Source: Dicyema japonicum (Eukaryota; Animalia; Dicyemida). Taken from it: 64,000 nt of DNA. The position numbers and the translations under genes were made by a program. The notes under the pieces were generated by a model. The model was not told the origin of the DNA. It worked only from the letters and a program-made list of their open reading frames with translations, and did no database searches. Below are positions 1-64,000 of the stretch, one piece after another. Each line of letters opens with the position of its first letter. The first letter of the stretch is position 1. The stretch is from the NCBI GenBank assembly GCA_011109175.1, contig RDEW01000015.1:1181481-1245480 (forward strand), written 5' to 3'.

Positions 1-1045
1 AAGATGTGACGTGAAAATGGAAATTATTTGTTATAGTCAAAGCTTTTCTATGCATAAGGAAATGTCCCGCGTTTTTAGAGATACTGAAAAGTTAATAAAA
101 AGATCTTCCTAATATAATTACCTCAGCAAGATAAAATATTTATGCGTATCTACCATCTCCATAAGGCGTGAATGTCGCAGTTGCTTTTTTTTTGAGAGTG
201 TCATTAATTCCTCTCTATGTAAGGGGTCTAAGTACCTCTAATTTATTTGATTGGGTATATGTGACCTTCGGAATGATATCCTGAACGCGAAAAAGATTTT
301 TATTCAGAACTAGTGACATAACTACGTCTACTCCAAAACCGAACAGAGCTGAACATAATGGATCCCTTAGATGAACTCCTGAGGGCGAGGAAATAGAGTA
401 AGATTTGAAGATAGTTGTATACCGAGGGACAGAATGCGAAGCAATCCTTAAGAATAGCATCATCTGTGTATATCAGCAAAAATCCTCATGGCAGCGAGGA
501 TTCCGCCTTCAGACAGTTTACGGTGTATCGCTCTTCTCAATCGTTGTCGAGACAGTCGATTTACATGTACTGTTTATGGATCTGTAAATGTGTTTCTTGG
601 AGTCACCAATAAGTTCCTAGAAGCAATGGATTAAGTGATTTCTCCTCTTTCCCTCTTTCATGTGGTATACGAGCGTGCATGGGAAATGCAAAAATATCGT
701 ACCTAACCTTCAGAGTCACCTGAACGGACTGCTCTTCAATACACTGGACTGCATTGAGAACCAAATCAGGAGTCTTTGCATGGATGACAAGTTTGAAATC
801 AATTTTAGTACTTTGGTACAGGACCACTTGTTCAGAAGATCGGGTGGAGGTGATGATGTCGTATTTCCTGGTAGGAGGCATGAGTGACAGTGCCAACTGG
901 TATTGACGTCGAGGGCTCTATTAGTCATTCCAACACACCAGTGGATTAGGCTTTTTCTTTTGTTCATTTTTTGCAGGTTGAACACCACAGACGGCAGGTC
1001 GTTTAATTTTCTCAGGAAACTGTGACGTCTGGCTACACTCGTCAA
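1..1045 (-). mobile_element. Degenerate APE-type non-LTR retrotransposon, 5' part (PHD-finger-like motif followed by AP endonuclease)
   Basis: Minus-strand HWCVG...WHCHSC resembles a PHD finger; downstream LQETH and GGIL motifs are typical of APE domains; many stops and frameshifts. Confidence 0.55.
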
Positions 1046-1289
1046 TTATTCTATCATGAGAAAGATCAATTTCTAGTAAATTGAAAAAAATTTTGTACTT
1101 ATGGGAGACAAGGGAATGTTATCGACATGTTATCGAATGTTAATTCGTCAGAAAATGGAGAGCGCACTCTTATCGCAGTAAATGTCATCGATAAATAAAA
1201 GCCATATAATAAATTTAACGACAAACTCAAATCCAATGAATAATTTTAATAAGGTTTGAAAAATAGTAATATTGGTGTTTAAATAAAAA

Positions 1290-1625
1290 ATGAAATCAAT
1301 TAATAACCTTATCGACAGTTACCATGGTAATTACATAAAAGAGCCATTTCCGTATAGTTTAATGAGAAAGATATCGAATAATGATAAAGTCACTGAGCAT
1401 AAAAGTAAACTTGGAAAAAAGTCATTCCCTATTAAATACGAGGACATTTTTGTTGAACACAGCATGTATCAGGACAGAAAAAATAGTATTGTGGAAAATA
1501 GAATCAAAAATGATGTTATGCTAATTGAAAAAGTACGTTTGTTATATTATTTTTAGCAAAAAAATATTGTCAGAAAACAATATGACCATGAAATTAAAAT
1601 GATTAAAAACTACAAAATTAAATAA
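1290..1625 (+). CDS. Hypothetical small protein, probably incomplete at the 5' end
   Basis: ORF 1290-1556 plus a 24-nt GT-AG intron (gtacgtttgttatattatttttag) that extends the frame to a TAA at 1623-1625; no recognisable domain. Confidence 0.3.
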
Positions 1626-1699
1626 TATTAATTTAATTTAAATATAATATACTTTAAAATATTTAAAAAAATATAACTTTGAAAATAATTATTTTATTC

Positions 1700-2760
1700 T
1701 CACTGACTTTATTGATGCGGCTTTTCCTCTCTAGACATCTATGGAGACCCTGATCGAGGCAATACGTCCGAGTTTCTTGAGGAAGACCAGGGACATACTG
1801 CTCATCGCCTCAGTTGTCTCAACATCAGTCGCGCGGAAGGTATATCGGTCGATGAGTCCTCTGTACTTATTTTCTTTAGCTCTCTACTTCCTCTCTGGTG
1901 AAAAGTGCCTTTACGGCGCGATGATGTATGTGGTAGACAGAAAGTCGACACATGTTGCATCCCGAACTAACGGTTTTCCCTGCTCGGACGGAAAGACTGT
2001 TACTTCGTCCGATCGCTTTTCATCTTCCCTGTCCAGGTCAGCAGATTCCAGTATGGAGGGGTGTCCTGCAGACTTTAGTGCGTGTTTCGCAACATCGTTC
2101 AAGTTAGTATGCAGCAGGAATCTCATTACAATTCTTATGCATGAAGGACCTTATGTCCATAAGTGTCGACAATTCCAGTCCATCGACAACGAGGAGCCTG
2201 GTATATTTTCAACCCCAGACGGATTGGGATCCCGATACGGACCGTCTCATCATCCAGATGCGTGCCAATGATCCCAACTGGGAAGGCTTATGCTCCGCTT
2301 CCTTCAGAACTCCTCGCGATCAGACAGGTGCGTCGGTGTTTATTCATATTTTTAAGTCGCCTCTCAAATTTATTTTCACATTATTTTACAGTAGAAAACG
2401 AAGACGATTTGCAACATTATCAAATAACGCACTGCACGAAATCAAGAAAACCTAGTTTGCCCGAAAAGGGCTCGATGTGGATACAAGAGTCTGCATTTAC
2501 AACACTTTTGTTAAATCAATACTCTTGTAAAACCCGAGTACTTGGGCCTGCACAAGACATGAGCTTGACTCCTCTCACAGATATCAATTTCCGCATATCC
2601 TATCCTGGAACCACTTCAAACTGCCGTCCGACATTCTTTACGAGAGAACGAAGTGCATAGCACTTTCGTACAAGATCATGGAAATAAGATGAAGGCTGTT
2701 TTGACATATATTTCGTCTGGACCTGGGGACCTCTGCGAACGTGTCCACGGAGGACTACTT
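1700..2760 (-). mobile_element. CRE-clade RLE non-LTR retrotransposon remnant (C-terminal zinc knuckle and RLE)
   Basis: Minus-strand GTHLDDETVRIGIPIRLG, LNDVAKHALKSAG, KRSD..TVFP..GKPLVRDATCVD match the intact copy at 40621-41310. Confidence 0.75.
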
Positions 2761-3170
2761 TGTTCTAGGCACAAACACTTTTCTCGGTTTTATTGAAAAA
2801 GTTAAACTTCTATCGTTTATAACATGAGATTTTCTAAAAAGGCGGAATCTTCAGAGAATCCCAAGGGCTATAAGTAAGATCATGGACATAATCCCCACTA
2901 GGAACTTTTTGTAAAAAGTAATCCATGACAAATCATAGGATGAACCGCGTCATTGGCATCGGGATCGCTTAAATATTTGATCATCCATATGCGTGTGGTT
3001 CCTGTGATTGAGAAATAAGTTAGCTTAATCAAGCTTTCACCTCAAAAATTCTGTTTAATGATGATCACTCGAAAAACTATTCATGAGAAACTACGTTCAT
3101 AAAGTGTACATTTTTATGCATATTTCTCATGTTAAATAATATTTTCCCGGTGAAAGTACAACAAAAATTA

Positions 3171-4168
3171 CTAAGTCAAATCAATAGTAAAAGAACATTC
3201 TCTAACAGGAAGACGATAACTCTTAACCAACCTACAATGCCTCTCATTCTCTGAGTATTTATGCATGATAATTCTGTGATGAGGAACATGTAACCACTTT
3301 TTCCCCAAACCAGGCCATTCCAATCCGTTGTAACTAATCAGACCATTCGTGCACTAAAATTAATATTATTAATACTATTCCTATACTCCCTGTCAGGGAT
3401 AATATGCATTTTAAAATATCTCCCAAAACCACCATTTTGGTCATATTTATGAAAAATGGAGCAACAGTGTCCACCACAATCATGCAGTACCGTTTATAGT
3501 CCATATTTGACTGAAAATAATTAAATCATAACTTTAACGCAACTTAAAATCCGTTGGAAGTACAAAAGGAGATCTTCTGATGACCTAACACGAAACACGT
3601 CGACCCTTCTCAGAATCCTTTACGATCCTGCTCATATTAAAAAAATACAGAAATTTCCAAATTCCTGGACATTTTGGTGAGTAGTCTCAACAACGTGAGA
3701 GGACTAAAATTGCAGCGATTGTCAACGTAGAGAACTGTAGAATTCTCAGTAGAAAGCAGAAGACTGGCCACGGCACTGTGACAAAACTTTGATATTATTA
3801 TGGGAATACTAAGGACTTTCCAGAAAGACTAGATCCACATATCTCCATCAACTCTCCCGTGTAGAATCCCCCATCGATTATTTCATCAACCCTTCAAAGT
3901 TGGGGGTAAATTACAACTTCCAAATTCCAGAAGAAATAAAGGTCTTATTGTCACGTTCCCAGTTTGTCAAATCGTTTAAAATTATTGAGGAATACTTAGA
4001 GAAGGCATAATGACTGTACCAAAGGACATCTCTAAAGGGAATGCTACATATTTGGCTTATTTTTTCAACATCCTGTGATATAAATCGAATCACATTCCCA
4101 TAACCATGCTTTACTAATTGGAATAAAATTCTTCTAAACCGGACATCATTATCTTCACATAAACTCAT
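3171..4168 (-). CDS. RAD51D: RAD51 paralog D-like DNA repair/recombination protein, multi-exon
   Basis: Spliced product contains SSGIWKVDEIIDGGFYTGELMEICGSSLSGKS (Walker A), VLYVD, MIVVDTVA (Walker B) and PGLGKKWLHVPHHRII...RLVKSYRLP, colinear with RAD51D; ultra-short introns; at least one 1-nt indel. Confidence 0.85.
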
Positions 4169-4234
4169 TAATTTAAATACATTTTATTAAATATTAATTA
4201 AATATATTTGTTAATTGGTTTAATTATATTTTTT

Positions 4235-4490
4235 ATTATTTTTTTTATTAACAAAAATTTTTTTTTACAATTAAACAAATGTCAGTTGAGGAAGCCTGCT
4301 GCGTAAATTGCGAACGAGTTCCCTCGGAGTATGGCTATTCCGATCTTTTGTCTTAGCCATAACCCTTCTCGTTGATCCCTTTTCTCTGGCAAGCAATCCT
4401 CCGAGTTCTCGCAAGAACTCAGCCGTCATTGGACCAACGGCTCCCGATGATTCGTCGCAACAGGAGTAAATCGGTAGCGATCCCCGAGGT
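4235..4490 (-). mobile_element. CRE-clade element 3' fragment with A/T-rich tail
   Basis: ESSGAVGPMTAEFLRELGGLLAREK; nucleotide sequence and tail closely match 41130-41350. Confidence 0.8.
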
Positions 4491-4556
4491 AAGAATATTT
4501 CTTGATTTTTAGGTTTTCCGCGGTCGAAGCAATAATTATATTGAAATGAGTGCAAT

Positions 4557-5480
4557 AAAGTTAATTGAACCAGAACACAATATCCAACCCATTGAAAACT
4601 TTTTAATCGAACTACAACGGAAACTATTAAAGGAGGCTATTCTACCGAGCTGCCACTATTTACCTCGGACAAAAAATTGGGAAGGAAGACATTCACCTTG
4701 AAGTTAAACAAGGTCGGCATCCCTTTCCACAGATGTCAAAGGATCTTGGGTGTGACAATTGATATGCATCTCTGTTTAACACCTCACGTAGAAAACATTC
4801 TATTGAAATGCGAGAAGAAACTGAACGTATTGAAAAGTTTATCGGGAATATGGAAGAGTGGTACTCACCCAGTCTTGATGAACGTATACAAACAATACAT
4901 CGAGCCATGTTTCTCATATGCATGCGCCTCGTGGGGTCCGTCCATATCTTGGACAAATATGAGGAAAATTGAGGAAATGCAAAAGAGGGCTTACAGAGTA
5001 ACGGAACGTTGGATTGGTGAAGATCATCGACCCGGACCTACGCCTCTGGAGGCCCTTATGAGACTTGACTCCAGATCACGGGAAATTGGCCCTGAAAATT
5101 CAGGCAGCCGTCCTGTACGTTCATGCGCGGGCACGAAGGAAGAACGACGGGCAAAGATGAGGTCTTTGTTAAAATGCATCGGGATCACGTGATAATTAGT
5201 TTTGTTTTACCGTGGTCTTGGGTTAAATAAATAAATAAATAAATTAAAGGAGGCTATTCTACCGAGCTGCCCTCTATTCCAAATACCATCGAATTATCTA
5301 CAATCATACAGAAATTTTGAGCCGATGCCATGTCCAATGAGAAGAGCTGTTCAGGATTCTCGACCCCGCTGGACTCGTCCTCACCTTTGTCGGTCTGGGA
5401 TCACTTAGTTAGATGAGAACTTTTATTTCTTTCTCTTTGACCCAGTGATCCTGGAAGTAATAATATAATAATAATATTGA
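4557..5480 (+). mobile_element. LINE family B 3' fragment interrupted by a family A 3' fragment (about 4655-5245)
   Basis: Family B sequence matches 55915-56190. The inserted family A (ORF 4677-5192, RT C-terminus ending GIT*) has a (TAAA)n tail and is flanked by a duplicated taaaggaggctattctaccgagctgcc. Confidence 0.85.
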
Positions 5481-6335
5481 AATGAGAGAAAAAACTGAAC
5501 GTATTGAAAAGTTTATCGGGAATATGAAGAGTGGTCATGGTTCTCCCGCTGTTTACCTGTGCTTAAGTGAATCTCTTCACACTGACATTCAGGGCACTGG
5601 GCAGAGAAGCCGGGTGGTATAGTGGTTAGGCGTCGGGCTAAAGTGACTTAGGTTACTGGTTCGATTCTCGCTGCTGTTCACCTGGTGGAAGGTTCTAGGC
5701 ATCTACGATGCTAAAAGGGTTTGACGAGTGACGCCGTCATCAGTGGATACTCACTGCGGAACTGGATTGTCTAGAAAGGACCCATACACAAGAAAAAGAA
5801 AAAAGAAGTGAAGTTAATTCCTTGGTTCAACGATTAGTTAAAATTAACTGTTCTTTACTTAAATAAAGTGTGTGTCCTGCTTATGCGGAGCTATAAATAT
5901 TATGGCTCTCGTGAAAAGGCTATTATTATTATTATTATTATTATGGAAGAGTAGTACTCACCCAGTCTTGATGAACGTGCACAAACAGTACATCGAGCCA
6001 TGTTTCTCATATGCATGTGCCTCATGGGGACTGTCCATATCTTGGACTAATATGAAGAAAATTGAGGAAATGCAAAAGACGGCTTACAGAGTAACGGAGC
6101 GTTGGATTCGTGAAAATCACCGAGCCGGACCTATGCCTCTGGAGGCCCTTATGAGACTTAACTCTAGATCACGGGAAATTGGCCCTGAAAATTCAGGCAG
6201 CCGTCTGTACGTTCATGCTCGGGCACAAAGAAAGAACACCGGGCAAAATGAGGTCTGTTTTGTTAATGCATCGGGATCACGTGATAATTAGTTTGGTTTT
6301 ACCGTGGTCTTGTGTTAAATAAATAAAAAAATAAA
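5480..6335 (+). mobile_element. LINE family A 3' fragment split by a SINE insertion
   Basis: Matches 4815-5240, 50760-51180 and 52200-52620; ends gggatcacgtga...gtggtcttgtgttaaataaa. Confidence 0.85.
5613..5942 (+). mobile_element. tRNA-derived SINE, subfamily A, full length
   Basis: Box A TGGTATAGTGG, box B GGTTCGATTC, core GACGAGTGACGCCGTCATCAGT, 3' hairpin gagctata-aatat-tatggctc and (TTA)n tail; near-identical copies at 28266-28565 and 51832-52046. Confidence 0.85.
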
Positions 6336-6989
6336 AATAATGTTTGACTTTATCACATATTCATGCGTTTGACTATGCATGGGAGGGCATCTGAACGACC
6401 GCGTGGCGCCATGTGGTGCTGCATGGTTGATTGGTTGAAATTTTCTGTTTTTTTTCTCTGTTCCTTCTTTCTCTTCCTATTAGAGTGGCTTCATGTGATC
6501 CATCTGACTAGGTGACGCCCAGTGCCTTGCTGGCAAGAAAAAAGATCATGGAGGGGTTTCCACGACTGCAAGTATAGACGTCTTTTACCCTTTATGTTGA
6601 TTCCGGATGAACTCTATATCTGTAGAAGTGGAAACTAAATACACTAAATTAGTTATTTACTTTAACTTCTTTTTCGGTGTGTCCGGGGTTAATAAAATAA
6701 ATAAATAAAATAACGTCTGATGACATCGGATCTGTCAGTCGTGGGTTCGAATCCGAAAGATGTACTTTTCAATCAAGTTCAATTCTCGTCATATAGATTT
6801 CACCCGTGAAGATGTTTTTCTGGAAATATTTGTCGTTTTTTAGTTTCTTAATATTATTAAAAAACTAATATGTAAGGATATTTCACTATAAAAAATTGGA
6901 TTATTTTACAAAATTTCAATTTTTTGATGGTTAACAATTTAAGAATAAAATTTAGGCGCCAAATTTTAATAATTTCACAGTGTTTACTG

Positions 6990-9900
6990 ATGGAACAACT
7001 ATGTAATATATAACTTCTAATATGTAGTAATAAAGTACCCAGAAATCTTTCCATACAATGATTTCAACTATATTCAAAAAGAATCTTACAAAGAAATGTT
7101 TCACAACGATTCTTCATTTATCCTTCGAGCGCCCACTGGCTCAGGAAAGACTGTAATTTTTGAACTGTCAATTTTAAAACTCTATGAAAGCTTATCAAAT
7201 GTGAGTGAGATTAAAGTCTTGTACAGTGAGCCATAATATAACCATGAAAGTTGCTCCCTTGAAAAGTTTATGCAATGAAAGGACATTGGACTGGCAAAAA
7301 AAGTTCAAAAATCTAAACTGTGTCGAAATAACTGGGGATTCCACTGATGCTGTGGATCTCGACAAAACTCAGATAGTCATAACAACTCCTGTAAGTTTCA
7401 TAATATATAAATAGGAGAAATTAGAGTTTATAATGAAAAAGAATTTTTCTTTAGAGAGTTAAATCTCATTTTAATAGACGAAGTAACTTTGTCATAATCC
7501 ATAGATTCATACAATTAGTTCTGAAAATCGAGGATCTGTAGTGGAAATTGTGGTAACCAGACTAAAAATGAATAACAAACACGCCCGTTTTATCGCCGTG
7601 TCTGCCACAATAGCAAACGTTGACGATGTATATTTGATAATTAGTTATAGATATCCCTCTGGCTTACTAATAGTGATGACAGACCTGCAAAATTCTATAG
7701 GTGAATGGTTGATCAAATGTTTAGATTTGACGAAAGCAAACGAACGATTCCTTTGAAAAAGGTTGTTCTCGGATATCCCGGATATGGTCCTGAGTTTAAA
7801 TTTGATATTTCATTAAACTATAAACTTGGTAATATTATTAAGAAGTATTCAGACTCCAAACAAACCTTAATAGTACTTATAAATGTAATAAATAGTTTTG
7901 TTCTACCAGAAAGAGCACAATAATGGCCGCCAATGTGCTATTAACTGAGACTTTTGTCACAAATTATGATAAATTGAACGAACTAAATTCATTTTCTAAT
8001 AAAATTAAGGACAAATCCCTCAAAAGTTATAATTTCTATTACAATAGGTTGTATACAAAGGGGAATTGGCTTTCACCATGCAGGACTCGACTATGAAGAC
8101 CGTCACTTAGTGGAAGAATTGTTTAAAAGCAGACTATTAGTGATCCTTCGTATTCTCCACTGTAATATATAGTCTGCACGTCAACTCTTGCTCAGGGAAT
8201 AAACTTGCCAGCTCATTTAGTTATAATCAAATCAACATTCCATTACAATAATGGCCAAATAAAACCATACGATGACTGGCAGATAATGGCAAATGATGGG
8301 ACGTGCTGGTTCGTCCCCCAATATGATGATAGTGCATGTGCCGTCATTATTACTAGAGATGATCTTGTAATGCAGTACCAACAGTTGGCCGATGAGGCTC
8401 AATCTTTAGAAAGCAGGTTATATACTCAATTATGTTAGACTAATGGACTATTTGGCAGAATATATTAATATGGAGGTCACCATTGACACAATAAGAAATA
8501 CTAATGAACTTCACGAATGGTTAAAGTCTACATTTCTTTATGTGCGTTGTGTTAAAAATCCCAAATTCTACGGTAAATTAATTTAAGAATTAAAGGACTT
8601 GGATCTTCTACCAGTTCTGTTGGTGAAACTAGGACAGAATTGATAAAAAGATGCGACAATATTATCAAGGAAATGACTAAAGAGAAAATAATGGAAATAA
8701 ATAATGATAAAATTAACAAAACAAGTTTATAAATAATTAAATCAAAAGATCTGGGGATTCTGATGGCTCGATACAATATAAGCTTCGCAACAATGAAAAA
8801 ACTCAAGATTATACAAGTGAATAACGGAATAGAAGGATTGGTATATTGCATATTTTATTAAAGATTAAGGTTTTAGTGGAAGTAGTTGAGTTTGCTGACT
8901 ATCCACTAAGGCGGAGTGAGAAAAAGATCCTCAATGAGCTGAACAAGTCTAAAAAGAAAGCTTCTATTCGTTTCCCAATCAAGGGAGGCATCAAGACAAC
9001 AGGCGATAAAATAAATTGGTTCCACAAACTAATCATTTTTAGCATAATTCAAGCTACCCTTGGATGCATTAAAATAGACGACTTTGGACTGTCAAAAGAC
9101 TCATTTAATATAATCAGGATAGGAAGCAGACTAAGCAGATGTTTGAGTTATATCTCAACCAAGGCTTATTCGAATTACTCTTTGAAATTAATAGTGACTA
9201 CGAGACTGTCAGGTATGCATCAATCCTAGCAAAATGCCTGCAGACGCAACTATGGGAAAATTCTATATATTTAGGCAAGCAATTACAAGGAATCGGTAAG
9301 AATAAGGATAAATAAAATTAGGTCATATATTGTCTATAACCCTGGCCAATTGTGGCCTCACTGATTTCACTAAACTATCAAATTCATCATCTGAACATCT
9401 TGAAGCTGTTTTATTATTATATGTAGTGGTTAGGCTTTGCATCGAAATCCCCCATTTGGTAAGTCGCTGTTAAAAAAGATCGGTACTGTTCCTAGGCTGC
9501 AGTTAACTCTTCTTCAGATGGTTGAAGTGATAATAATAAATAGCCGCAAAATATAAATTCAATCCAAATTATAATCAAATGTCTAAACTATGCAAATTTA
9601 AAAACTCGTGAGGGATTTATATATGTATTACTGGTTGGATCACAAAACAACCGATTATTATTACGTCGTAAAATCCAGTAATAAATCTTAAGATTATTTA
9701 AGTGGGAAAGTAATGCATAATGAAGGTGATTGGAGTACTACATTAACCGTACTTGACTCAAATGACTATCCGATTGAGATTAGTCTTATTTGTCTACATA
9801 TGAGTAATCAAAATTTACTATCTTAGGTGGAATCGATATTTTAGTTTCTTATTCTTCCCCTACAGGAGATACGAGTGAAATCAGCCATAAGAAAATTAAA

Positions 9901-11071
9901 AATAGATTAACTATTCCAATGTCCTTAGCTACTCACACAACTGAGGATAACTTTGATATGGATTCTAACGAAACTGTGGCTGACGAAATTAATTTTAACT
10001 TAAATTATGATATTTCGTTAGGAGAGATGGATGACAAAAATGTGAACATTTCAGAAAATTACAATACAAACACAAACAAAGAAATAAATCAGACTTTCCA
10101 AAAAAACTTATTAATTACAGATTACTTTTCTTCAAATAACCAATCTAAAAAGTCTGCAGCCGATTTAAACCCTAAAATTTCCCCCAATAATAGAAACCCG
10201 CCAAAAACGATGATAAATCAATGTCTTTGGAAATCATTAATCAAACAACTCTCAATCAACAATTAGAGAAAACGGTCAATATAATAAATGACAAGCCTGA
10301 TTCAATAATAGTTGGTAAAGAAACTAATTCACGAAACCAAATTCTCGACAAAGATTATTTGCAAAATGAAAGCTCAATAAATAAAAAAATCGATAGAATA
10401 AAAAAATCAAAAAATAATTCATTACCCCAATGTACAAAAATTGCTTATCAATACAAACAGCCAAACAAATGTTATCAGAAAATACAAAGAACATAACACA
10501 AATTGAAGAAACGCCAATGCAGCAGACAAATAAAAAAGTCTGTAAAACCCTTTCAGATTTGAGAGACCCAACATTTGTCTATCAAAATGTTAAAAACGTT
10601 AACTCCACCATTCATAGCAAAACAACTGAAAATTCCTCACAAATACCAACTAAAGCAGCAAGCATAGGATATAACATGGGCACAATCAATAGAGAAGTCA
10701 TTAATGGAAAATGTGTAAACTCTATGTTGAACACGAATTCAGTAAAAAAGACGAATGATGTCAAAATAGAGCTGATCGACAGTTCAAATATTAATGATGT
10801 TATTAATGATGAGAAAATTAAGGATAAGATTGCTATAGAGAATATACTAAAGAAATACAAGAATGTTAAAACTAATAATAATTGGAGAAATGTTTATAGT
10901 CAAACAGAGTGTAATGAAGTTCAACAAAATCAAGGATCAATGTCAATCCTTAGAAACGTGGATGCGTTTATTATGAGTAGAAAAGGAATTAATGCCAGTA
11001 TTATGAGTCAAAAACGTAAAAATCAGGAAATGACTACTCCAAGAAAAAAGTTGATGTCATTTAGAAATTAA
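6990..11071 (+). CDS. HFM1: HFM1/MER3 meiotic DExH helicase with Sec63 domain and Asn/Lys-rich tail; about 20 introns of 22-26 nt
   Basis: APTGSGKT, IAPLKSLCNER, LIDEIH, RFIAVSATIANV, GFHHAGL, STLAQGINLPAHLVIIKST, QMMGRAGRPQYDD, WLKSTFLYVRCVKNPKFY, HRNPPFG. Several 1-nt indels in homopolymers break the frame. Confidence 0.93.
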
Positions 11072-11699
11072 CTTGTTACAGTTTTGTTTAGTTTTTTACC
11101 AAAATTAATCTTTTGTTTGAGTAATATTGAATTTACTTAATTATCCTAACGATCCATGTAAATATTTGGTAGGGTATGTAAGGTCAAATGGATTTTTCTG
11201 GGTATACAGTGCATGGAACTTAACCATATTGTTTTACAGGCTAGCTTAATATTGTCAGTTTTTAAAACAAATGAGTTCACCCTTATGCAAACAATCAATT
11301 TACTTAACTTTTATATGACATATGTCCCATATATTTGCATCTGATGATTTCTCCTGATAAAAATCTATTCCAGTGTGTTTATTCTAGTAAGTTGGAGAGT
11401 AAATTTGTCGGGCAATAAGTTACATTTCGGAAGTATTCGTCAGGGAATAACGAATCTGTCGTTCTCAGATACTCTTTTCATACAAAAAATTCAAATTACG
11501 TTTCAGGTGAATTTTTTGTGGATTAACATTCAATTATTAATTCTGACATTTTTGATGCCGCTATGAAAATTTACCGAAACATGAATATTTGAGTGTTCCA
11601 TTAATAATTTAAGATAAGAACGTTACTATTTTCTCAAAGATCAATTATTATTTTCATTTTCACGAAAGACATAAAATTTATAACCCCACATGTGCAACA

Positions 11700-12000
11700 A
11701 AAGAAACAATTTTGTCACTCTCTTCTATACACCTCAATTAGCTAGGGTTCTTGATTTCAGGCCGTCAGCGGATTTCAATTCTTGTTTTACGTTTTTCAAG
11801 TTCTTTTGTAGGCCGACTGGCCAAGTTATCATTGGCCTTTCACGACAAACAAAGTAGTCTTGACGCAGTGAAGCATTTACTGATGACGGCGTCACTTGTC
11901 ATGCCAATGCGTGAAACCTTCAGCCAGAATATACATAGGCGAGATTAAAATCCGAAGCAATCAGGACTTTGTCCTGCACTTATGACACTGCCATCCCGGC
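11700..12000 (-). mobile_element. SINE subfamily C (shared core, different tail)
   Basis: Minus strand: degenerate tRNA-like head, gaaggtttcacgcat...gacaagtgacgccgtcatcagt core, unrelated body ending ggggttataaa. Confidence 0.55.
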
Positions 12001-12255
12001 CAGAACTTTACGTAATGAATTTAGTAGTATAAGGGTCGTAAGTATCAAGGAACAACGGGACGTGTTAAATAATTAAAAATAATTAATAAAACAACAAAAA
12101 TAATTTTATTTTAATTATTAATATTACATTCAAAAATCTAAAAAGGAGGGAATCTTAGTAGTAAGGGCGCATTTCAAAGCTTTTATTATAATAAATTGTA
12201 GAATAAACCAACATTCAAGGTAAAAAAATAAACATGAATAAAAATAATTATTATA

Positions 12256-14148
12256 ATGATTAAAATTTCCCTCAATGCTTTCATTCCAGTAAATTTCAAT
12301 ACTCAATACAAATTATTTTTTGAAGTACTAAATCTCTTACTCTTAGACCGCCTATGGGCTCATTGTAGAATTCGAGTCAAATCTCCTTCTAATAACAGAA
12401 GTAATCAACAATTCCCTGTCATTTGAGAGCGGAGTTAGGCCGGGCGCCCACGTTGAAAGCATAAACAACATAAAAATCTACAGACATAACATCGATAAGA
12501 CCATCTTCAGTCTATCCCTTCCATCAGTGGTTTGTCCTCATCTTATTTGAGGTCACATTGATTTTAATAAACAACTCATCCCCTCATTACACTCAACATT
12601 TTAAATCTGGACTGTCTGTCAATCAGACATTCTTCCTTTTTATTTCCCCAAATTCAGAAGTATTATTTTATTTCTAACAGTAAGAAGGAGCCTGTTTGCT
12701 TTTGTCGAGGAATCCAGTCTTCATATTGGTTCAGAATAGTACTTCAGTCCATGAGTGACCTCACTGTGGATTTTGGTGGTAAAAATTCATCACAGTTTAT
12801 TATATAATGAAAATCAGCTCATATCTAATTGAAAACGGTAAAGAAGTGCTCGCTTCCTTTCTGACGGTAAAGGATCAGGCTCAAAATCAGTATATCTGCG
12901 TTTTCGGAGTATCAGTCGAACTGTTTCTGTTATCCTCATTAATAGTCTCTCTGACTTTTCTCAGTTACGGATTCTCCATGGATTATTGGTTGAATTGATT
13001 AAACTAATCTGTGACGACTGGACACGGTTTACGATTGTTATGACCTCCAGCCTCTTCAAGGCCAATTCGACAGTGGTCAGACTGCTGGACTCTTTCTTGC
13101 TCTCAATTATTGGCTTCTGTGAGAACAACTTTGATTTGCTCCTGTTTTTTCTAAATTTCGGTTATTCTGGCCTCCCCCAAAACTCCCTCTCCTTAGAAAA
13201 TCTATCCACCAATTTAAGCATCTATTTGACTGAACGTCAGGTGGATCTTTTGGCTAATTTTAAGTCAAAATCTACGACGGAGGAGTTATCTCACCAAATT
13301 AGGGGATTAGCTGTTCTGTACAAGGTTTTTGGTTTATTTTGAGAAAAGGGGTACTTGGTGTATAACCAACTGGAGAACAGTGTCGCCAGAACATTGATTT
13401 TTGTGGCCATATTTGTGTTACCCTGTTACAAGTTTGATATTCCTTTCCGATTGACGATTTCCACTTATGAACAGTCACATGTGTTGTACTATGTGAAGGG
13501 ATTAGTTTATTGGTTTATTGGTAGGGGGATTTCATATTTATTACTTTATACACGGCCAAGTCTGATGCAACCGGGGATGACGTCTTCTTTGGTTGTTTGA
13601 ATGAGGGGCTGACTGAGTTTTTGGAAGGGGAGAGTCGGAGACTGTTGAATGACGAGTTGGAGACATTAATGACTTTAGATTAAAAGTCCTCACGTTCGAT
13701 CGTCGTGATTTGATCAGTCCTGTATTTCAAAATAAAGGTTAATGTCTGATTATAATGGTAGAGAAAGAAGGACTCCCCCTGTTTGTGATATTCTACAATA
13801 AATTAAGACACAACAGTGTGTTATATGTTAATAATGAAATCGAAAACTTTAATATTTGGCACTGTTTTGTGCATCAGGGAATACATTTGATTAATGCGGA
13901 GAAAAGCTACGAGTCGTGTTCGGAAATGAGTATAAGGGAGAGTAATTGGTCCACTGTTCTGTAAGGATTGGTCTTTCATTAGATATTCACGGGAAAACGC
14001 TAGGCTGTTCATTTTCCGCGACGAAAATTCAACTGGGTTTTACCATTTGGACGTGGAGAGACTATTTAATAGACATTCTTTTTGATTTATTTGTTATTTT
14101 GATTACTAGTCTAATTACAACTACCAATCTGAAAGGATCCCCCTAGGA
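12256..14148 (+). CDS. PDZ-domain-containing protein, multi-exon; possible last exon continues after the hAT insertion to 15682
   Basis: Spliced frame YGLIVEFESNLLLITEVINNSLSFESGVRPGAHVESINNIKIY fits a PDZ fold; 22-25 nt introns (e.g. gtactaaatctcttactcttag). Downstream exons are not assignable to a family. Confidence 0.55.
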
Positions 14149-15536
14149 CAGGGGTGGCCAACCTTTTTCGCTCGCGAGCTACTTTTTACATAGCAATTTT
14201 CTGGCGATCGACGTATACATTTTTTTGTATTTTAATAACATTTTTTTAATATTAGACTTTATTTAACAAAACAGGAGAACAAGAAGCAAACGCGTCAAAA
14301 AGGGGAGAATTTTTATTTTATAATAAAAAATTAAATGCGATTTTAGGCATTGTAGTTATCCTGCAATTATTTCGAATTTTGGAACATATAAGCTTATTGC
14401 TATTCTCATGCAATACTTAAGGTGGTCATCTGCTAAATGGGTCCTGTATTGAGATTTTATCATTTTCATGCTCGAAAATGATGTCTCGGATAATTACGTG
14501 CTTCCGAAGCACGAAAGAATTCGTTGATATGCATCAAATAAATTGGGATATTTTTCTGGAGAAATAAATTTCCACGTGTTGACATTTGAATTTACTTTAA
14601 AATGATGTCATTTTTTAGATTTATAATTTCTATTTGAACGTCAAAAATCTTTCTAAATTTTTTATAAACATTTTCGATGTGAGTCTTCATGAACGGAGAA
14701 GGAAAGAAAGTGCATAAAAGAGTAATTTTCTTGAAATCGCCAAATCTGTGATTAAACTCGTTCATTATATTTTTCTAGTACCATAACGAATTCTTTTACA
14801 AAGATTTTTAACAAGTTGTTTTGTGAATTCTTCTCTTCAATATTAGGAAAATTGATAAAATTTTCTTTATTTTTCAAATCATCGAATCAGCAGCTTCCAA
14901 AATATGAATTTTAAAATATTTATTTTATTATTTATTTAATAACCCCGAAAGGGAACACCAAGAAAGAAGGAGTAATCCAACTAATTAAGTGATCCCGGTA
15001 TGCCTCAACAGGATCGAGAGGTTTTTCCTGTGTTCCTCCAGAGTACCACGGCTTTCCTGAATAATGATTTAAAATATAAACATCAGTGAAAGGTTTTTTG
15101 TGCTTTGTGATAAGGCGAGTCACACGTAATGATGCAATTGTTACATATTTGGACGAATTAATAATTTTTTTCAAACTATATGTTGAGAAAAAAGATTTTT
15201 TAATTGTTCGACTTTCCCTATCGTAAAATAGAATTTAAAGGAAAATCATTATTGAAATCGGGATGTAGTGAATTAAAATGCCTACAAAGATTTTCTCTTT
15301 TAGGTAATGAAATAATTTATTGTATAACATGCATTTTTCCACGTGCATCGTAAAATATAGTCTTTTTCCTTTTGGCATTAAATTTATATAATTCACACTT
15401 TTTGCTACATTTCATAACATCGGCGTAAAAAATACTAACTTTAACATTGATAAATATTTTTTATTATAATTTAAGTACAAAAAAATAATTTCCAATTTGT
15501 ATATCAAACGTTAAAAATCAATCGATTGCACCCCTG
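14149..15536 (-). mobile_element. Internally deleted hAT DNA transposon (SPIN/Charlie-like)
   Basis: Termini CAGGGGTGGC...GCACCCCTG; 8-bp TSD ccctagga/tcctagga (7/8). Minus-strand remnant ...HRFGDFKKI...PF and KSQYRTHLADDHLKYCMRIAIS..VPKFE is a hAT dimerisation domain. Confidence 0.88.
14925..15060 (-). mobile_element. LINE family C 3' end nested inside the hAT element
   Basis: LLRHTGIT* ending; near-identical to 23905-24030; possible TSD tttaaaatat. Confidence 0.75.
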
Positions 15537-15704
15537 TCCTAGGACGACACTCTTGTTGGCCTAACCAACCCAATTTGGTTAAAACTCTGTTGACCGGCTT
15601 CGGAGACGTTGTCGAAACCATTTGTCAATCATACGGGATTTTCTTCGATGTTCGACTTGGAAAGAAACTCTTAACCATGTAAGAGCGTGCAACCGAACAG
15701 TAAT

Positions 15705-15900
15705 GTTAATCCATGACATTGAAAGGGTTCTTGACTTCTCGTTTTTTTCTTAATGTTTGTGTGAGAGTTCCAGAAGAACACTGATGACGGCGTCACTCGT
15801 CAACCCAAAGCATCATAGATGCGTGGAACCTTCAGCCAAATGGACAGCAGCAAGATTCAAACCAGAAACCTCATGATTTTGGTCTGGCGTAGCTTCTATC
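15705..15900 (-). mobile_element. SINE subfamily B
   Basis: Shares head, core and body with 52850-53160 (gaccaaaatcat...gctgctgtccatt...gacgagtgacgccgtcatcagtg...gagaagtc.agaaccctt.caatgtc). Confidence 0.7.
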
Positions 15901-16439
15901 AGAATTTTAATTACAATCGCCAGTCTCTCCGATGATTGTCAGAAAATAATTTCCCATCTTAGAGATAAATAGACAATCTGTCTTTGACCCGTATTGGACC
16001 TTGGTTTTTCATTCTTCGGGTTCATATGTTCTCGCTGTTCTCGTAGTGTATCCAGTTTTTTTTCTAGTTGGATCCGAATACCTTCTTGGGATTTATCTGT
16101 TCATCTTTTTCCCAAACAAGTTACCAAAAATTCTGATTATTTCGATAAACTTTAGTGCATTGATTTCCAGCTATTTTTCCATATTTTAGATACCTCCATC
16201 AAAAATTCAAAAATTTCTTAACGGATTTTATGTCCCTACATCGTCTCAACTTGCATTTAGTTTCAATTTTTTAGTTTTGTATTCATTTTTTCAAAATAGA
16301 ACTTTTTGCATAATTCTCCAAGTAGTTAATTTTAATTTCATTAACCCAGGAATCACAAAAGTTATAGTCTAAGATAAGTGACCCCGGTGTCCGTAACAGG
16401 CTTTCTCCTGCGGTTAGTTTAGGAGTCCTGTATTATTAT

Positions 16440-18230
16440 GATTATTATTATTAAAAAGCACTCCCGAGAAAACATAAAATTAGTTAAGTTTTCCTTGTTG
16501 CCGTATTCCGAATTATCCTCCCAGTCAGCTCCGACAATGATCTTCCGTTGCGCGCTAGTTCTCTAGGTAGTCCAGGTGTCCGCCATTTCCATTATAATGT
16601 CAGATGCTGCTCACACTATTGTAACACAGCGAATCAGATCTGATGGACTGAAAATCCGAAACCATAATGTCGGCAGACCAGTGGGAGGGTAAAAAGGTGG
16701 AATCTGCCAAACACTTCTGTTCATTGTACGGTCCTTTTTGTCTGTTGTAGACAGCAGACAGAGATGTCATATTTTGTTAGATCGCATCCTAGTTGGTGTA
16801 TCTTTTAAGGTTGTTTAAGTTTTCTGCAATTAAAAGATCCGGAGTGAACGGAGAAGTCGGTAAGGAATAAGAATAAGACATAGTGCAATAGAGGCGTCGT
16901 CACCACCTCAACCGAAAATCCTGGATTACTTTTCACAAAAGGGAAGGTTTCTTTTCGTATTTCGGTTGGCGTCCAGATATAGATTTATGTCTGGCCAGAG
17001 GGGATGGTCAATTAAAATATTCCTAATGGTTTTATCCATGTCAGGCATTAGGAGTCTCCTTAGTAAGGTGAATCCAATGACGCCATCAGAGGGGAAGAAG
17101 AGTATATTTAAACCAATTAACCACATTGCACCACATGGCGCACGCGGCTTGCCGGTTGAGATAATCAACACAGAGCTTGTAGTTTTCATCTTTTGAACAT
17201 TAAACAAGTTTTCCGAGATATATTTCCAGTTTATATTATTCACATTGTAGTCAATAAATACTAAGCGGTTAAAGACGGATCCCGCACACAACTCAATATT
17301 TTGATGGAGATGACTACAACCACACAGGCTAAGTCACATAATCAATATGCGTAGTGAATAATCCAAACCCCGGTATCTCATTGAAAAATGACTTATTATA
17401 AATTTCAAATTTTTGATTAACAATATTCAATGGTCATTTCACATCTTGACTTAATGCAGCCATAGTATGCCTTATAATTAGAATTGGATTAACATTATTC
17501 GTATTGAAGTCGTTGATAATCAATGGATAATGTCTTTTAAGTAGATTCTTTCGACCGTTATCCAGCCAATTGTTATTTCATCTGAACTTTACTACCAAAA
17601 AGTGTAAAGAGGGAAAGTTTGTTGGGCTTTTTGCAACAAGTCCTATCGTACCTTGGACTCTCTTCCGTTTTACTCAGCATATTTAAAAACCTCTAGAAAA
17701 CAATTATTTTGAAGTAGAGCTAATTAGGTCGATTGGACGGTAGCATCCGTACAATAGTTTTTTCACTTCATGTATTTCTTGACCCCGGGTGACGAGAGAA
17801 AAAAAACATGTCCAATTTTTAGACTTGCGTTGAACATGTTCCTGAGTACTTTTGGTAGTACTTCTGGGCTTTTTTGAACACCTTGATTTTGATATAATCA
17901 TAGGATCTATCAGGTCTCTTAAGCACAATCTTGTTTGCGATTAACTCCGCATTCTTCACTCACAAGATATATTTCCTAGAATGAAGATTGCGTTTATTTT
18001 GTATTCGCAGTCAAGAACTCAACTTGCTCTCATTCCAATCTTTATTGCGCTCCAGCAATTGCTTTGCAGATCACTTATTGTGTATGCGCAGGGATCCTGT
18101 AGATCTATGTATTCTCTTAGTTTAGTCTTTAGATTATTTCTTTTCATCACAATCTTCTTGAGGTGCCATGAAATTGAGACAACATCATCGTTATTGAGTA
18201 TATTTTTTCTGTCGAAGCTTTCCAGGTAAG
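16440..18230 (-). mobile_element. Degenerate non-LTR element with RT remnants and an RLE-like C-terminus, (TAA)n tail
   Basis: YRPIDLISSTSKII (RT domain 1-like) near 17720, TPDLLIAE/DISV RLE-like motifs near 16800; 16440-16915 is repeated at 60362-60845. Confidence 0.55.
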
Positions 18231-18349
18231 TTGGGTTAGTAAGCTGCTTTTGAGTCTCAGAATAAAAATGTTGAAGTTTAATGGCAGAATGAATGACACT
18301 TCACCTAAATGACACAAGAGACCATACTTCCCGTACGTCTCTTCCCACT

Positions 18350-20810
18350 AATCTGTGAGAAAGCAAATAAGAGGAAATTGTGTATTCAATGTTCCCGTTG
18401 CCCTAATTTCACACTTCGGAATAAAAGCTAACAAGAAGGACTGCACAGTCTCTGCCAAATTGGTCATGTTCTTCATTCCTTGGGAATTACAGTCAGCAGA
18501 GAGAGTCATCTTCTGGATCTATCCTTGACTCTATCTAACCCAAGTGAATGTCTACGCCGCTTGTAATCAACTCGTGTCGGAGAGGGTCAGCCATCTTAAG
18601 ATCGCAAGATCGACGCGTCTAACAGCTAACTCCTGTCTTTCAAAGCTAATCGAAAACAATACTCAAGATGCCTGGATCTGCCTTCGCTGCTTTGAACCTC
18701 CTCTCCTCAGTTCATATCAAACATAACTGAAGGAAAGGAACCACAAATCAATCATCAAGAGAAATGCCTTTAAAAATGATACTGTTAACTTGGCGACTGC
18801 ATTTGGAAATCTTTCGATCGCTGATTAATCGCTCTCGTCATCCGGGTAAGGAAAGACAAGACGATCATGGTCGGAGACATTCGGGAAACGTTGCGTACAA
18901 TTTCCAGCGACGGTAAGGTTCTTTGTTAACAAAAGAAACCCTCAAACAGATCTTCCAAAAACACCCACACGCCCCAGTAGATCTGGGTGAGACTAAAATT
19001 GGGATGGACATTCCACATTTGAAAATCACCACAGGTGATATACGATCTGCTATTTAATCATTCTCAGGAAGCAGTAGTGCTGGCTTGAACGGCCTACGTA
19101 CGAACTATATTAAGGACCTTTATTACGTCTAGTGATATGAAGAACACCCAAATAAATTTAACCACAATTTTTACTGACCACATTCTTCGTGCACAGATTT
19201 TCTATTATGTCGCGAACTCCTTTTTGCATCAAAATTAATTGTCTTAAAAAATCTTGTAATGTGTTAAGATACATCGCTATAGCCAATGTACTTAAACTCC
19301 TGATATCGAAGATTACTGCCAGGGCAGTCTGTACAATTTTAAGTCCCAAACTGAGTTGAATTGGGATTCCTTATGGATGTGAAGCGGTAATTCATTCAAT
19401 CTGAAATTTCATTTAGAGACTGGGGGACATTCAGAATTCAACAATAGTTAAACTCAATGCTTTCAATAGCATTTGCAGAGATGGAATCATAGTGACGAGT
19501 GTTTTCAGGATCCGGAAATCAGCAGGATTGTAATCTCCTCATATAGTTCTCCACGCACGCTGATATTTTATCAACAAACCCTTGGATCCAAAACTGGAGT
19601 CCAACATGGCGATCCCCTTGACCCATACTCATCGTCTTTATTATCGATTTTACTGTTTTACCGATCAGAGCTCAAATTAATTTATTGCATCTGGATGATG
19701 CGACTATTGGAGGGAACTAAGAAATTGTGGTGGCAGAGGTTAAGTCCGCCATTTCTGCTCTCGCAGAACTTGGACTGGAACCGAATCCGTCCAAATGTGA
19801 AGCCTTTAACATTGCTTGCACATATGATGACTTTAGCCAAGCGCTGGCTATGATTTCGACTTACCTCCAAAATTTATAAGTCACCGAAATCGAAAACGCA
19901 ATTTTCCTCGACTTTCTTCTATATGACAAGAAAATGTCAACTCAGTTACAAGGGAAATATGCGTCTTTCCAGCTATTCTCGTCTGACCTAACAACTCTTT
20001 ATTATCACAGGTGCTATTTTTCCTCATAAATTTCCATCTCACGTCTCGTCTCCTTTTTTACGGGAAGCCCACTGTTTCACGGATATGAGTCTCCTAAAAA
20101 TCGAGAAACTAATGACTGCCGTAAAAGAAACACTTCAAATTTATTTGATATAACTGCCTAGATACAGTGTAAATTACCCCTTCGCTGTTGAGGAATTGGG
20201 ATCGCTCAACAATTGAACTTGTCATCCAGATTTTCTTATCTTCGATCAACGCAAGTCCCATGCGTCAGATCCTACTCCACATAAACGGATCGCAAGCTGA
20301 ACAGAACGCTCATAAACAATGAGACTGGGATAAAATATTATGCTCCAAAACTATTGGCTGAATGAAACTGGAATTTGACCAGCATCTTCTGGCATGCCTA
20401 GCTTCTACATCGACGAACAAAAGTGGTAATGTCTCAGAGCCTTCCCATGCACCTCCCTTCGGACATTATTGGATGACGACGCCACGAGAATGTGGATTTG
20501 CGTCCGCCTCGGAGTGGATATTTACTTTATTCATTGCTTTAGATATGGAAGGATAGTTTTTGCTAAGTTCTTCACGCTCTTTCCTGCCAGAGGAGTGCTG
20601 GAAGGACTCCAAGGCACGGAGGCATCAACGGAGTTATTACTTGAGTCTCCAGCATCTGCCATCAAGAAGACATCCACGATCACGTCGCCAATGATTCCGA
20701 AATCAAACGCATTACTTGAGGGTTTTACTGCGAATGGCTATCTGAAGAGTGCTGTTTTTATTTACCTAACTTTTTTCAAGTGAAACCGGTGGCTAACAGG
20801 AAAGTAACTA
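18350..20810 (+). mobile_element. CRE-clade element, heavily degenerate, near full span
   Basis: KIARSTRL..SCLSKLIE, GLNGLR..IKDL, KTGVQHGDPL, DDDATRMWICVRLG. Confidence 0.7.
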
Positions 20811-20834
20811 GAAAAATCGGAGACTTCCAAACTT

Positions 20835-21075
20835 ATTTATTTAGAATTGACAAGAAAGACAAAAATCAGAGAGAGAAAAACAGAAAAAAACGGAATCACT
20901 GAGAAAGACAAAAAAAACGTCAGAAAATCAGGTAATCCCAGTCAAACGAGCCATCAAACGTATTTATTCTCCCATTTTTCCCACTAACGTGCGAAAGAGC
21001 CTTCTTTCATCCCTGCAGAGAAATCCGATTAGGAGGGGAACTTTCTAACCAATCGACTTCCAAATTGATTACGAT
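20835..21075 (-). mobile_element. LINE family E 3' end
   Basis: IRLMARLTGIT* (ggg att acc tga) followed by a T-rich UTR containing gtgattcc and a taaataaa tail. Confidence 0.6.
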
Positions 21076-21141
21076 TATCTGAAAATAATCAGAAATATAA
21101 TCAAAAATAACGTTTTTTATATGATTAAAATAATTGATTGC

Positions 21142-21914
21142 ATGGATTATTCTAATTTAAACGGAGATGGAGTAATCAAAGAGCTATTCAAGTCATTTGT
21201 CCGATTATTGATTATTGTGTTAGTAATTATGACATTACCAATCTCTCTATTTTTTATCATTTATGTAAGTTATGGTAAATTACTTAGAATGTGATGGAAT
21301 ACGAGTCAGCAGTCAAGTTTACCTTTGGAAGAGTAAATACCAAGTTTTGTGAATCAGGTTTGTAATTTTTGAGATATTAAGGGATGCACATAGTTCTTCC
21401 TTTTATTGAAACAATTAAAATCTTCAGTCTGAGAACTAAAGATGATATTTACAGATTTAAAGGAGTTTTGTTTGTATTGATTAAGATTATGACCAAAGAC
21501 GTGGTTTTAATTGACGTTGAAATACTTATTTTATATTGCATACAAAATCCTCAAAATTTAATCCTTAAAATTGATGACATTAACAAGACGAGACATAATG
21601 TTATGGAATCCTCCGTTAAAGAGGTTATGGGACATTACAAGATTTCACAGATTTTATATTGCAGAGAATTAATAAATAACCAAATTTTAGTAAATAAATA
21701 ACTGATTTAAGGAACAATTCAATAATATCGTAAAACAATGGGGGTTGTACTTGGATATTGTAATAATGTTGATTTTTTATATCCTACATTTTAGAAAGAT
21801 GTCAAATTCTCTAACGAAATCAGAGAAATTATTTTAAAAGAGAATAAATTTTACAGCATGGAAGAAGTAAGTTTATTTTGACTTTAGGAATCGACTATAA
21901 CGGAAGTCGAATAA
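21142..21914 (+). CDS. Stomatin/SPFH (band 7) family protein with a short C-terminus; 6 introns of 21-27 nt
   Basis: Spliced TLPISLFFIIYNVMEYESAVKFTFGRV...GMHIVLPFIETIKIFSLRT...IMTKD...KQWGLYLDIVIIKDVK is colinear with stomatin TLPIS...EYERAIIFRLGR...ILTKD...WGIKVERVEIKDVK. One A is missing near 21808. Confidence 0.85.
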
Positions 21915-22599
21915 TAATTATGTTTGGTTATTCTGTTTTGAAAAATGTATTTTTTTCTTTGAGTACAGGGGTTTAATCTAAAGTTAAGATAGTTCAATGA
22001 GCCACGTCGACAAGTCACAGATTATCCGATTATCTTTTATTATTTATTATCCCTAGGCTTACAATCTTTGGTAAACCCAGGACAATGTCATTACTAATTG
22101 ATTAAGGAAAGAAGCCAAGGAAGATCATCTGCTTGTGCTGACCAAATCTATTCTCCAATAGTACATTACATGCTTCCGCTTCAGAGGAGAAATGGAGAAG
22201 TAGTCTTCCATTTTCATCACACGTCCTACCGTAGCGGACATCACTTCATTATTCAGAGGAAGAGTTTTCATAATGTAACGTTCAAAAGAGGATTTAGTCA
22301 GGTTGAAGATTGTCTTTTATTACTTAATTTTTATAATATAAGGTTAAACGATTGTTATTTGATTAAATTATTATTGACCCTTTGAGCAAGTTAATATTAC
22401 TACAGTAGGACCCCGCCCAATAGAAAAGTGCCCCAAATATAGAGGGTGCCCCAAATATAGAGAGTATACTAAATTATTACATTTTTAACCTCTCTATTCG
22501 TATTTTTAAACACATTTTTAACCTCTCTATTCGTATTTGTACCATCAAACTGCCATCACTATGAAATGAGTTTTGCAGTACATCTATCAATTAGGGATT

Positions 22600-23200
22600 G
22601 GTTATTCAAAGTATGGAGAGTTAATTACCGAATCGCTGTTGCATATGAGAAATCGATTATGTCAATCATTAATGTGTATCTTTCCACATAGGAAGATTAA
22701 TCACTCCAATAGATGAGCTTGATGATTTTTATTAGAGTCTATCTGAAATATAATCTCAACTCTGAAGACTAATTTTTGTTTGAGGAGAATGGAATTCCAA
22801 AGCAGTAATTAAACATTAATGAGAACTGTATTGGAAACTATAGAAGGAATTATCCCAACTCATCTGGAAACTGTCCGGTGACTTCTGTATTGTCTACGAT
22901 TTGCTTATATGCAGCACAACCTGTCAGCATGCTGACAGACGCAAGACCACACGGATTGGTTTGCAGAAAAATATAAAAAAATAAGAGAAAACAAATATTT
23001 TTTAACGAAATCGACAATATTCAAACAGATGTTCAAATGGCTACTAATGGACTCCCGTTCATATGGAAGAACATTGATGAATAGTGATCATAAGATCGTA
23101 GTTAGTAGGTTAAGACTCCGAAGGCTTATGTATATCCTATACGAACCGTGCTAAATTATAAAGGACACAGAAAATTTCTGCTGAAGAACTGGAAAATAAT
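22600..23200 (+). mobile_element. RTE-clade APE fragment
   Basis: NCIGNY, FCIVYDLLICSTTCQHADRRKTT; same family type as 36890-37380. Confidence 0.55.
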
Positions 23201-23256
23201 GCTATATTATTATTGATTATCCTGATTCTCAACTTTGTTCTCAACTCAAAGAGAAT

Positions 23257-23667
23257 CAGGGATTCTCAACTTTGTTCTCAGAGCAGAGAGATGGGAGAAT
23301 ATTATGTGGATCATCACTCGACATTAAAGGATGGAGCGATTATTTATATTATATTTTTTATTAAAATTTACATTTTTTTATATATTTTTAGGCCATTAAT
23401 ATAGATTTATTATCACATACCAGACATTCGTCAATCTGCAAGGAAAAACAGTTTTTTAAGTATATTTTTTAAGGAATCTTCAACGCTTTCAGCCATTTCG
23501 TCAGATCGGCGACGAATCGTATCATTACTTAAAGGTAAATTCTAGGAACATCAAAATAAAAAATATTTAAACAATAATACCATGTACCAATTTTTTTTCC
23601 ATGCCACCATTCGAGTATTTTTCATGTACCAAAAATGGTGCACATGCACCACGGTTGAGAATCACAG
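23257..23667. mobile_element. Possible hAT/Charlie-type MITE
   Basis: CAGGGATTCTCAAC ... GTTGAGAATCACAG imperfect TIRs (12/14); no clear 8-bp TSD. Confidence 0.35.
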
Positions 23668-23904
23668 ATATACAATACACTTATAGTTACAATTTTAGCA
23701 TATAATGCCATTAACTGAGGGATATCCAGAATTGAACTGTCAAAATGTGCACGTACCATCAATGGTAAAAGATATCTGTTATTGGGGATCAATGAGCTCA
23801 AGGAAATAATTATATTTTTTTTGGGTCAAAAAATTATGAGATTTTGAAATTGATTTTTAATGAAACTTTTATTCAAAAAATAATTAAGTTTTCTATAATT
23901 AATT

Positions 23905-25651
23905 ATTTATTTAATAACCTCGAAAAGGGAACACCAAGAAAGAAAGAGTAACCAACTAATTAAGTGATCCCGGTACACCTCAAAAGGATCGAGAGGTTTT
24001 TTGTGTTCTTCCAGAGTACCCACGGCTTTCCTATATCGACGACGATCACCTTCATTAAAATTTGAAGAAAGGTGGGTTTTTTCCCCAATTTACGTGTATT
24101 TGAGGCTTCTAGTTTTGAATGGAAGAAACAACTTGTTCGTGACCATTACAGACCGATAAAACCGGAACTGTTGTTTTTGATTGAAACATGGTCAAGCATT
24201 GGGGGAAAGATCGGGAGGTAGATTCGTTTGACGTACCAATTTGGCCTGTTAGGGAATTGATCTTTACAAATTTGATATTGAAACTCCACAAGCTTATGAG
24301 GCACAAGCATACTCAACCGTCGGTTTTAGAAGTTGATTATACAAGACGACAGCGCACTCCCGTGACGCCTGGACATTAAGAACGATTTTATTATATTTAG
24401 TTTCCTGAGACCCTTTGTCATGACGTTCTTCACATGTTGAGAAAATATCATCAATGTCGGAAAGTCACTCCCAGAATAGTTGGATGAATCTGTAAAGGTA
24501 GAGAATAGTTGGATGAATTTTCCAAATCAGATGAAATTTGTTGATGATTCATCTTCAGTGAGTTTCTTTGCTTAATGAGAAGACGAGGTTCCGAGTCCAG
24601 AGTAGTCATGTAAGATTTGTAAACTGCACGTGGGACAAACAACTTTTCAGCTCGAAAGATTACATAGTTTAGATGGTCCACTGCTTTGTCGATGGAGCAA
24701 AATGAGCTGGGATCAAAATGTAATAGGTTATGGTTAATGAAAAGCTTGAATTGAAATTTCTTTTAGATCTTGAAGGTTGCTTTAATTCTACATGAGTTAT
24801 TGAATCGGATCAGTTTTAATATAATCGGATTATGATAACTATGAAAATCGTAGAAGACGTTCCATGAAATCATCGGGTAATCCTAGAGGAAGCAAAAGAT
24901 ATGTCGGGGAGGTTGGGTTGTCATTTCTTCGTACTGGTGTCCTTATGAGGATGTTCGAGTAATTAAGAATCACCATTTTTTCGAAAGAGTCGATAATTAG
25001 ACTCCCCCTCTTGTCTGCCGACTAAGTACTGAACCATTGGGAATGTTTGGCATTGAAATCTCCACATAGAAACACATTTCGAATTTTTTGTAGTTTGTCG
25101 AGCTTTGGAACATATTTTATTACAACAGGATCCCGGCGGCGGAATGTAAATGTTGAATAGAATAAGATGTTCTGACCCATTAATAAGATCAATAAAAATT
25201 TGTTCTGCGGTCCTGTCGTGTAGAATTAAATCATCCACATGCGAGCTCACATCGTGGAGGATAAACCGTTTTTAATAATGGTAAGTAAGCCGTCACCACG
25301 TCCAATACGGTCTTTTCTGATAAAGATGTATCCAGGAAAAAGGGGTTGTACTTTGTAGAAAGTTTTGACTCCTGGATAAGGCAAATGTCAATCTTGTGCT
25401 TCGATAATAGACATCGTAACTCCAAAATCTTTGTTTTTATACCGTTAGCATTGAGTTGCATAATAACTAGTGGTTTTGGTCAGGTTTTGTTCAATATCTC
25501 CAGAAAGAACTAGAATCCAGAGGAACAAACAACATCTCGAGTTTCCAGCTGAGGTATACCATCCAGGCATACGTGGAGTCTGGATGGGGAAGAGAAAATG
25601 GTTCATTTTGATGTTATTCGACACTGAGCGACCATGAAAGGTGAACCACAT
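23905..25651 (-). mobile_element. LINE family C, internally deleted: 2A-like peptide, APE, late RT, 3' end
   Basis: LVLSGDIEQN(PGP)-KPLVIMQLNANGIKTK..DICLIQESKL, FNIYIPP, then a jump to PTILGVTF and the gggatcacttaa terminus. Confidence 0.8.
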
Positions 25652-26081
25652 GACGCCACGCTAATATTTTTCAAACAAACAGCTATAATTAATGTAATCA
25701 CGTATTATGATTATTGCTTAAATTATTCCAAAGACTAAGGTAAAACCAAACTAATAATTCCTTGATCCTAACAAATTCCAGCAGAATCTTCACTCAAGCA
25801 CAGTGATCCAGAGGACGTTGTTCGGGAGAACTGAAGTCGATTGCAGAACTCGTCGTCAGGGGACGAAGTTTTTTCCCAGTGGAATGTATGGATCCTTTTG
25901 AATGCTGAACAGGAATTTGGACGTTTCCTGAGTAAGATGGATCCATTGAAGCCACCAGAGGGAACGAAGAGAAATCTTCAACAGATAACCGCATGCACCA
26001 CCACCCGACAGTCATTAAAAGCCGTATCAAATTATTCGAGCAAAGATTTGTTAGTCAAAAATTAAATTAATGATTATAAAA

Positions 26082-27650
26082 TTATTTTTTGATTCTGTGC
26101 GTGAATTTTGAAGCTTTACAAGCAATCATTGAGCAAACTTGCCATGTTGTAATAATTAACTCCTGTCCTCAGTCGGTCTCTAAAATAATAAATTTAACGA
26201 TGACAATAGCCAATCAATGGTGAATAGAAGGGCAGCAAAATTCGACCTCAATGTGAATGACTTTAGCATAATTATAACGAGGACAATGCTCGCATTGGGA
26301 ATGGTTGAAGTGCAATGACTGCCAAAGAAATTAGAAATCTTAATATTAAGTAGATATACATTGCTATGACTTATTTGGCTTGGTGAAAGGGGAGTTTTTG
26401 AATGGCTGCACAGAACATGAGCGCACATGTAATGTATGCGGCCGATCCCGAAGCACAAATTGGAACAGACAGAGCCACAGCTGAGCCTGCTTGATTGGAG
26501 TCACACTCAAACTCATTCGTTAAGGCTTCTGATAATTTGGGCACACCACTCAAACTGTATTCAATAGTACATCACAAACCTTGAAGCTGTAGAAATAGAA
26601 ACCAAAAGTCCAGTGAAAAACCCTTCCCATCAAATAGAGTGGATTCCTTCTGGTTACCAAATATATTGTAAGGGGAATGAAAATAAACAGTTGAACAATC
26701 AAGGTGAGCGTCACAGTCAAAGAAAAGTATCCAAGGGAATGAAAGACTGAGTAATATCTGAAGTTTTTGATTATAACTCCAATAATTATCGACATTATTC
26801 CAACCGGCATAAATCAAAATATACATCAAAAGTACAGAAATAACTTTTTGAAGAAATATGTAACAATTTTCTGTATTGCTGTCATAAAATCCAATATTAT
26901 AATAACTTGATCTTTCATGCTGTTAGCGATTAGTCCAAAAAATATGGTAACCACGACAAGTCCTACAAAATCCTCAACTCCCATACCGATAATATTACTT
27001 CCTGGAGTAACCACCAAATCTTTCTTAACCTCCCATTAGTAGAATCTGTATAAACTGTAAGAGTCTATTAATAGTTTTGACATAATACCGATGAGAAAAA
27101 TGCCTCTAACAAATTGTTGGGAATAAGATTTCTTTAATTTAAAAATATTTAATGCCTGAAAAAGTCTGCTAGGAGATCACTGGGAGTCAGACTGGTATCA
27201 GAAACCGTGTCAACATCGGAAGATAAATTAAAAGTATTGCGACCTACATAAATTCAGAGTCAACTTCCCGGTTTTATCAGATAAAAAAATCCAAGAGCAA
27301 TGGAATTCATAATAATGTTGATAAATATGCCATAACTGAGAACAATTCCAATGGTTTTTGTGCTGTCTGCGGGATTCACCGAGGAAATGGCTTGTTGTTA
27401 ATATCATAACTACCCACAAAAATACTTGGAAGAATCAACGGGAGGACTAGCATGTTTAAACAACGTAAGAAAAGTTCTCCCGGGATTCCTATTTTTAGCA
27501 TAAATAGCAACCAATCCAAGTTATTGCATTTTCTGATAAATTGTAGTTTCTTAGCAGAATACCAATACCGAATCCAATCCCAACACAAAGGAATGTGCAC
27601 AGTAATAAGCAATTTAGGCGCAAAATTCGAATTAGCCCAGATCGATTCAT
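26082..27650 (-). CDS. SLC1/EAAT-family (dicarboxylate/amino acid:cation symporter) transporter, divergent; 3' end approximate
   Basis: IPGELFLRCLNMLVLPLI, DFFRNLIPNNLLEA, GLVVVTIFFG, PVGIM, STASS, TIPNAS, IDWLLDRLRTGVN after splicing 21-25 nt introns; several homopolymer indels. Confidence 0.9.
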
Positions 27651-28265
27651 TTTAAAAATATAGTTTATTCCCTTTTATTAAATAAATATTTTATAAACAA
27701 TTTATAATTTTATTAAAAATTATATTTTATTCATGATTTTCACAAAATATTATAAAAAACATAAACTTATGACCTATCGATAGCTAATATGGCTCTTCGT
27801 AAAGTTAAATATTTGGTCATTTACACTGTATAAGATTATAGTCTTCTAAATTTATAAAAAGTTAATCTCAAATTATAATTTTTAAAATAACTAATTATCA
27901 ACTTGTTGTTTTATCATCTATGATTAGCATGAAGTGTCACGTAGTACCTTACCAAAACCATAATATCCTATTATTATCGAACCTAATTATCTGGCATTTC
28001 ATTTATTAACTAAAACCATAATCACGTGTCATTATATAATTTTAAAATGATCTAATATTTCATAAAATTGTGAGTATTGACCAAAAATTAATAAAATATA
28101 TAAGGTTCCTCTAACTATTATTGAAGTCCTTATTGAACAAGGCTGTAGTTCTACCAGTACCGTGTTAGTAATAATAAACTAAGCGGCTCCACCTTGATAA
28201 AGAAAACGTGCTATTGTTTAAGGAAAGTATGTATTCTAAGATCATTAAATCCCAAAAAACACATA

Positions 28266-28565
28266 TAATAATAATAACAGCCTTTTCACGAGAGCTATAA
28301 TATTTATAGCTCCGCATAGGAGGATACACACTATATTTAAGTAAAGAACAGTTAATTTTAACTAATCGTAGAACCAGGGAATGATCTTCACTTTTTTTCT
28401 TTTTCTTGTGTGTGGGTTCCGCAGTGAATATCCACTGATGACGGCGTCACTCGTCAAGCCCTTTTAGCATCGTAGATGCGTGGAACCTTCCACCAGGTGA
28501 ACAGCAGCGAGAATCGAACCCGTAACCTAAGCCACTTTAGCCCGACGCCTAACCACTATGCCACC
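28266..28565 (-). mobile_element. tRNA-derived SINE, subfamily A, full length
   Basis: Near-identical to 5613-5942; perfect 3' hairpin gagctata/tatagctc; (TTA)n tail. Confidence 0.88.
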
Positions 28566-29099
28566 AGAAAACAGATATGACCACAATAATCAGTCGAAAA
28601 TACATATTTTAAAAATCTGGAATTCTCGGTGTCAAGAAAATGAATTACCAAAGGAATGTTTAATCGAAAAATAAGTAAGTCATTCGCTCCTGTTTAATCG
28701 TCTGAGTGATATCAACGTTGACGTAACTCAGTCTTACTGCATTGGTAATCTTTAGGGCGATTTTTTGTCAATAAAGTCAAAAATTGATTTGTTCTTTAAA
28801 ATTGTTTAAAATTTATAAAAATGTAGTTTTTAATAAAAAAAAATATTATATTAATCAAAAGTTATAAAGTCAAAAAAGTCAAAATTTTTGGTTATGTCAA
28901 AAAAGGCCAAAATTAAATTTTTAGGTCAGTAAAATAAAAAATGTTGATTTTTTTTAATTTTTCGAGTTTTTAAATAAAATACTAGCATGGGATCAATTAT
29001 CATCATTCACTGTTCTGCCTTGTCTCCAAGAAAATATTTTTAATGTCATGTCGCCCATTGTCTTTTAACTCTTCGATTATCTCTCAGATAATTGACGCT

Positions 29100-29700
29100 G
29101 TTCTAAGGGATTGTGCAATAGATCGAAGGCTGGGTACGAAGGCATGGGATTAAATGGAAAAGGATTCAGAAATCTTTCCGGGACTACCTTGTTGACTTGA
29201 GTATCGCAATGGGCCCATATCTGTGTAATACGAGTTTTGAACATCCCGCTAAACACAAGACGACTTGGGTGGGCTACCGATACGGGATTAATGGGCAGCC
29301 TATATACAATATTCTATTAAACCGTCAAGAAATGATTAAAAATGGAGATACGAAAAAAAACTTGGTTCACTGTTAGGAGACCCGGAGGATATCAGCAGAA
29401 AAATATCTTCTTTAAGAAAATGTGGAATCTTTTGATACAAAAAGGGCTCATCTCTCTCTGACCTCTGCTAAAATTGTATAACACGTTATAGACTTGCTTT
29501 CCAAGGGAGGCCGAGACGGACATTACCTGTATGTCTAAAAGAAGACTACCAGAGGATCGGAAAAAATTTTAATTCCGTGGATGACCTTGGTGATATTCGA
29601 ATGCGAGCAAGGAACAAAAGGTCCTGGAAATTGATGACACCGAAGATCGTTGAAAGTATATCTCAAGTAAAACCCGATCTAGTCAGAGCAACATGAACGA
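29100..29700 (+). mobile_element. RTE-clade APE fragment
   Basis: YLCNTSFEHPAKHKTTWVG...IYN motif. Confidence 0.55.
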
Positions 29701-30299
29701 TCTCTTAGTTAGCTACGCCGAGATTATATTTTATCAAAAATACTAATTTCTTCCTTGGTAGTCTCTCCCTAATGCAATTCACGAAAATCTTGGGACTGTA
29801 AATAAGAAACTCGAAAATGCAGATGCCCCTGATGTCCTTTGAAAAATCGCCTTCTCAAGGAGAGCGTGGAGGAATCTAACACGGAAGATTGTCCACGGTG
29901 TTGCAGAAGCGACGAGAAGATTACTTTTTTTTAGTTGCGTTTTAAAAAATAATATAAATTTCTTGGATTGACGAGTGACGCTGTTATTAATCAATGCAGA
30001 ACCGGATTGTCTCAGATCTCACATGCAAGCAAAAAGAAAATAAAAAAAGGTTCCCATTCAAAATGGCATTTTTCAAAATAACCTCCAATTAATTTTTCAG
30101 GTTTTAAATAAGTTCATCAATTAACACATTTTAGGTAAAAAAGTCATCTTTTTTAAATCTTATAAAAATTGGTTTTAAAAGGTCCTTCAAGCACAAGCAC
30201 TGTCAGAAGTTGGACTGGAATTAAATTGCAGTTAATGCGAAATCTACAATTGTAGACTTTCAGAACAGAAATATTCAAAAGCTTTGTCATCTTCGGAAA

Positions 30300-31530
30300 T
30301 TTACTGCCTGCAAGTATTCCCACACCGATGAAAACCTTATATTCCTCGGATCCCCAATCACCATAAATGCAATGGGAAAAGCTATGCGCAATAAACGAAT
30401 GTTACTCGGAAAGACTCTGGACCGCTTGTGTCTACTTGGCATGCACACGTCACTATTTTTTAGGATAAACAGTCTCAACCTACAGAGGCTTGCATATTTG
30501 CTGAGGACTACTCCCTATTTCACCCAGTGTAACCAACTCGCATAGATTAATGGGATCTTCCGTACAACAGCGGAGCGTATCTTCAACGTCCGGTTCGAGG
30601 ATTACTCATGGAAGCAAGTCAGTGAGACTCGGAGGGCTTGGAATTTGCAACCCAGTAGACCTTTCTCTCCCTGTTATATCTCTCATCGCTAATGGCCTGT
30701 AACACCCTTGTCAAAAGGATTCTACACTCCTTCCCTGAATTCTCTATTGACAAGAACGCCGGTCATGCTCGTGAGGCCTGGAGCCGTGCTTATCAGATTT
30801 CTCTGCCTTCCTCGTTCTTTCAGAGGGGCCTGTACCATGTTATATGCTGGAATTCTTTCGAAGATTCGCTAGTGTCATCTAGCCAACATCGCCATGCCTG
30901 TTTGTTGTCGGGACGTCTTTCGAGAGCGGTGCCTGGCTCAACGCCGTTCCCAATGGAGTTTTGGGTAACTTCTTGAATGATAAATGCGTCCGTATTGGGA
31001 TCTCATTATGACTGGGATTAAAAGTCTGTTCCACATCCGTGCCGATACGGAGACCAGATCGACTGTTTTGGCTTACATCCTCTTTCCTGCAGGAAAAGTG
31101 CAGACAGATTTCCCATACACATGGCCTTCAACGAAGTCGTTAGGAAAGCTTTGGACGCAGTCGGAAACCCTCCATGCTCGAACCAGTCGGTCTTTGCAGG
31201 TGTGACAGGACGACCAGATGGGATGACTATTTTCCTTTTGAAGCCAGTAAACCATTTGTCTGGGACGTCAACTGCACTGACACGTATGCCCCTTGCAACT
31301 ACTCCAGAGTACCTCTGGGGCCTGTTTTGCTGCTGAGAAGGCCAAGAGGTTGAAACGGCCAAGTACGCGGTCTTAACCAAGGACTTTTTGTTTCCCCCAC
31401 TCGCCGTTGAGACGTCTGGTTCCCTTGCGCCTGCGACGCTGGAATTCTTGAGTCGTCTAGGGAATCGAATTATTTGAGCGAATCTCGCTCGCCATTTTGA
31501 GAGGGAATAGCCACGCAGTCAGGACAGCCG
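30300..31530 (+). mobile_element. CRE-clade element, 3' half
   Basis: LIFLGSPI...RLAYLLRTTP, HPLSCRKSADRFPIHMAFNEVVRKAL, GRPDGMTIF, PPLAVETSG. Confidence 0.8.
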
Positions 31531-31599
31531 CTATATGACCATTTGCTCTCTTTTCTTTACTAAATAAAACAAAAAAATAAAAAATAAAATTATTTTTAA

Positions 31600-31790
31600 G
31601 TTTGACATTAAGACCAATTTTCTTCCATCAGAAAATTCAACCAGGAGATACCAGAGGATCACTCGTCCACTGCGTGCTTGTGTTGGATCGAGGTAAGACC
31701 ACCGGGCCAAGCTGAGAGCCCTATTGTAATTCGCCGGGATCACATAATTCTTGTTTTTGTCTTTAACTATGGTCTTTGGAAATAAATTTT
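31600..31790 (+). mobile_element. LINE family F 3' end
   Basis: LRALL.FAGIT* (gggatcacataa) followed by tggtcttt and ggaaataaa. Confidence 0.6.
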
Positions 31791-32189
31791 AAAATTTCAA
31801 TTTCAACCTATACATAAATTTGAATAATACCCCGACACGTGAATTAGATAAGATAGAGACTATTTCGCAAGTATCAGAATACTTGGACTCTAACTTATCA
31901 AGCATCAATGCTGGGTTAGTTCCCTAATCTTTCGTGATTCGTACATTAAATACACCTCAAACTTAACTTGATCTCCAATAGCATAATTTTACTTGCAACA
32001 ATTATTCTATTCATCCGTCGATAGTATTTGTCGTCACCCACAATTGGTGTTAACTTAAAATCAAAGAATTATACAAAATTGTAATTTATAAATTAAAAAC
32101 CGCTATTAATTCGTTCCTAACGACTCTTACTACTAAACCATTTTCAGATTCATTGAGAACCATGTTTAATGAGAAAAGTTCTAAACGGG

Positions 32190-32410
32190 GAAAGTACGCG
32201 GTCCTACCCGAGGATTTTTTTATTCTGTTCGCGGTTGAAACGTCTGGTTCCCTTGGGCCTGGGATGTTAAAATTATTGAGTCGTCTAGAGAATCGGATTT
32301 ATGCACGAATAGGAGATCCACGTGTGCGCTAGTAGTTAATTTAGCGAATCTCACACGACATCCTTTGAGGGAATAGCCATGCTGTCAGGCAGCCGTTGTA
32401 TGACCTTTTT
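32190..32410 (+). mobile_element. CRE-clade 3' fragment
   Basis: Homologous to 31360-31530 (aagtacgcggtc...gttgaaacgtctggttcccttg...gagggaatagcca). Confidence 0.75.
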
Positions 32411-32525
32411 GTTTATCTTATTTTAACAATAAACCACAATGTTATTTTAAAAAAATAAGATAAATAGGAAGACTAAAAAATTTAGAAGAAATAGAAAATT
32501 TAAACGAATATTAAGACATTGTAAT

Positions 32526-33636
32526 TTATGCATAAATATAAGTATTAGTACATTCCCCAAAAACTGGTTGTTTATCAAATTCTTCTCCATCAATTCCAAA
32601 GGTAACTTCTCTGTCAGGAGGGTAGATTTTAAAGGCTGTAATTTCAATGACACAAATCTTATCAAAGGAATAAAAGTTGGGACTTTTACTAGTCAATAAA
32701 TATTTTAGTTTTTCATATCTGCTTTCTGAGGAAACCAAATACTACAAATTATTAACTAAAATACCAAATTAGCAGTTCCACTAAACGAACTGAATCCTTT
32801 GAGTCCTCCTGCAGACTTACCAAAGTGAGAATGTCCAGAAACAACAACACAACAAAATTTCCAATAATCTTCTTCCAACCTGCAGGAATATCTTCTGATT
32901 CCACAAAAAGATCTCTAAGGAAAGGTTTTACTGGTTTGTCGAAGTCGACTGGTTTGTACAAAATTTTGTATTCATCATTCGTATATGGGTCTTTTAACTA
33001 AATTATTAATATAACACGTAAGTAGAAGCTTCATTGCTGTAAACGGAATCTTTAATGACCGATAAGCTGTTCTCCCACTTTTTATGTCTACGTCAGCAAG
33101 CAATCCAAATGAAATGACTATAAAAGCTTTCATATTCTTTTTCTCATGTGGTAGCACTATGGAAAATGAATTCATATTTCTAGTTCGTTTTTCATTGTAT
33201 GCCGAAATACAGTTGTTAGTATATTCCGCTAGGGTACGGCAACTGCAATAATGTTAAGGGAATACTTCAGACTATCAAACAAACTTGTATAAATTCCGTT
33301 TTCCGTTCCACCTGGAAAAAACATTAAGGGAATGTCATAACAATCACAATTTCTTTCATACAAAACATTCATAGACTAAAACTTGAAAATTGTTAAAACT
33401 CTGAAAATGGTTCCCGCACCTCCTATAAAAACGATGCAATCCGTAGTCACATTGTCTATGGTAAGCATATGATATGTTATGTGGTCATAATTACCTGGGC
33501 TTAGTTAATATAAACTTGTAATTATTACTTCATGTTTAATGTTACAATAAACTAACAAATTTCTAAAGCTCTTTTTAAAAAAAATTTCAGATTCGTTTGA
33601 CCCTGAATTTGGATTTATTACTATTAGCATTTGCAT
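32526..33636 (-). CDS. Sphingosine-kinase-like (DAGK catalytic family) protein, copy 1
   Basis: MLIVINPNSG, IGGAGT (canonical GGDG/SGDG), FPGGTENG, SFGLLADVDIKS, IDGE; 5 introns of 21-25 nt; one T missing near 32860. Confidence 0.8.
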
Positions 33637-34249
33637 TCTCTGTCCAATTAAATTATTAAATATTTTAATTTACACATTTAATATTTTATATTAAAAATAA
33701 ATATATTATTCGAATTAATCCTAAATTTTGAATTTTTGTTAGGATCTAAGACAGGACCAATCTCCTTCGAGTTCCTTGTTAAAAAAACTGACGCCTGATT
33801 TATTTATTATGTACATCTGCTTATAACGTGACCATGAGATTCCCGATATTTAATTAATTTAGTCAAATAGATAATATGAATATTTAATTTATTCATAAAT
33901 TGCAGATCATGAAAATTTTATTTTATTCAAAATAATAGCTAACTAATTAAATATATAGGGTCTCACGTCGCATAAAATGAGAGACATTCGAATATCATAC
34001 AAAAGTCTATCCATAGCCAGTAGAAAGGAAGAAAGCATACATTCCTTGCAATGAGAATTCCTCAATGGAGTGGGGGAGCAAATAATCCTTTTTCACCCAG
34101 TGGAGGAATGAAATCTGTGATCAGTTGAATATTAAGTCAGGGAGAATCTCGTCAAAAATGTTGAACGTTAGGTCAAGGCGATTGGTCCTAGTTTGTTCAC
34201 CATTTGAAACATCTAAAACGGATCAGAGAAATAAAACATTGTAGTCTTT

Positions 34250-34720
34250 TACCACCCTAAGGATCACTGGGTCTAAAAAAAGAAGTAAATGTTCTCAACT
34301 AACTAAGTGATCCCAGACCGACAAGAAAGATGACGAGTCCAACGGGGTCGAGAATCCTGTACAGCTTTTTTATCGGGCAAACTTTCTGTATGATTGTAGA
34401 TACTTTGATAAAGTATGGAACAGGAAGTAGCTCGGTAGACTATCCGCCTTTAAAAGAAATTTTTAATGGGGTGGATTTTGTATTCTGATCCAATTAACTT
34501 TATTGCAGCCTCCTGGATTGGGGATAGTTTCAAGGACAAAGAGCGTGAAACCTGCATTGCCCACGAAGGACATGCATGCGTCATCGTGGGTCGGATAAAT
34601 TGTTCTTAAACTGTAGCAAGGCTCTCAGTTTGGTCTTTAAGTGTTCTTGAGAGTTCTTTTAGGATTCTCATTTTCTTCAGAGTAGAACATACTTTGTTCT
34701 CAACATGTCGGATAAAAGAG
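34250..34720 (-). mobile_element. LINE family B 3' fragment, diverged
   Basis: Matches 5270-5460 and 55740-56190, including gggatcacttag...gacccagtgatcc. Confidence 0.75.
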
Positions 34721-34794
34721 AGTCCCTGATCAAAAGGTGACCCCCGTAGTTCCCTTCCAATAGATGGTTTGATAGATGGGAGAAAGGCAATATA

Positions 34795-37600
34795 TTATTA
34801 TTATTATTAATAATAAGCACACCGCAAAACAACGTTAGTATAGTTATCTCGCTTGTGCCACCCTCTCCTGGATGCGTTTTGTTAATCGCTTCCAGTTCCC
34901 TCTGTTCCTCGATAGGTCCCTCAGATGCTCAAGATCATCTGCCGACGTCAACCCTTTCCCAATCGAAGTTAGGTCTTGATGTAGAAGTGTTGCTAGAGTA
35001 ATTCGTGGTCTTCCCCGTAAAGTGGGAGTATTCCTGTCCATTCTTAGGATGTGACCAAATAAGCCCCATCTGTTACTTTTATTCTTCTGTCCAATGGGTG
35101 GACATTGTAATGGGAATAGAGGTATTTGTTGAGATGTGCTTTGGCCAGGAAATTCTTAGAATGTATCTGAGCTGCATTCTATGAAAGGAGTTCAGACTTT
35201 TCATTTCAGACATTGTGAGTGCCCAGATAGAAGAGTTGTATAGTAAAACCGGTATAATTTGATTTATAAAGAGGCAGATATTTGTTTACCTCGTAACCAT
35301 ACGTTGTTTAGTCTTTAAGAGCGAAAGCTGCTATTGATTATCTTCGTAGTATGTCTTTTGTATCTCATAAAAGACTCCAAGTTTCTTCGTATGCCTCCAT
35401 TTTTCCTCGTGTCGTTGTTTGCATCGCCTTACTATAGTATTTTCTGTTTTCTCGGTGTTAATTTTTAAAAATGAATTTTAAAATGTTTTGGCCAATTTGT
35501 CGATAATACCTTCTAATTGGTGGTCTGTTGCCGTGAGGTCTATGTCATCTGCGAAAATAACTTCCGTTATATGTCTGGGATATTATTCCTGGCCTCTCGT
35601 AGGGTTGCCTCCAGATATGCGATGAATAAGACCGGGGATATGGCGTCTCATTGGGGGGTACCCTTGTTTGTTCCAAATACTCTGGATTTCCGAGCTGGAT
35701 AAATAGTTGAGTGGAGGAGAGTAGATAACGAATTATTCTGATGCAATCTTCCGAGTAGTGGTGTTAATATTTGTATCATCTTGACTCTGCTGATTGATTC
35801 AAATGCCTTAGATAGGTCGATTCCCATTATGTAGTTCCTCTTTATATTTTTGGCATGAAGCACACATCCATTTGTGGCACCAAACTGCATCGGAAGTTGA
35901 TTTTCCAGAGACAAACCCACTTTGGCTAGCTCCGATAAATCCACGTAGTGGGGCTTTTATTCTGTCCAGAGCATTAGCGATAGAATTTTGTACAGTGAGT
36001 TGAGTAGTATGATTGGTCTCAAGCTGTTTAGCTTTCCTTTTTCCTTCCCCGTTTTATCTAACCGATATTAATTCTGGGCTGTTCTTTAAAAGTTTTGTTC
36101 AGAATATGAGTAATGAGTTTTTGAAACTCTTTAGGAGCGTATTTTATGAGCTCTGCATTAACATTATCTGGGCCTGGAGCTTTTGAGTTGTTTTGTCTGG
36201 ACACAGCCTTTTTAACTTCCATTAAAGTTATTTCTGGTGATAACTTTCTCGTGACTCCATCAAATGGATAAAGCGTTTCCTCTTTTTCAAAATTGAAATA
36301 TTTTTTGAAGTGATCAGCTATGGTGTCTGTACGTTCCTGGTTGTTGTAAATTGTTCTTCCGAGTTCATCATGAACTGTCAGATTTTCAGATTTCTTCTTT
36401 CGCGTTAGCATTTTTACAGACGCATACATTTGCGGTTTGTGTTTGTACTTTCCTACTTCATTTGCAAGGTTTAGTAGCTCTGTTTCGTGGTTTATCTGAC
36501 ATTTTTTTTGATTTCTCGCATAATTTTCTTTTCTTGGATTTTGAACTCAGTTGCTTTCACTTTGTTGTGGGTGTTCATGCATTTGATACGTAGATCCTTT
36601 TGTAAATAGTAGTGGTGATCTATATGTGGGTCGTGTATTCCCTTGAGGTTTTGGGAATTGTTCCAATCGTGTGATTAGCCACTGATTTTATTTTGCTTAC
36701 GAGTTTATTCCATAAACTTCCAGCAGGTAGATTGAGATCGATCGGTTCTATGGCTTGTGATATTTTAACTGAATAGTTATTTCTGTGCACAAGATCGTGT
36801 CTTAAGAGTTCGACTATCTTTCTTGTGTCTGTTTTTAACTCTGTTAATTTAAAATCTTTCTTTAGAAAGTTTGATTAATAATAGTTTATGGTCACTCGAT
36901 TGTTAGCGTTCCTCCATATGTTCGGGCATCTGAGAGTAGGGCTTTCTGTGATTGTCGAAACAGAATGCAGTCAATTTGGTTATATATTTTGATTACATGT
37001 CCATTTCTGAGTCTCGGCGCTCTCCAGTCCAGGTCGTGATATGCCTTGCAGCGTGCTAGAATGCTGTGTTGCAACTGAATAATTGTTTATTAATCGCGAA
37101 GTTGGCCATATTGCTCCAACATGTTCCTCCGACCTCTACCATGGGTACCCATGAAGCTCAGTTCTGGGCCCCTTTTCCGACCTTCGCGTTCCAATCTCCG
37201 CCTATGTAAAGTAGATAGCTCGTGGATATTTCCATAAGAGTTGTGGATAGTGAACTGTAAAAGTCATCCAGTTCCGTTGGGTTTTTAGAGACTTTTGGAG
37301 ATGTAGGTTCATATACATTTATAATTGTAGAGTTAGATCCAGTTTCCAATTGAATTACGCAAATTCTGTCATTCACTTTTCATGTTCTTTTTATATATTC
37401 CTGGAGTCTGATATCCACCGCAAAGTCCATTCCGTAGTAATGACAGTCCGATGGAAGCAAGATAAGGTCGTGGTCAGCATTTTGTTCGTTAAGTCCTTCT
37501 TTGACTTTGGTCTCTTGCAGGCAGCAAATAGTAATGTTGCATCGTTTCAGATCCTGGCAGAGTGACCTCCTTTTGACCGACGACTTTAGTCCTCGAACAA
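34795..37600 (-). mobile_element. RTE-clade LINE, near full-length ORF2 (APE and RT), (TAA)n tail
   Basis: IINVYEPT, GGDWNAKVG, IYNQIDCIL, KAPGPDNV, GIDLSKAFES, GTPQ.DAISPVLF, LFGHILRM, GRPRITL; tail ttattaataataataat. Confidence 0.88.
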
Positions 37601-37717
37601 AGGATGCTAGCGTAAACAGAGAGTTTGAAAAAAGTGAAAAAAGATATTAGTGAAATTTGAGAGGTAACATAAAAGAACAAAATAAATTCACTTAAAAACC
37701 AGAAATTAATCATTAAA

Positions 37718-38828
37718 TTACGCATAAATATAAGTATTCGTACATTCTCCAAATACATCCTGTACGTCGAATTGTTCCCCATCAACCGATAAGTAAACTT
37801 CTCTGTTTGGGGGATAGATTTTAAAGGCTGTAATTTCGATGACACCAATCTTATCAAAAGAATCAAAATTGGGATTTTTACAAGTCACTAAATATTTTAG
37901 TTTTTCATATCTGCTTTCTGAGGAAACCAAATACTACAAATTATTAACTAAAATACCAAATTAGCAGTTCCACTAAACGAACTGAATCCTTTGAGTCCTC
38001 CTGCAGACACACCAAATTGAGAATGTCCAGAAACAACAACACAACAAAAAGTTCCGACAATCGACTTCCAACCTTCAGGAATATCTTCTGATTCCACAAA
38101 AAGATCTCTAAGGAAAGGTTTTACTGGTTTTTCAAAGTCGACTGGTTTGTACAAAATTTTGTATTCATCATTCGTATATGGGTCTAAGTAAAACGACATT
38201 TAAACAAGAAATAAGCATTTTCGTACATTCAAAGTAAAGCATCAGCCTCCGGTTAAAACTATTTTCAGTCTTAAAATGAGCCTCTGACAGGAATCCATAA
38301 CTGATGAGAACGAAGACTTTCATTTTCTTCTTATTTTGTTGTAATTCAATTTGGAATGTATTCAATTTCTTCGTTTCGTCATTTTTATAGGCTGAAATAC
38401 ATTTCTCTGAATATTCTTCTACAGTTCGATAACTAGAGCATATTTAATAGATCACTTTAAATTGGAGATTAAACTGGTATAGATTCCGTTTTCCGTTCCC
38501 CCTGGAATTATTATTAATGGCAGTGAGTTGAAGACATCAGTCGTTTCATACAAATTATTCATAGTCTCGAATTAAACCACATTCAACCCTAAACACAGTC
38601 CCGTCTCCAGAAATAAACATGATACATTTCGTGGTATTAATATCCAGGCTTTGGAGACGACCCTGCAACTCTTCATAGACCCCTATATTTTAAATTTTGT
38701 TTACAACTGGCAGTCACAACTTCATAGTCAAGCTTTTTCTCACAAAGAAGGGGCTTAATAATCTGATCAAACATATTTTCTGCTATTTTGTATCCAGAAT
38801 TGGGATTGATAACGATTAAAATTTGCAT
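37718..38828 (-). CDS. Sphingosine-kinase-like (DAGK catalytic family) protein, copy 2
   Basis: ILIVINPNSG, ISGDGT, IPGGTENG, SYGFLSEAHFKTE, SVDGE; same five intron positions as copy 1; frame intact after splicing. Confidence 0.85.
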
Positions 38829-38894
38829 TTAAATGAAATGTCAATTTAAATTTATTTTAAAACTTAAAGTTAAAAATATTATTTATTTAATATT

Positions 38895-39210
38895 TTTTGA
38901 TTATTAAGCTGAACAACATTCCACCCAGTCCCTTTGACCACCTTATTGAGCAAAACGGCAAGAGCTTCTTGACGTTAACCCTCCAGCAGGAACTGTCGTC
39001 GACAGTCCGTCCTGTGTTAAGTTTCCAGAAGCACATCACCCCAGTTAGCTTTTTTACGAACACTGTCCCCTGCCAATACCGTAAATATGTTGGGTCAAAA
39101 GTCCAGCATCGGAGAAGCTGAGAAAGCTTTTCAGGATTGTCGGGATCACCTAATTAATTTCAACGAGATTAACTACTGGTGTTTTTGGGTTAAATAAAAA
39201 AATTATAAAA
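38895..39210 (+). mobile_element. LINE family G 3' end
   Basis: LRKLFRIVGIT* (gggatcacctaa) followed by ggtgttttt and gggttaaataaaa. Confidence 0.6.
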
Positions 39211-39249
39211 AAAGGCGGAAATAATTGGACATTTTTTAGGATATTTTAA

Positions 39250-40560
39250 AAACAAAAAAGTACAATTGGACATTTTAAGACAAATATATTCTAAATCGAA
39301 TATAGAAAATCAATTGTAATTAACACTATGCAACCTGAATTCTCCTTTTCTTTGGGCATTGGCCCTTTGTATCACCCTCACTGTTCTCCTCGTATACCAC
39401 TTGAGAAAGCAAATCACTAGACAAGACAGATGTTTCTCTTGGTTCCTCTTCTGGGTCACCTCCGAGTTCAGAGCCTCTTGAGACAAGATGATTAGTCACT
39501 CTTGTAAACCTCATCATCATAGTTATCAACTTTCAGCTCATGTCTATGCCCGATTATCATGCTCTCTAAATTTATTTGTGGAGTTTTTTCCACTTCTGAG
39601 TTTTTCCACTTCAACATGTTTTAGCAAATCTTGGGAAGTGATCCCTACTTCTATTAGTATTATTTCGTTTATGGATTTATCGTGACGAAAATATCAGGTT
39701 TGTTATTTTTAACTTGTACATCCGTTTGTAGTGTTGTATCGACTCGTATTTCAACTTTACTGTTTGACACAATCGATTGGACTGTATGCGTCTTTACCCT
39801 CTTGGTTCTTTTTATTCCAAATTGACGACATAGTTGTAGGTGTACACATCCTACAATTTCGTTATGTCGCCGCATATACGCACCTAAGCATCCTGGTACA
39901 CCGTGTAGCCAGGTGATCCACACTTTTTTGGCCATACCACATGACTGCAATTTGCTTTCATCTCTTCAAAGAACAGATTCCGATCCTGTATCATGCAGTA
40001 CATTGCTTCCGACCTTGGACTATAGTTTCCCCCAGTAAGCCATTTTGTTGATCCATTGATATCGATTACATTTAATATTACTTTCCCGTTAATGTTACTT
40101 TCATCAATAATTAAATAGAAGTGTTTGTTTAAAAATGTTTTCTGTAGTTCAATAAGTTAAATTGTAGGGACATGGTAATTTACCACTTTTTTATATAACT
40201 ATTCCCTAATTTGTAAGTGAAATATCGGCATTTAAAAATTCTTTAACCAAAGGATATCAAGTTTTCTTCGTTATCTTAAGTAAAAGAAGTTGAGTGGTCT
40301 CTATGCTTTTAGCATTCAGTCTGATGTCTTTTCCATTAAGATGTAGATCGGTGTAGTATTGTTAGATGCTTTTACTATCTTAGAGCATTTTGGCAGAATA
40401 AATCTCCTTTGGTGCTCTTGTAAATATGTATGAGTTTTTGGAAATTGCTCTTGAAATTCATTCCTTAGTTTGCCTTGAGTTCTAATAGTTTTAATAATTG
40501 AGAAAATGCAAACCTGGCATTAAATGAAAACTGCTAGTAGACAAAAAACAATTTATACGT
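39250..40560 (-). mobile_element. R4/Dong-like RLE non-LTR retrotransposon, 3' part
   Basis: GCLGAYMRRHNEIVGCVHLQLC...VEIRVDT..KNNKPDIF, EVGITSQD, EKLHKY. Confidence 0.8.
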
Positions 40561-40609
40561 GTAATTTAAAAAGAAGTTAAAAAATACTAACAAAATTAAA
40601 AAAATAATC

Positions 40610-41340
40610 GTCTGGCTTGTTTGGTGTCAGCTTCAAGTCGAGGGAGTGGAGCATGGCTTAGTGCAATACCTTGCCCAAACCTCAGGACCTTTTTGGACGA
40701 CGATTCTTTGAGGATTGGAATCGGACAAAGGCTGGGACTAGACGTTTGCCAGGAGCACCGATGCCGATGCGGGAAAACAGTCGATGTGAAAGGATTGCAC
40801 CCGCTGTCCTGCAGAAGAAGCGCCGGAAGGGGACCACGTCATGCCGCTCTGAATGATGTGATCGTCAGAGCTCTGAAGGCTTCAGGATTCCCAGCACAGC
40901 TTGAACCAGTGGGTCTTGATCGAGGAGATGGGAAGAGACCTGACGGGATGACCCTTTTCCCCTTCACGTCTGGAAGATCTTTGGTCTGGGACGCAACTTG
41001 CATAGACACGTTCTCAAGCACGAACATTTTTAAATCTGTTCAGACACCTGGAGCAGCTGCTTCGACCGCGGAAAACCTAAAAATCAAGAAATATTCTTGC
41101 CTCGGGGATCGCTACCGATTTACTCCTGTTGCGACCGAATCATCGGGAGCCGTTGGTCCAATGACGGCTGAATTCTTGCAAGAACTCGGAGGATTGCTTG
41201 CCAGAAAGAAAAGGGATCAACGAGAAGGGTTATGGCTAAGACAAAAGATTGGAATAGCCATACTCCGAGGGAACTCGTTCGCAATCCACGCAGCAGGCTT
41301 CCTCAACTGATATTTGTTTAATTGTTAAAAAAAAATTTAA
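40610..41340 (+). mobile_element. CRE-clade element 3' fragment with an uninterrupted 229-aa zinc knuckle and RLE ORF
   Basis: CRCGKTVDVKGLHPLSC, RHAALNDVI, KRPDGMT, LVWDATCID, AENLKIKKY, PVATESSG, RGN; A/T tail. Confidence 0.9.
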
Positions 41341-41449
41341 TTAAAAAAAAATAATTAAAATAAATATGTCCTATTTTTTATTTATTTTTTTTGAATTTTA
41401 AAATATTTATTAATGAAAAGATTAATAATGAAAATTAGGCAATAATTAG

Positions 41450-43540
41450 GACGACAGAATGGCGAAGGCGTTACCTCTGATAATTGTCATTTCGACCCTC
41501 TGCCTCAACCAGAGTCCTTCCGTGGCTCGCACCTTTTAGAGGCGAGTTTGCTTCCCTGATGTGGAGAAAGGTTTCCGTCTTCGCGCCTACAGTTCCAGTT
41601 GTCTCCACAGCAATGGGGTGAAATGGTAATGGTCTCCGAGGGATTCGTACTTATGGATCTTCTTGACCTCCGCCTGGTCGGCTGCGTCTCCAGGAAAGAG
41701 CGTCGCCGTCAGCAATCTGGCTCCTGAGAAGGTGTCCACACACGTTGCATCCCAGACAAGTGCTTTTCCAGACAAGTGACTGCTTGGGCCAAGCGACTGC
41801 AGCTCGCAAGGGATGAAAAGTAGGCAGACAGGGCGGCTTCAAGGGAGTATCTCAACCCAATGCCCCATTTCTCATAGGTAGTTTGCACATTGTCCAGCCC
41901 AGATCATCGAATTTGACATTCAGTGTTGATTAGCCGATCGTCTCAGAGTCCCATCAGCCGACAATGGTGCATTCCGGTGTTCAAAACATGGTGAACATCT
42001 CAAAATGTAAATCATCTTCTACACGTAAATACATTTTTTGAGCAAGAAGAAAGACACATGTGGATCTCTTTGTAAAGGCTTCAACTTCATTATTCTTACT
42101 GGTAAGGCAGTTTTCCAGCTCGTCGTTTCCGAGAGGGCATCCAAGGAAATGTACCTTGTCCAAGGAGGATATGCTGAAACTTGGAAGTAGGGATCTGAAT
42201 TCTTGGCAGGCAGTAAAAAGCTTGGAAATGAGCAGGAAATATTGATCAGTTCCGATTTCATAACGTTGACACTTAAACCCAATTCATTTAGAGCTGGAAT
42301 GGTTGAAGAAATATCCTGATATACGTTCTGCCATGGGCCAGCTATCGTAGCGTCGTCCAAGTACCACAGGTTGAGTGCACAGTTTATGCTTCGTGCCACT
42401 GTGTCAATTGTCATTGCAAAAAGCAAAGGCCCTAGAGGGTCTCCCTGCTGAACGCCTGTGCGTGAATAAACGATATCGTTTCCGTAAATAAGGCTGAGTC
42501 CGTCCCATACGATAATGTACAAGTCGGCCAATCTCTGGAGCTCTCTTCTAACAAGTTTCCAAAATACAGTCTCTCCTCAGCGTGTTGAAGGCATTTGATA
42601 TATCAAGCTTCAGGCTAGCCTTTGGGTCTGGGAATTATTGTTGTTGAAGTAACTCCTCGCGGTGTGGACTGCTGCCTCGCAACCGCCGGTCACTCCCACC
42701 CCAAGTTGAGTTGGAAGCAGCTCTTCAGCAACATTGTGGGAGATTCTCCATTTTAGCAGTGAGCCTTCTAAAGTATGTACCGATCGCAATTGGGCGGACA
42801 CTTCAATCTCCTTTTCGGAATGCCAATAGATGTCCACAAAAAGGTCTCTAGAAAATTTTGAAATATCACCATTAACTATTCGATGAGTGAACAGCAAGGT
42901 GATAGACGTTAACAAGGCACGGCCGGCTTCAGCAGTAGCTTCAGAGGTTAAGTTTTTTATATGGCTTGGGCGCAGTCCGTCCAGGCCTCCGCAGCTACTG
43001 GGTGCAAAAGACTTTATTTTACGCACTACTTCAAATTCCGTGGGAGTAAATGCCGGGAGGTCTTCTGGCATTGTCAAGTTCCGCTGGCACGGCTTCAACA
43101 GCGTTTCGTCACAAGACACTACTCTTACAGCTGCGCGAACGTCCTCTTTTATTAGTTTTCGGTTCACCCTTTCTCGAAATGCTTTGGAATCTTCCTGTTT
43201 ACTCCCAGCTTCTGTAGACAACTGTTTGCACCGAAATACTTGCTTAGGCTCGATTCCAGAGTCTTGCTGCGTTGAAGTGGCCAAAAAGGGCAGAAGTATT
43301 CTTCTTAATTTTTGAGGCCAGTGATCCGTTGCGAGCTTGCTTTGAGGCAGAAATTCCAAAGGTCATAAATGCAAACCTCAGTAGACGTATCCAAGAGGCC
43401 TTGTCGCTGGTGCTGATGGATTTATCAATTAATGACGTGAGGCATTCAGCAGTGGAAATTCGAGCGGCCTTTGGTATTCTCAGTGGATTCCGTCTACCTT
43501 TCCGACTCTCCGATAGGCGTAACATTTTAGGACAATTTTA
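41450..43540 (-). mobile_element. CRE-clade element with RT domain, internally deleted
   Basis: RIPKAARIS, GGLDGLRPSHIKNL, QLGVGVTGGCEAAVH, KLDISNAFN, GVQQGDPLGPLLF, WYLDDATI, LVWDATCVDT. Confidence 0.9.
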
Positions 43541-43559
43541 TGATTGAAATAGGACAAAA

Positions 43560-45200
43560 AAATAGGACAATTACTGAAGTAATTCGTAGAAGAGCAGCGT
43601 TATTATGTAAGACGTCTCTAAATGCAATGAATTAGTTCCTGGAATTAAATGAGTATGCTCTCTCACTGCTAAAGTACTACATAAGTGTTGTGGAGTCTGA
43701 GCCTAAAGAGTATGATGATATTGATGTCATCATCCGTAGATTATTCAGAGAGAACCATGTCCATGGGCTGGCAGCCAATAAGGAGAGACTATATTTACCC
43801 AGTGATAAATTCGGCTGTGGACTGTGTGGAGTAGTTCAACTAAGTGGGCGTATCCTTATGCGAATGCACGACAAGTGTGTCTGCTAGGAAGCAAGCCATA
43901 ATAACGACCGAGAAAATAGCAACTCACCTAGGCACTATCAGACCTTTTTTGTCTGCTAAGGATGGTGTTGATGATGGTGGACTAGTAAATGTGAAGGCGT
44001 TGATCGAATTACAATTTAATAGTTTGATGGAAAAGATCAACTTAAAAAGTTTTTATAAGGTCCTCTTTAGAGCATTGGACAACCCACAAGTCGGCCTTAA
44101 GTTGTCGACAATATGGCTAAAATACGGTTACAACTCACTTTGATCGGAGGAGTTGTACACGTATATGCAAGACCGCAATATTTTTTTGTCGATCAACAAA
44201 TGCATGTCCCCATTGTAAGTCAAGGAGCATGTCGGTTGATCATTTAGCCACCTGGTGCGGATCCATGCTCTGCCACGACTATGTGTGGAGGCATAACGAG
44301 GTAGTATGGTATTCACCACACCACTAAGTTGCGGACTCGAAGTGCAATCTGTGGTGGAGAACACCAGGGTCCAAATCAAAGTAGACAGTGTTGTCCGAAC
44401 CTCGGTGTTAGTAAAACAAAATAAAATGGACATTGTGGTACACGATAAGGAGTCTGACCAAGTCCTTGTCATAGAAGTTTGCATTACGTCTCAAGACCGT
44501 TTGCAGACTGTGGAGGTAGAGAAAAAAGAAGTATGACTTTCTTGCTAAAAAAATAGGACAGATGCTTGGTTCAAGGTCTTCGTTATTCCAATAGTGATGA
44601 CGTGGGAAGGAATTGCAACAAAGTATCACAAGGGTTATCTAAGACAGCTAGATATAGATCGGAAGTTCCAAACAGGGCTGTTGAGTCGGTAAAATATAGC
44701 ACGACTCCGACTACTTAAAAATTATTTCTTCGACTCCGACTCCGGTTAAATTAGTCAAACTTTGATCTTACAATTAATATTTGAATTTTGTCTTATACTA
44801 ATAAACAAAATTTGCGATCAAGAAGAAATCGGAGTCGACCTTTTTATCACTGACTCCGACTCCTCAAATATTATTTCTTCGACTCCGACTCCAAACCTAT
44901 CTGCAGTCCACTATTTTAATGCGAACTATAGAGAGCCATAAACTGGAGGATAGAAGGCAAAGCCCGGAGATGCCATATGGGCAGAGGGTTCAATTGGAAA
45001 AGGCGCTCTCGGAGTGATCAGCAACCAGAATCGAATATGCCTGAGGAGGCTGGCATACCTGGGTTCAAACCTTGGTGCAATCCATTCCAATTGAAGCTTC
45101 CACGCATATAAGACGCTTCTTGGATTAACGTGTGAAGCTGGCATCAGTAATTCATCACTGCGGAATCGGATTGGCATAGAAGACTCACATGCAACCAAAA
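43560..45200 (+). mobile_element. R4/Dong-like RLE retrotransposon, 3' part, with a nested MITE
   Basis: KERLYLPSDKFGCGL, QIKVDSVVRT..QNKMDIVVHD, IEVCITSQDRLQTVEVEK, IVMTWEGI, YLQSTILMRTIES. Confidence 0.8.
44673..44892. mobile_element. hAT-type MITE with CGACTCC repeats, right end truncated
   Basis: Starts CAGGGCTGTTGAGTCGG; contains repeated cgactccgactcc and ggagtcga; interrupts the RKFQ|TYLQS frame of the host retroelement. Confidence 0.65.
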
Positions 45201-45510
45201 AAAGTTAAAAACGCCCTCGATGTCTCACTTCTTTTTATGAACATGAACGAGTGACGGACTCAGGAGACGTTGGAAACCTGATGTTCTGAACGAAAGTAAC
45301 GTGTAGTGAAAATACGACGAAGGATCTAATTTCCTCGAACACCAAGTGAGCAAATGGTGATATAGCGACAGCGTGGCTACTCCCTCTCTTGATTGATTAT
45401 TTTGATGTAATAAATGAGCTAGTAGTAACACCTCAACAAGAATAAAGACTATTAACTCGCTAATATTCCTATTTAAGTTAATAAAAAAGTATATTTTTAT
45501 AAGCGAAAAC

Positions 45511-48500
45511 TCAACTAACAACAACATTAGTAGAACTAATACAATATGAAACACACTTACCCAGTATAACCTCCAATTCAATCACATAAGTCCCTTCCTC
45601 TATAAAAATAATCTGACAGTTATAGTTATTCTCCAAACACACACGAGTGTACAACATGCCAACACCGATAAAACACTCATCTACAACAGCCTTATCCTTA
45701 GAACGCACTGAAACCCTCCAATGGGCACGCCACAACAACTCAGGGCTACAAATGTCCCCAATAGACGCTTCAATAGAGACAACCTCGTCAACTTTACATG
45801 GAGAGTCCTCAGCACGCCCAAACCAATCAATCTTACAATCTTTAATGAGAAGTAAGCATACCAGAACTACGAAATGGACAGTAATATGCAGCACTCAGAT
45901 GTCGAGTCTTCCAAGGAACGTTAGAAATGTCGAAGGTCGACTCTATTTTGGTATCCTTCATGTAAACATGACAGATTATGGGAAGTTGGGCCCTCATTGA
46001 CTCCAATACTCTATCATTGGCCTCGGCAAATATAAGGGACATTTTCTCACAGCTAAGACAGTCCATTTCCATCACAAATCTCAAATTATCACAAAATCAC
46101 TTTCTACTTTCATTCTCCTCCAATTTGACAGGCTCAGTTTTTCCGGTACAAATCTCGATATTGCAGAAAGCCCGTATTTTTAGGGAGATCTGAGCACGTG
46201 CACTGCAAAAACATCATAAATATACTAAGGAGGACCGCACGAGCGAATACTAAAGTGCCGGACTGCAAATGGAAGACGTCTTTCCACGGAAATCAGCATT
46301 TTCAATAAACGATAATAGTTATTGTTAGAAGAATACGAGATGATGTGCTCAGTGAGAATATCACAGGACTCAGTCCCCTCAATGAATCGATCCCTCACGG
46401 CGAATTTAATGAATACATGTCCGTGTGGATCAATGGGGGGACTGTCTGAAGTAACAACATAGAAATCAAATGAATCTGCTAATATTAAAGAAAATACTAT
46501 TTCTGTTGTTTGTTGTGTGCTCCAATCGTGTTATAATCACATCTGAGGCATTTGACATACATATTGATGAGTAAACCGTAGAGTTGGCGAACAATATCAA
46601 ATTTAATTTAATCACGTGGTTTTCAAAGTCAAGGATAACCTCCTTTATTGACGTTTTTTGATCTTGTATGAAAAAAACAATGGGAGTTCATCAACAACTT
46701 CCACAGGGGGGTTACCCAGGTCACTTACAGGTAAAAATGTGGAAATACCAAAAAAAGTGGCTTCAATCCCTACAATTCATTAACCCTCTAACCCTCAACC
46801 CTGAGTGACCCAGTCGTAAGAGGAAGAACTTTCAATGTGGCTATATGTCTGGAGAATGGGAGGACTGTGAATGAAACAGGAGGAATAAAGGTTTTTATTC
46901 CAGTTATTTTGATGATCTATTAATAATATTACAAATATAACAAAATTTGTCAAATCATACTCGAATGAGTGAGGATTCCTTATTTCCACCTCAAGAACAC
47001 ACGCACACTGTTTCACCCATAATATCTTCTCTGTCTTTTTCATCCCTGGTGTGTATATAAAGGGGGAGGAGCTTTGAATTTCGTCATTATAGTCCACGTT
47101 GGGTACCAAATTGGGGGGAAGGGGGTTGTACCTCACATCGCTTGGTTAGAAATCAAATCAAACCAAATATAAAACAAATTATTGATGGTTGGTCGTTTCT
47201 GAGAATGACAGACAATTTGAGGTAGTATTTGAAAATTTTCGACATGGGAGAACTCAGTAGCGAAATTATGGAAGATTGAACCGTTTGTGATGGCGGAATG
47301 ACGGTAAAGTTGGTAAAGGCCGAACCCCTTGTAGTGTTGCTGCACAGAAAGTGCTGAGTGTTGGTCTAATAAGCCACATTTGATCATCTTTTCGACAGAA
47401 TTTAATAGCAGTTCGATAATGCTGTTGGTTATCAAAGGCCATACTGATATTATACAGATTTATACTTGTATTTAAGGTCTTAGTGTCATCAAAAAGACTA
47501 AAGACATTTGCAAACTGTAGAATAAGTCCATGTGCACGACAGACTTCTTCATTGGTTTTTGGGTCCTCAACAAACTCCCCCAAAACAGAGAGCACATACA
47601 GTTGGTAGAAAAATCCAACTTTTCGGTGACATTTCAAAAGTCGGTAGAACTTTGAGTGTTGTAAAAAAGTGTGTGCCTAATTAATCAATATTACCAACTC
47701 TATTAATGTGCTTTATTGACATTGAGGACCGAACAGATGACTCTAAGAAAAAATGGCTGTTCAATATGTCCTAGAAATCAGTCAATCGCCAAACCCTTGA
47801 AAAAACGAGTAGTTGAAACCCACTATTGAGAGCTCACACTCCAACATACTGGACCATTCGGCCTAAACTTATCCATGCAAATCAACCTTAGCATAGACAT
47901 CCAGTACTAATTTTATATTCTCTAACAGATCGGATGTGAATTTGAGGAACGACTTTTTTACGCTTAAATTCAAGTTACTATGATAAACAGGCAACGTCAC
48001 TCTCTCAAGCCAAAGTAGTAAGCCACAATGAACCCTTCGAAGATACCTACAATCAACAAGACAAGCAACCTCCAATCCAGTAAAAGTTATCAAAGTCCTT
48101 GAATCGTTCGTAGCTGATCAGATATAGGTCTATGGCTTGTTCAAAACACCCAATTAAGAGACTCAGGTCAGCCACATACTTTCGGTTTCTCCCCAAAGTG
48201 TACTTTTTCATCTCTCTGACTTTAAAAGAACTATAACTTTTTAGTGAATCTTGTATGATCTTGTGTCTCCATTTCTATGGGAGTAAAGGTGACGGGAGTT
48301 TCTATATCAGCGTTAATCCAATTGAAGACTCTGGAATACAAAACACAGCCAATTTGGTAACAGAACTGGTCCATGAAGGTTGAAAGCTCTCTTTCTATGT
48401 TATCAGTGGCAGACAAGAAGGAAGCTCGCAAATCCTTGTCTTTCAAAACAAAGGAAGATGTTGACGGCGACCGGAGACCGATGGCTCTGTCATCTTGCAC

Positions 48501-49036
48501 AAGCAATTCAGGCTTAATATTTAGTGAGTCGATGGATTTTGACCTCATTATGGTAACAGGGGGAGACAAGTCACCTTCTATTGACATTCGATGAGATAAT
48601 TTGCTATTTTGGTTAATTTCGATAAAAAATAAATGTGAGTCTATCAGTGTTTGCGAATATTTTTTTTGAATTTGCTTGAATTTTTCCACAATATCATTGA
48701 GTTCTGAGTTTGACTTCGGAAAATTGGAAAAACCTACAAGACCGAAGATCTAAAGTAATACTAATTAAACTTGTCTGTGAGCCTGTAAGCAACCCCATGC
48801 TACACTGTGTGGGTTACATGAACGAAGATATCGTGGGCGACAATGAGAATTTTTTATTTGAAATGGACCACAACGTGAGGACACAATATTACAGATTCGG
48901 CGATAGCTCTTGTGACTAAGAGATAAATCTGGGTATTTTTATTACAGCAAACCAATGTTATTGAGTAGTATCGGAAATGAGATATAATCCGATATAGAAG
49001 CCTCTGAGTTTAATTTTATTGAGTTTTGTTCTTCAT
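45511..49036 (-). CDS. TRAPPC9: Trafficking protein particle complex subunit 9 (Trs120/NIBP); both ends approximate
   Basis: WGCLQAHRQIFGLVG, EKFKQIQKKYSQTLIDSHLF, HRKVGFF, SSPFIYTP...WVKQCACVLEVEIRNP are colinear with TRAPPC9; many 21-25 nt introns and indels. Confidence 0.85.
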
Positions 49037-49329
49037 AACAAGTTTTCGTGGCTAACCACATTAAAAAAAGTAAAATAATTAATATAGTAAGTTCAATTTA
49101 TTTTATATTTATTAATATGTTTTTAATATATTTCATCCATAGCGTTGCGTTATGTGGTCTACCAATTCAAAAGGATTTGGAAACGCCTAGGGGGCACCTA
49201 ATGCCCACCGAAAAAGGACCGATAGACCCCATCCCCCTGGAGACATTCTCGTCCCCAGGGATTCATTTTGCAGAAGATCGAACCTTCCCAGAGGAAATCC
49301 ACACCCCATTGAAAAGAAAAACACTTTAA

Positions 49330-51180
49330 GGCTCTCAGCTAGACATAACTGGAATTAAAAGAAAAATCAGGGAACTCCGCTCACTCCTGGCTTGTCAAAA
49401 GATTAATGTTGCGATGATTCAAGAGACCAAACTCTCTTTTAATGACCCTACCCTTACATTTCCAGGATACAAAGCAATCAGAAAGGACATAGAGAAAAAA
49501 GAGGCGGAGGACTGCTCACTCTATTCAAAAAGAACTTGAAATCAGAGACATCTCCTCGGAAGTGAGGAAACTTGTTGAGGATGATGATTTAGCAGAAATA
49601 ATTGGAATCTCGCTCGGGAAAACGGAAGGAAGACTATGCCTTGCGAATATCTACGTTCTGCTTACTGGTTCCTGCCCAAAGAGCTATGTTATGCCAAACC
49701 TATCAAGACTTTTTTCCTTCGATGAGATCAGCATCTGCGGGGATTTGAATGCGAAGCATCCCTTATGGCTATCAACTCAACTAGCTGACATGAGAGGGAA
49801 ACTATTATCTCAAACGGACTCCTTAACTATATTGAATGATCCATCGAGAAAATAAATAAGGACACCACTGAGAGAGACAGATAAACCTACCTCACCGGAC
49901 GCAACACTCTGTTCATCGTCGCTTTCATCAAAAATTGATTGGTCAGTCCTCTACGAACAAGAAGCGACCATAATCCAACTGTGGTGAAGATCAAAAGAGA
50001 GGCCAACGTGAGGGGAATTCCTAGCAGCTACAATTACAAAGGTGCTAACTGGAAATTGTATCGCAAAATCTCAGAAGATAAATTGAAGAATTGTTACTTG
50101 GATAGCTTCAGTTTTCTAGAGAATGCCATCAGCTACTTTACCCAAATAATCTTGAAAGCAGGATCAAGGGCTATACTTAAACATTAGTCTTATGTTCCAT
50201 TAACAAGGCCTTTGATTCTATTTCGAGAAAAATATTATCAAAGAAAATTTTCCAGTCTGAGATCCCGGGGAAGCTTAAACTTTGGATAACAAATTTCTTA
50301 AGTGAACGGAGGGGACGTGTATGCCTCGGAGGACTGAAATCAGTCTCGCGTCTTCTCCCAAACGGTGTCCCCAAGGATCTCCTTTATCTCCCGCTTTATT
50401 CAATTTATACCTGACCGACCTCCCGCCACCGGAATCCAATAACGATGTTCTACTCTCATATGCTGACGACATTGTTTTGGCTTCGCGTGATCGGGATATC
50501 CAAAATGCTACAGAAAGATTACAAATTAACCTGGACCGACTCAACGCCTGAGTAATGAAGAACCGACTCACGGTAAATTCCAGAAAGTCGGTCACGTCTA
50601 TGTTTACTTCGGACAAAAGGTTGGGGAAGAAGACTGTCACCTTAAAATTGGACAACGTTGAAATCCCCTTCAGCAAATGTAAGAAGATCTTGGGCGTGAC
50701 ATTGGATACCAACTTATGTTTGTTGCCACACGTGGCAAACATTGTTCTGAAGTGCGAGAAGAAAATCAATGTATTGAAATGTTTATCTGGAATATGGAAG
50801 ACCGGTACCCACCCGGTCTTGATGAATATCTACAAACAATACATTGAACCATGGTTCTCGTACGCGTGTGCTTTGTGGGGACCTTCATTATTATGGACGA
50901 ATACCAAGAAAATCGAGGACGTACAAAAGAAGGCCTTCAGAGTCACGGAGCGGTGGACTTGTGGGAGACACAGAACCGGACCGACTACTCTGGAGGCCCT
51001 CATAAAACTAATCACCGGCATTCGGGAAAATGGCCCTGCAAATACAGTCAGCCGCCCAGTACGAGCTTGTGTGGGCACGAGGGAAGAGCACCGGGAAAGG
51101 ATGAGAATTTTGGTGGAACGCATCGGGATCACGTGATAGTTAGTTTGGTTTTACCGTGGTCTTGGATGTTAAACAATAAT
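49330..51180 (+). mobile_element. LINE family A (I/Jockey-like): APE, partial RT and 3' end; N-terminal RT blocks deleted
   Basis: QLDITGIKRK, MIQETKL, CGDLNAKHPLW, SPDAT, SDHNP; jump at about 50180 to NKAFDSI, GCPQGSPLSPALFNLY, SYADDIVL, ILGVTLD, ERIGIT*. Confidence 0.9.
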
Positions 51181-51189
51181 TATGGAAAC

Positions 51190-52625
51190 AGGCACTAATA
51201 CGGCTAATACTAAAACCAGGAGGACCGAGAGATGACCCAGCGTCTTTTAGACCGGTGTCACAACTATCTCCCATGTCAAAAATCCTGGAGAAGATTGTGC
51301 TCGGGAGAATAAAAGAATTTTTATTAGAGAGCCCTTTTTAACATGGATTCAAAAATGAGAGATCCACGTCTACATACTAGCAAACATCAACCGACTGCAT
51401 TCGAGTAGGATTCACAACCAACCCAAGACACTATAAACAGTGCTCTGCTCGAGGAAGATTCTATCGAAAAAAATATTTCAATCGGAGATCCCAGGGAAAC
51501 TAAAGCTTTGAATCACTAACTTCCTAAGTGGACGAAGAGGACATGTTTGCCTCGGAGGTCTGAAATCAATCTCACGGCTTTTTTCCAACGGAGTCCCTCA
51601 AGGATCTCCTTTATCACCTGCTCTGTTTAACCTTTTTCTGGCTGATCTCCCGACTCTTGAATCTGATAATTATGTTTTATTTTCCTATGCGGATGATAGT
51701 GTGTTGGCTTCGCGAGATCAGGACATCCAGAAGGCTACAGAAAGAATACAAATTAACCCGGACAGGCTTAATGCCTGGATAATGGAAAACCGGCTCATGG
51801 TGAATGCAGAGAAGTCGTCTAAGTCACTCTTTAATAATAATAATAAAGCCTTTTCACGAGAGCCATAGTATTTTATAGCTACGCATAGGCAGGACACACA
51901 CTTTATTTAAGTAAAGAACAGTTAATTTTAACTAATCGTAGAACCAAGGAATGATCTTCACTTCTTTTTTTTTTCTTGTGTGAGTGTCCTTTCTAGACAA
52001 TCCGGTTCCGCAGTGAATATCCACTGATGACGGCGTCACTCGTCAAACCAACAGACAAAAGATTGGGAAGGAAGATAGTCACCTTTAAGTTAAACAAGGT
52101 CGACATCTCTTTCAATAGATGTCAAAGGATCTTGGGTATGACAATTGATATGCATCTCTTTTTGACACCACACAGAGAAAACATTCTATTGAAATGCAAG
52201 AAGAAACTGAACGTATTGAGAAGTTTATCGGAAATATGGAAAAGTGGTACTCACCTCGTGCTGATGAAATTGTACAAACAGTACATCGAGCCATGTTTCT
52301 CATATGCATGCGCGTTGTGGGGTCCGTTTATATCTTGGACAAATATGAGGAAAATTTAGGAAATGCAAAAGAGGCTTACAGAGTAACGGGGCATTGGATT
52401 TGTGAAGATCATCGACCCGAACCTACGCCTCTGGAGGCCCTTATGAAACTAGACTGCAGATCACGGGAAGTTGGCCCTGAAAATTCAAGCAGCCGTCCTG
52501 TACGTTCATGCGCGGGCACGAAGGAAGAACACCGGGCAAAGATGAGGTCTTTGTTAGAATGCATCGGGATCACGTGATAATTAATTTTGTTTTACCGTGG
52601 TCTTGGGTTAAATAAATAAAATAAA
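51190..52625 (+). mobile_element. LINE family A, second copy (RT and 3' end), split by a SINE
   Basis: FRPVSQLSPMSKILEKI, GVPQGSPLSPALFNL, SYADD, and after the SINE the ...ECIGIT* terminus. Confidence 0.88.
51832..52046 (-). mobile_element. SINE subfamily A, 5'-truncated, inserted in a LINE
   Basis: Matches 5720-5940; LINE sequence resumes on both sides. Confidence 0.85.
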
Positions 52626-52629
52626 AATC

Positions 52630-52815
52630 GAAGAATCGCCTAATTACTATCAGTGAAAAGGCCGTCGTGACTGTGAAGGTCCAGTCACTCGACCGATACG
52701 TGCTTGTGTGGGGTCGAGAGAGGAGCATCGGGCCAAGATGAAATCCCTGCTAGTGCGTGCTGGGATCACGTGATTAGTTATTTTGTGTAACCGTGGTCTC
52801 TGGTGTTATTATTAT
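52630..52815 (+). mobile_element. LINE 3' end (family A-related)
   Basis: LVRAGIT* (gggatcacgtga) followed by cgtggtctc and a (TTA)n tail. Confidence 0.65.
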
Positions 52816-52849
52816 TAATATTTATAATAGTGACGAATTTTTTGATGAC

Positions 52850-53160
52850 TCAGTCAGTGTAATAAGTTTGGACCAAAATCATAAGGTCCTCAGTTCGAAT
52901 ATCGCTGCTGTCCATTCAGTTGAAGGTTTCACACATCTAGGATGCTTTGGGATTTACGAGTGACGCAGTCATCAGTGTTTCTCTTTTGGAATTCAGACAA
53001 ACAAAAAGAATGAGAAGTCGAGAACCCTTACAATGTCTTGGATAAAACTAGATTAATTAACATTACTGTTCTTACTTTTAAAATAAAATGTGAGTTCGGT
53101 CTAAGGTGAGGTTTAAGTAATGAAAACATTACTTACTTCTTATCGGGAGGGCTGTTTTTA
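52850..53160 (+). mobile_element. SINE subfamily B
   Basis: Box B-like agttcgaatat, core acgagtgacgcagtcatcagtg; body shared with 15705-15900. Confidence 0.65.
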
Positions 53161-53835
53161 TTAAAATCCACTACATTTTGTTCCATATTAACTCCCCCAA
53201 TAAAAATGCCGAAAGCTCTCAAGCATATAGCCTCTATGGATCGAGTATATTTTTTCGACTTTCAAAGCCGCACAAGCGTAACTTATAGTTGAAAAAATAA
53301 CTTGGTGGAGCAATAAAGTGATGCGGATGTACATAGATTAAGGAGTAGGAAAATTAAGAAAAATAACTGAATAAGACTACCTCTTGTTTTATTTCATATT
53401 TTTTAATTTAATAAATTAAAAAAATTAAATTTTTCACACCAATCATATTTGAAAAAATACGGATAAAGCAGTAAAATAACTGATGAGTTATAAAACAGTC
53501 CAATTTTTCATGTGATTGAACTGAACTATGATATAGGTCACGTGGTCATTTGTTTAATATACTTGTGACTTCGAATCCACTGAAAATCCAGTGTTATACT
53601 ATACAGTTTGTCATAATTCCACAAACACCGTAAACCGCAGATATACTTTTTGTCTTAACTTCTACTGCAAAGCATTTTGATTCAAGGCTCATTTTCTTGG
53701 AAATTGTCTCTTTATTCACGTGTCTTAATTTTTTCAATGTTTATATATTTACCCCACACGTGTAGGATTTTATAGAATATGTTTAATTAAAATGTATATT
53801 CTTATCCGCTATCGATCTATTAATTTATATTTTAG

Positions 53836-54180
53836 TTGTTCCCCGTCGATACCACCGAAATGGACAATGATTCCCCTATCAAAAGTACATGTATACAATA
53901 TATTCTAGTTCGTGGAGGGAGATTTTGTTTCTGTTTGATGTGTGTTTATTACATTTTGAATGGTTGGGAGGTACTCGATAATACATCTCATTTATGCACT
54001 TTTGAAGGATGTGGAGAAAAATTTGACACTCCTCTCAAATTCAAGGCCCATATTCTCTACCATGACCCTAACCACATGTATGTCTGTCCCTGGCCAAATT
54101 GCACTAAGTTTAAAAATCTTGGAGAATTTGAGAATCATATTGTCACGGAACATCTCTACGGGTTTAATCCCTTCTATTAG
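53836..54180 (+). CDS. Small C2H2 zinc-finger protein, 5' exon unresolved
   Basis: CTFEGCGEKFDTPLKFKAHILYH and YVCPWPNCTKFKNLGEFENHIVTEH; preceded by an AG acceptor. Confidence 0.6.
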   Translation: MFPVDTTEMDNDSPIKSTCIQYILVRGGRFCFCLMCVYYILNGWEVLDNTSHLCTFEGCGEKFDTPLKFKAHILYHDPNHMYVCPWPNCTKFKNLGEFENHIVTEHLYGFNPFY

Positions 54181-54369
54181 TAATAATTATTTTACATTGT
54201 TTTTCTTTTAGTAATATATATTGAGATAAATGTTAATCACTGATCGGCTTCACTCAAGTGACCACAATGTGTGTTTTTGTTTTGAGAAGGAAGTCATGGA
54301 AAATTTGACAAATTGACGATCTTTGTTTGTGTTGATGATAAGTATCTGATTTCTTGTTAAGTCAACGGA

Positions 54370-55060
54370 TCTGTAACGATTGAGTGTACGACTTTTAAGT
54401 AATTTCTTGAACGTAGGGTTTACAGTTTCAAGTTTGTTGATTAAGAATTGATAATTGTATCATGGTTCGTGCTTGTGTAGATAATCTGGGATATATTTTT
54501 AAAACATATATTCAGAATTCTCCAATATCCAACTCCATCTTCATTAATTTTAAAGATCGATCATTGAACAGTTCAAAAAGTTCTTCATTTTCTTTAACAG
54601 ATAATTGTTCCGACTGTGACACAAGAAAAGGATTTCGCATCTAAAAAATATTTAAGAATTATAACCCAATCGAATTTTTCAGTTTCTATGTCTGGAAAAT
54701 AGGCATCAATTTTGTTTTCCAAAATTATTAAATGTTCATTAATCAGTCCCTGTATTGCTTCACCATTATATCCTTATTATAATTAAAATATAAAATAAAC
54801 CATTAGAATTAGGAAACATAGTATAATCGCCATCTAAAACTCTTTTTCTTCAAAAACTGATTTTCATTTTTAAGGAATTCAATTTGTCTGTCGGCGATAA
54901 AATAGTTTCAGAATTTCCCTGCATACTTGCATTAACATTACTTAATATTTGTAAAATATCTAACAAATAGGCAAGTTTTATAGACCACAATGCATTCTGA
55001 ATTTTTTAAACAAATTCACAAAAAAGTAAATAAATTTATTCTAATTTTTATTTAGCTGCC
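54370..55060 (-). mobile_element. hAT (Charlie/Buster, ZBED5-like) transposase remnant
   Basis: DILQILSNVNASMQG, MFP, INEHL..LENKIDAYFP...DWV, RNPF...EELFELFNDRSLK...EF...YPRL. Confidence 0.7.
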
Positions 55061-55129
55061 AGCACACTAGACATTGTCTCGCGGCACACTAAGTACTAGG
55101 AATTCGTGTGGATGTGAAGGTACTATTTA

Positions 55130-56195
55130 TTGGGTTCCTGGATTTATTAACAGGCAACCAGATACAAGGATATCACCATTGTAAGTTCATCAAGACTCTA
55201 CCATCTCGCATTCCTCCCCAGGACCCCAAAAATCGTTGTATGTGATGAAAATAGACAAATATCAATGATGATCATGTTGTGGTAAGAGGGTAGGTCAAAT
55301 CTGACATTTCAGCTAATCAACGATGCGATGGAAGGTGAGCACATCGAAAGGTCATGGGACGTGTTTGATTCCCAGGACGAGTTCCATTTCTAGTGTGTTG
55401 ATTAGAAATGGAACTCGTAATGAAAACTGTCTAATCCTCTCCTATGCCGACGATATCATTCTTGCCTCCAAAGACAGAAGCATTCAATCAGCGACTCAGT
55501 CCGCTCAACAAATGCTCGACAAGCTGGAACTATGGCTCTCGAAGCGGAGACTCGACACATCAGCAGCAAAGTCTTCTGTCACGCTGTTTACCACTTACAA
55601 AAGACAGCTCTGTATCGAACCAAAAATCTTTATGAAGAACGAGGCTATTTCTATTAACAAAACACCGAAGATTCTGGGAGTAACCTTTGATCAGGGACTC
55701 ACCTTTATCCGGCATGTTGAGAACAAAGTAACTTCTGCTCTGAAGAAAATGAGAATTTTAAAAGTGCTCTCAAAAACACTTAGAGACCAAACTGGTGGCC
55801 TTGTCACGATTTATGAACAATTTATCCGACCAACGATGACGTATGCAAGTTTTTCGTGGGCAATGCAGATTTCACGATCTTCCTCATTGAAACTATCCGC
55901 AATCGAGGAGACTGCAATAAGGATAATTGGACCAGAACACAAAATCCAACCCATTGAAAATTTCTTAATCGAATTACAACGGAAACTCTTAAAGGAGGCT
56001 ATTTTACCGAGCTGCCCTCTATTCCATACACTATCGAATTATCTACAATCATACAGAAATTTTAAGCCGATGCCATGTCCAATGAAAAGAGCTGTTCAGG
56101 ATTCTTGACCCCGCCGGTCTGGGATCACTTAGTTAGATGAGAACTTTTATTTCTTTCTCTTTGACCCAGTGATCCTGGGGGTAATAATAATAATG
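55130..56195 (+). mobile_element. LINE family B: 5' remnant, late RT and 3' end
   Basis: ORF 55323-56108 LSYADDIIL, PKILGVTFD, YEQFIRPTMTYA; terminus gggatcacttag...gtgatcc and (TAA)n. Confidence 0.85.
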
Positions 56196-56404
56196 ATTGA
56201 GGTTGTTCAGTATGACAAGGTGTTCGAGTTCCGAGGTGACTTGACGTCTGATGACTGGGCCGAGTATCATAGTGGGTCATTAGCATTAATGTCACCGCAA
56301 ATGGTAAAGTTATTTACGTTGAGTAGGAATTCCAAGCTGGGACGGTAGCCATTCTGGCAGCATGACAAAGGGGGAGTATGCATATTAATAAAAGTGTAGG
56401 TAGT

Positions 56405-57310
56405 GGACATAAATTAAAATTAAATTTATTAACCAAAAACCACCTTCATATCCAAAATGAGAAAATTCAGGTGATCCCGGCCTCCCAATGCAGTCTTCGT
56501 ATTTTTTCCTGATGTTCAGACTGTGTTCCGGCACATTTGCAATAAGGACGGGGTTCATGCACATGAATCTTCCGCCAAAAAATTGCCCTAGTTGCATTAA
56601 CCATATTTTCAAAGCTTTTGGACAGGATTTCCTTGCAAGAAGACTTCCGCTGAATTTTATGGATCTTGGTTAGATTCGTCGCTGCAAGGTTTGTCCTCTA
56701 AGCAGCACATGCATAACCAATTGCAGGTTCAATGATTGTAGAGGTATCCTATCCATTTAGGCCTTTGGAGCCTCTTAGATTTCTCAGAAAAACCTTCATT
56801 GAGTTAATCTTTCTCGTAAAGCCGTTATTTCTTTCAAAATGGGTTGAAAAGGTTAAGAAAGTGTTGAAGGTAACTCCGAGGATCTTCTGGATTTTGTTTT
56901 GTGGAATAGATTTCCAGTCTAACTTGACGTCAATGAATAGCTTCCCCACTCTATATTTGAATTGAAAAGGGTCAAACTAACTTCTCCGGACTTGTTCTCA
57001 ATTGATTTCCATAAAGCCACAAACTCAGATTATTCAGGCTGTCCTGTAATCTTCGCAGCGCGTCGATAATACCCACATCCTTCGATGCAACAACTATATT
57101 GTCCACGTAGGACAGTAACATGTCGTTGTCACCATGTGGAATTGGTAGGTTATTCGTCATAATTGATTGAATAAGAGGGGAGATAATGGGGAACCCTAAG
57201 GAAAGCTATTTGATAATAGTCTCGATATGGAACATCGATTACCATGGCGTACTCATTCGCGACGACCCCTCAAGAAATTCTCCAATCAAACGTTGATGGT
57301 GATGGAAATC
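56405..57310 (-). mobile_element. LINE family H, RT and 3' end, degenerate
   Basis: FP.GSPLSP, LSYVDNIV, KILGVTFN; ends RLHWEAGIT* followed by ggtggtttt and ggttaataaa. Confidence 0.75.
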
Positions 57311-57373
57311 ACCTAATAAAAATTAAATATAAATATAAATTAATAAAAAATAAAATTAATTTAAATTAAATTG

Positions 57374-57991
57374 ATGTGCGATAATCTGAATGAAATTAGT
57401 GATTCTGATTTTTTGACCATTTTAAATGTACGATAATCTTATTTTAGACAAGAATTATCAAGTCGGCGTCAATAACTATGATAGAAAAATAGATAAACTG
57501 TACAAATTGCTTAAATCAGTTAGTTATCAAATAAAACATAGTTGGTCAGTGGTACCCTCAAACAATCAAAGCTAACATCTCAGGCAATGTTACTCGGTTT
57601 GACAGAAGAAAAGGTTTTTGTTTAATTACAACAGATCATTGTTTTGACTTCTTTTTGGGAGTCTAATCGTGATCGACTTGCAAAGGATGCACTAAATTTG
57701 AGTAAAACGAACGAATTCAGTGTAAGATATAGTATTTACTTCCAGGTAAAGGATTTGCGATATTCTCTGTCAAACCAGGTCGGAAACGATCTTGAAGGGG
57801 CTACCAAACTAATGGACTGTGTGATGCAGTTCAATTTGGAGGTAATAAGGGAACTTATATAGAATGAGGGGAACAGCTTTGAAGTGGAGTTTGACTATGA
57901 ACGACTGCAGAGATTGTATGATCAGGTCATTCGTTGAATTTGAATGTAGATTGAGGTTATTCAGGAACAGCTTAATAATTTAGTTGATTGA
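57374..57991 (+). CDS. COMMD10: COMM-domain protein, most similar to COMMD10; 6 introns of 20-24 nt
   Basis: Spliced C-terminus VKDLRYSL...CVMQFNLENEGNSFEVEFDYERLQRLYDQIEVIQEQLNNLVD* parallels COMMD10 [26 protein letters not shown]; one indel near the first intron. Confidence 0.65.
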
Positions 57992-57999
57992 TAGTTTTA

Positions 58000-58885
58000 C
58001 TAATTATTTTTGATAATTCTTTTAATTTCTTAAGTGGACGATGAGGGAAAGTGTGCGTCTGAAATAAGAGATTCAGATCGAGATTGTTACACAATGATGT
58101 ACCCCAGGGATCTCCTTTGTCATCAATACTCTTTAATTTGTTTCTGAATGATCTCCCCGTTCCTATGAATAATAATAACATGCTACTTTCCTATGCCAAT
58201 GACATAGCTGTCGCATCTATGGACGTAAATGTCGAACATGCTAAAGAAAGACTACAAGGAATACTAAATAACATATATGGATGGTTGTGCGAAAATCGAT
58301 TAAGTGCATGTTCCGGAAAGTCAGCAGTCACTCTATTCACTAAGAATAGAAAGATGGGAACGCAAACAATTGATGTCACGTTAAATGAAATACCTCTACC
58401 ACAAAAGAAATCGCAGAAGATACTGGGAGTAACTTTTGATACTTTCCTCTTCTTCTCAGCCCATGTGGAATCCATAATATCAACCTGTGCAAAGAAGATC
58501 AATTTTATAAAGCCTTCCTTTGGAATTGTGGTGGAATTTATCCGCCAGGTGTCGGGACCCTCTATAAGCAGTATATCGAGCCAACAATAGGCTATGCATG
58601 TGCTACGTGGGAATTTAACCTTGCGGCAACGAACCTAATAAAAATTCAAGAGATCCAGTCAAAACAATAAATTTACTGGAGAAATATACGGATAAAGAAA
58701 TTGCCCCCAGAACACTTGAGTCTATCTTGGAGGCAATTTCAGAAGAGGTGTGAAAAAAGACCCCCGTCCGTATAGAAAATGTGAGGGGTCACGGTCGGAG
58801 CATCGAGAAAAAATGGCCCGATTATTGAGATGCCGGGACCACATGAATAATTATTTAGTGATTAAGACGGTTTCTTTGGTTAAAT
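58000..58885 (+). mobile_element. LINE family I, RT and 3' end
   Basis: DVPQGSPLSSILFNLF, LSYANDIA, KILGVTFD; ends ggg acc aca tga followed by ggtttc and ggttaaataataa. Confidence 0.8.
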
Positions 58886-58929
58886 AATAATAAAAAATAA
58901 TTAATTTGGATATCCATTTCATCTCGGAA

Positions 58930-59200
58930 ATCAATCTGTGTTAGCCTCATCCATACCGTTGTGACTGCAAAGGACTTCACCGCTCTCTTGCCATCTCAGC
59001 AGTGGCCGGTTTCTCGAGGCATGCCGGGTTGTGAAGACCTGTCTTGAGGCGGATGGATTTCAGTCATCTTTGAAACCGGTGGGCCTGGATCTTGGAGATG
59101 GGAAGTGCCCGGACGGGAATAACTGTTTCCCCTTCTCTCGGGGAAATGCTTGATTTGGGATGACCTGCACCGACAGGTGTCGTTGCCATCAGTGATATCT
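58930..59200 (+). mobile_element. CRE-clade RLE fragment
   Basis: GLHRSL, GLDLGDGKCPDG..FPFSRGKCLIWD. Confidence 0.6.
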
Positions 59201-60361
59201 CACTGCTGAATTGATTTGTCTATTGGAACTCCCACGTAACCAAAAAGAAAAGAAGTTAAGAAAATTCTTGATTCCTGGCCCAGATATTTAGAGAACGTGT
59301 ATGTTGATAGAATTATTGTAAGTCCGTTATTGCAACTTTAGTCCGAGGTCAAGATGCTTAAGGTGGATCGATGATATTCTGTAGTGGCCACATGCACGGG
59401 TTGTGCGTAATGGAACAATGGAGTCACCCACCTCAACTGGCTTGAAGAAGGTAATTGGGGTGTGGGTTTTGGATTGCGGTACTCCATCTGTACCGAACGA
59501 TCAAACTCCTTGTGATTTATTACGAACGTAGTGTTTTATTAGTTTATTCACGCTATTGTAAATAACTGAGCTAGAATATAATAAAGCCCCCATTGACTTA
59601 ATTGATTGGGGGTATAATGTTCTTTCCATATAACATTGACGATGATTCTTTTCCACCACAAAAGGTGAACCACACGAGAGTCCAAAGTTATCCTAATAGA
59701 ACGTTTGCTCTGTCTGAGTTTAGGTTTAATAGTAGAAATATTATTGCGCTTCTACAAAAATGGTTTATTGTGAAATGTTTTCTGATCATAAAGAGGCAAA
59801 ACAGAATTCACAGAAATATAAGATTAAGTAATACTCTTGGAGACAAATGACGATATTTAAAAAACTTAGTTTCCCTATAGGAGTGAGAACATTATACAAA
59901 AAAAACTTTGTCGATTATGCATAACTTAAAGAAATTATGCTTAAAACTGCAGATATTGTTGTATAACTCGTTTTTAAATCCACAGCTACAAGGAAGCAAT
60001 TAGGTTGGAACTTTTTCATGAACCGTCTTAGAAAAATAACAAGAATAGGTTAGCCAAGCAGAATTTCGGTTAAAGCAATTTAAAAAAGGAATTGTAAGTC
60101 ATATGGCCTAAAAAATCTTGTCGGAGACTGTTCGGACATATATTTAGGATGGACTAGCCATGGAAAACAATTATGTCTGCCAGGAGAGCCGCATTTGTGA
60201 AGGCCAAAAGTAACTCTACCGATCGTTATTTTATTTGAATAAATAACGATTTTGACGTTCAAAATAACTCTCAAGGCTGTTATTACAAATTAGGTCGGAG
60301 TCTATAATTTTTTTGTATTTGACACTCACTGAGTTTACATTTAGCCTTTGAACATTATAAT

Positions 60362-60845
60362 TATTTTTATTATTATTATTAAAAAGCACTCCCAAGAAAA
60401 CATAAAATTAGTTAATTTTCCCTTTTGCCGTATTCCTAATCATCCTCTCCGTCAGCCCCGACCATGATCCTCTGTTGCGCGCTAGTTCTCTTAGTAGACT
60501 AGTTCGTCCGCCATTTCCATTATAATGTCAGATGCTGCTCATACTATTGTAACACAGCGAATCATATCCTGATGGATTGAAAATCCGAGACCACAATGTC
60601 GGCAGACCGGTGGGAGGGTAAAAAGGTGGAATTTTCCAAACAGTTCTGTAAATTGTACGGTCGTTTTTGTCTCTTGTAGACAGCAGATAGAGAAGTCGTA
60701 TTTTGTTAAATAGCATGCCAGTTGGTGTTTCTTGTAAGGTTGTTAAAGTCCTCTGCAATCAAAAGATCCCATAGTGAACGAAGAAGTCGATAAGGAATAC
60801 GAATAAAGCATAGTGCAATAGAGGGGTCGTCATAACCTCAACCAA
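60362..60845 (-). mobile_element. 5'-truncated copy of the RLE-like element at 16440-16915
   Basis: Clear nucleotide similarity over about 480 nt, including the (TAA)n tail. Confidence 0.75.
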
Positions 60846-61027
60846 TTAGTGCAATAGAGGCGTGCAATAGACATTAATAGATCGAACAATAAAATACATA
60901 ATAAAAAAAACCACATAGTCAATCCATAAAGAAAAGTAGATATTTTAAAAATTGTTTACGAAAATTACTAATTTTTAAATTTTAGTTGATTAATAATTCA
61001 AAATAAATAATTTAAATAATATTACAC

Positions 61028-62544
61028 ATGCTTAGATCGAACTTATTTCTTGGTAGATTTTTCTTACTTTCGTCCGAAATTCCTGGCAAAATCATTATCA
61101 GAATCAAATCTGACAAAATCCAAGTCTTAAAACCAATCAACAAAAAATTTACTCTCAAAGAAGGATGATGATCAATTCGAAGATAACTTAAATGTCTATC
61201 GCGAAAAATCTGAAATGAGAAATTACTTTATTGAAATAATCAAAAGAACACAAAATACTGCCATGAATGCCCATAAGGACCTGTCTCTCAGTGAGATCGA
61301 GAAATATTTCCACCAACTGAAGGCTGAGGGTAACTGTGGATCACATTGCAGAGGAAACCATTGCCAGATATAACAAACAGTATATGAGAGCAGAGAGAAA
61401 TTAGCCAAAATGATGGATACGGATCCCGCCGATTTCACGGACAAAGAGGTCGAGGTATTTGGAGACTAAAATCCAGCGGGCCATCGAATACTTGCTCCAT
61501 CATCTCTCACAGCCAAGGAAGCTCGGCCGACCATCAATGTACTCTTTGGCTTATTTTAGCTTCCAAATAATATTTTAGACAAAATGAAGGTTAACCCACG
61601 TGTTATTTGCAGTTACTAGATTCGACGATAAAGGTCGTCCGTTGAACTTCCTTTTCTACACAGGACATTCCGAATTCTACTCAATAATGCACGTTCTATA
61701 TTTATTTATTCATTTAGGAAATTGCTATACACGTGGACAATTTGAACGAATTATCTGAATCAAAGTCCCCGGATGCAGAAAAATTGTAATTTCCTTATAA
61801 AATTACAGCGACATGACTGACTTTAGATGGCTTACTCCCAATGAAATAAGGAAAATGTTAAGTGACAAAACCTTGACAGACGAAATGGTAAATATGAATG
61901 AAACTTAGGTTTAGTGCATAAATCTCACAAATTCAGTCAAAATTCTCTCAGAGATGGACTATTCTAACAAATGTTGTGACTTTATTAGATCGTTCTGTGA
62001 CAAAATGAAGTCTGTTTCTTACGAGAAAGATATTTCCGAGGTTTTTAGTCTATTCCACCAGATTATGCCGGACGCCGATGGAATTAAATACGTAAAGGCT
62101 GAGGGGTTTAGGAAGAGTGCTAAGGCCAGCGTGATTCTGAAATCACCGGGAACGGGACTTTTAACAGTGAACGGACAGAGCATCCTGTATTTTAAATCTG
62201 TAATCGACCGGTTTTTGTTTTTTTTGTTTAAAGCAAGCCATCAGCTTTTGGGGCCTCTCTGTCTGACCAATATTGTTAATAAAGTGGATATTTCTGGTAA
62301 TGTGAAAAGTGGGGGAAACTCCTCCCAGGCAGGAGCACTAAGATTGGCCATAGCAAGGGCTCTTTCATACATTCTGAGTCCTGAGGACGTTGAGAAGATG
62401 AGACAGGGTTTATATGAGAGTTATTTTAGCCGGATACTTGACACGTGATCCAAGAGTAAAGGAGAGAAAGAAACCTGGGAAGGAAGGAGCCAGGAGAGGA
62501 TACAAATGGTGACCTTGTTTGTTCATTTTAGGCTTAAACGATGA
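61028..62544 (+). CDS. MRPS9: Mitochondrial ribosomal protein S9 (metazoan type with N-terminal extension)
   Basis: [95 protein letters not shown]. Confidence 0.92.
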
Positions 62545-62659
62545 ATTGAATTTTTTTAAATATTTATTAGACATTGTTTTGATTTTTAATCACTTTTTTG
62601 TAATCAAATTTATCCTTATAACTTTAATTCTCTTTTATTTACCTCCGGTTTCTTAAGGC

Positions 62660-62940
62660 AATAAACATCACAGATTGGGAGTAAGTGACTTGGGCGAAAT
62701 GACAGCTCTTTGGATATGTCCTAAGAGCTTCGGAAATGGCATCGACCAATCAGACCATGGAAGCATACTTCTCTATATTATCAAAACAACGTATCGAGGT
62801 CGACAAAGAACTCATGTACATAGGAATGAAGCTAAAATCGGGAGAGGATCTGGATGATCTGAGAGCGGTTGCGAGAAACAGTGGAGGATGGAAACGACTT
62901 CAGCGCATATCCTGAGATGCATGGCAAAAGTGGAATCTCA
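62660..62940 (+). mobile_element. RTE-clade 3' fragment
   Basis: LFGYVLR...KLKSGEDLDDLRAVARNSGGWKRL, homologous to 34850-35100. Confidence 0.6.
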
Positions 62941-62989
62941 AATTAATTAACTTTTTGGTTCCGCGGACATTTCTATTAATAATAATATT

Positions 62990-63870
62990 CCTTCTGGCAA
63001 AGGAAACCGGTTGCTAAAAAGGAAAATAACAGTTAGTTGAATTTGATATGGTAGGGAAATTGATGGTGGACTTGTGACCCGCTTGTATACTCAAATTATC
63101 TTGTGCTTCCACTGGAGCTTTTTGAGTATGACATTCATGTTTCTAACCTATAGACGTAATCTTCACGCTCAAAGAAAGGTGAACTTTTGTGATTTTTCGA
63201 ATATGTATGAGGTCTACAGTATCCTCATTCAAACTGATAAACTAAATCAAATCAGACGGAGAATTACACTTTTGCGTCTCACATTATTACAACGATTCTT
63301 CACCACTCTTCTTTAAGATGAATCTTGAGGAGCCATGACAGCAATTTCCTGTGTTTCTGAATAGAACCAGGAGGCGCGAGCGCAGAAGTTTGGTGATTCT
63401 CTTGATTTCAAGACAAAACAACATGGGTACAAGGGGATCTCCTTGTTGCAATCCGGAATACGAAAAGATTAGGTAGTCCCCGTAAAGTAAGTATGAAGGA
63501 AGACTGTATGCCTGATTAACAAATTCAAAATATTAGGGCATCTCTCAACACACGGCTCCAAGATATTGTCCCTCCTTAGATTATTGAAGGCGTTCTTGAT
63601 GACCAGTTTGACCAGGACATGTCCCCGAATTCTTCTATACTGCGGTTTAGGAATGTCCTCACTGAATGGACAGCGGCCTCGCATCCCAAGTAAATAACTA
63701 CGCCTACTTGAGGGGGTTCAAGAATTTTGTTACGAGTAGAATAGAATGTCTGAAGACAATTTTAATAGCCAGTCTTCTGAAAACAAACCCGACCGCAACT
63801 GGTCGTACACAGTCGCCCTTCTATCGAAGGCTATAAAATTGACGGAGAACAGGACAGCGGCGGATAACTT
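62990..63870 (-). mobile_element. CRE-clade RT fragment
   Basis: VKLVIKNAFNNLRRDNIL, GIATRRSPCT (GVQQGDP-like) region. Confidence 0.6.
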
Positions 63871-63909
63871 CGGAAAAAACTCCAGAGAGGATCCGGTTCA
63901 TAAGTGAAG

Positions 63910-64000
63910 TACAGTCAAACCCCTCTAAACCGATTTCTCTCGTGACCGACAGAATTGTATGGTATAGAGGGGAGGCCGGTATATTGAACAAGTCATTAAA
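63910..64000. mobile_element. Possible pogo/Tigger-like terminal inverted repeat at the window edge
   Basis: TA|CAGTCAAACCCCTC..ACCGA is typical of Tc1/pogo termini; partner end not in window. Confidence 0.3.

Follow-up and report, generated by a model that had tools for sequence, protein, structure and literature searches.

A 3' hairpin that begins in the terminal codons of divergent LINE families in Dicyema japonicum

Introduction

Why should divergent LINE families in one genome end on the same few codons, and why should a complementary strand follow these codons just ahead of the terminal repeats? The question is raised by a 64,000-nucleotide stretch of the Dicyema japonicum genome (assembly GCA_011109175.1, contig RDEW01000015.1, positions 1,181,481 to 1,245,480), referred to here as the window, in which an earlier note had listed 16 LINE 3' ends from about ten families and had proposed that their terminal Gly-Ile-Thr-stop (G-I-T-stop) doubles as one arm of a clade-wide RNA stem. 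As described below, the stem itself stands up well and probably belongs to a recognition signal for reverse transcriptase (RT), whereas its clade-wide reach and the novelty of its general kind do not.

Results

A common hairpin at the 3' ends of 19 decayed LINE copies

Each of the 16 listed ends was borne out in the sequence of the window, the minus-strand entries having been placed at the last base of the motif (its first G lies at 14996, 16385, 20939, 23971, 34314 and 56478). A covariance model built from these ends recovered three further decayed ones, at 2961 (+), 6637 (+) and 25769 (-), so that 19 decayed LINE copies in the window carry the common 3' hairpin; no intact LINE copy was found there. 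The motif GGGATCAC occurs 14 times in the window compared to 0.8 +/- 0.9 expected from shuffles, and GGGRYYAC occurs 24 times compared to 6.1. The terminal G-I-T-stop is in frame at 13 of the 16 listed ends; at 16385 the frame reads G-V-T and continues into TAT without an immediate stop, at 58835 it reads G-T-T-stop, and at 20939 the Ile codon is ATT. The ends sort into about 12 groups, or about eight deep lineages, and the claim that divergent families have one stem in common is upheld, as families A and B are only 34% identical at the amino acid level over 108 residues. The ends are as follows.

5178..5246 (+), family A: 5' arm TCGGGATCACG, which is the G-I-T codons, then TGA; 19-nt loop; 3' arm CGTGGTCTTGG; tail (TAAA)5; duplex of -14.7 kcal/mol versus -5.8 kcal/mol in shuffles
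6269..6338 (+), family A: a SINE insertion interrupts the copy upstream
52563..52631 (+), family A: tail (TAAA)n
51121..51192 (+), family A2, 65% amino acid identity to A: copy retains APE and RT pieces at 49336-50944
52758..52827 (+), family A3: tail (TTA)n
31733..31803 (+), family A4: Thr codon ACA, stem weakened
5393..5479 (+), family B: 12-bp stem TCTGGGATCACT/AGTGATCCTGGA, 36-nt loop, (TAA)n tail
56117..56196 (+), family B: upstream 261-aa ORF at 55323-56105 that matches Pfam RVT_1
34258..34318 (-), family B2: 76-78% nucleotide identity to B
14920..14997 (-), family C: GGGA.TCAC/GGTG.TTCCC with a U-U mismatch, tail (TAAA)n
23895..23972 (-), family C: reads in the same frame as a 2A-like remnant and APE at 25651-24962 (-), hence an internally deleted element of ~1.8 kb
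16322..16388 (-), single end s1: GGGGTCAC, G-V-T with no immediate stop; an A-to-G change keeps pairing with U
20890..20941 (-), single end s2: GGGATTAC, UGA stop included in the stem; tail ~55 nt farther downstream
39139..39213 (+), single end s3: Thr codon ACC, partner GGT
56409..56482 (-), single end s4: stem of 14 pairs, ACC/GGU
58831..58903 (+), single end s5: GGGACC (G-T-T); a U-to-C change pairs with G
2957..3018 (+), extra end x1 from the covariance model: GGGATCGC, G-I-A-stop; an A-to-G change keeps pairing with U
25704..25779 (-), extra end x2 from the covariance model, a decayed A-type end: AGGATCAAGG/CCTTAGTCTT
6627..6711 (+), extra C-like end from the covariance model, decayed: 3' arm and (TAAA)n tail retained, 5' arm mutated

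The stem and its position

In all 18 ends analysed, the terminal codons pair with a strand 17-36 nt downstream to form a helix of 8-14 pairs whose 5' arm usually starts 1-4 nt ahead of the GGG. In 17 of the 18, a spacer of 0-10 nt separates the 3' arm from the tail, the exception being the end at 20939, where the distance is ~55 nt. The tails that follow are (TAAA)n, (TAA)n, (TTA)n or similar, and the four arrays of at least three TAAA units in the window all come after such a hairpin; this position beside the repeats is consistent with the stringent-type recognition signal that had been suggested. When the duplexes were compared to those formed with 300 dinucleotide shuffles of the downstream sequence, p was at most 0.01 for 10 of the 18 ends and at most 0.1 for 14. 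RNAalifold recovers the same stem without guidance, and 85.7% of the cells are paired in the alignment versus 33-48% when the partner strand is slid by one to three columns.

The loops and bodies had been called unalignable between families, and this is true of the nucleotides of A and B upstream of the GGG, but the first ~10 nt past the Thr codon (T-R-R-TTAGTT) can be partly aligned among A, B and C. The UnaL2 3' element of Rfam has no match at gathering score in the whole window and none at E<=10 in 5100-6400, and no Rfam family matches the stem. ARAGORN returned zero tRNA genes. The module is common to no SINE in the window: the tRNA-derived SINE found there, at 5613-5941 and in further copies, has a GGCTA(TTA)n end and lacks this stem.

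Constraint on the terminal codons

The statement that the partner strand tracks a changing 5' arm was too strong, since the 5' arm is nearly invariant (GGGATCAC in 14 of 16 ends), frozen because it also encodes the conserved C-terminal G-I-T. In the full 16-row alignment, two-sided changes are confined to one pair, formed by the Thr wobble base and its partner, which is found as G-C, U-A, C-G, U-G and A-U; with one row per lineage the counts are four GC, three CG, two UA and one UG. The pairs at positions -2 and -1, counted in the same way, are CG, UG or UA, and substitutions at pairs other than the Thr wobble pair are G-U/G-C or U-G/U-A switches. Four single substitutions in the 5' arm (A>G, C>U, U>C and A>G, one row per lineage) all preserve pairing. 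What stands of the proposed covariation is thus pair-preserving substitution, strong at the Thr wobble pair; it is thinner than claimed and elsewhere of the wobble type, in a sample of some 8-12 related lineages in which wobble switches arise easily by transitions.

Codon usage bears out a further point, that the Gly codon is GGG everywhere: it is so in 17 of 17 readable ends, whereas of the 43 Gly codons elsewhere in these ORFs 16% are GGG. With the Gly codon frozen, the Thr wobble base covarying with its partner and the 5'-arm substitutions preserving pairing, the double constraint on protein and RNA that had been proposed is retained, and we regard the RNA constraint on the terminal codons as real, judging from these sequence patterns.

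Identity of the elements

Besides the RVT_1 match in the 261-aa ORF, tblastn detects pieces of APE and of RT lying upstream of these 3' ends, and the APE at 25651-24962 (-) is preceded by the degenerate 2A-like remnant; no exact [ED]xNPGP 2A motif is present in the window. A K/R-x-L-L-x-x-x-G-I-T helix is common to most lineages. The 194-aa C-terminal piece returned no homologous proteins, and the 261-aa ORF returned homologues of at most 41% identity and no exact protein-record match. The ends belong to 5'-truncated or internally deleted copies of compact single-ORF APE-RT LINEs, which are most likely CR1-like. The nearest full-length relatives, on contigs of 3.3-4.4 kb, have one ORF of ~1,100 aa with an N-terminal 2A (NPGP), a PHD-like finger, APE, RT and CCHC. 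Ingi has RNase H and Vingi lacks it, and the combination of a single ORF, 2A and no RNase H in close relatives fits Vingi as well as a CR1-like element. The 2A, PHD-like finger and Exo_endo_phos_2-type APE of the relatives are an indirect pointer to CR1, which is the sole Jockey-type LINE superfamily among the active families of O. vulgaris; 2A together with a PHD-like finger has been described in CR1 and Crack (Odon et al., 2013).

Discussion

We consider it likely, with a probability of about three in four, that these ends carry an RT recognition hairpin and a slippage tail comparable to those of CR1 and L2 LINEs. The LINE RNA would end in a cis-acting module of two components: the hairpin, with the ORF's last codons GGG AUC ACN as the predicted 5' arm and the stop codon capping the stem, and then a tail of short tandem repeats such as (UAAA)n or (UAA)n. 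Seen directly in the DNA are this anatomy and its persistence in deep lineages, along with the pair-preserving substitutions and the codon freeze. By analogy with stringent-type CR1 and L2 elements, the protein that the element encodes would bind its hairpin, and the tail would anneal to, and slip on, the nicked target such that target-primed reverse transcription could begin. The structure is maintained through changes in the non-coding 3' arm and in the free Thr wobble base.

A signal of this general kind has precedents, as a hairpin and microsatellite that recur across subfamilies have already been described for CR1 and L2. The module is a well-supported new example of a known LINE start signal and not a new type of system. 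In CR1, the conserved hairpin and microsatellite have been proposed as the RT recognition site (PMC4316615, PMC8665684). As in CR1 (Suh et al., 2014; Suh, 2015; Galbraith et al., 2021), the hairpin here lies directly before the 3'-terminal repeats of an APE-RT LINE, is common to many subfamilies, and is found on copies that are mostly severely 5'-truncated. The differences from CR1 are that the tail unit is TAAA or TAA rather than the 8-nt ATTCTRTG, that these are compact elements whose C-terminal region is very short, and that the 5' arm is inside the ORF with the stop at the top of the stem, an arrangement for which we found no CR1 description in the searchable literature. A stringent-type stem-loop with repeats at the 3' end is likewise known from the L2 elements UnaL2, ZfL2-1 and ZfL2-2 (Kajikawa and Okada, 2002; Hayashi et al., 2014), where the stem-loops are needed for retrotransposition and the ORF2 protein binds through conserved and variable tail-binding regions, the variable one (vTBR) reading the loop (PMC4176376). 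This conserved and variable binding by zebrafish L2 ORF2 could parallel the common stem and family-specific loops seen here. Unlike the elements of the window, which have neither an Rfam UnaL2 match nor a SINE partner, those of L2 have their stem-loops in the 3' UTR, at a distance from the stop codon.

Could there be no RNA structure at all, G-I-T being kept for the protein while the complementary strand arose by chance in a U-rich UTR or is a linear motif under conservation? Proteins of the wider clade do carry an old G-[ILV]-[TML] motif at the C-terminus or close to it, and in U-rich UTRs G-U pairs come cheaply. Yet a purely protein-level explanation has to contend with a GGG that is frozen against its background use, with a Thr wobble base that varies freely while the partner follows, with duplexes stronger than those of shuffles, and with a halving of the pairing when the partner is slid by a single column; we regard it as already disfavoured, and very improbable. 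A different history, in which the 3' module moved between unrelated LINE lineages by template switching rather than being inherited from a single ancestor, would account for the similarity between A and B starting exactly at GGGATCAC, for C-terminal peptides that differ save for G-I-T, and for the sequences of other organisms that fall between A and B in a 139-column RT tree. The non-monophyly of A and B at which that tree hints is unsupported by the AU test, under which a single A+B clade is not rejected (p=0.51), the constrained tree being equally good; moreover, the family-specific loops argue against a recent swap, and the shared C-terminal helix is present in most lineages, all of which makes such swapping an unlikely origin.

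Another question is whether the hairpin acts mainly in translation, enclosing the stop codon such that termination and refolding put the new protein on its own RNA (cis-preference), or tuning the efficiency of termination. The stop follows the 5' arm directly in 15 of 17 readable ends, in s2 the stem extends through the UGA, and with a loop of 17-36 nt the 3' arm would be free while a ribosome covers the 5' arm. This case is one of pure geometry, it is compatible with RT recognition, to which it could be an added effect, and distant relatives have G-I-T ends without such a stem; as the main role of the hairpin it seems doubtful. It is tempting to speculate, with little confidence, that termination and capture are coupled: the ribosome would melt the 5' arm as it reads G-I-T-stop, and on its departure the stem would close beside the released protein, which would bind it. 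If so, this would be a simple physical basis for LINE cis-preference, and a dozen families with a common stem but loops of their own could live side by side without mobilising one another.

For the preferred reading, RT recognition, the picture of how stringent-type LINEs work is unchanged by the finding. Its practical value is that GGGATCAC, its partner strand and a TAAA or TAA tail form a clean and easily scored 3' signature for annotating and counting a large LINE group, and the terminal codons offer a natural case in which protein and RNA constrain the same sequence.

How far does the stem extend? The signal had been described as clade-wide, a description that fails on five distant relatives that end in G-I/V-T: none has an equivalent stem, the four G-I-T elements among them use GGA or GGC for the terminal Gly, and the one G-V-T element reads GGG GTG ACT. 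As these relatives end in G-I-T without the stem, the terminal G-I-T is an old protein motif (G-[ILV]-[TML] recurs across the wider clade in this position or close to it), and in the sequences compared a hairpin built on G-I-T is seen only in this genome's lineage. About 50 metagenome loci likewise yielded no equivalent stem, and in both sets the only hairpins precede a GGCTA-repeat junction. LINEs with a single ORF headed by 2A are known in invertebrates from CR1, Crack, L2, Rex1 and Ingi (Odon et al., 2013); together with Vingi they are the third close comparison, and the 2A-like remnant before APE in the window is in keeping with these. Compared to the 2A-headed relatives, the elements of the window have a C-terminal region that is ~140 aa shorter, and the 3' ends of those relatives consist of GGCTA and (CAA)n or (AATC)n without the GGGAUCAC stem. 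The folds of two relatives, L001 and L003, have z-scores of about zero. Anecdotally, a helix in L003 begins at the Thr wobble base and the stop codon, and another relative, L087, has a 6-bp GGAAUU/AAUUCC mini-hairpin.

Results

The stem and the end of the reading frame

The motif GGG-(A/G)(T/C)(C/T)-AC is present at all 16 of the LINE 3' ends listed in the earlier note (named here by the first G of GGG), and in a window of 37% G+C, there are 14 occurrences of GGGATCAC where shuffles predict 0.8, and 24 of its degenerate form where they predict 6.1. As that note had it, the stop usually follows directly: with GGG read as a codon, 13 ends out of 16 give G-I-T and then TGA, TAA or TAG. A preceding helix of the form LRxLLxxxGIT had also been proposed, and most ends do carry a K/R-x-L-L-x-x-x-G-I-T peptide, but family B (ends 5397 and 56121) terminates instead in ...RWTRPHLCRSGIT.

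Exceptions in the terminal reading frame
16385, -, G-V-T, with TAT where the stop is expected
58835, +, G-T-T-stop
20939, -, Ile codon is ATT

When each sequence is folded by itself, the terminal codons of nearly every copy pair with a strand that lies 17-36 nt downstream. In a duplex search each end formed 8-14 pairs, with a 5' arm that usually begins 1-4 nt upstream of GGG and a 3' arm that stops 0-10 nt upstream of the tail, except at 20939, where about 55 nt intervene. The duplex was compared with 300 dinucleotide-shuffled versions of the sequence downstream, and reached p<=0.01 in 10/18 ends and p<=0.1 in 14/18. The same eight core pairs were recovered unaided by RNAalifold on a plain MAFFT alignment, and an 11-pair structure has 85.7% of its cells paired, as opposed to 33-48% once the partner is displaced by 1-3 columns. 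The covariance model trained on these 16 ends recovers all of them at E<=1e-2 and also detects decayed ends at three further sites, 2961(+), 6637(+) and 25769(-).

Covariation is thinner than had been claimed for this stem. Two-sided changes occur in the full alignment at one pair only, the Thr wobble base and its partner (G-C 5, U-A 3, C-G 2, U-G 2, A-U 1). When each lineage is given a single row and the pairs come from each end's own duplex, that pair is GC 4, CG 3, UA 2 and UG 1; the two bases preceding GGG pair as C-G, U-G or U-A, the GGG bases switch between G-U and G-C, and the U of AUC is paired with G or A. Each of the four single substitutions in the 5' arm keeps the pairing (A>G at 16385, C>U at 20939, U>C at 58835 and A>G at 2961). 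Thus, the coding arm is nearly frozen, and it is the non-coding arm and one free synonymous position that maintain the structure.

Families of LINE ends

Blastn placed the ends in three tight groups and nine singletons, of which 51125, 52762 and 31736 share 68-77% identity with group A and 34314 shares 76-78% with group B.

LINE features in the window
5181, 6273, 52566, +, group A, 87-92% identity
5397, 56121, +, group B, 86% identity
14996, 23971, -, group C, 92% identity
55323-56105, 261-aa ORF, Pfam RVT_1 match
49336-50944, endonuclease/RT pieces ahead of end 51125 (tblastn)

The tally is about 12 groups in about 8 deep lineages. Protein identity is 65% between A and the singleton 51125 but 34% (over 108 residues) between A and B, whose C-terminal tails agree in G-I-T only, so that the description of about ten divergent families was fair. 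Endonuclease and RT pieces lie upstream of several ends, as found by tblastn with full-length relatives as queries, and none of the window's LINE copies is intact. Among the hits of protein searches, no close match carried a name. At 25651-24962(-), a degenerate 2A-like remnant (…VLSGDIEQNL…, NPGP lost) followed by an AP endonuclease shares its frame with the G-I-T terminus of end 23971. This suggests an internally deleted LINE of ~1.8 kb that has retained both ends.

LINE ends are arranged head to tail at 5181-5480 and 52566-52830: a B-type fragment begins directly after the tail of one A copy, and the copy ending at 52762 directly after another A tail. This arrangement is consistent with insertion beside pre-existing A/T repeats.

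Distant relatives and codon constraint

Full-length metagenome relatives, retrieved with the C-terminal piece as query, have 2A (NPGP), PHD-like finger, endonuclease, RT and CCHC motif, with a C-terminal …FL.LDEGIT; 25 of 120 have a G-I/V-T terminus. Since the C-terminus reads …FL…G-[ILV]-[TML] across the wider clade, G-I-T is an old protein motif. Its codons are another matter. The terminal Gly codon is GGG in 17 of 17 readable ends, as the earlier note had stated for every copy, whereas of 43 Gly codons counted across these LINE ORF fragments 16% are GGG; in the fragments, ATC accounts for 37% of Ile codons and all four Thr codons are about equally frequent. The relatives' terminal codons were read from the DNA of six loci representing five distinct elements.

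Terminal codons of the relatives
GGA ATC ACT
GGC ATA ACC (two)
GGA ATA ACC
GGA ATT ACC
GGG GTG ACT

A partner strand like that of the window's stem was present at none of the six loci, which is evidence against a stem that is clade-wide in the broad sense that had been suggested. Judged from these comparisons, the frozen GGG-AUC with its partner strand is seen only in the lineage of this genome, which is direct evidence of the RNA-level constraint proposed for the terminal codons.

Two distant relatives have helices of their own at the ORF end, which are suggestive as predicted structures. One (L003, 2140-2250) has a 9-bp helix starting from the Thr wobble base and UGA and closing ~20 nt before a (CAA)n tail, although its ORF-end fold was not significant; the other (L087, 3460-3490) has GGAAUU-ACCUG-AAUUCC spanning Thr and the stop.

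Discussion

The endonuclease belongs to the Exo_endo_phos_2 type, a 2A sequence, PHD-like finger and single ORF have been described for CR1 and Crack, including mollusc CR1s (Odon et al. 2013, PMC3708506), and a repeat annotation published for Octopus vulgaris in 2026 reports 13 CR1 families and active LINE superfamilies RTE, Dong-R4, CR1, L1-Tx1, Hero and R2 (PMC13282606). On these grounds, the window's LINEs are most likely CR1-like; an Ingi/Vingi-like identity would be a less likely alternative. The simplest reading of the shared stem is vertical descent from one stem-bearing ancestor. The alternative is spread between lineages by tail swapping, which we regard as improbable. In a 139-column RT tree, families A and B are separated by sequences of other organisms; however, a tree in which the two are kept in one group does equally well (AU p=0.51).

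CR1 subfamilies share a conserved 3' hairpin and microsatellite, which have been proposed as the RT recognition site (PMC4316615; PMC8665684). In L2, stem-loop mutants lose retrotransposition, and the ORF2 protein uses two tail-binding regions, one conserved and the other variable, to bind the tail, the variable one reading the loop (PMC4176376). The 3'-end anatomy in the window fits this logic, and its shared stem and family-specific loops may parallel the two L2 regions. By analogy, the element's own RT would bind the hairpin and the tail would serve priming. That translation termination might be coupled to RNP capture, as the earlier note proposed, is geometrically possible, since the stop codon lies directly after the 5' arm and the 3' arm falls outside the footprint of the terminating ribosome, but we think it would be a long shot. 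In the literature we found no published description of this hairpin, or of a LINE 3' hairpin with an arm formed by terminal codons, and Rfam has no family matching it. Signals of this kind are well known, and that this one overlaps the end of the ORF is a small variation.

Tails, junctions and neighbouring repeats

All four arrays of at least three TAAA units in the window come after a G-I-T hairpin, and the junction is GG-(G)-TTA-AATAAA or GGG-TAATAA. In ~50 distant relatives the junction is almost always (G)GCTA, then (CAA)n, (AATC)n or (AACT)n, repeats of 3-4 nt, and often lies directly 3' of a short hairpin, sometimes a few nucleotides from the stop. Taken together, the group seems to follow one general plan, a hairpin abutting a G-Y/K-TA junction and a repeat of 3-4 nt; in the window's elements, the 5' arm of the hairpin lies inside the ORF.

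The window also holds a SINE that derives from a tRNA and has motifs resembling an A-box and a B-box; ARAGORN does not call it.

Copies of the SINE
5613-5941, +
28265-28565, -
51832-52049, -, splits the LINE copy of end 52566
15779-15871, -, partial
52893-52977, +, partial

Its 3' end consists of a small hairpin, AAGGCTA and (TTA)n; unlike the window's G-I-T stem, this GGCTA-repeat junction is that of the distant 2A-LINE relatives. The copy at 5536-5941 interrupts the LINE copy of end 6273, with a target duplication of ~14 bp. On the 5' side of the SINE at 5613-5941, close to it, is a 55-nt eukaryotic LSU rRNA match at 5548-5602(-) (Rfam RF02543, 40.5 bits, below the gathering score, E=7e-8), which is absent from the other copies of the SINE family.

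A second repeat family, with copies at 16420-16640(-) and 60350-60570(-) that are 93% identical, has its own 3' end, in which a hairpin, GGAAAAC / GUUUUC, around TAA (TTA in one copy) precedes TCGGGAGTGCTTTT and then (TAA)n. Here too, a stem may enclose a stop codon. Directly after this family's tail comes the short LINE end 16385.

Follow-up and report, generated by a model that had tools for sequence, protein, structure and literature searches.

The closest described relatives of the gene analysed here are the archaeal, Na+-coupled GltPh and GltTk, the animal EAAT/ASCT transporters (SLC1A1-7, with structures for EAAT1, EAAT3, and ASCT2), and the bacterial, H+-coupled GltP and DctA. In GltPh numbering, Na1 is composed of the D405 side chain and the carbonyls of G306, N310, and N401; Na3 is composed of the side chains of T92, S93, N310, and D312 and the Y89 carbonyl, and Na2 is built mostly from main-chain carbonyls (PMC5110648). 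In canonical members the NMD loop turns inward once Na+ occupies Na1 and Na3, and the substrate site is formed in this way (PMC5110648; PMC12668577); sodium at these two sites plays this part in all EAAT, ASCT, and GltPh-type transporters studied. A Na+ signature ([S/T]92-93, N310, [M/S]311, [D/E]312, and [D/E]405) and an H+ signature (a hydrophobic residue at 92, L311, and N405) have been defined (PMC12668577).

Loss of sodium dependence in this family has been addressed only recently, and only in bacteria, where a reconstructed ancestor needs neither Na+ nor H+ to bind and exchange aspartate, and where only 16% of its present-day descendants keep all Na+-binding residues (PMC12668577). The bacterial Ext-Int clade, defined in Firmicutes/Bacillota, has been proposed to bind substrate without ions (PMC12668577). 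In addition, some working proteins of the wider family depart from the NMDGT motif. The TM7 motif is G-Q-N-G-C in E. coli TcyP (YdjN) and N-M-A-G-A in SstT; TcyP is annotated as a cation symporter and SstT as a Na+ symporter despite these motifs. Our literature search found no animal SLC1 member without the NMD motif, and to our knowledge none has been described.

Here we analyse a gene of this family in the dicyemid Dicyema japonicum, located in a 64-kb stretch of DNA (hereafter the window), in which the sodium-site side chains are replaced and most of the substrate pocket is kept.

Gene Structure and Family Membership

The SLC1/SDF-family gene lies on the minus strand at 27650-26074 and consists of 11 exons separated by ten introns of 21-25 nt. 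The features of the gene are as follows.

Whole SLC1/SDF gene: 26074..27650, minus strand; ATG 27650-27648, TAA 26076-26074; product of about 432-447 aa, depending on the treatment of two spots
Exon 1: 27512..27650, minus strand; short N-terminus and TM1; zero listed read differences
Exon 2: 27414..27488, minus strand; TM2, I-P-G-E-L-F-L-R-C-L-N-M-L-V-L-P-L-I; top PDB matches human EAAT1 and ASCT2
Exon 3: 27265..27390, minus strand; TM3, with Y-G-I-F-I-N at 27334-27317; GltPh 92 is Ile and 93 is Asn
Exon 4: 27156..27243, minus strand; TM3-TM4 loop, C-terminal end D-F-F-R
Intron 4: 27132..27155, minus strand; 24 nt, GC...AG in the window letters
Exon 5: 27089..27131, minus strand; placed by the gene model
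Exon 6: 26987..27064, minus strand; 5' part uncertain
Exon 7: 26836..26962, minus strand; TM4c
Intron 7: 26815..26835, minus strand; 21 nt, GT...TG in the window letters, two in-frame TGA codons inside
Exon 8: 26580..26814, minus strand; TM5, TM6, and HP1, with S-T-A-S-S at 26593-26580 and 26554
Exon 9: 26360..26554, minus strand; TM7, with C-A-S-G-S at 26457-26443; read corrections at 26394 (+T) and 26371 (-1)
Exon 10: 26205..26338, minus strand; HP2 tip A-L-P-T-I-P-N-A-S and start of TM8; read correction at 26306 (+G); top PDB matches EAAT3 and EAAT1
Exon 11: 26074..26179, minus strand; TM8, DRLRTGVNYYNM (D-R-L-R-T-G-V-N-Y-Y-N-M) at 26178-26143, short tail, and stop; read corrections at 26139, 26100, and 26085

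All ten introns are typical in size and nine have usable ends; at least one is not of the GT-AG type under every insertion scenario considered below. Removal of intron 4 joins D-F-F-R to N-L-I-P-N-N-L-L-E-A, a junction that resembles an EAAT motif, and one unlisted T inserted in the reads could turn this intron into GT...AG. With intron 7 removed, the product fits the family HMM without gaps around the P-V-G motif. If a single A were inserted, this intron would have 22 nt and GT...AG ends, and one of the unplaced read insertions could serve for this. The two TGA codons within 26835-26815 were also considered as Trp codons, a reading rejected in view of the gapless fit obtained by excising the 21 nt, and no GT/GC-AG intron that spans them without an indel exists there. 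On the 5' side of exon 6, either a 24-nt intron (27088-27065) is combined with an extra A near 27030, or there is one 59-nt intron (27088-27030); the two versions score 85.5 against 86.9 bits with the four-member HMM described next.

A word search with E. coli GltP and a scan of genome contigs by GltP alignment returned enterobacterial GltP only, and therefore four E. coli paralogues (GltP, DctA, SstT, and TcyP) were used to build the HMM. The spliced product scores 85.5 bits against it (E 3e-25), compared with at most 6.2 bits among 2000 shuffles, and HMM positions 24-418 align with product residues 25-439. Four exon ORFs match the Pfam SDF family PF00375 in colinear order (profile positions 23-58, 181-242, 260-311, and 325-367), and the product aligns with E. 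coli GltP end to end at an overall identity of 19%. The identity to TcyP (a cystine carrier) and SstT (a Ser/Thr carrier), which have other substrates and other TM8 motifs, is about 19-20%. The assignment to SLC1/EAAT made in an earlier note on this DNA thus stands.

The best PDB matches of the TM2 exon and the HP2/TM8 exon are, between them, human EAAT1, EAAT3, and ASCT2, without gaps, which suggests that the gene descends from animal EAAT/ASCT-type SLC1 transporters. The same matches argue for an animal origin, and for convergence with the bacterial Ext-Int clade. The dicyemid protein has the same TM1-8, HP1, and HP2 order as the animal transporters, with very short tails and a much shorter TM3-TM4 loop insertion. 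Searched by phmmer against the PDB, the TM7 exon alone gave zero matches even at E 10, and when its read-confirmed 53-aa translation was run with HMMER against 1.84 billion representatives, seven weak multi-stretch matches came out and no strong full-length relative. Neither a word search with an 86-aa ORF nor the ESM Atlas gave a usable match, and the exon-1 ORF was not found in public assemblies by exact look-up; no orthologue or paralogue emerged. As a control, a 164-aa ORF of the window was submitted to the word search at E 0.001 and matched nothing, itself included. The protein databases therefore seem to lack Dicyema japonicum, and negative results on orthologues and expression from them carry no weight.

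Read Support and Assembly Errors

The raw window is frame-broken at 26764, 26616, 26394, 26371, 26306, 26139, and 26100. Its pseudogene-like look probably comes from single-base assembly differences, and the gene becomes readable only after correction. Window positions 25900-27750 were compared with short-read contigs of four runs, all made on a single sample. The contigs of all four runs show the same 19 single-letter gaps against these 1.85 kb of the window, with very few substitutions. The gaps are densest in 25969-26400, and the listed ones lie mostly in or beside homopolymer runs. All frame breaks named in the read listing are assembly differences, and the gene keeps its introns. Once the 12 listed read differences are put in, the frame runs uninterrupted from 26554 to its TAA at 26076-26074, and the 26616 break is gone.

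Eight further read differences have no listed position. By the length bookkeeping of the contigs (an X4 contig of 1054 letters against 1054 with 4 gaps, and an X1 contig of net +1 with 5 gaps), exactly two unlisted differences fall in 26587-27580, both of them single-base insertions. In exon 8, where the reads lack a single base at each of 26764 and 26616, the frame would be restored by a single-base insertion before about 26705, so that one of the two unlisted insertions would have to act downstream of the 26764 deletion. The other can be the A near 27030, or can convert the GT...TG intron at 26835-26815 or the GC...AG intron at 27155-27132 to GT...AG. The two insertions should suffice for the remaining frame, and the product would be uninterrupted, at about 432-447 aa, in every scenario. 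As other repairs of exon 8, a 35-nt intron at 26616 would remove the conserved V-T-R-R-N-P, and the reads show a one-base deletion there instead; a 19-nt intron after 26764 yields the wrong frame. A further three or so unlisted gap letters (at most three) fall within 25969-26389, and probably past the stop codon, since the corrected frame already matches homologues without gaps.

For the central residue change, another X4 contig is identical to the window over 26426-26586, which includes the CASGS codons at 26443-26457. CASGS is therefore no assembly error, and the question raised in the earlier note, whether reads would show NMDG, is answered in favour of CASGS. Among the runs that contain the locus, none is recorded as RNA, and the contigs are unspliced and without splice joints.

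The gaps between window and reads look like long-read assembly errors. The published Dicyema japonicum assembly was obtained by merging an Illumina assembly with a PacBio RS II assembly (PMC6736024), and a merged, unpolished-looking PacBio RS II assembly would explain the gap pattern. With many single-base errors in parts of this genome assembly, an apparent frameshift, in-frame stop, or unusual splice end should first be checked against reads, and those elsewhere in the genome may have the same origin. Other GT-TG introns also call for caution, since one inserted A would normalise the intron at 26815-26835.

One further contig was seen in the X1 run. It is 156 letters long, has about one quarter of the local depth, and differs in 6 places from the 72 letters of 26825-26896 that it matches. 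An allele, a second and diverged copy of the exon, or a faulty contig may account for it.

Genomic Setting

At 37% G+C, and with many LINE fragments and tiny introns, the window fits what has been described for the Dicyema japonicum genome, namely 36.7% G+C, 49% repeats, and the smallest introns among the spiralian genomes compared (PMC6736024). By eye, translations of reverse-transcriptase-like LINE fragments were recognised on both strands (4677-5192, 5872-6291, 40621-43359, 50555-51136, 55323-56108, and 58084-58590), and the many LINE-type ORF fragments fit a repeat-rich genome. The sequence directly 3' of the transporter gene (25938-25981 and 25445-26030) is a repeat that recurs in numerous contigs of far greater depth. 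Next to it lie the LINE endonuclease ORFs at 25231-25461 and the stretch 25445-25651, and the 3' end of the transporter gene abuts the element. The 164-aa ORF used as a control above (61954-62448, plus strand) carries what looks like a ribosomal-protein uS9-like motif. No canonical SLC1 paralogue was seen within the 64-kb window.

Replacement of the Sodium-Site Residues

Residues were mapped from the product to E. coli GltP and from there to GltTk/GltPh numbering, and the GltTk numbering agrees with the published site description (PMC5110648). The cation-site positions read as follows.

GltPh 92 (Na3): I in the dicyemid protein
GltPh 93 (Na3): N in the dicyemid protein
GltPh 310 (Na1 and Na3): C in the dicyemid protein
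GltPh 311 (Na2): A in the dicyemid protein
GltPh 312 (Na3): S in the dicyemid protein
GltPh 405 (Na1): M in the dicyemid protein

Alignments by phmmer, MAFFT, and the HMM concur on all three regions concerned. CASGS pairs with N-L-D-G-S of GltP (NMDGT of GltTk), and thus the replacement of NMDGT by CASGS without an indel is as the earlier note described it, with the codons at 26457-26443 on the minus strand rather than at 26446-26457. The note's claim that the TM8 Asp equivalent to GltPh D405 is absent is likewise borne out, as a Met occupies this position (GltP N401, GltTk D409). In TM3, where YYMTTT had been aligned with YGIFIN, the motif is present at 27334-27317 and position 92 is Ile; however, an Asn stands in the place of S93, so that this Na3 position carries another residue but is still polar.

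The side-chain ligands of Na1 and Na3, as known from GltPh, GltTk, and the EAATs, are thus all replaced in the alignments. The dicyemid protein agrees with the Na+ signature at 0 of 6 positions and with the H+ signature at 1 of 3 (I92 fits, whereas 311 is A and 405 is M). Where animal EAAT/ASCT proteins have NMDGT, the Na1 Asp of TM8, and T/T or T/S in TM3, it has CASGS, Met, and I/N. GltP and DctA also lack the Na1 Asp (N in GltP) and share the hydrophobic residue at 92, but they keep N310 and D312 (N-L-D-G), both absent from the dicyemid protein, which also lacks L311 and N405. Further changes are found in TM7. The conserved TM7b motif F-I-A-Q is F-C-A-A, and the position of GltP Q320, next after the TM7 Tyr and the place of the proton-carrying Glu of EAATs, is Ile.

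It is worth noting that loss of the NMD motif would not by itself prove loss of ion coupling, because TcyP and SstT, which are working relatives, also lack it.

Substrate Pocket and HP2 Gate

As the substrate-contact list we take nine aspartate-contact positions of GltPh. Eight of these are identical to GltP and the ninth is conservative, against an overall identity of 19%. The residues kept include T-A-S-S of HP1, Ser at T314, D394, R397, T398, and N401. The serine-rich HP1 tip, S-T-A-S-S, is identical to that of E. coli GltP; Ser in the places of T314 and of G359 is likewise shared with GltP. D-R-L-R-T-G-V-N of TM8 aligns with GltP D390 to N397 and preserves the D-x-x-R-T-x-x-N motif. D394, R397, T398, N401, and the HP1 serines are also common to GltPh and GltTk, whose Na1 (D405) and Na3 (T92, S93, N310, and D312) side-chain ligands are the ones replaced. 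The TM8 Arg (GltPh R397) is present as in acidic amino-acid carriers.

The earlier note had called the substrate residues intact. This holds for STASS and the four TM8 residues, but not for the HP2 tip, which reads A-L-P-T-I-P-N-A-S against G-I-A-G-V-P-G-V-S in GltP: all glycines are lost, and only the central Pro and last Ser are retained. The glycine-free tip, which also sets the protein apart from animal EAAT/ASCT transporters, means that the substrate site is not fully intact, and together with the M311 to Ala change it could impair gating or substrate binding. Overall, the loss is selective, with the cation sites changed and the substrate pocket kept, since eight of nine substrate positions match GltP and none of the six Na+-signature positions is conserved.

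Ion Coupling and Alternative Explanations

The gene is a real and probably intact gene of an animal with tiny introns. Its compact product of about 440 aa is predicted to keep the elevator-type fold and the acidic amino-acid pocket. With NMD changed to CAS, positions 92/93 to I/N, and the TM8 Asp to Met, no known Na+-driven forming of the substrate site would be available. The protein would instead adopt its substrate-binding shape without Na+, the former ion cavities might be filled by the polar uncharged C310, S312, N93, and N404 together with water, and Asp/Glu-like substrates would be moved by an uncoupled carrier or exchanger, as proposed for the bacterial uncoupled clade. We tentatively favour this reading, namely an EAAT-derived carrier or exchanger of acidic amino acids that is uncoupled and no longer uses Na1 and Na3, while regarding the chances as falling slightly on the other side. 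It is drawn by analogy with the bacterial ancestor that works without Na+ or H+, and in so doing we infer the intactness of the gene at the two unplaced insertions, its expression, its substrate, and the absence of ion coupling. In the Ext-Int/Anc-Int uncoupled clade (PDB 9bgy/9bgz), the aspartate pocket is kept and the Na+-binding residues are not conserved (PMC12668577), as in the dicyemid protein, and the likeness to this bacterial clade would be convergent. By contrast, Anc-Int itself retains NMDG and the TM8 Asp, and the two coupling-switch positions of the bacterial study are D (295, by hand alignment) and A (327) in the dicyemid protein; neither switch state is thus present, which we count against the uncoupled reading. 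A facilitator, exchanger, sensor, or anion-channel function, as put forward in the earlier note, is what one may infer from the residues. Its argument that a Na+-uncoupled carrier would suit an endoparasite is weak, because host fluid is expected to be Na+-rich.

Coupling might have been retained through other ligands, which we consider improbable; the ion would be H+, or else Na+ bound to the backbone-built Na2 or to a site rebuilt from N93, S312, C310, and N404. Such coupling would be in line with Ile at position 92, as in the H+-coupled signature, and with the cation-symporter annotations of TcyP (G-Q-N-G-C) and SstT (N-M-A-G-A); host renal fluid, moreover, is said to be acidic. Since Na2 consists mostly of main-chain carbonyls, its loss would be invisible from sequence alone. 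However, the L311 and N405 of the H+ signature are A and M here, the place of GltP Q320 is taken by Ile, the Na2 ligand M311 is Ala, and the former cation cavity has no acidic residue. It is also possible, at a similarly low probability, that the gene is dead or dying, with constraint relaxed in a reduced parasite and the motifs drifting while the frame is not yet broken, or is broken at an unlisted place. The lack of an RNA run among those containing the locus, the two to five unplaced read differences, the LINE adjoining the 3' end, and a TM7 exon too diverged to find SLC1 proteins by itself would all be compatible with such decay. Against it, about 440 codons are open after read correction in DNA of 63% A+T, where about 7% of random codons would be stops (estimated from composition), all ten introns keep a typical size, and nine keep usable ends. 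The drift is also uneven, with eight of nine substrate positions and D-x-x-R-T-x-x-N kept and 6 of 6 Na positions changed, a pattern that free decay does not predict.

A role other than transport seems very unlikely, whether as an anion channel (substrate-gated or constitutive), as a sensor of ligands, or as the partner of a canonical paralogue in a trimer. A kept pocket with lost coupling machinery would agree with it, and the rigid-looking, glycine-free HP2 tip might lock the gate in one state. Anion conductance is an established second activity of EAATs, but it itself depends on Na+ binding, and a canonical partner is missing from the 64-kb window.

Implications

On a bolder reading, which is on balance unlikely, the dicyemid protein would be the first animal SLC1 member to have naturally shed the NMD motif and all Na1/Na3 side-chain ligands while still a working carrier. 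It would then be a parallel among eukaryotes, of separate evolutionary origin, to the uncoupled glutamate transporters of bacteria, and would show which residues are able to replace bound sodium ions in an EAAT-type scaffold. A protein derived from EAATs in which the pocket persists and the ion sites have been replaced would offer an animal test case for an ion-free high-affinity state and for anion conductance, and would bear on the uptake or exchange of acidic amino acids by a parasite that has no gut.
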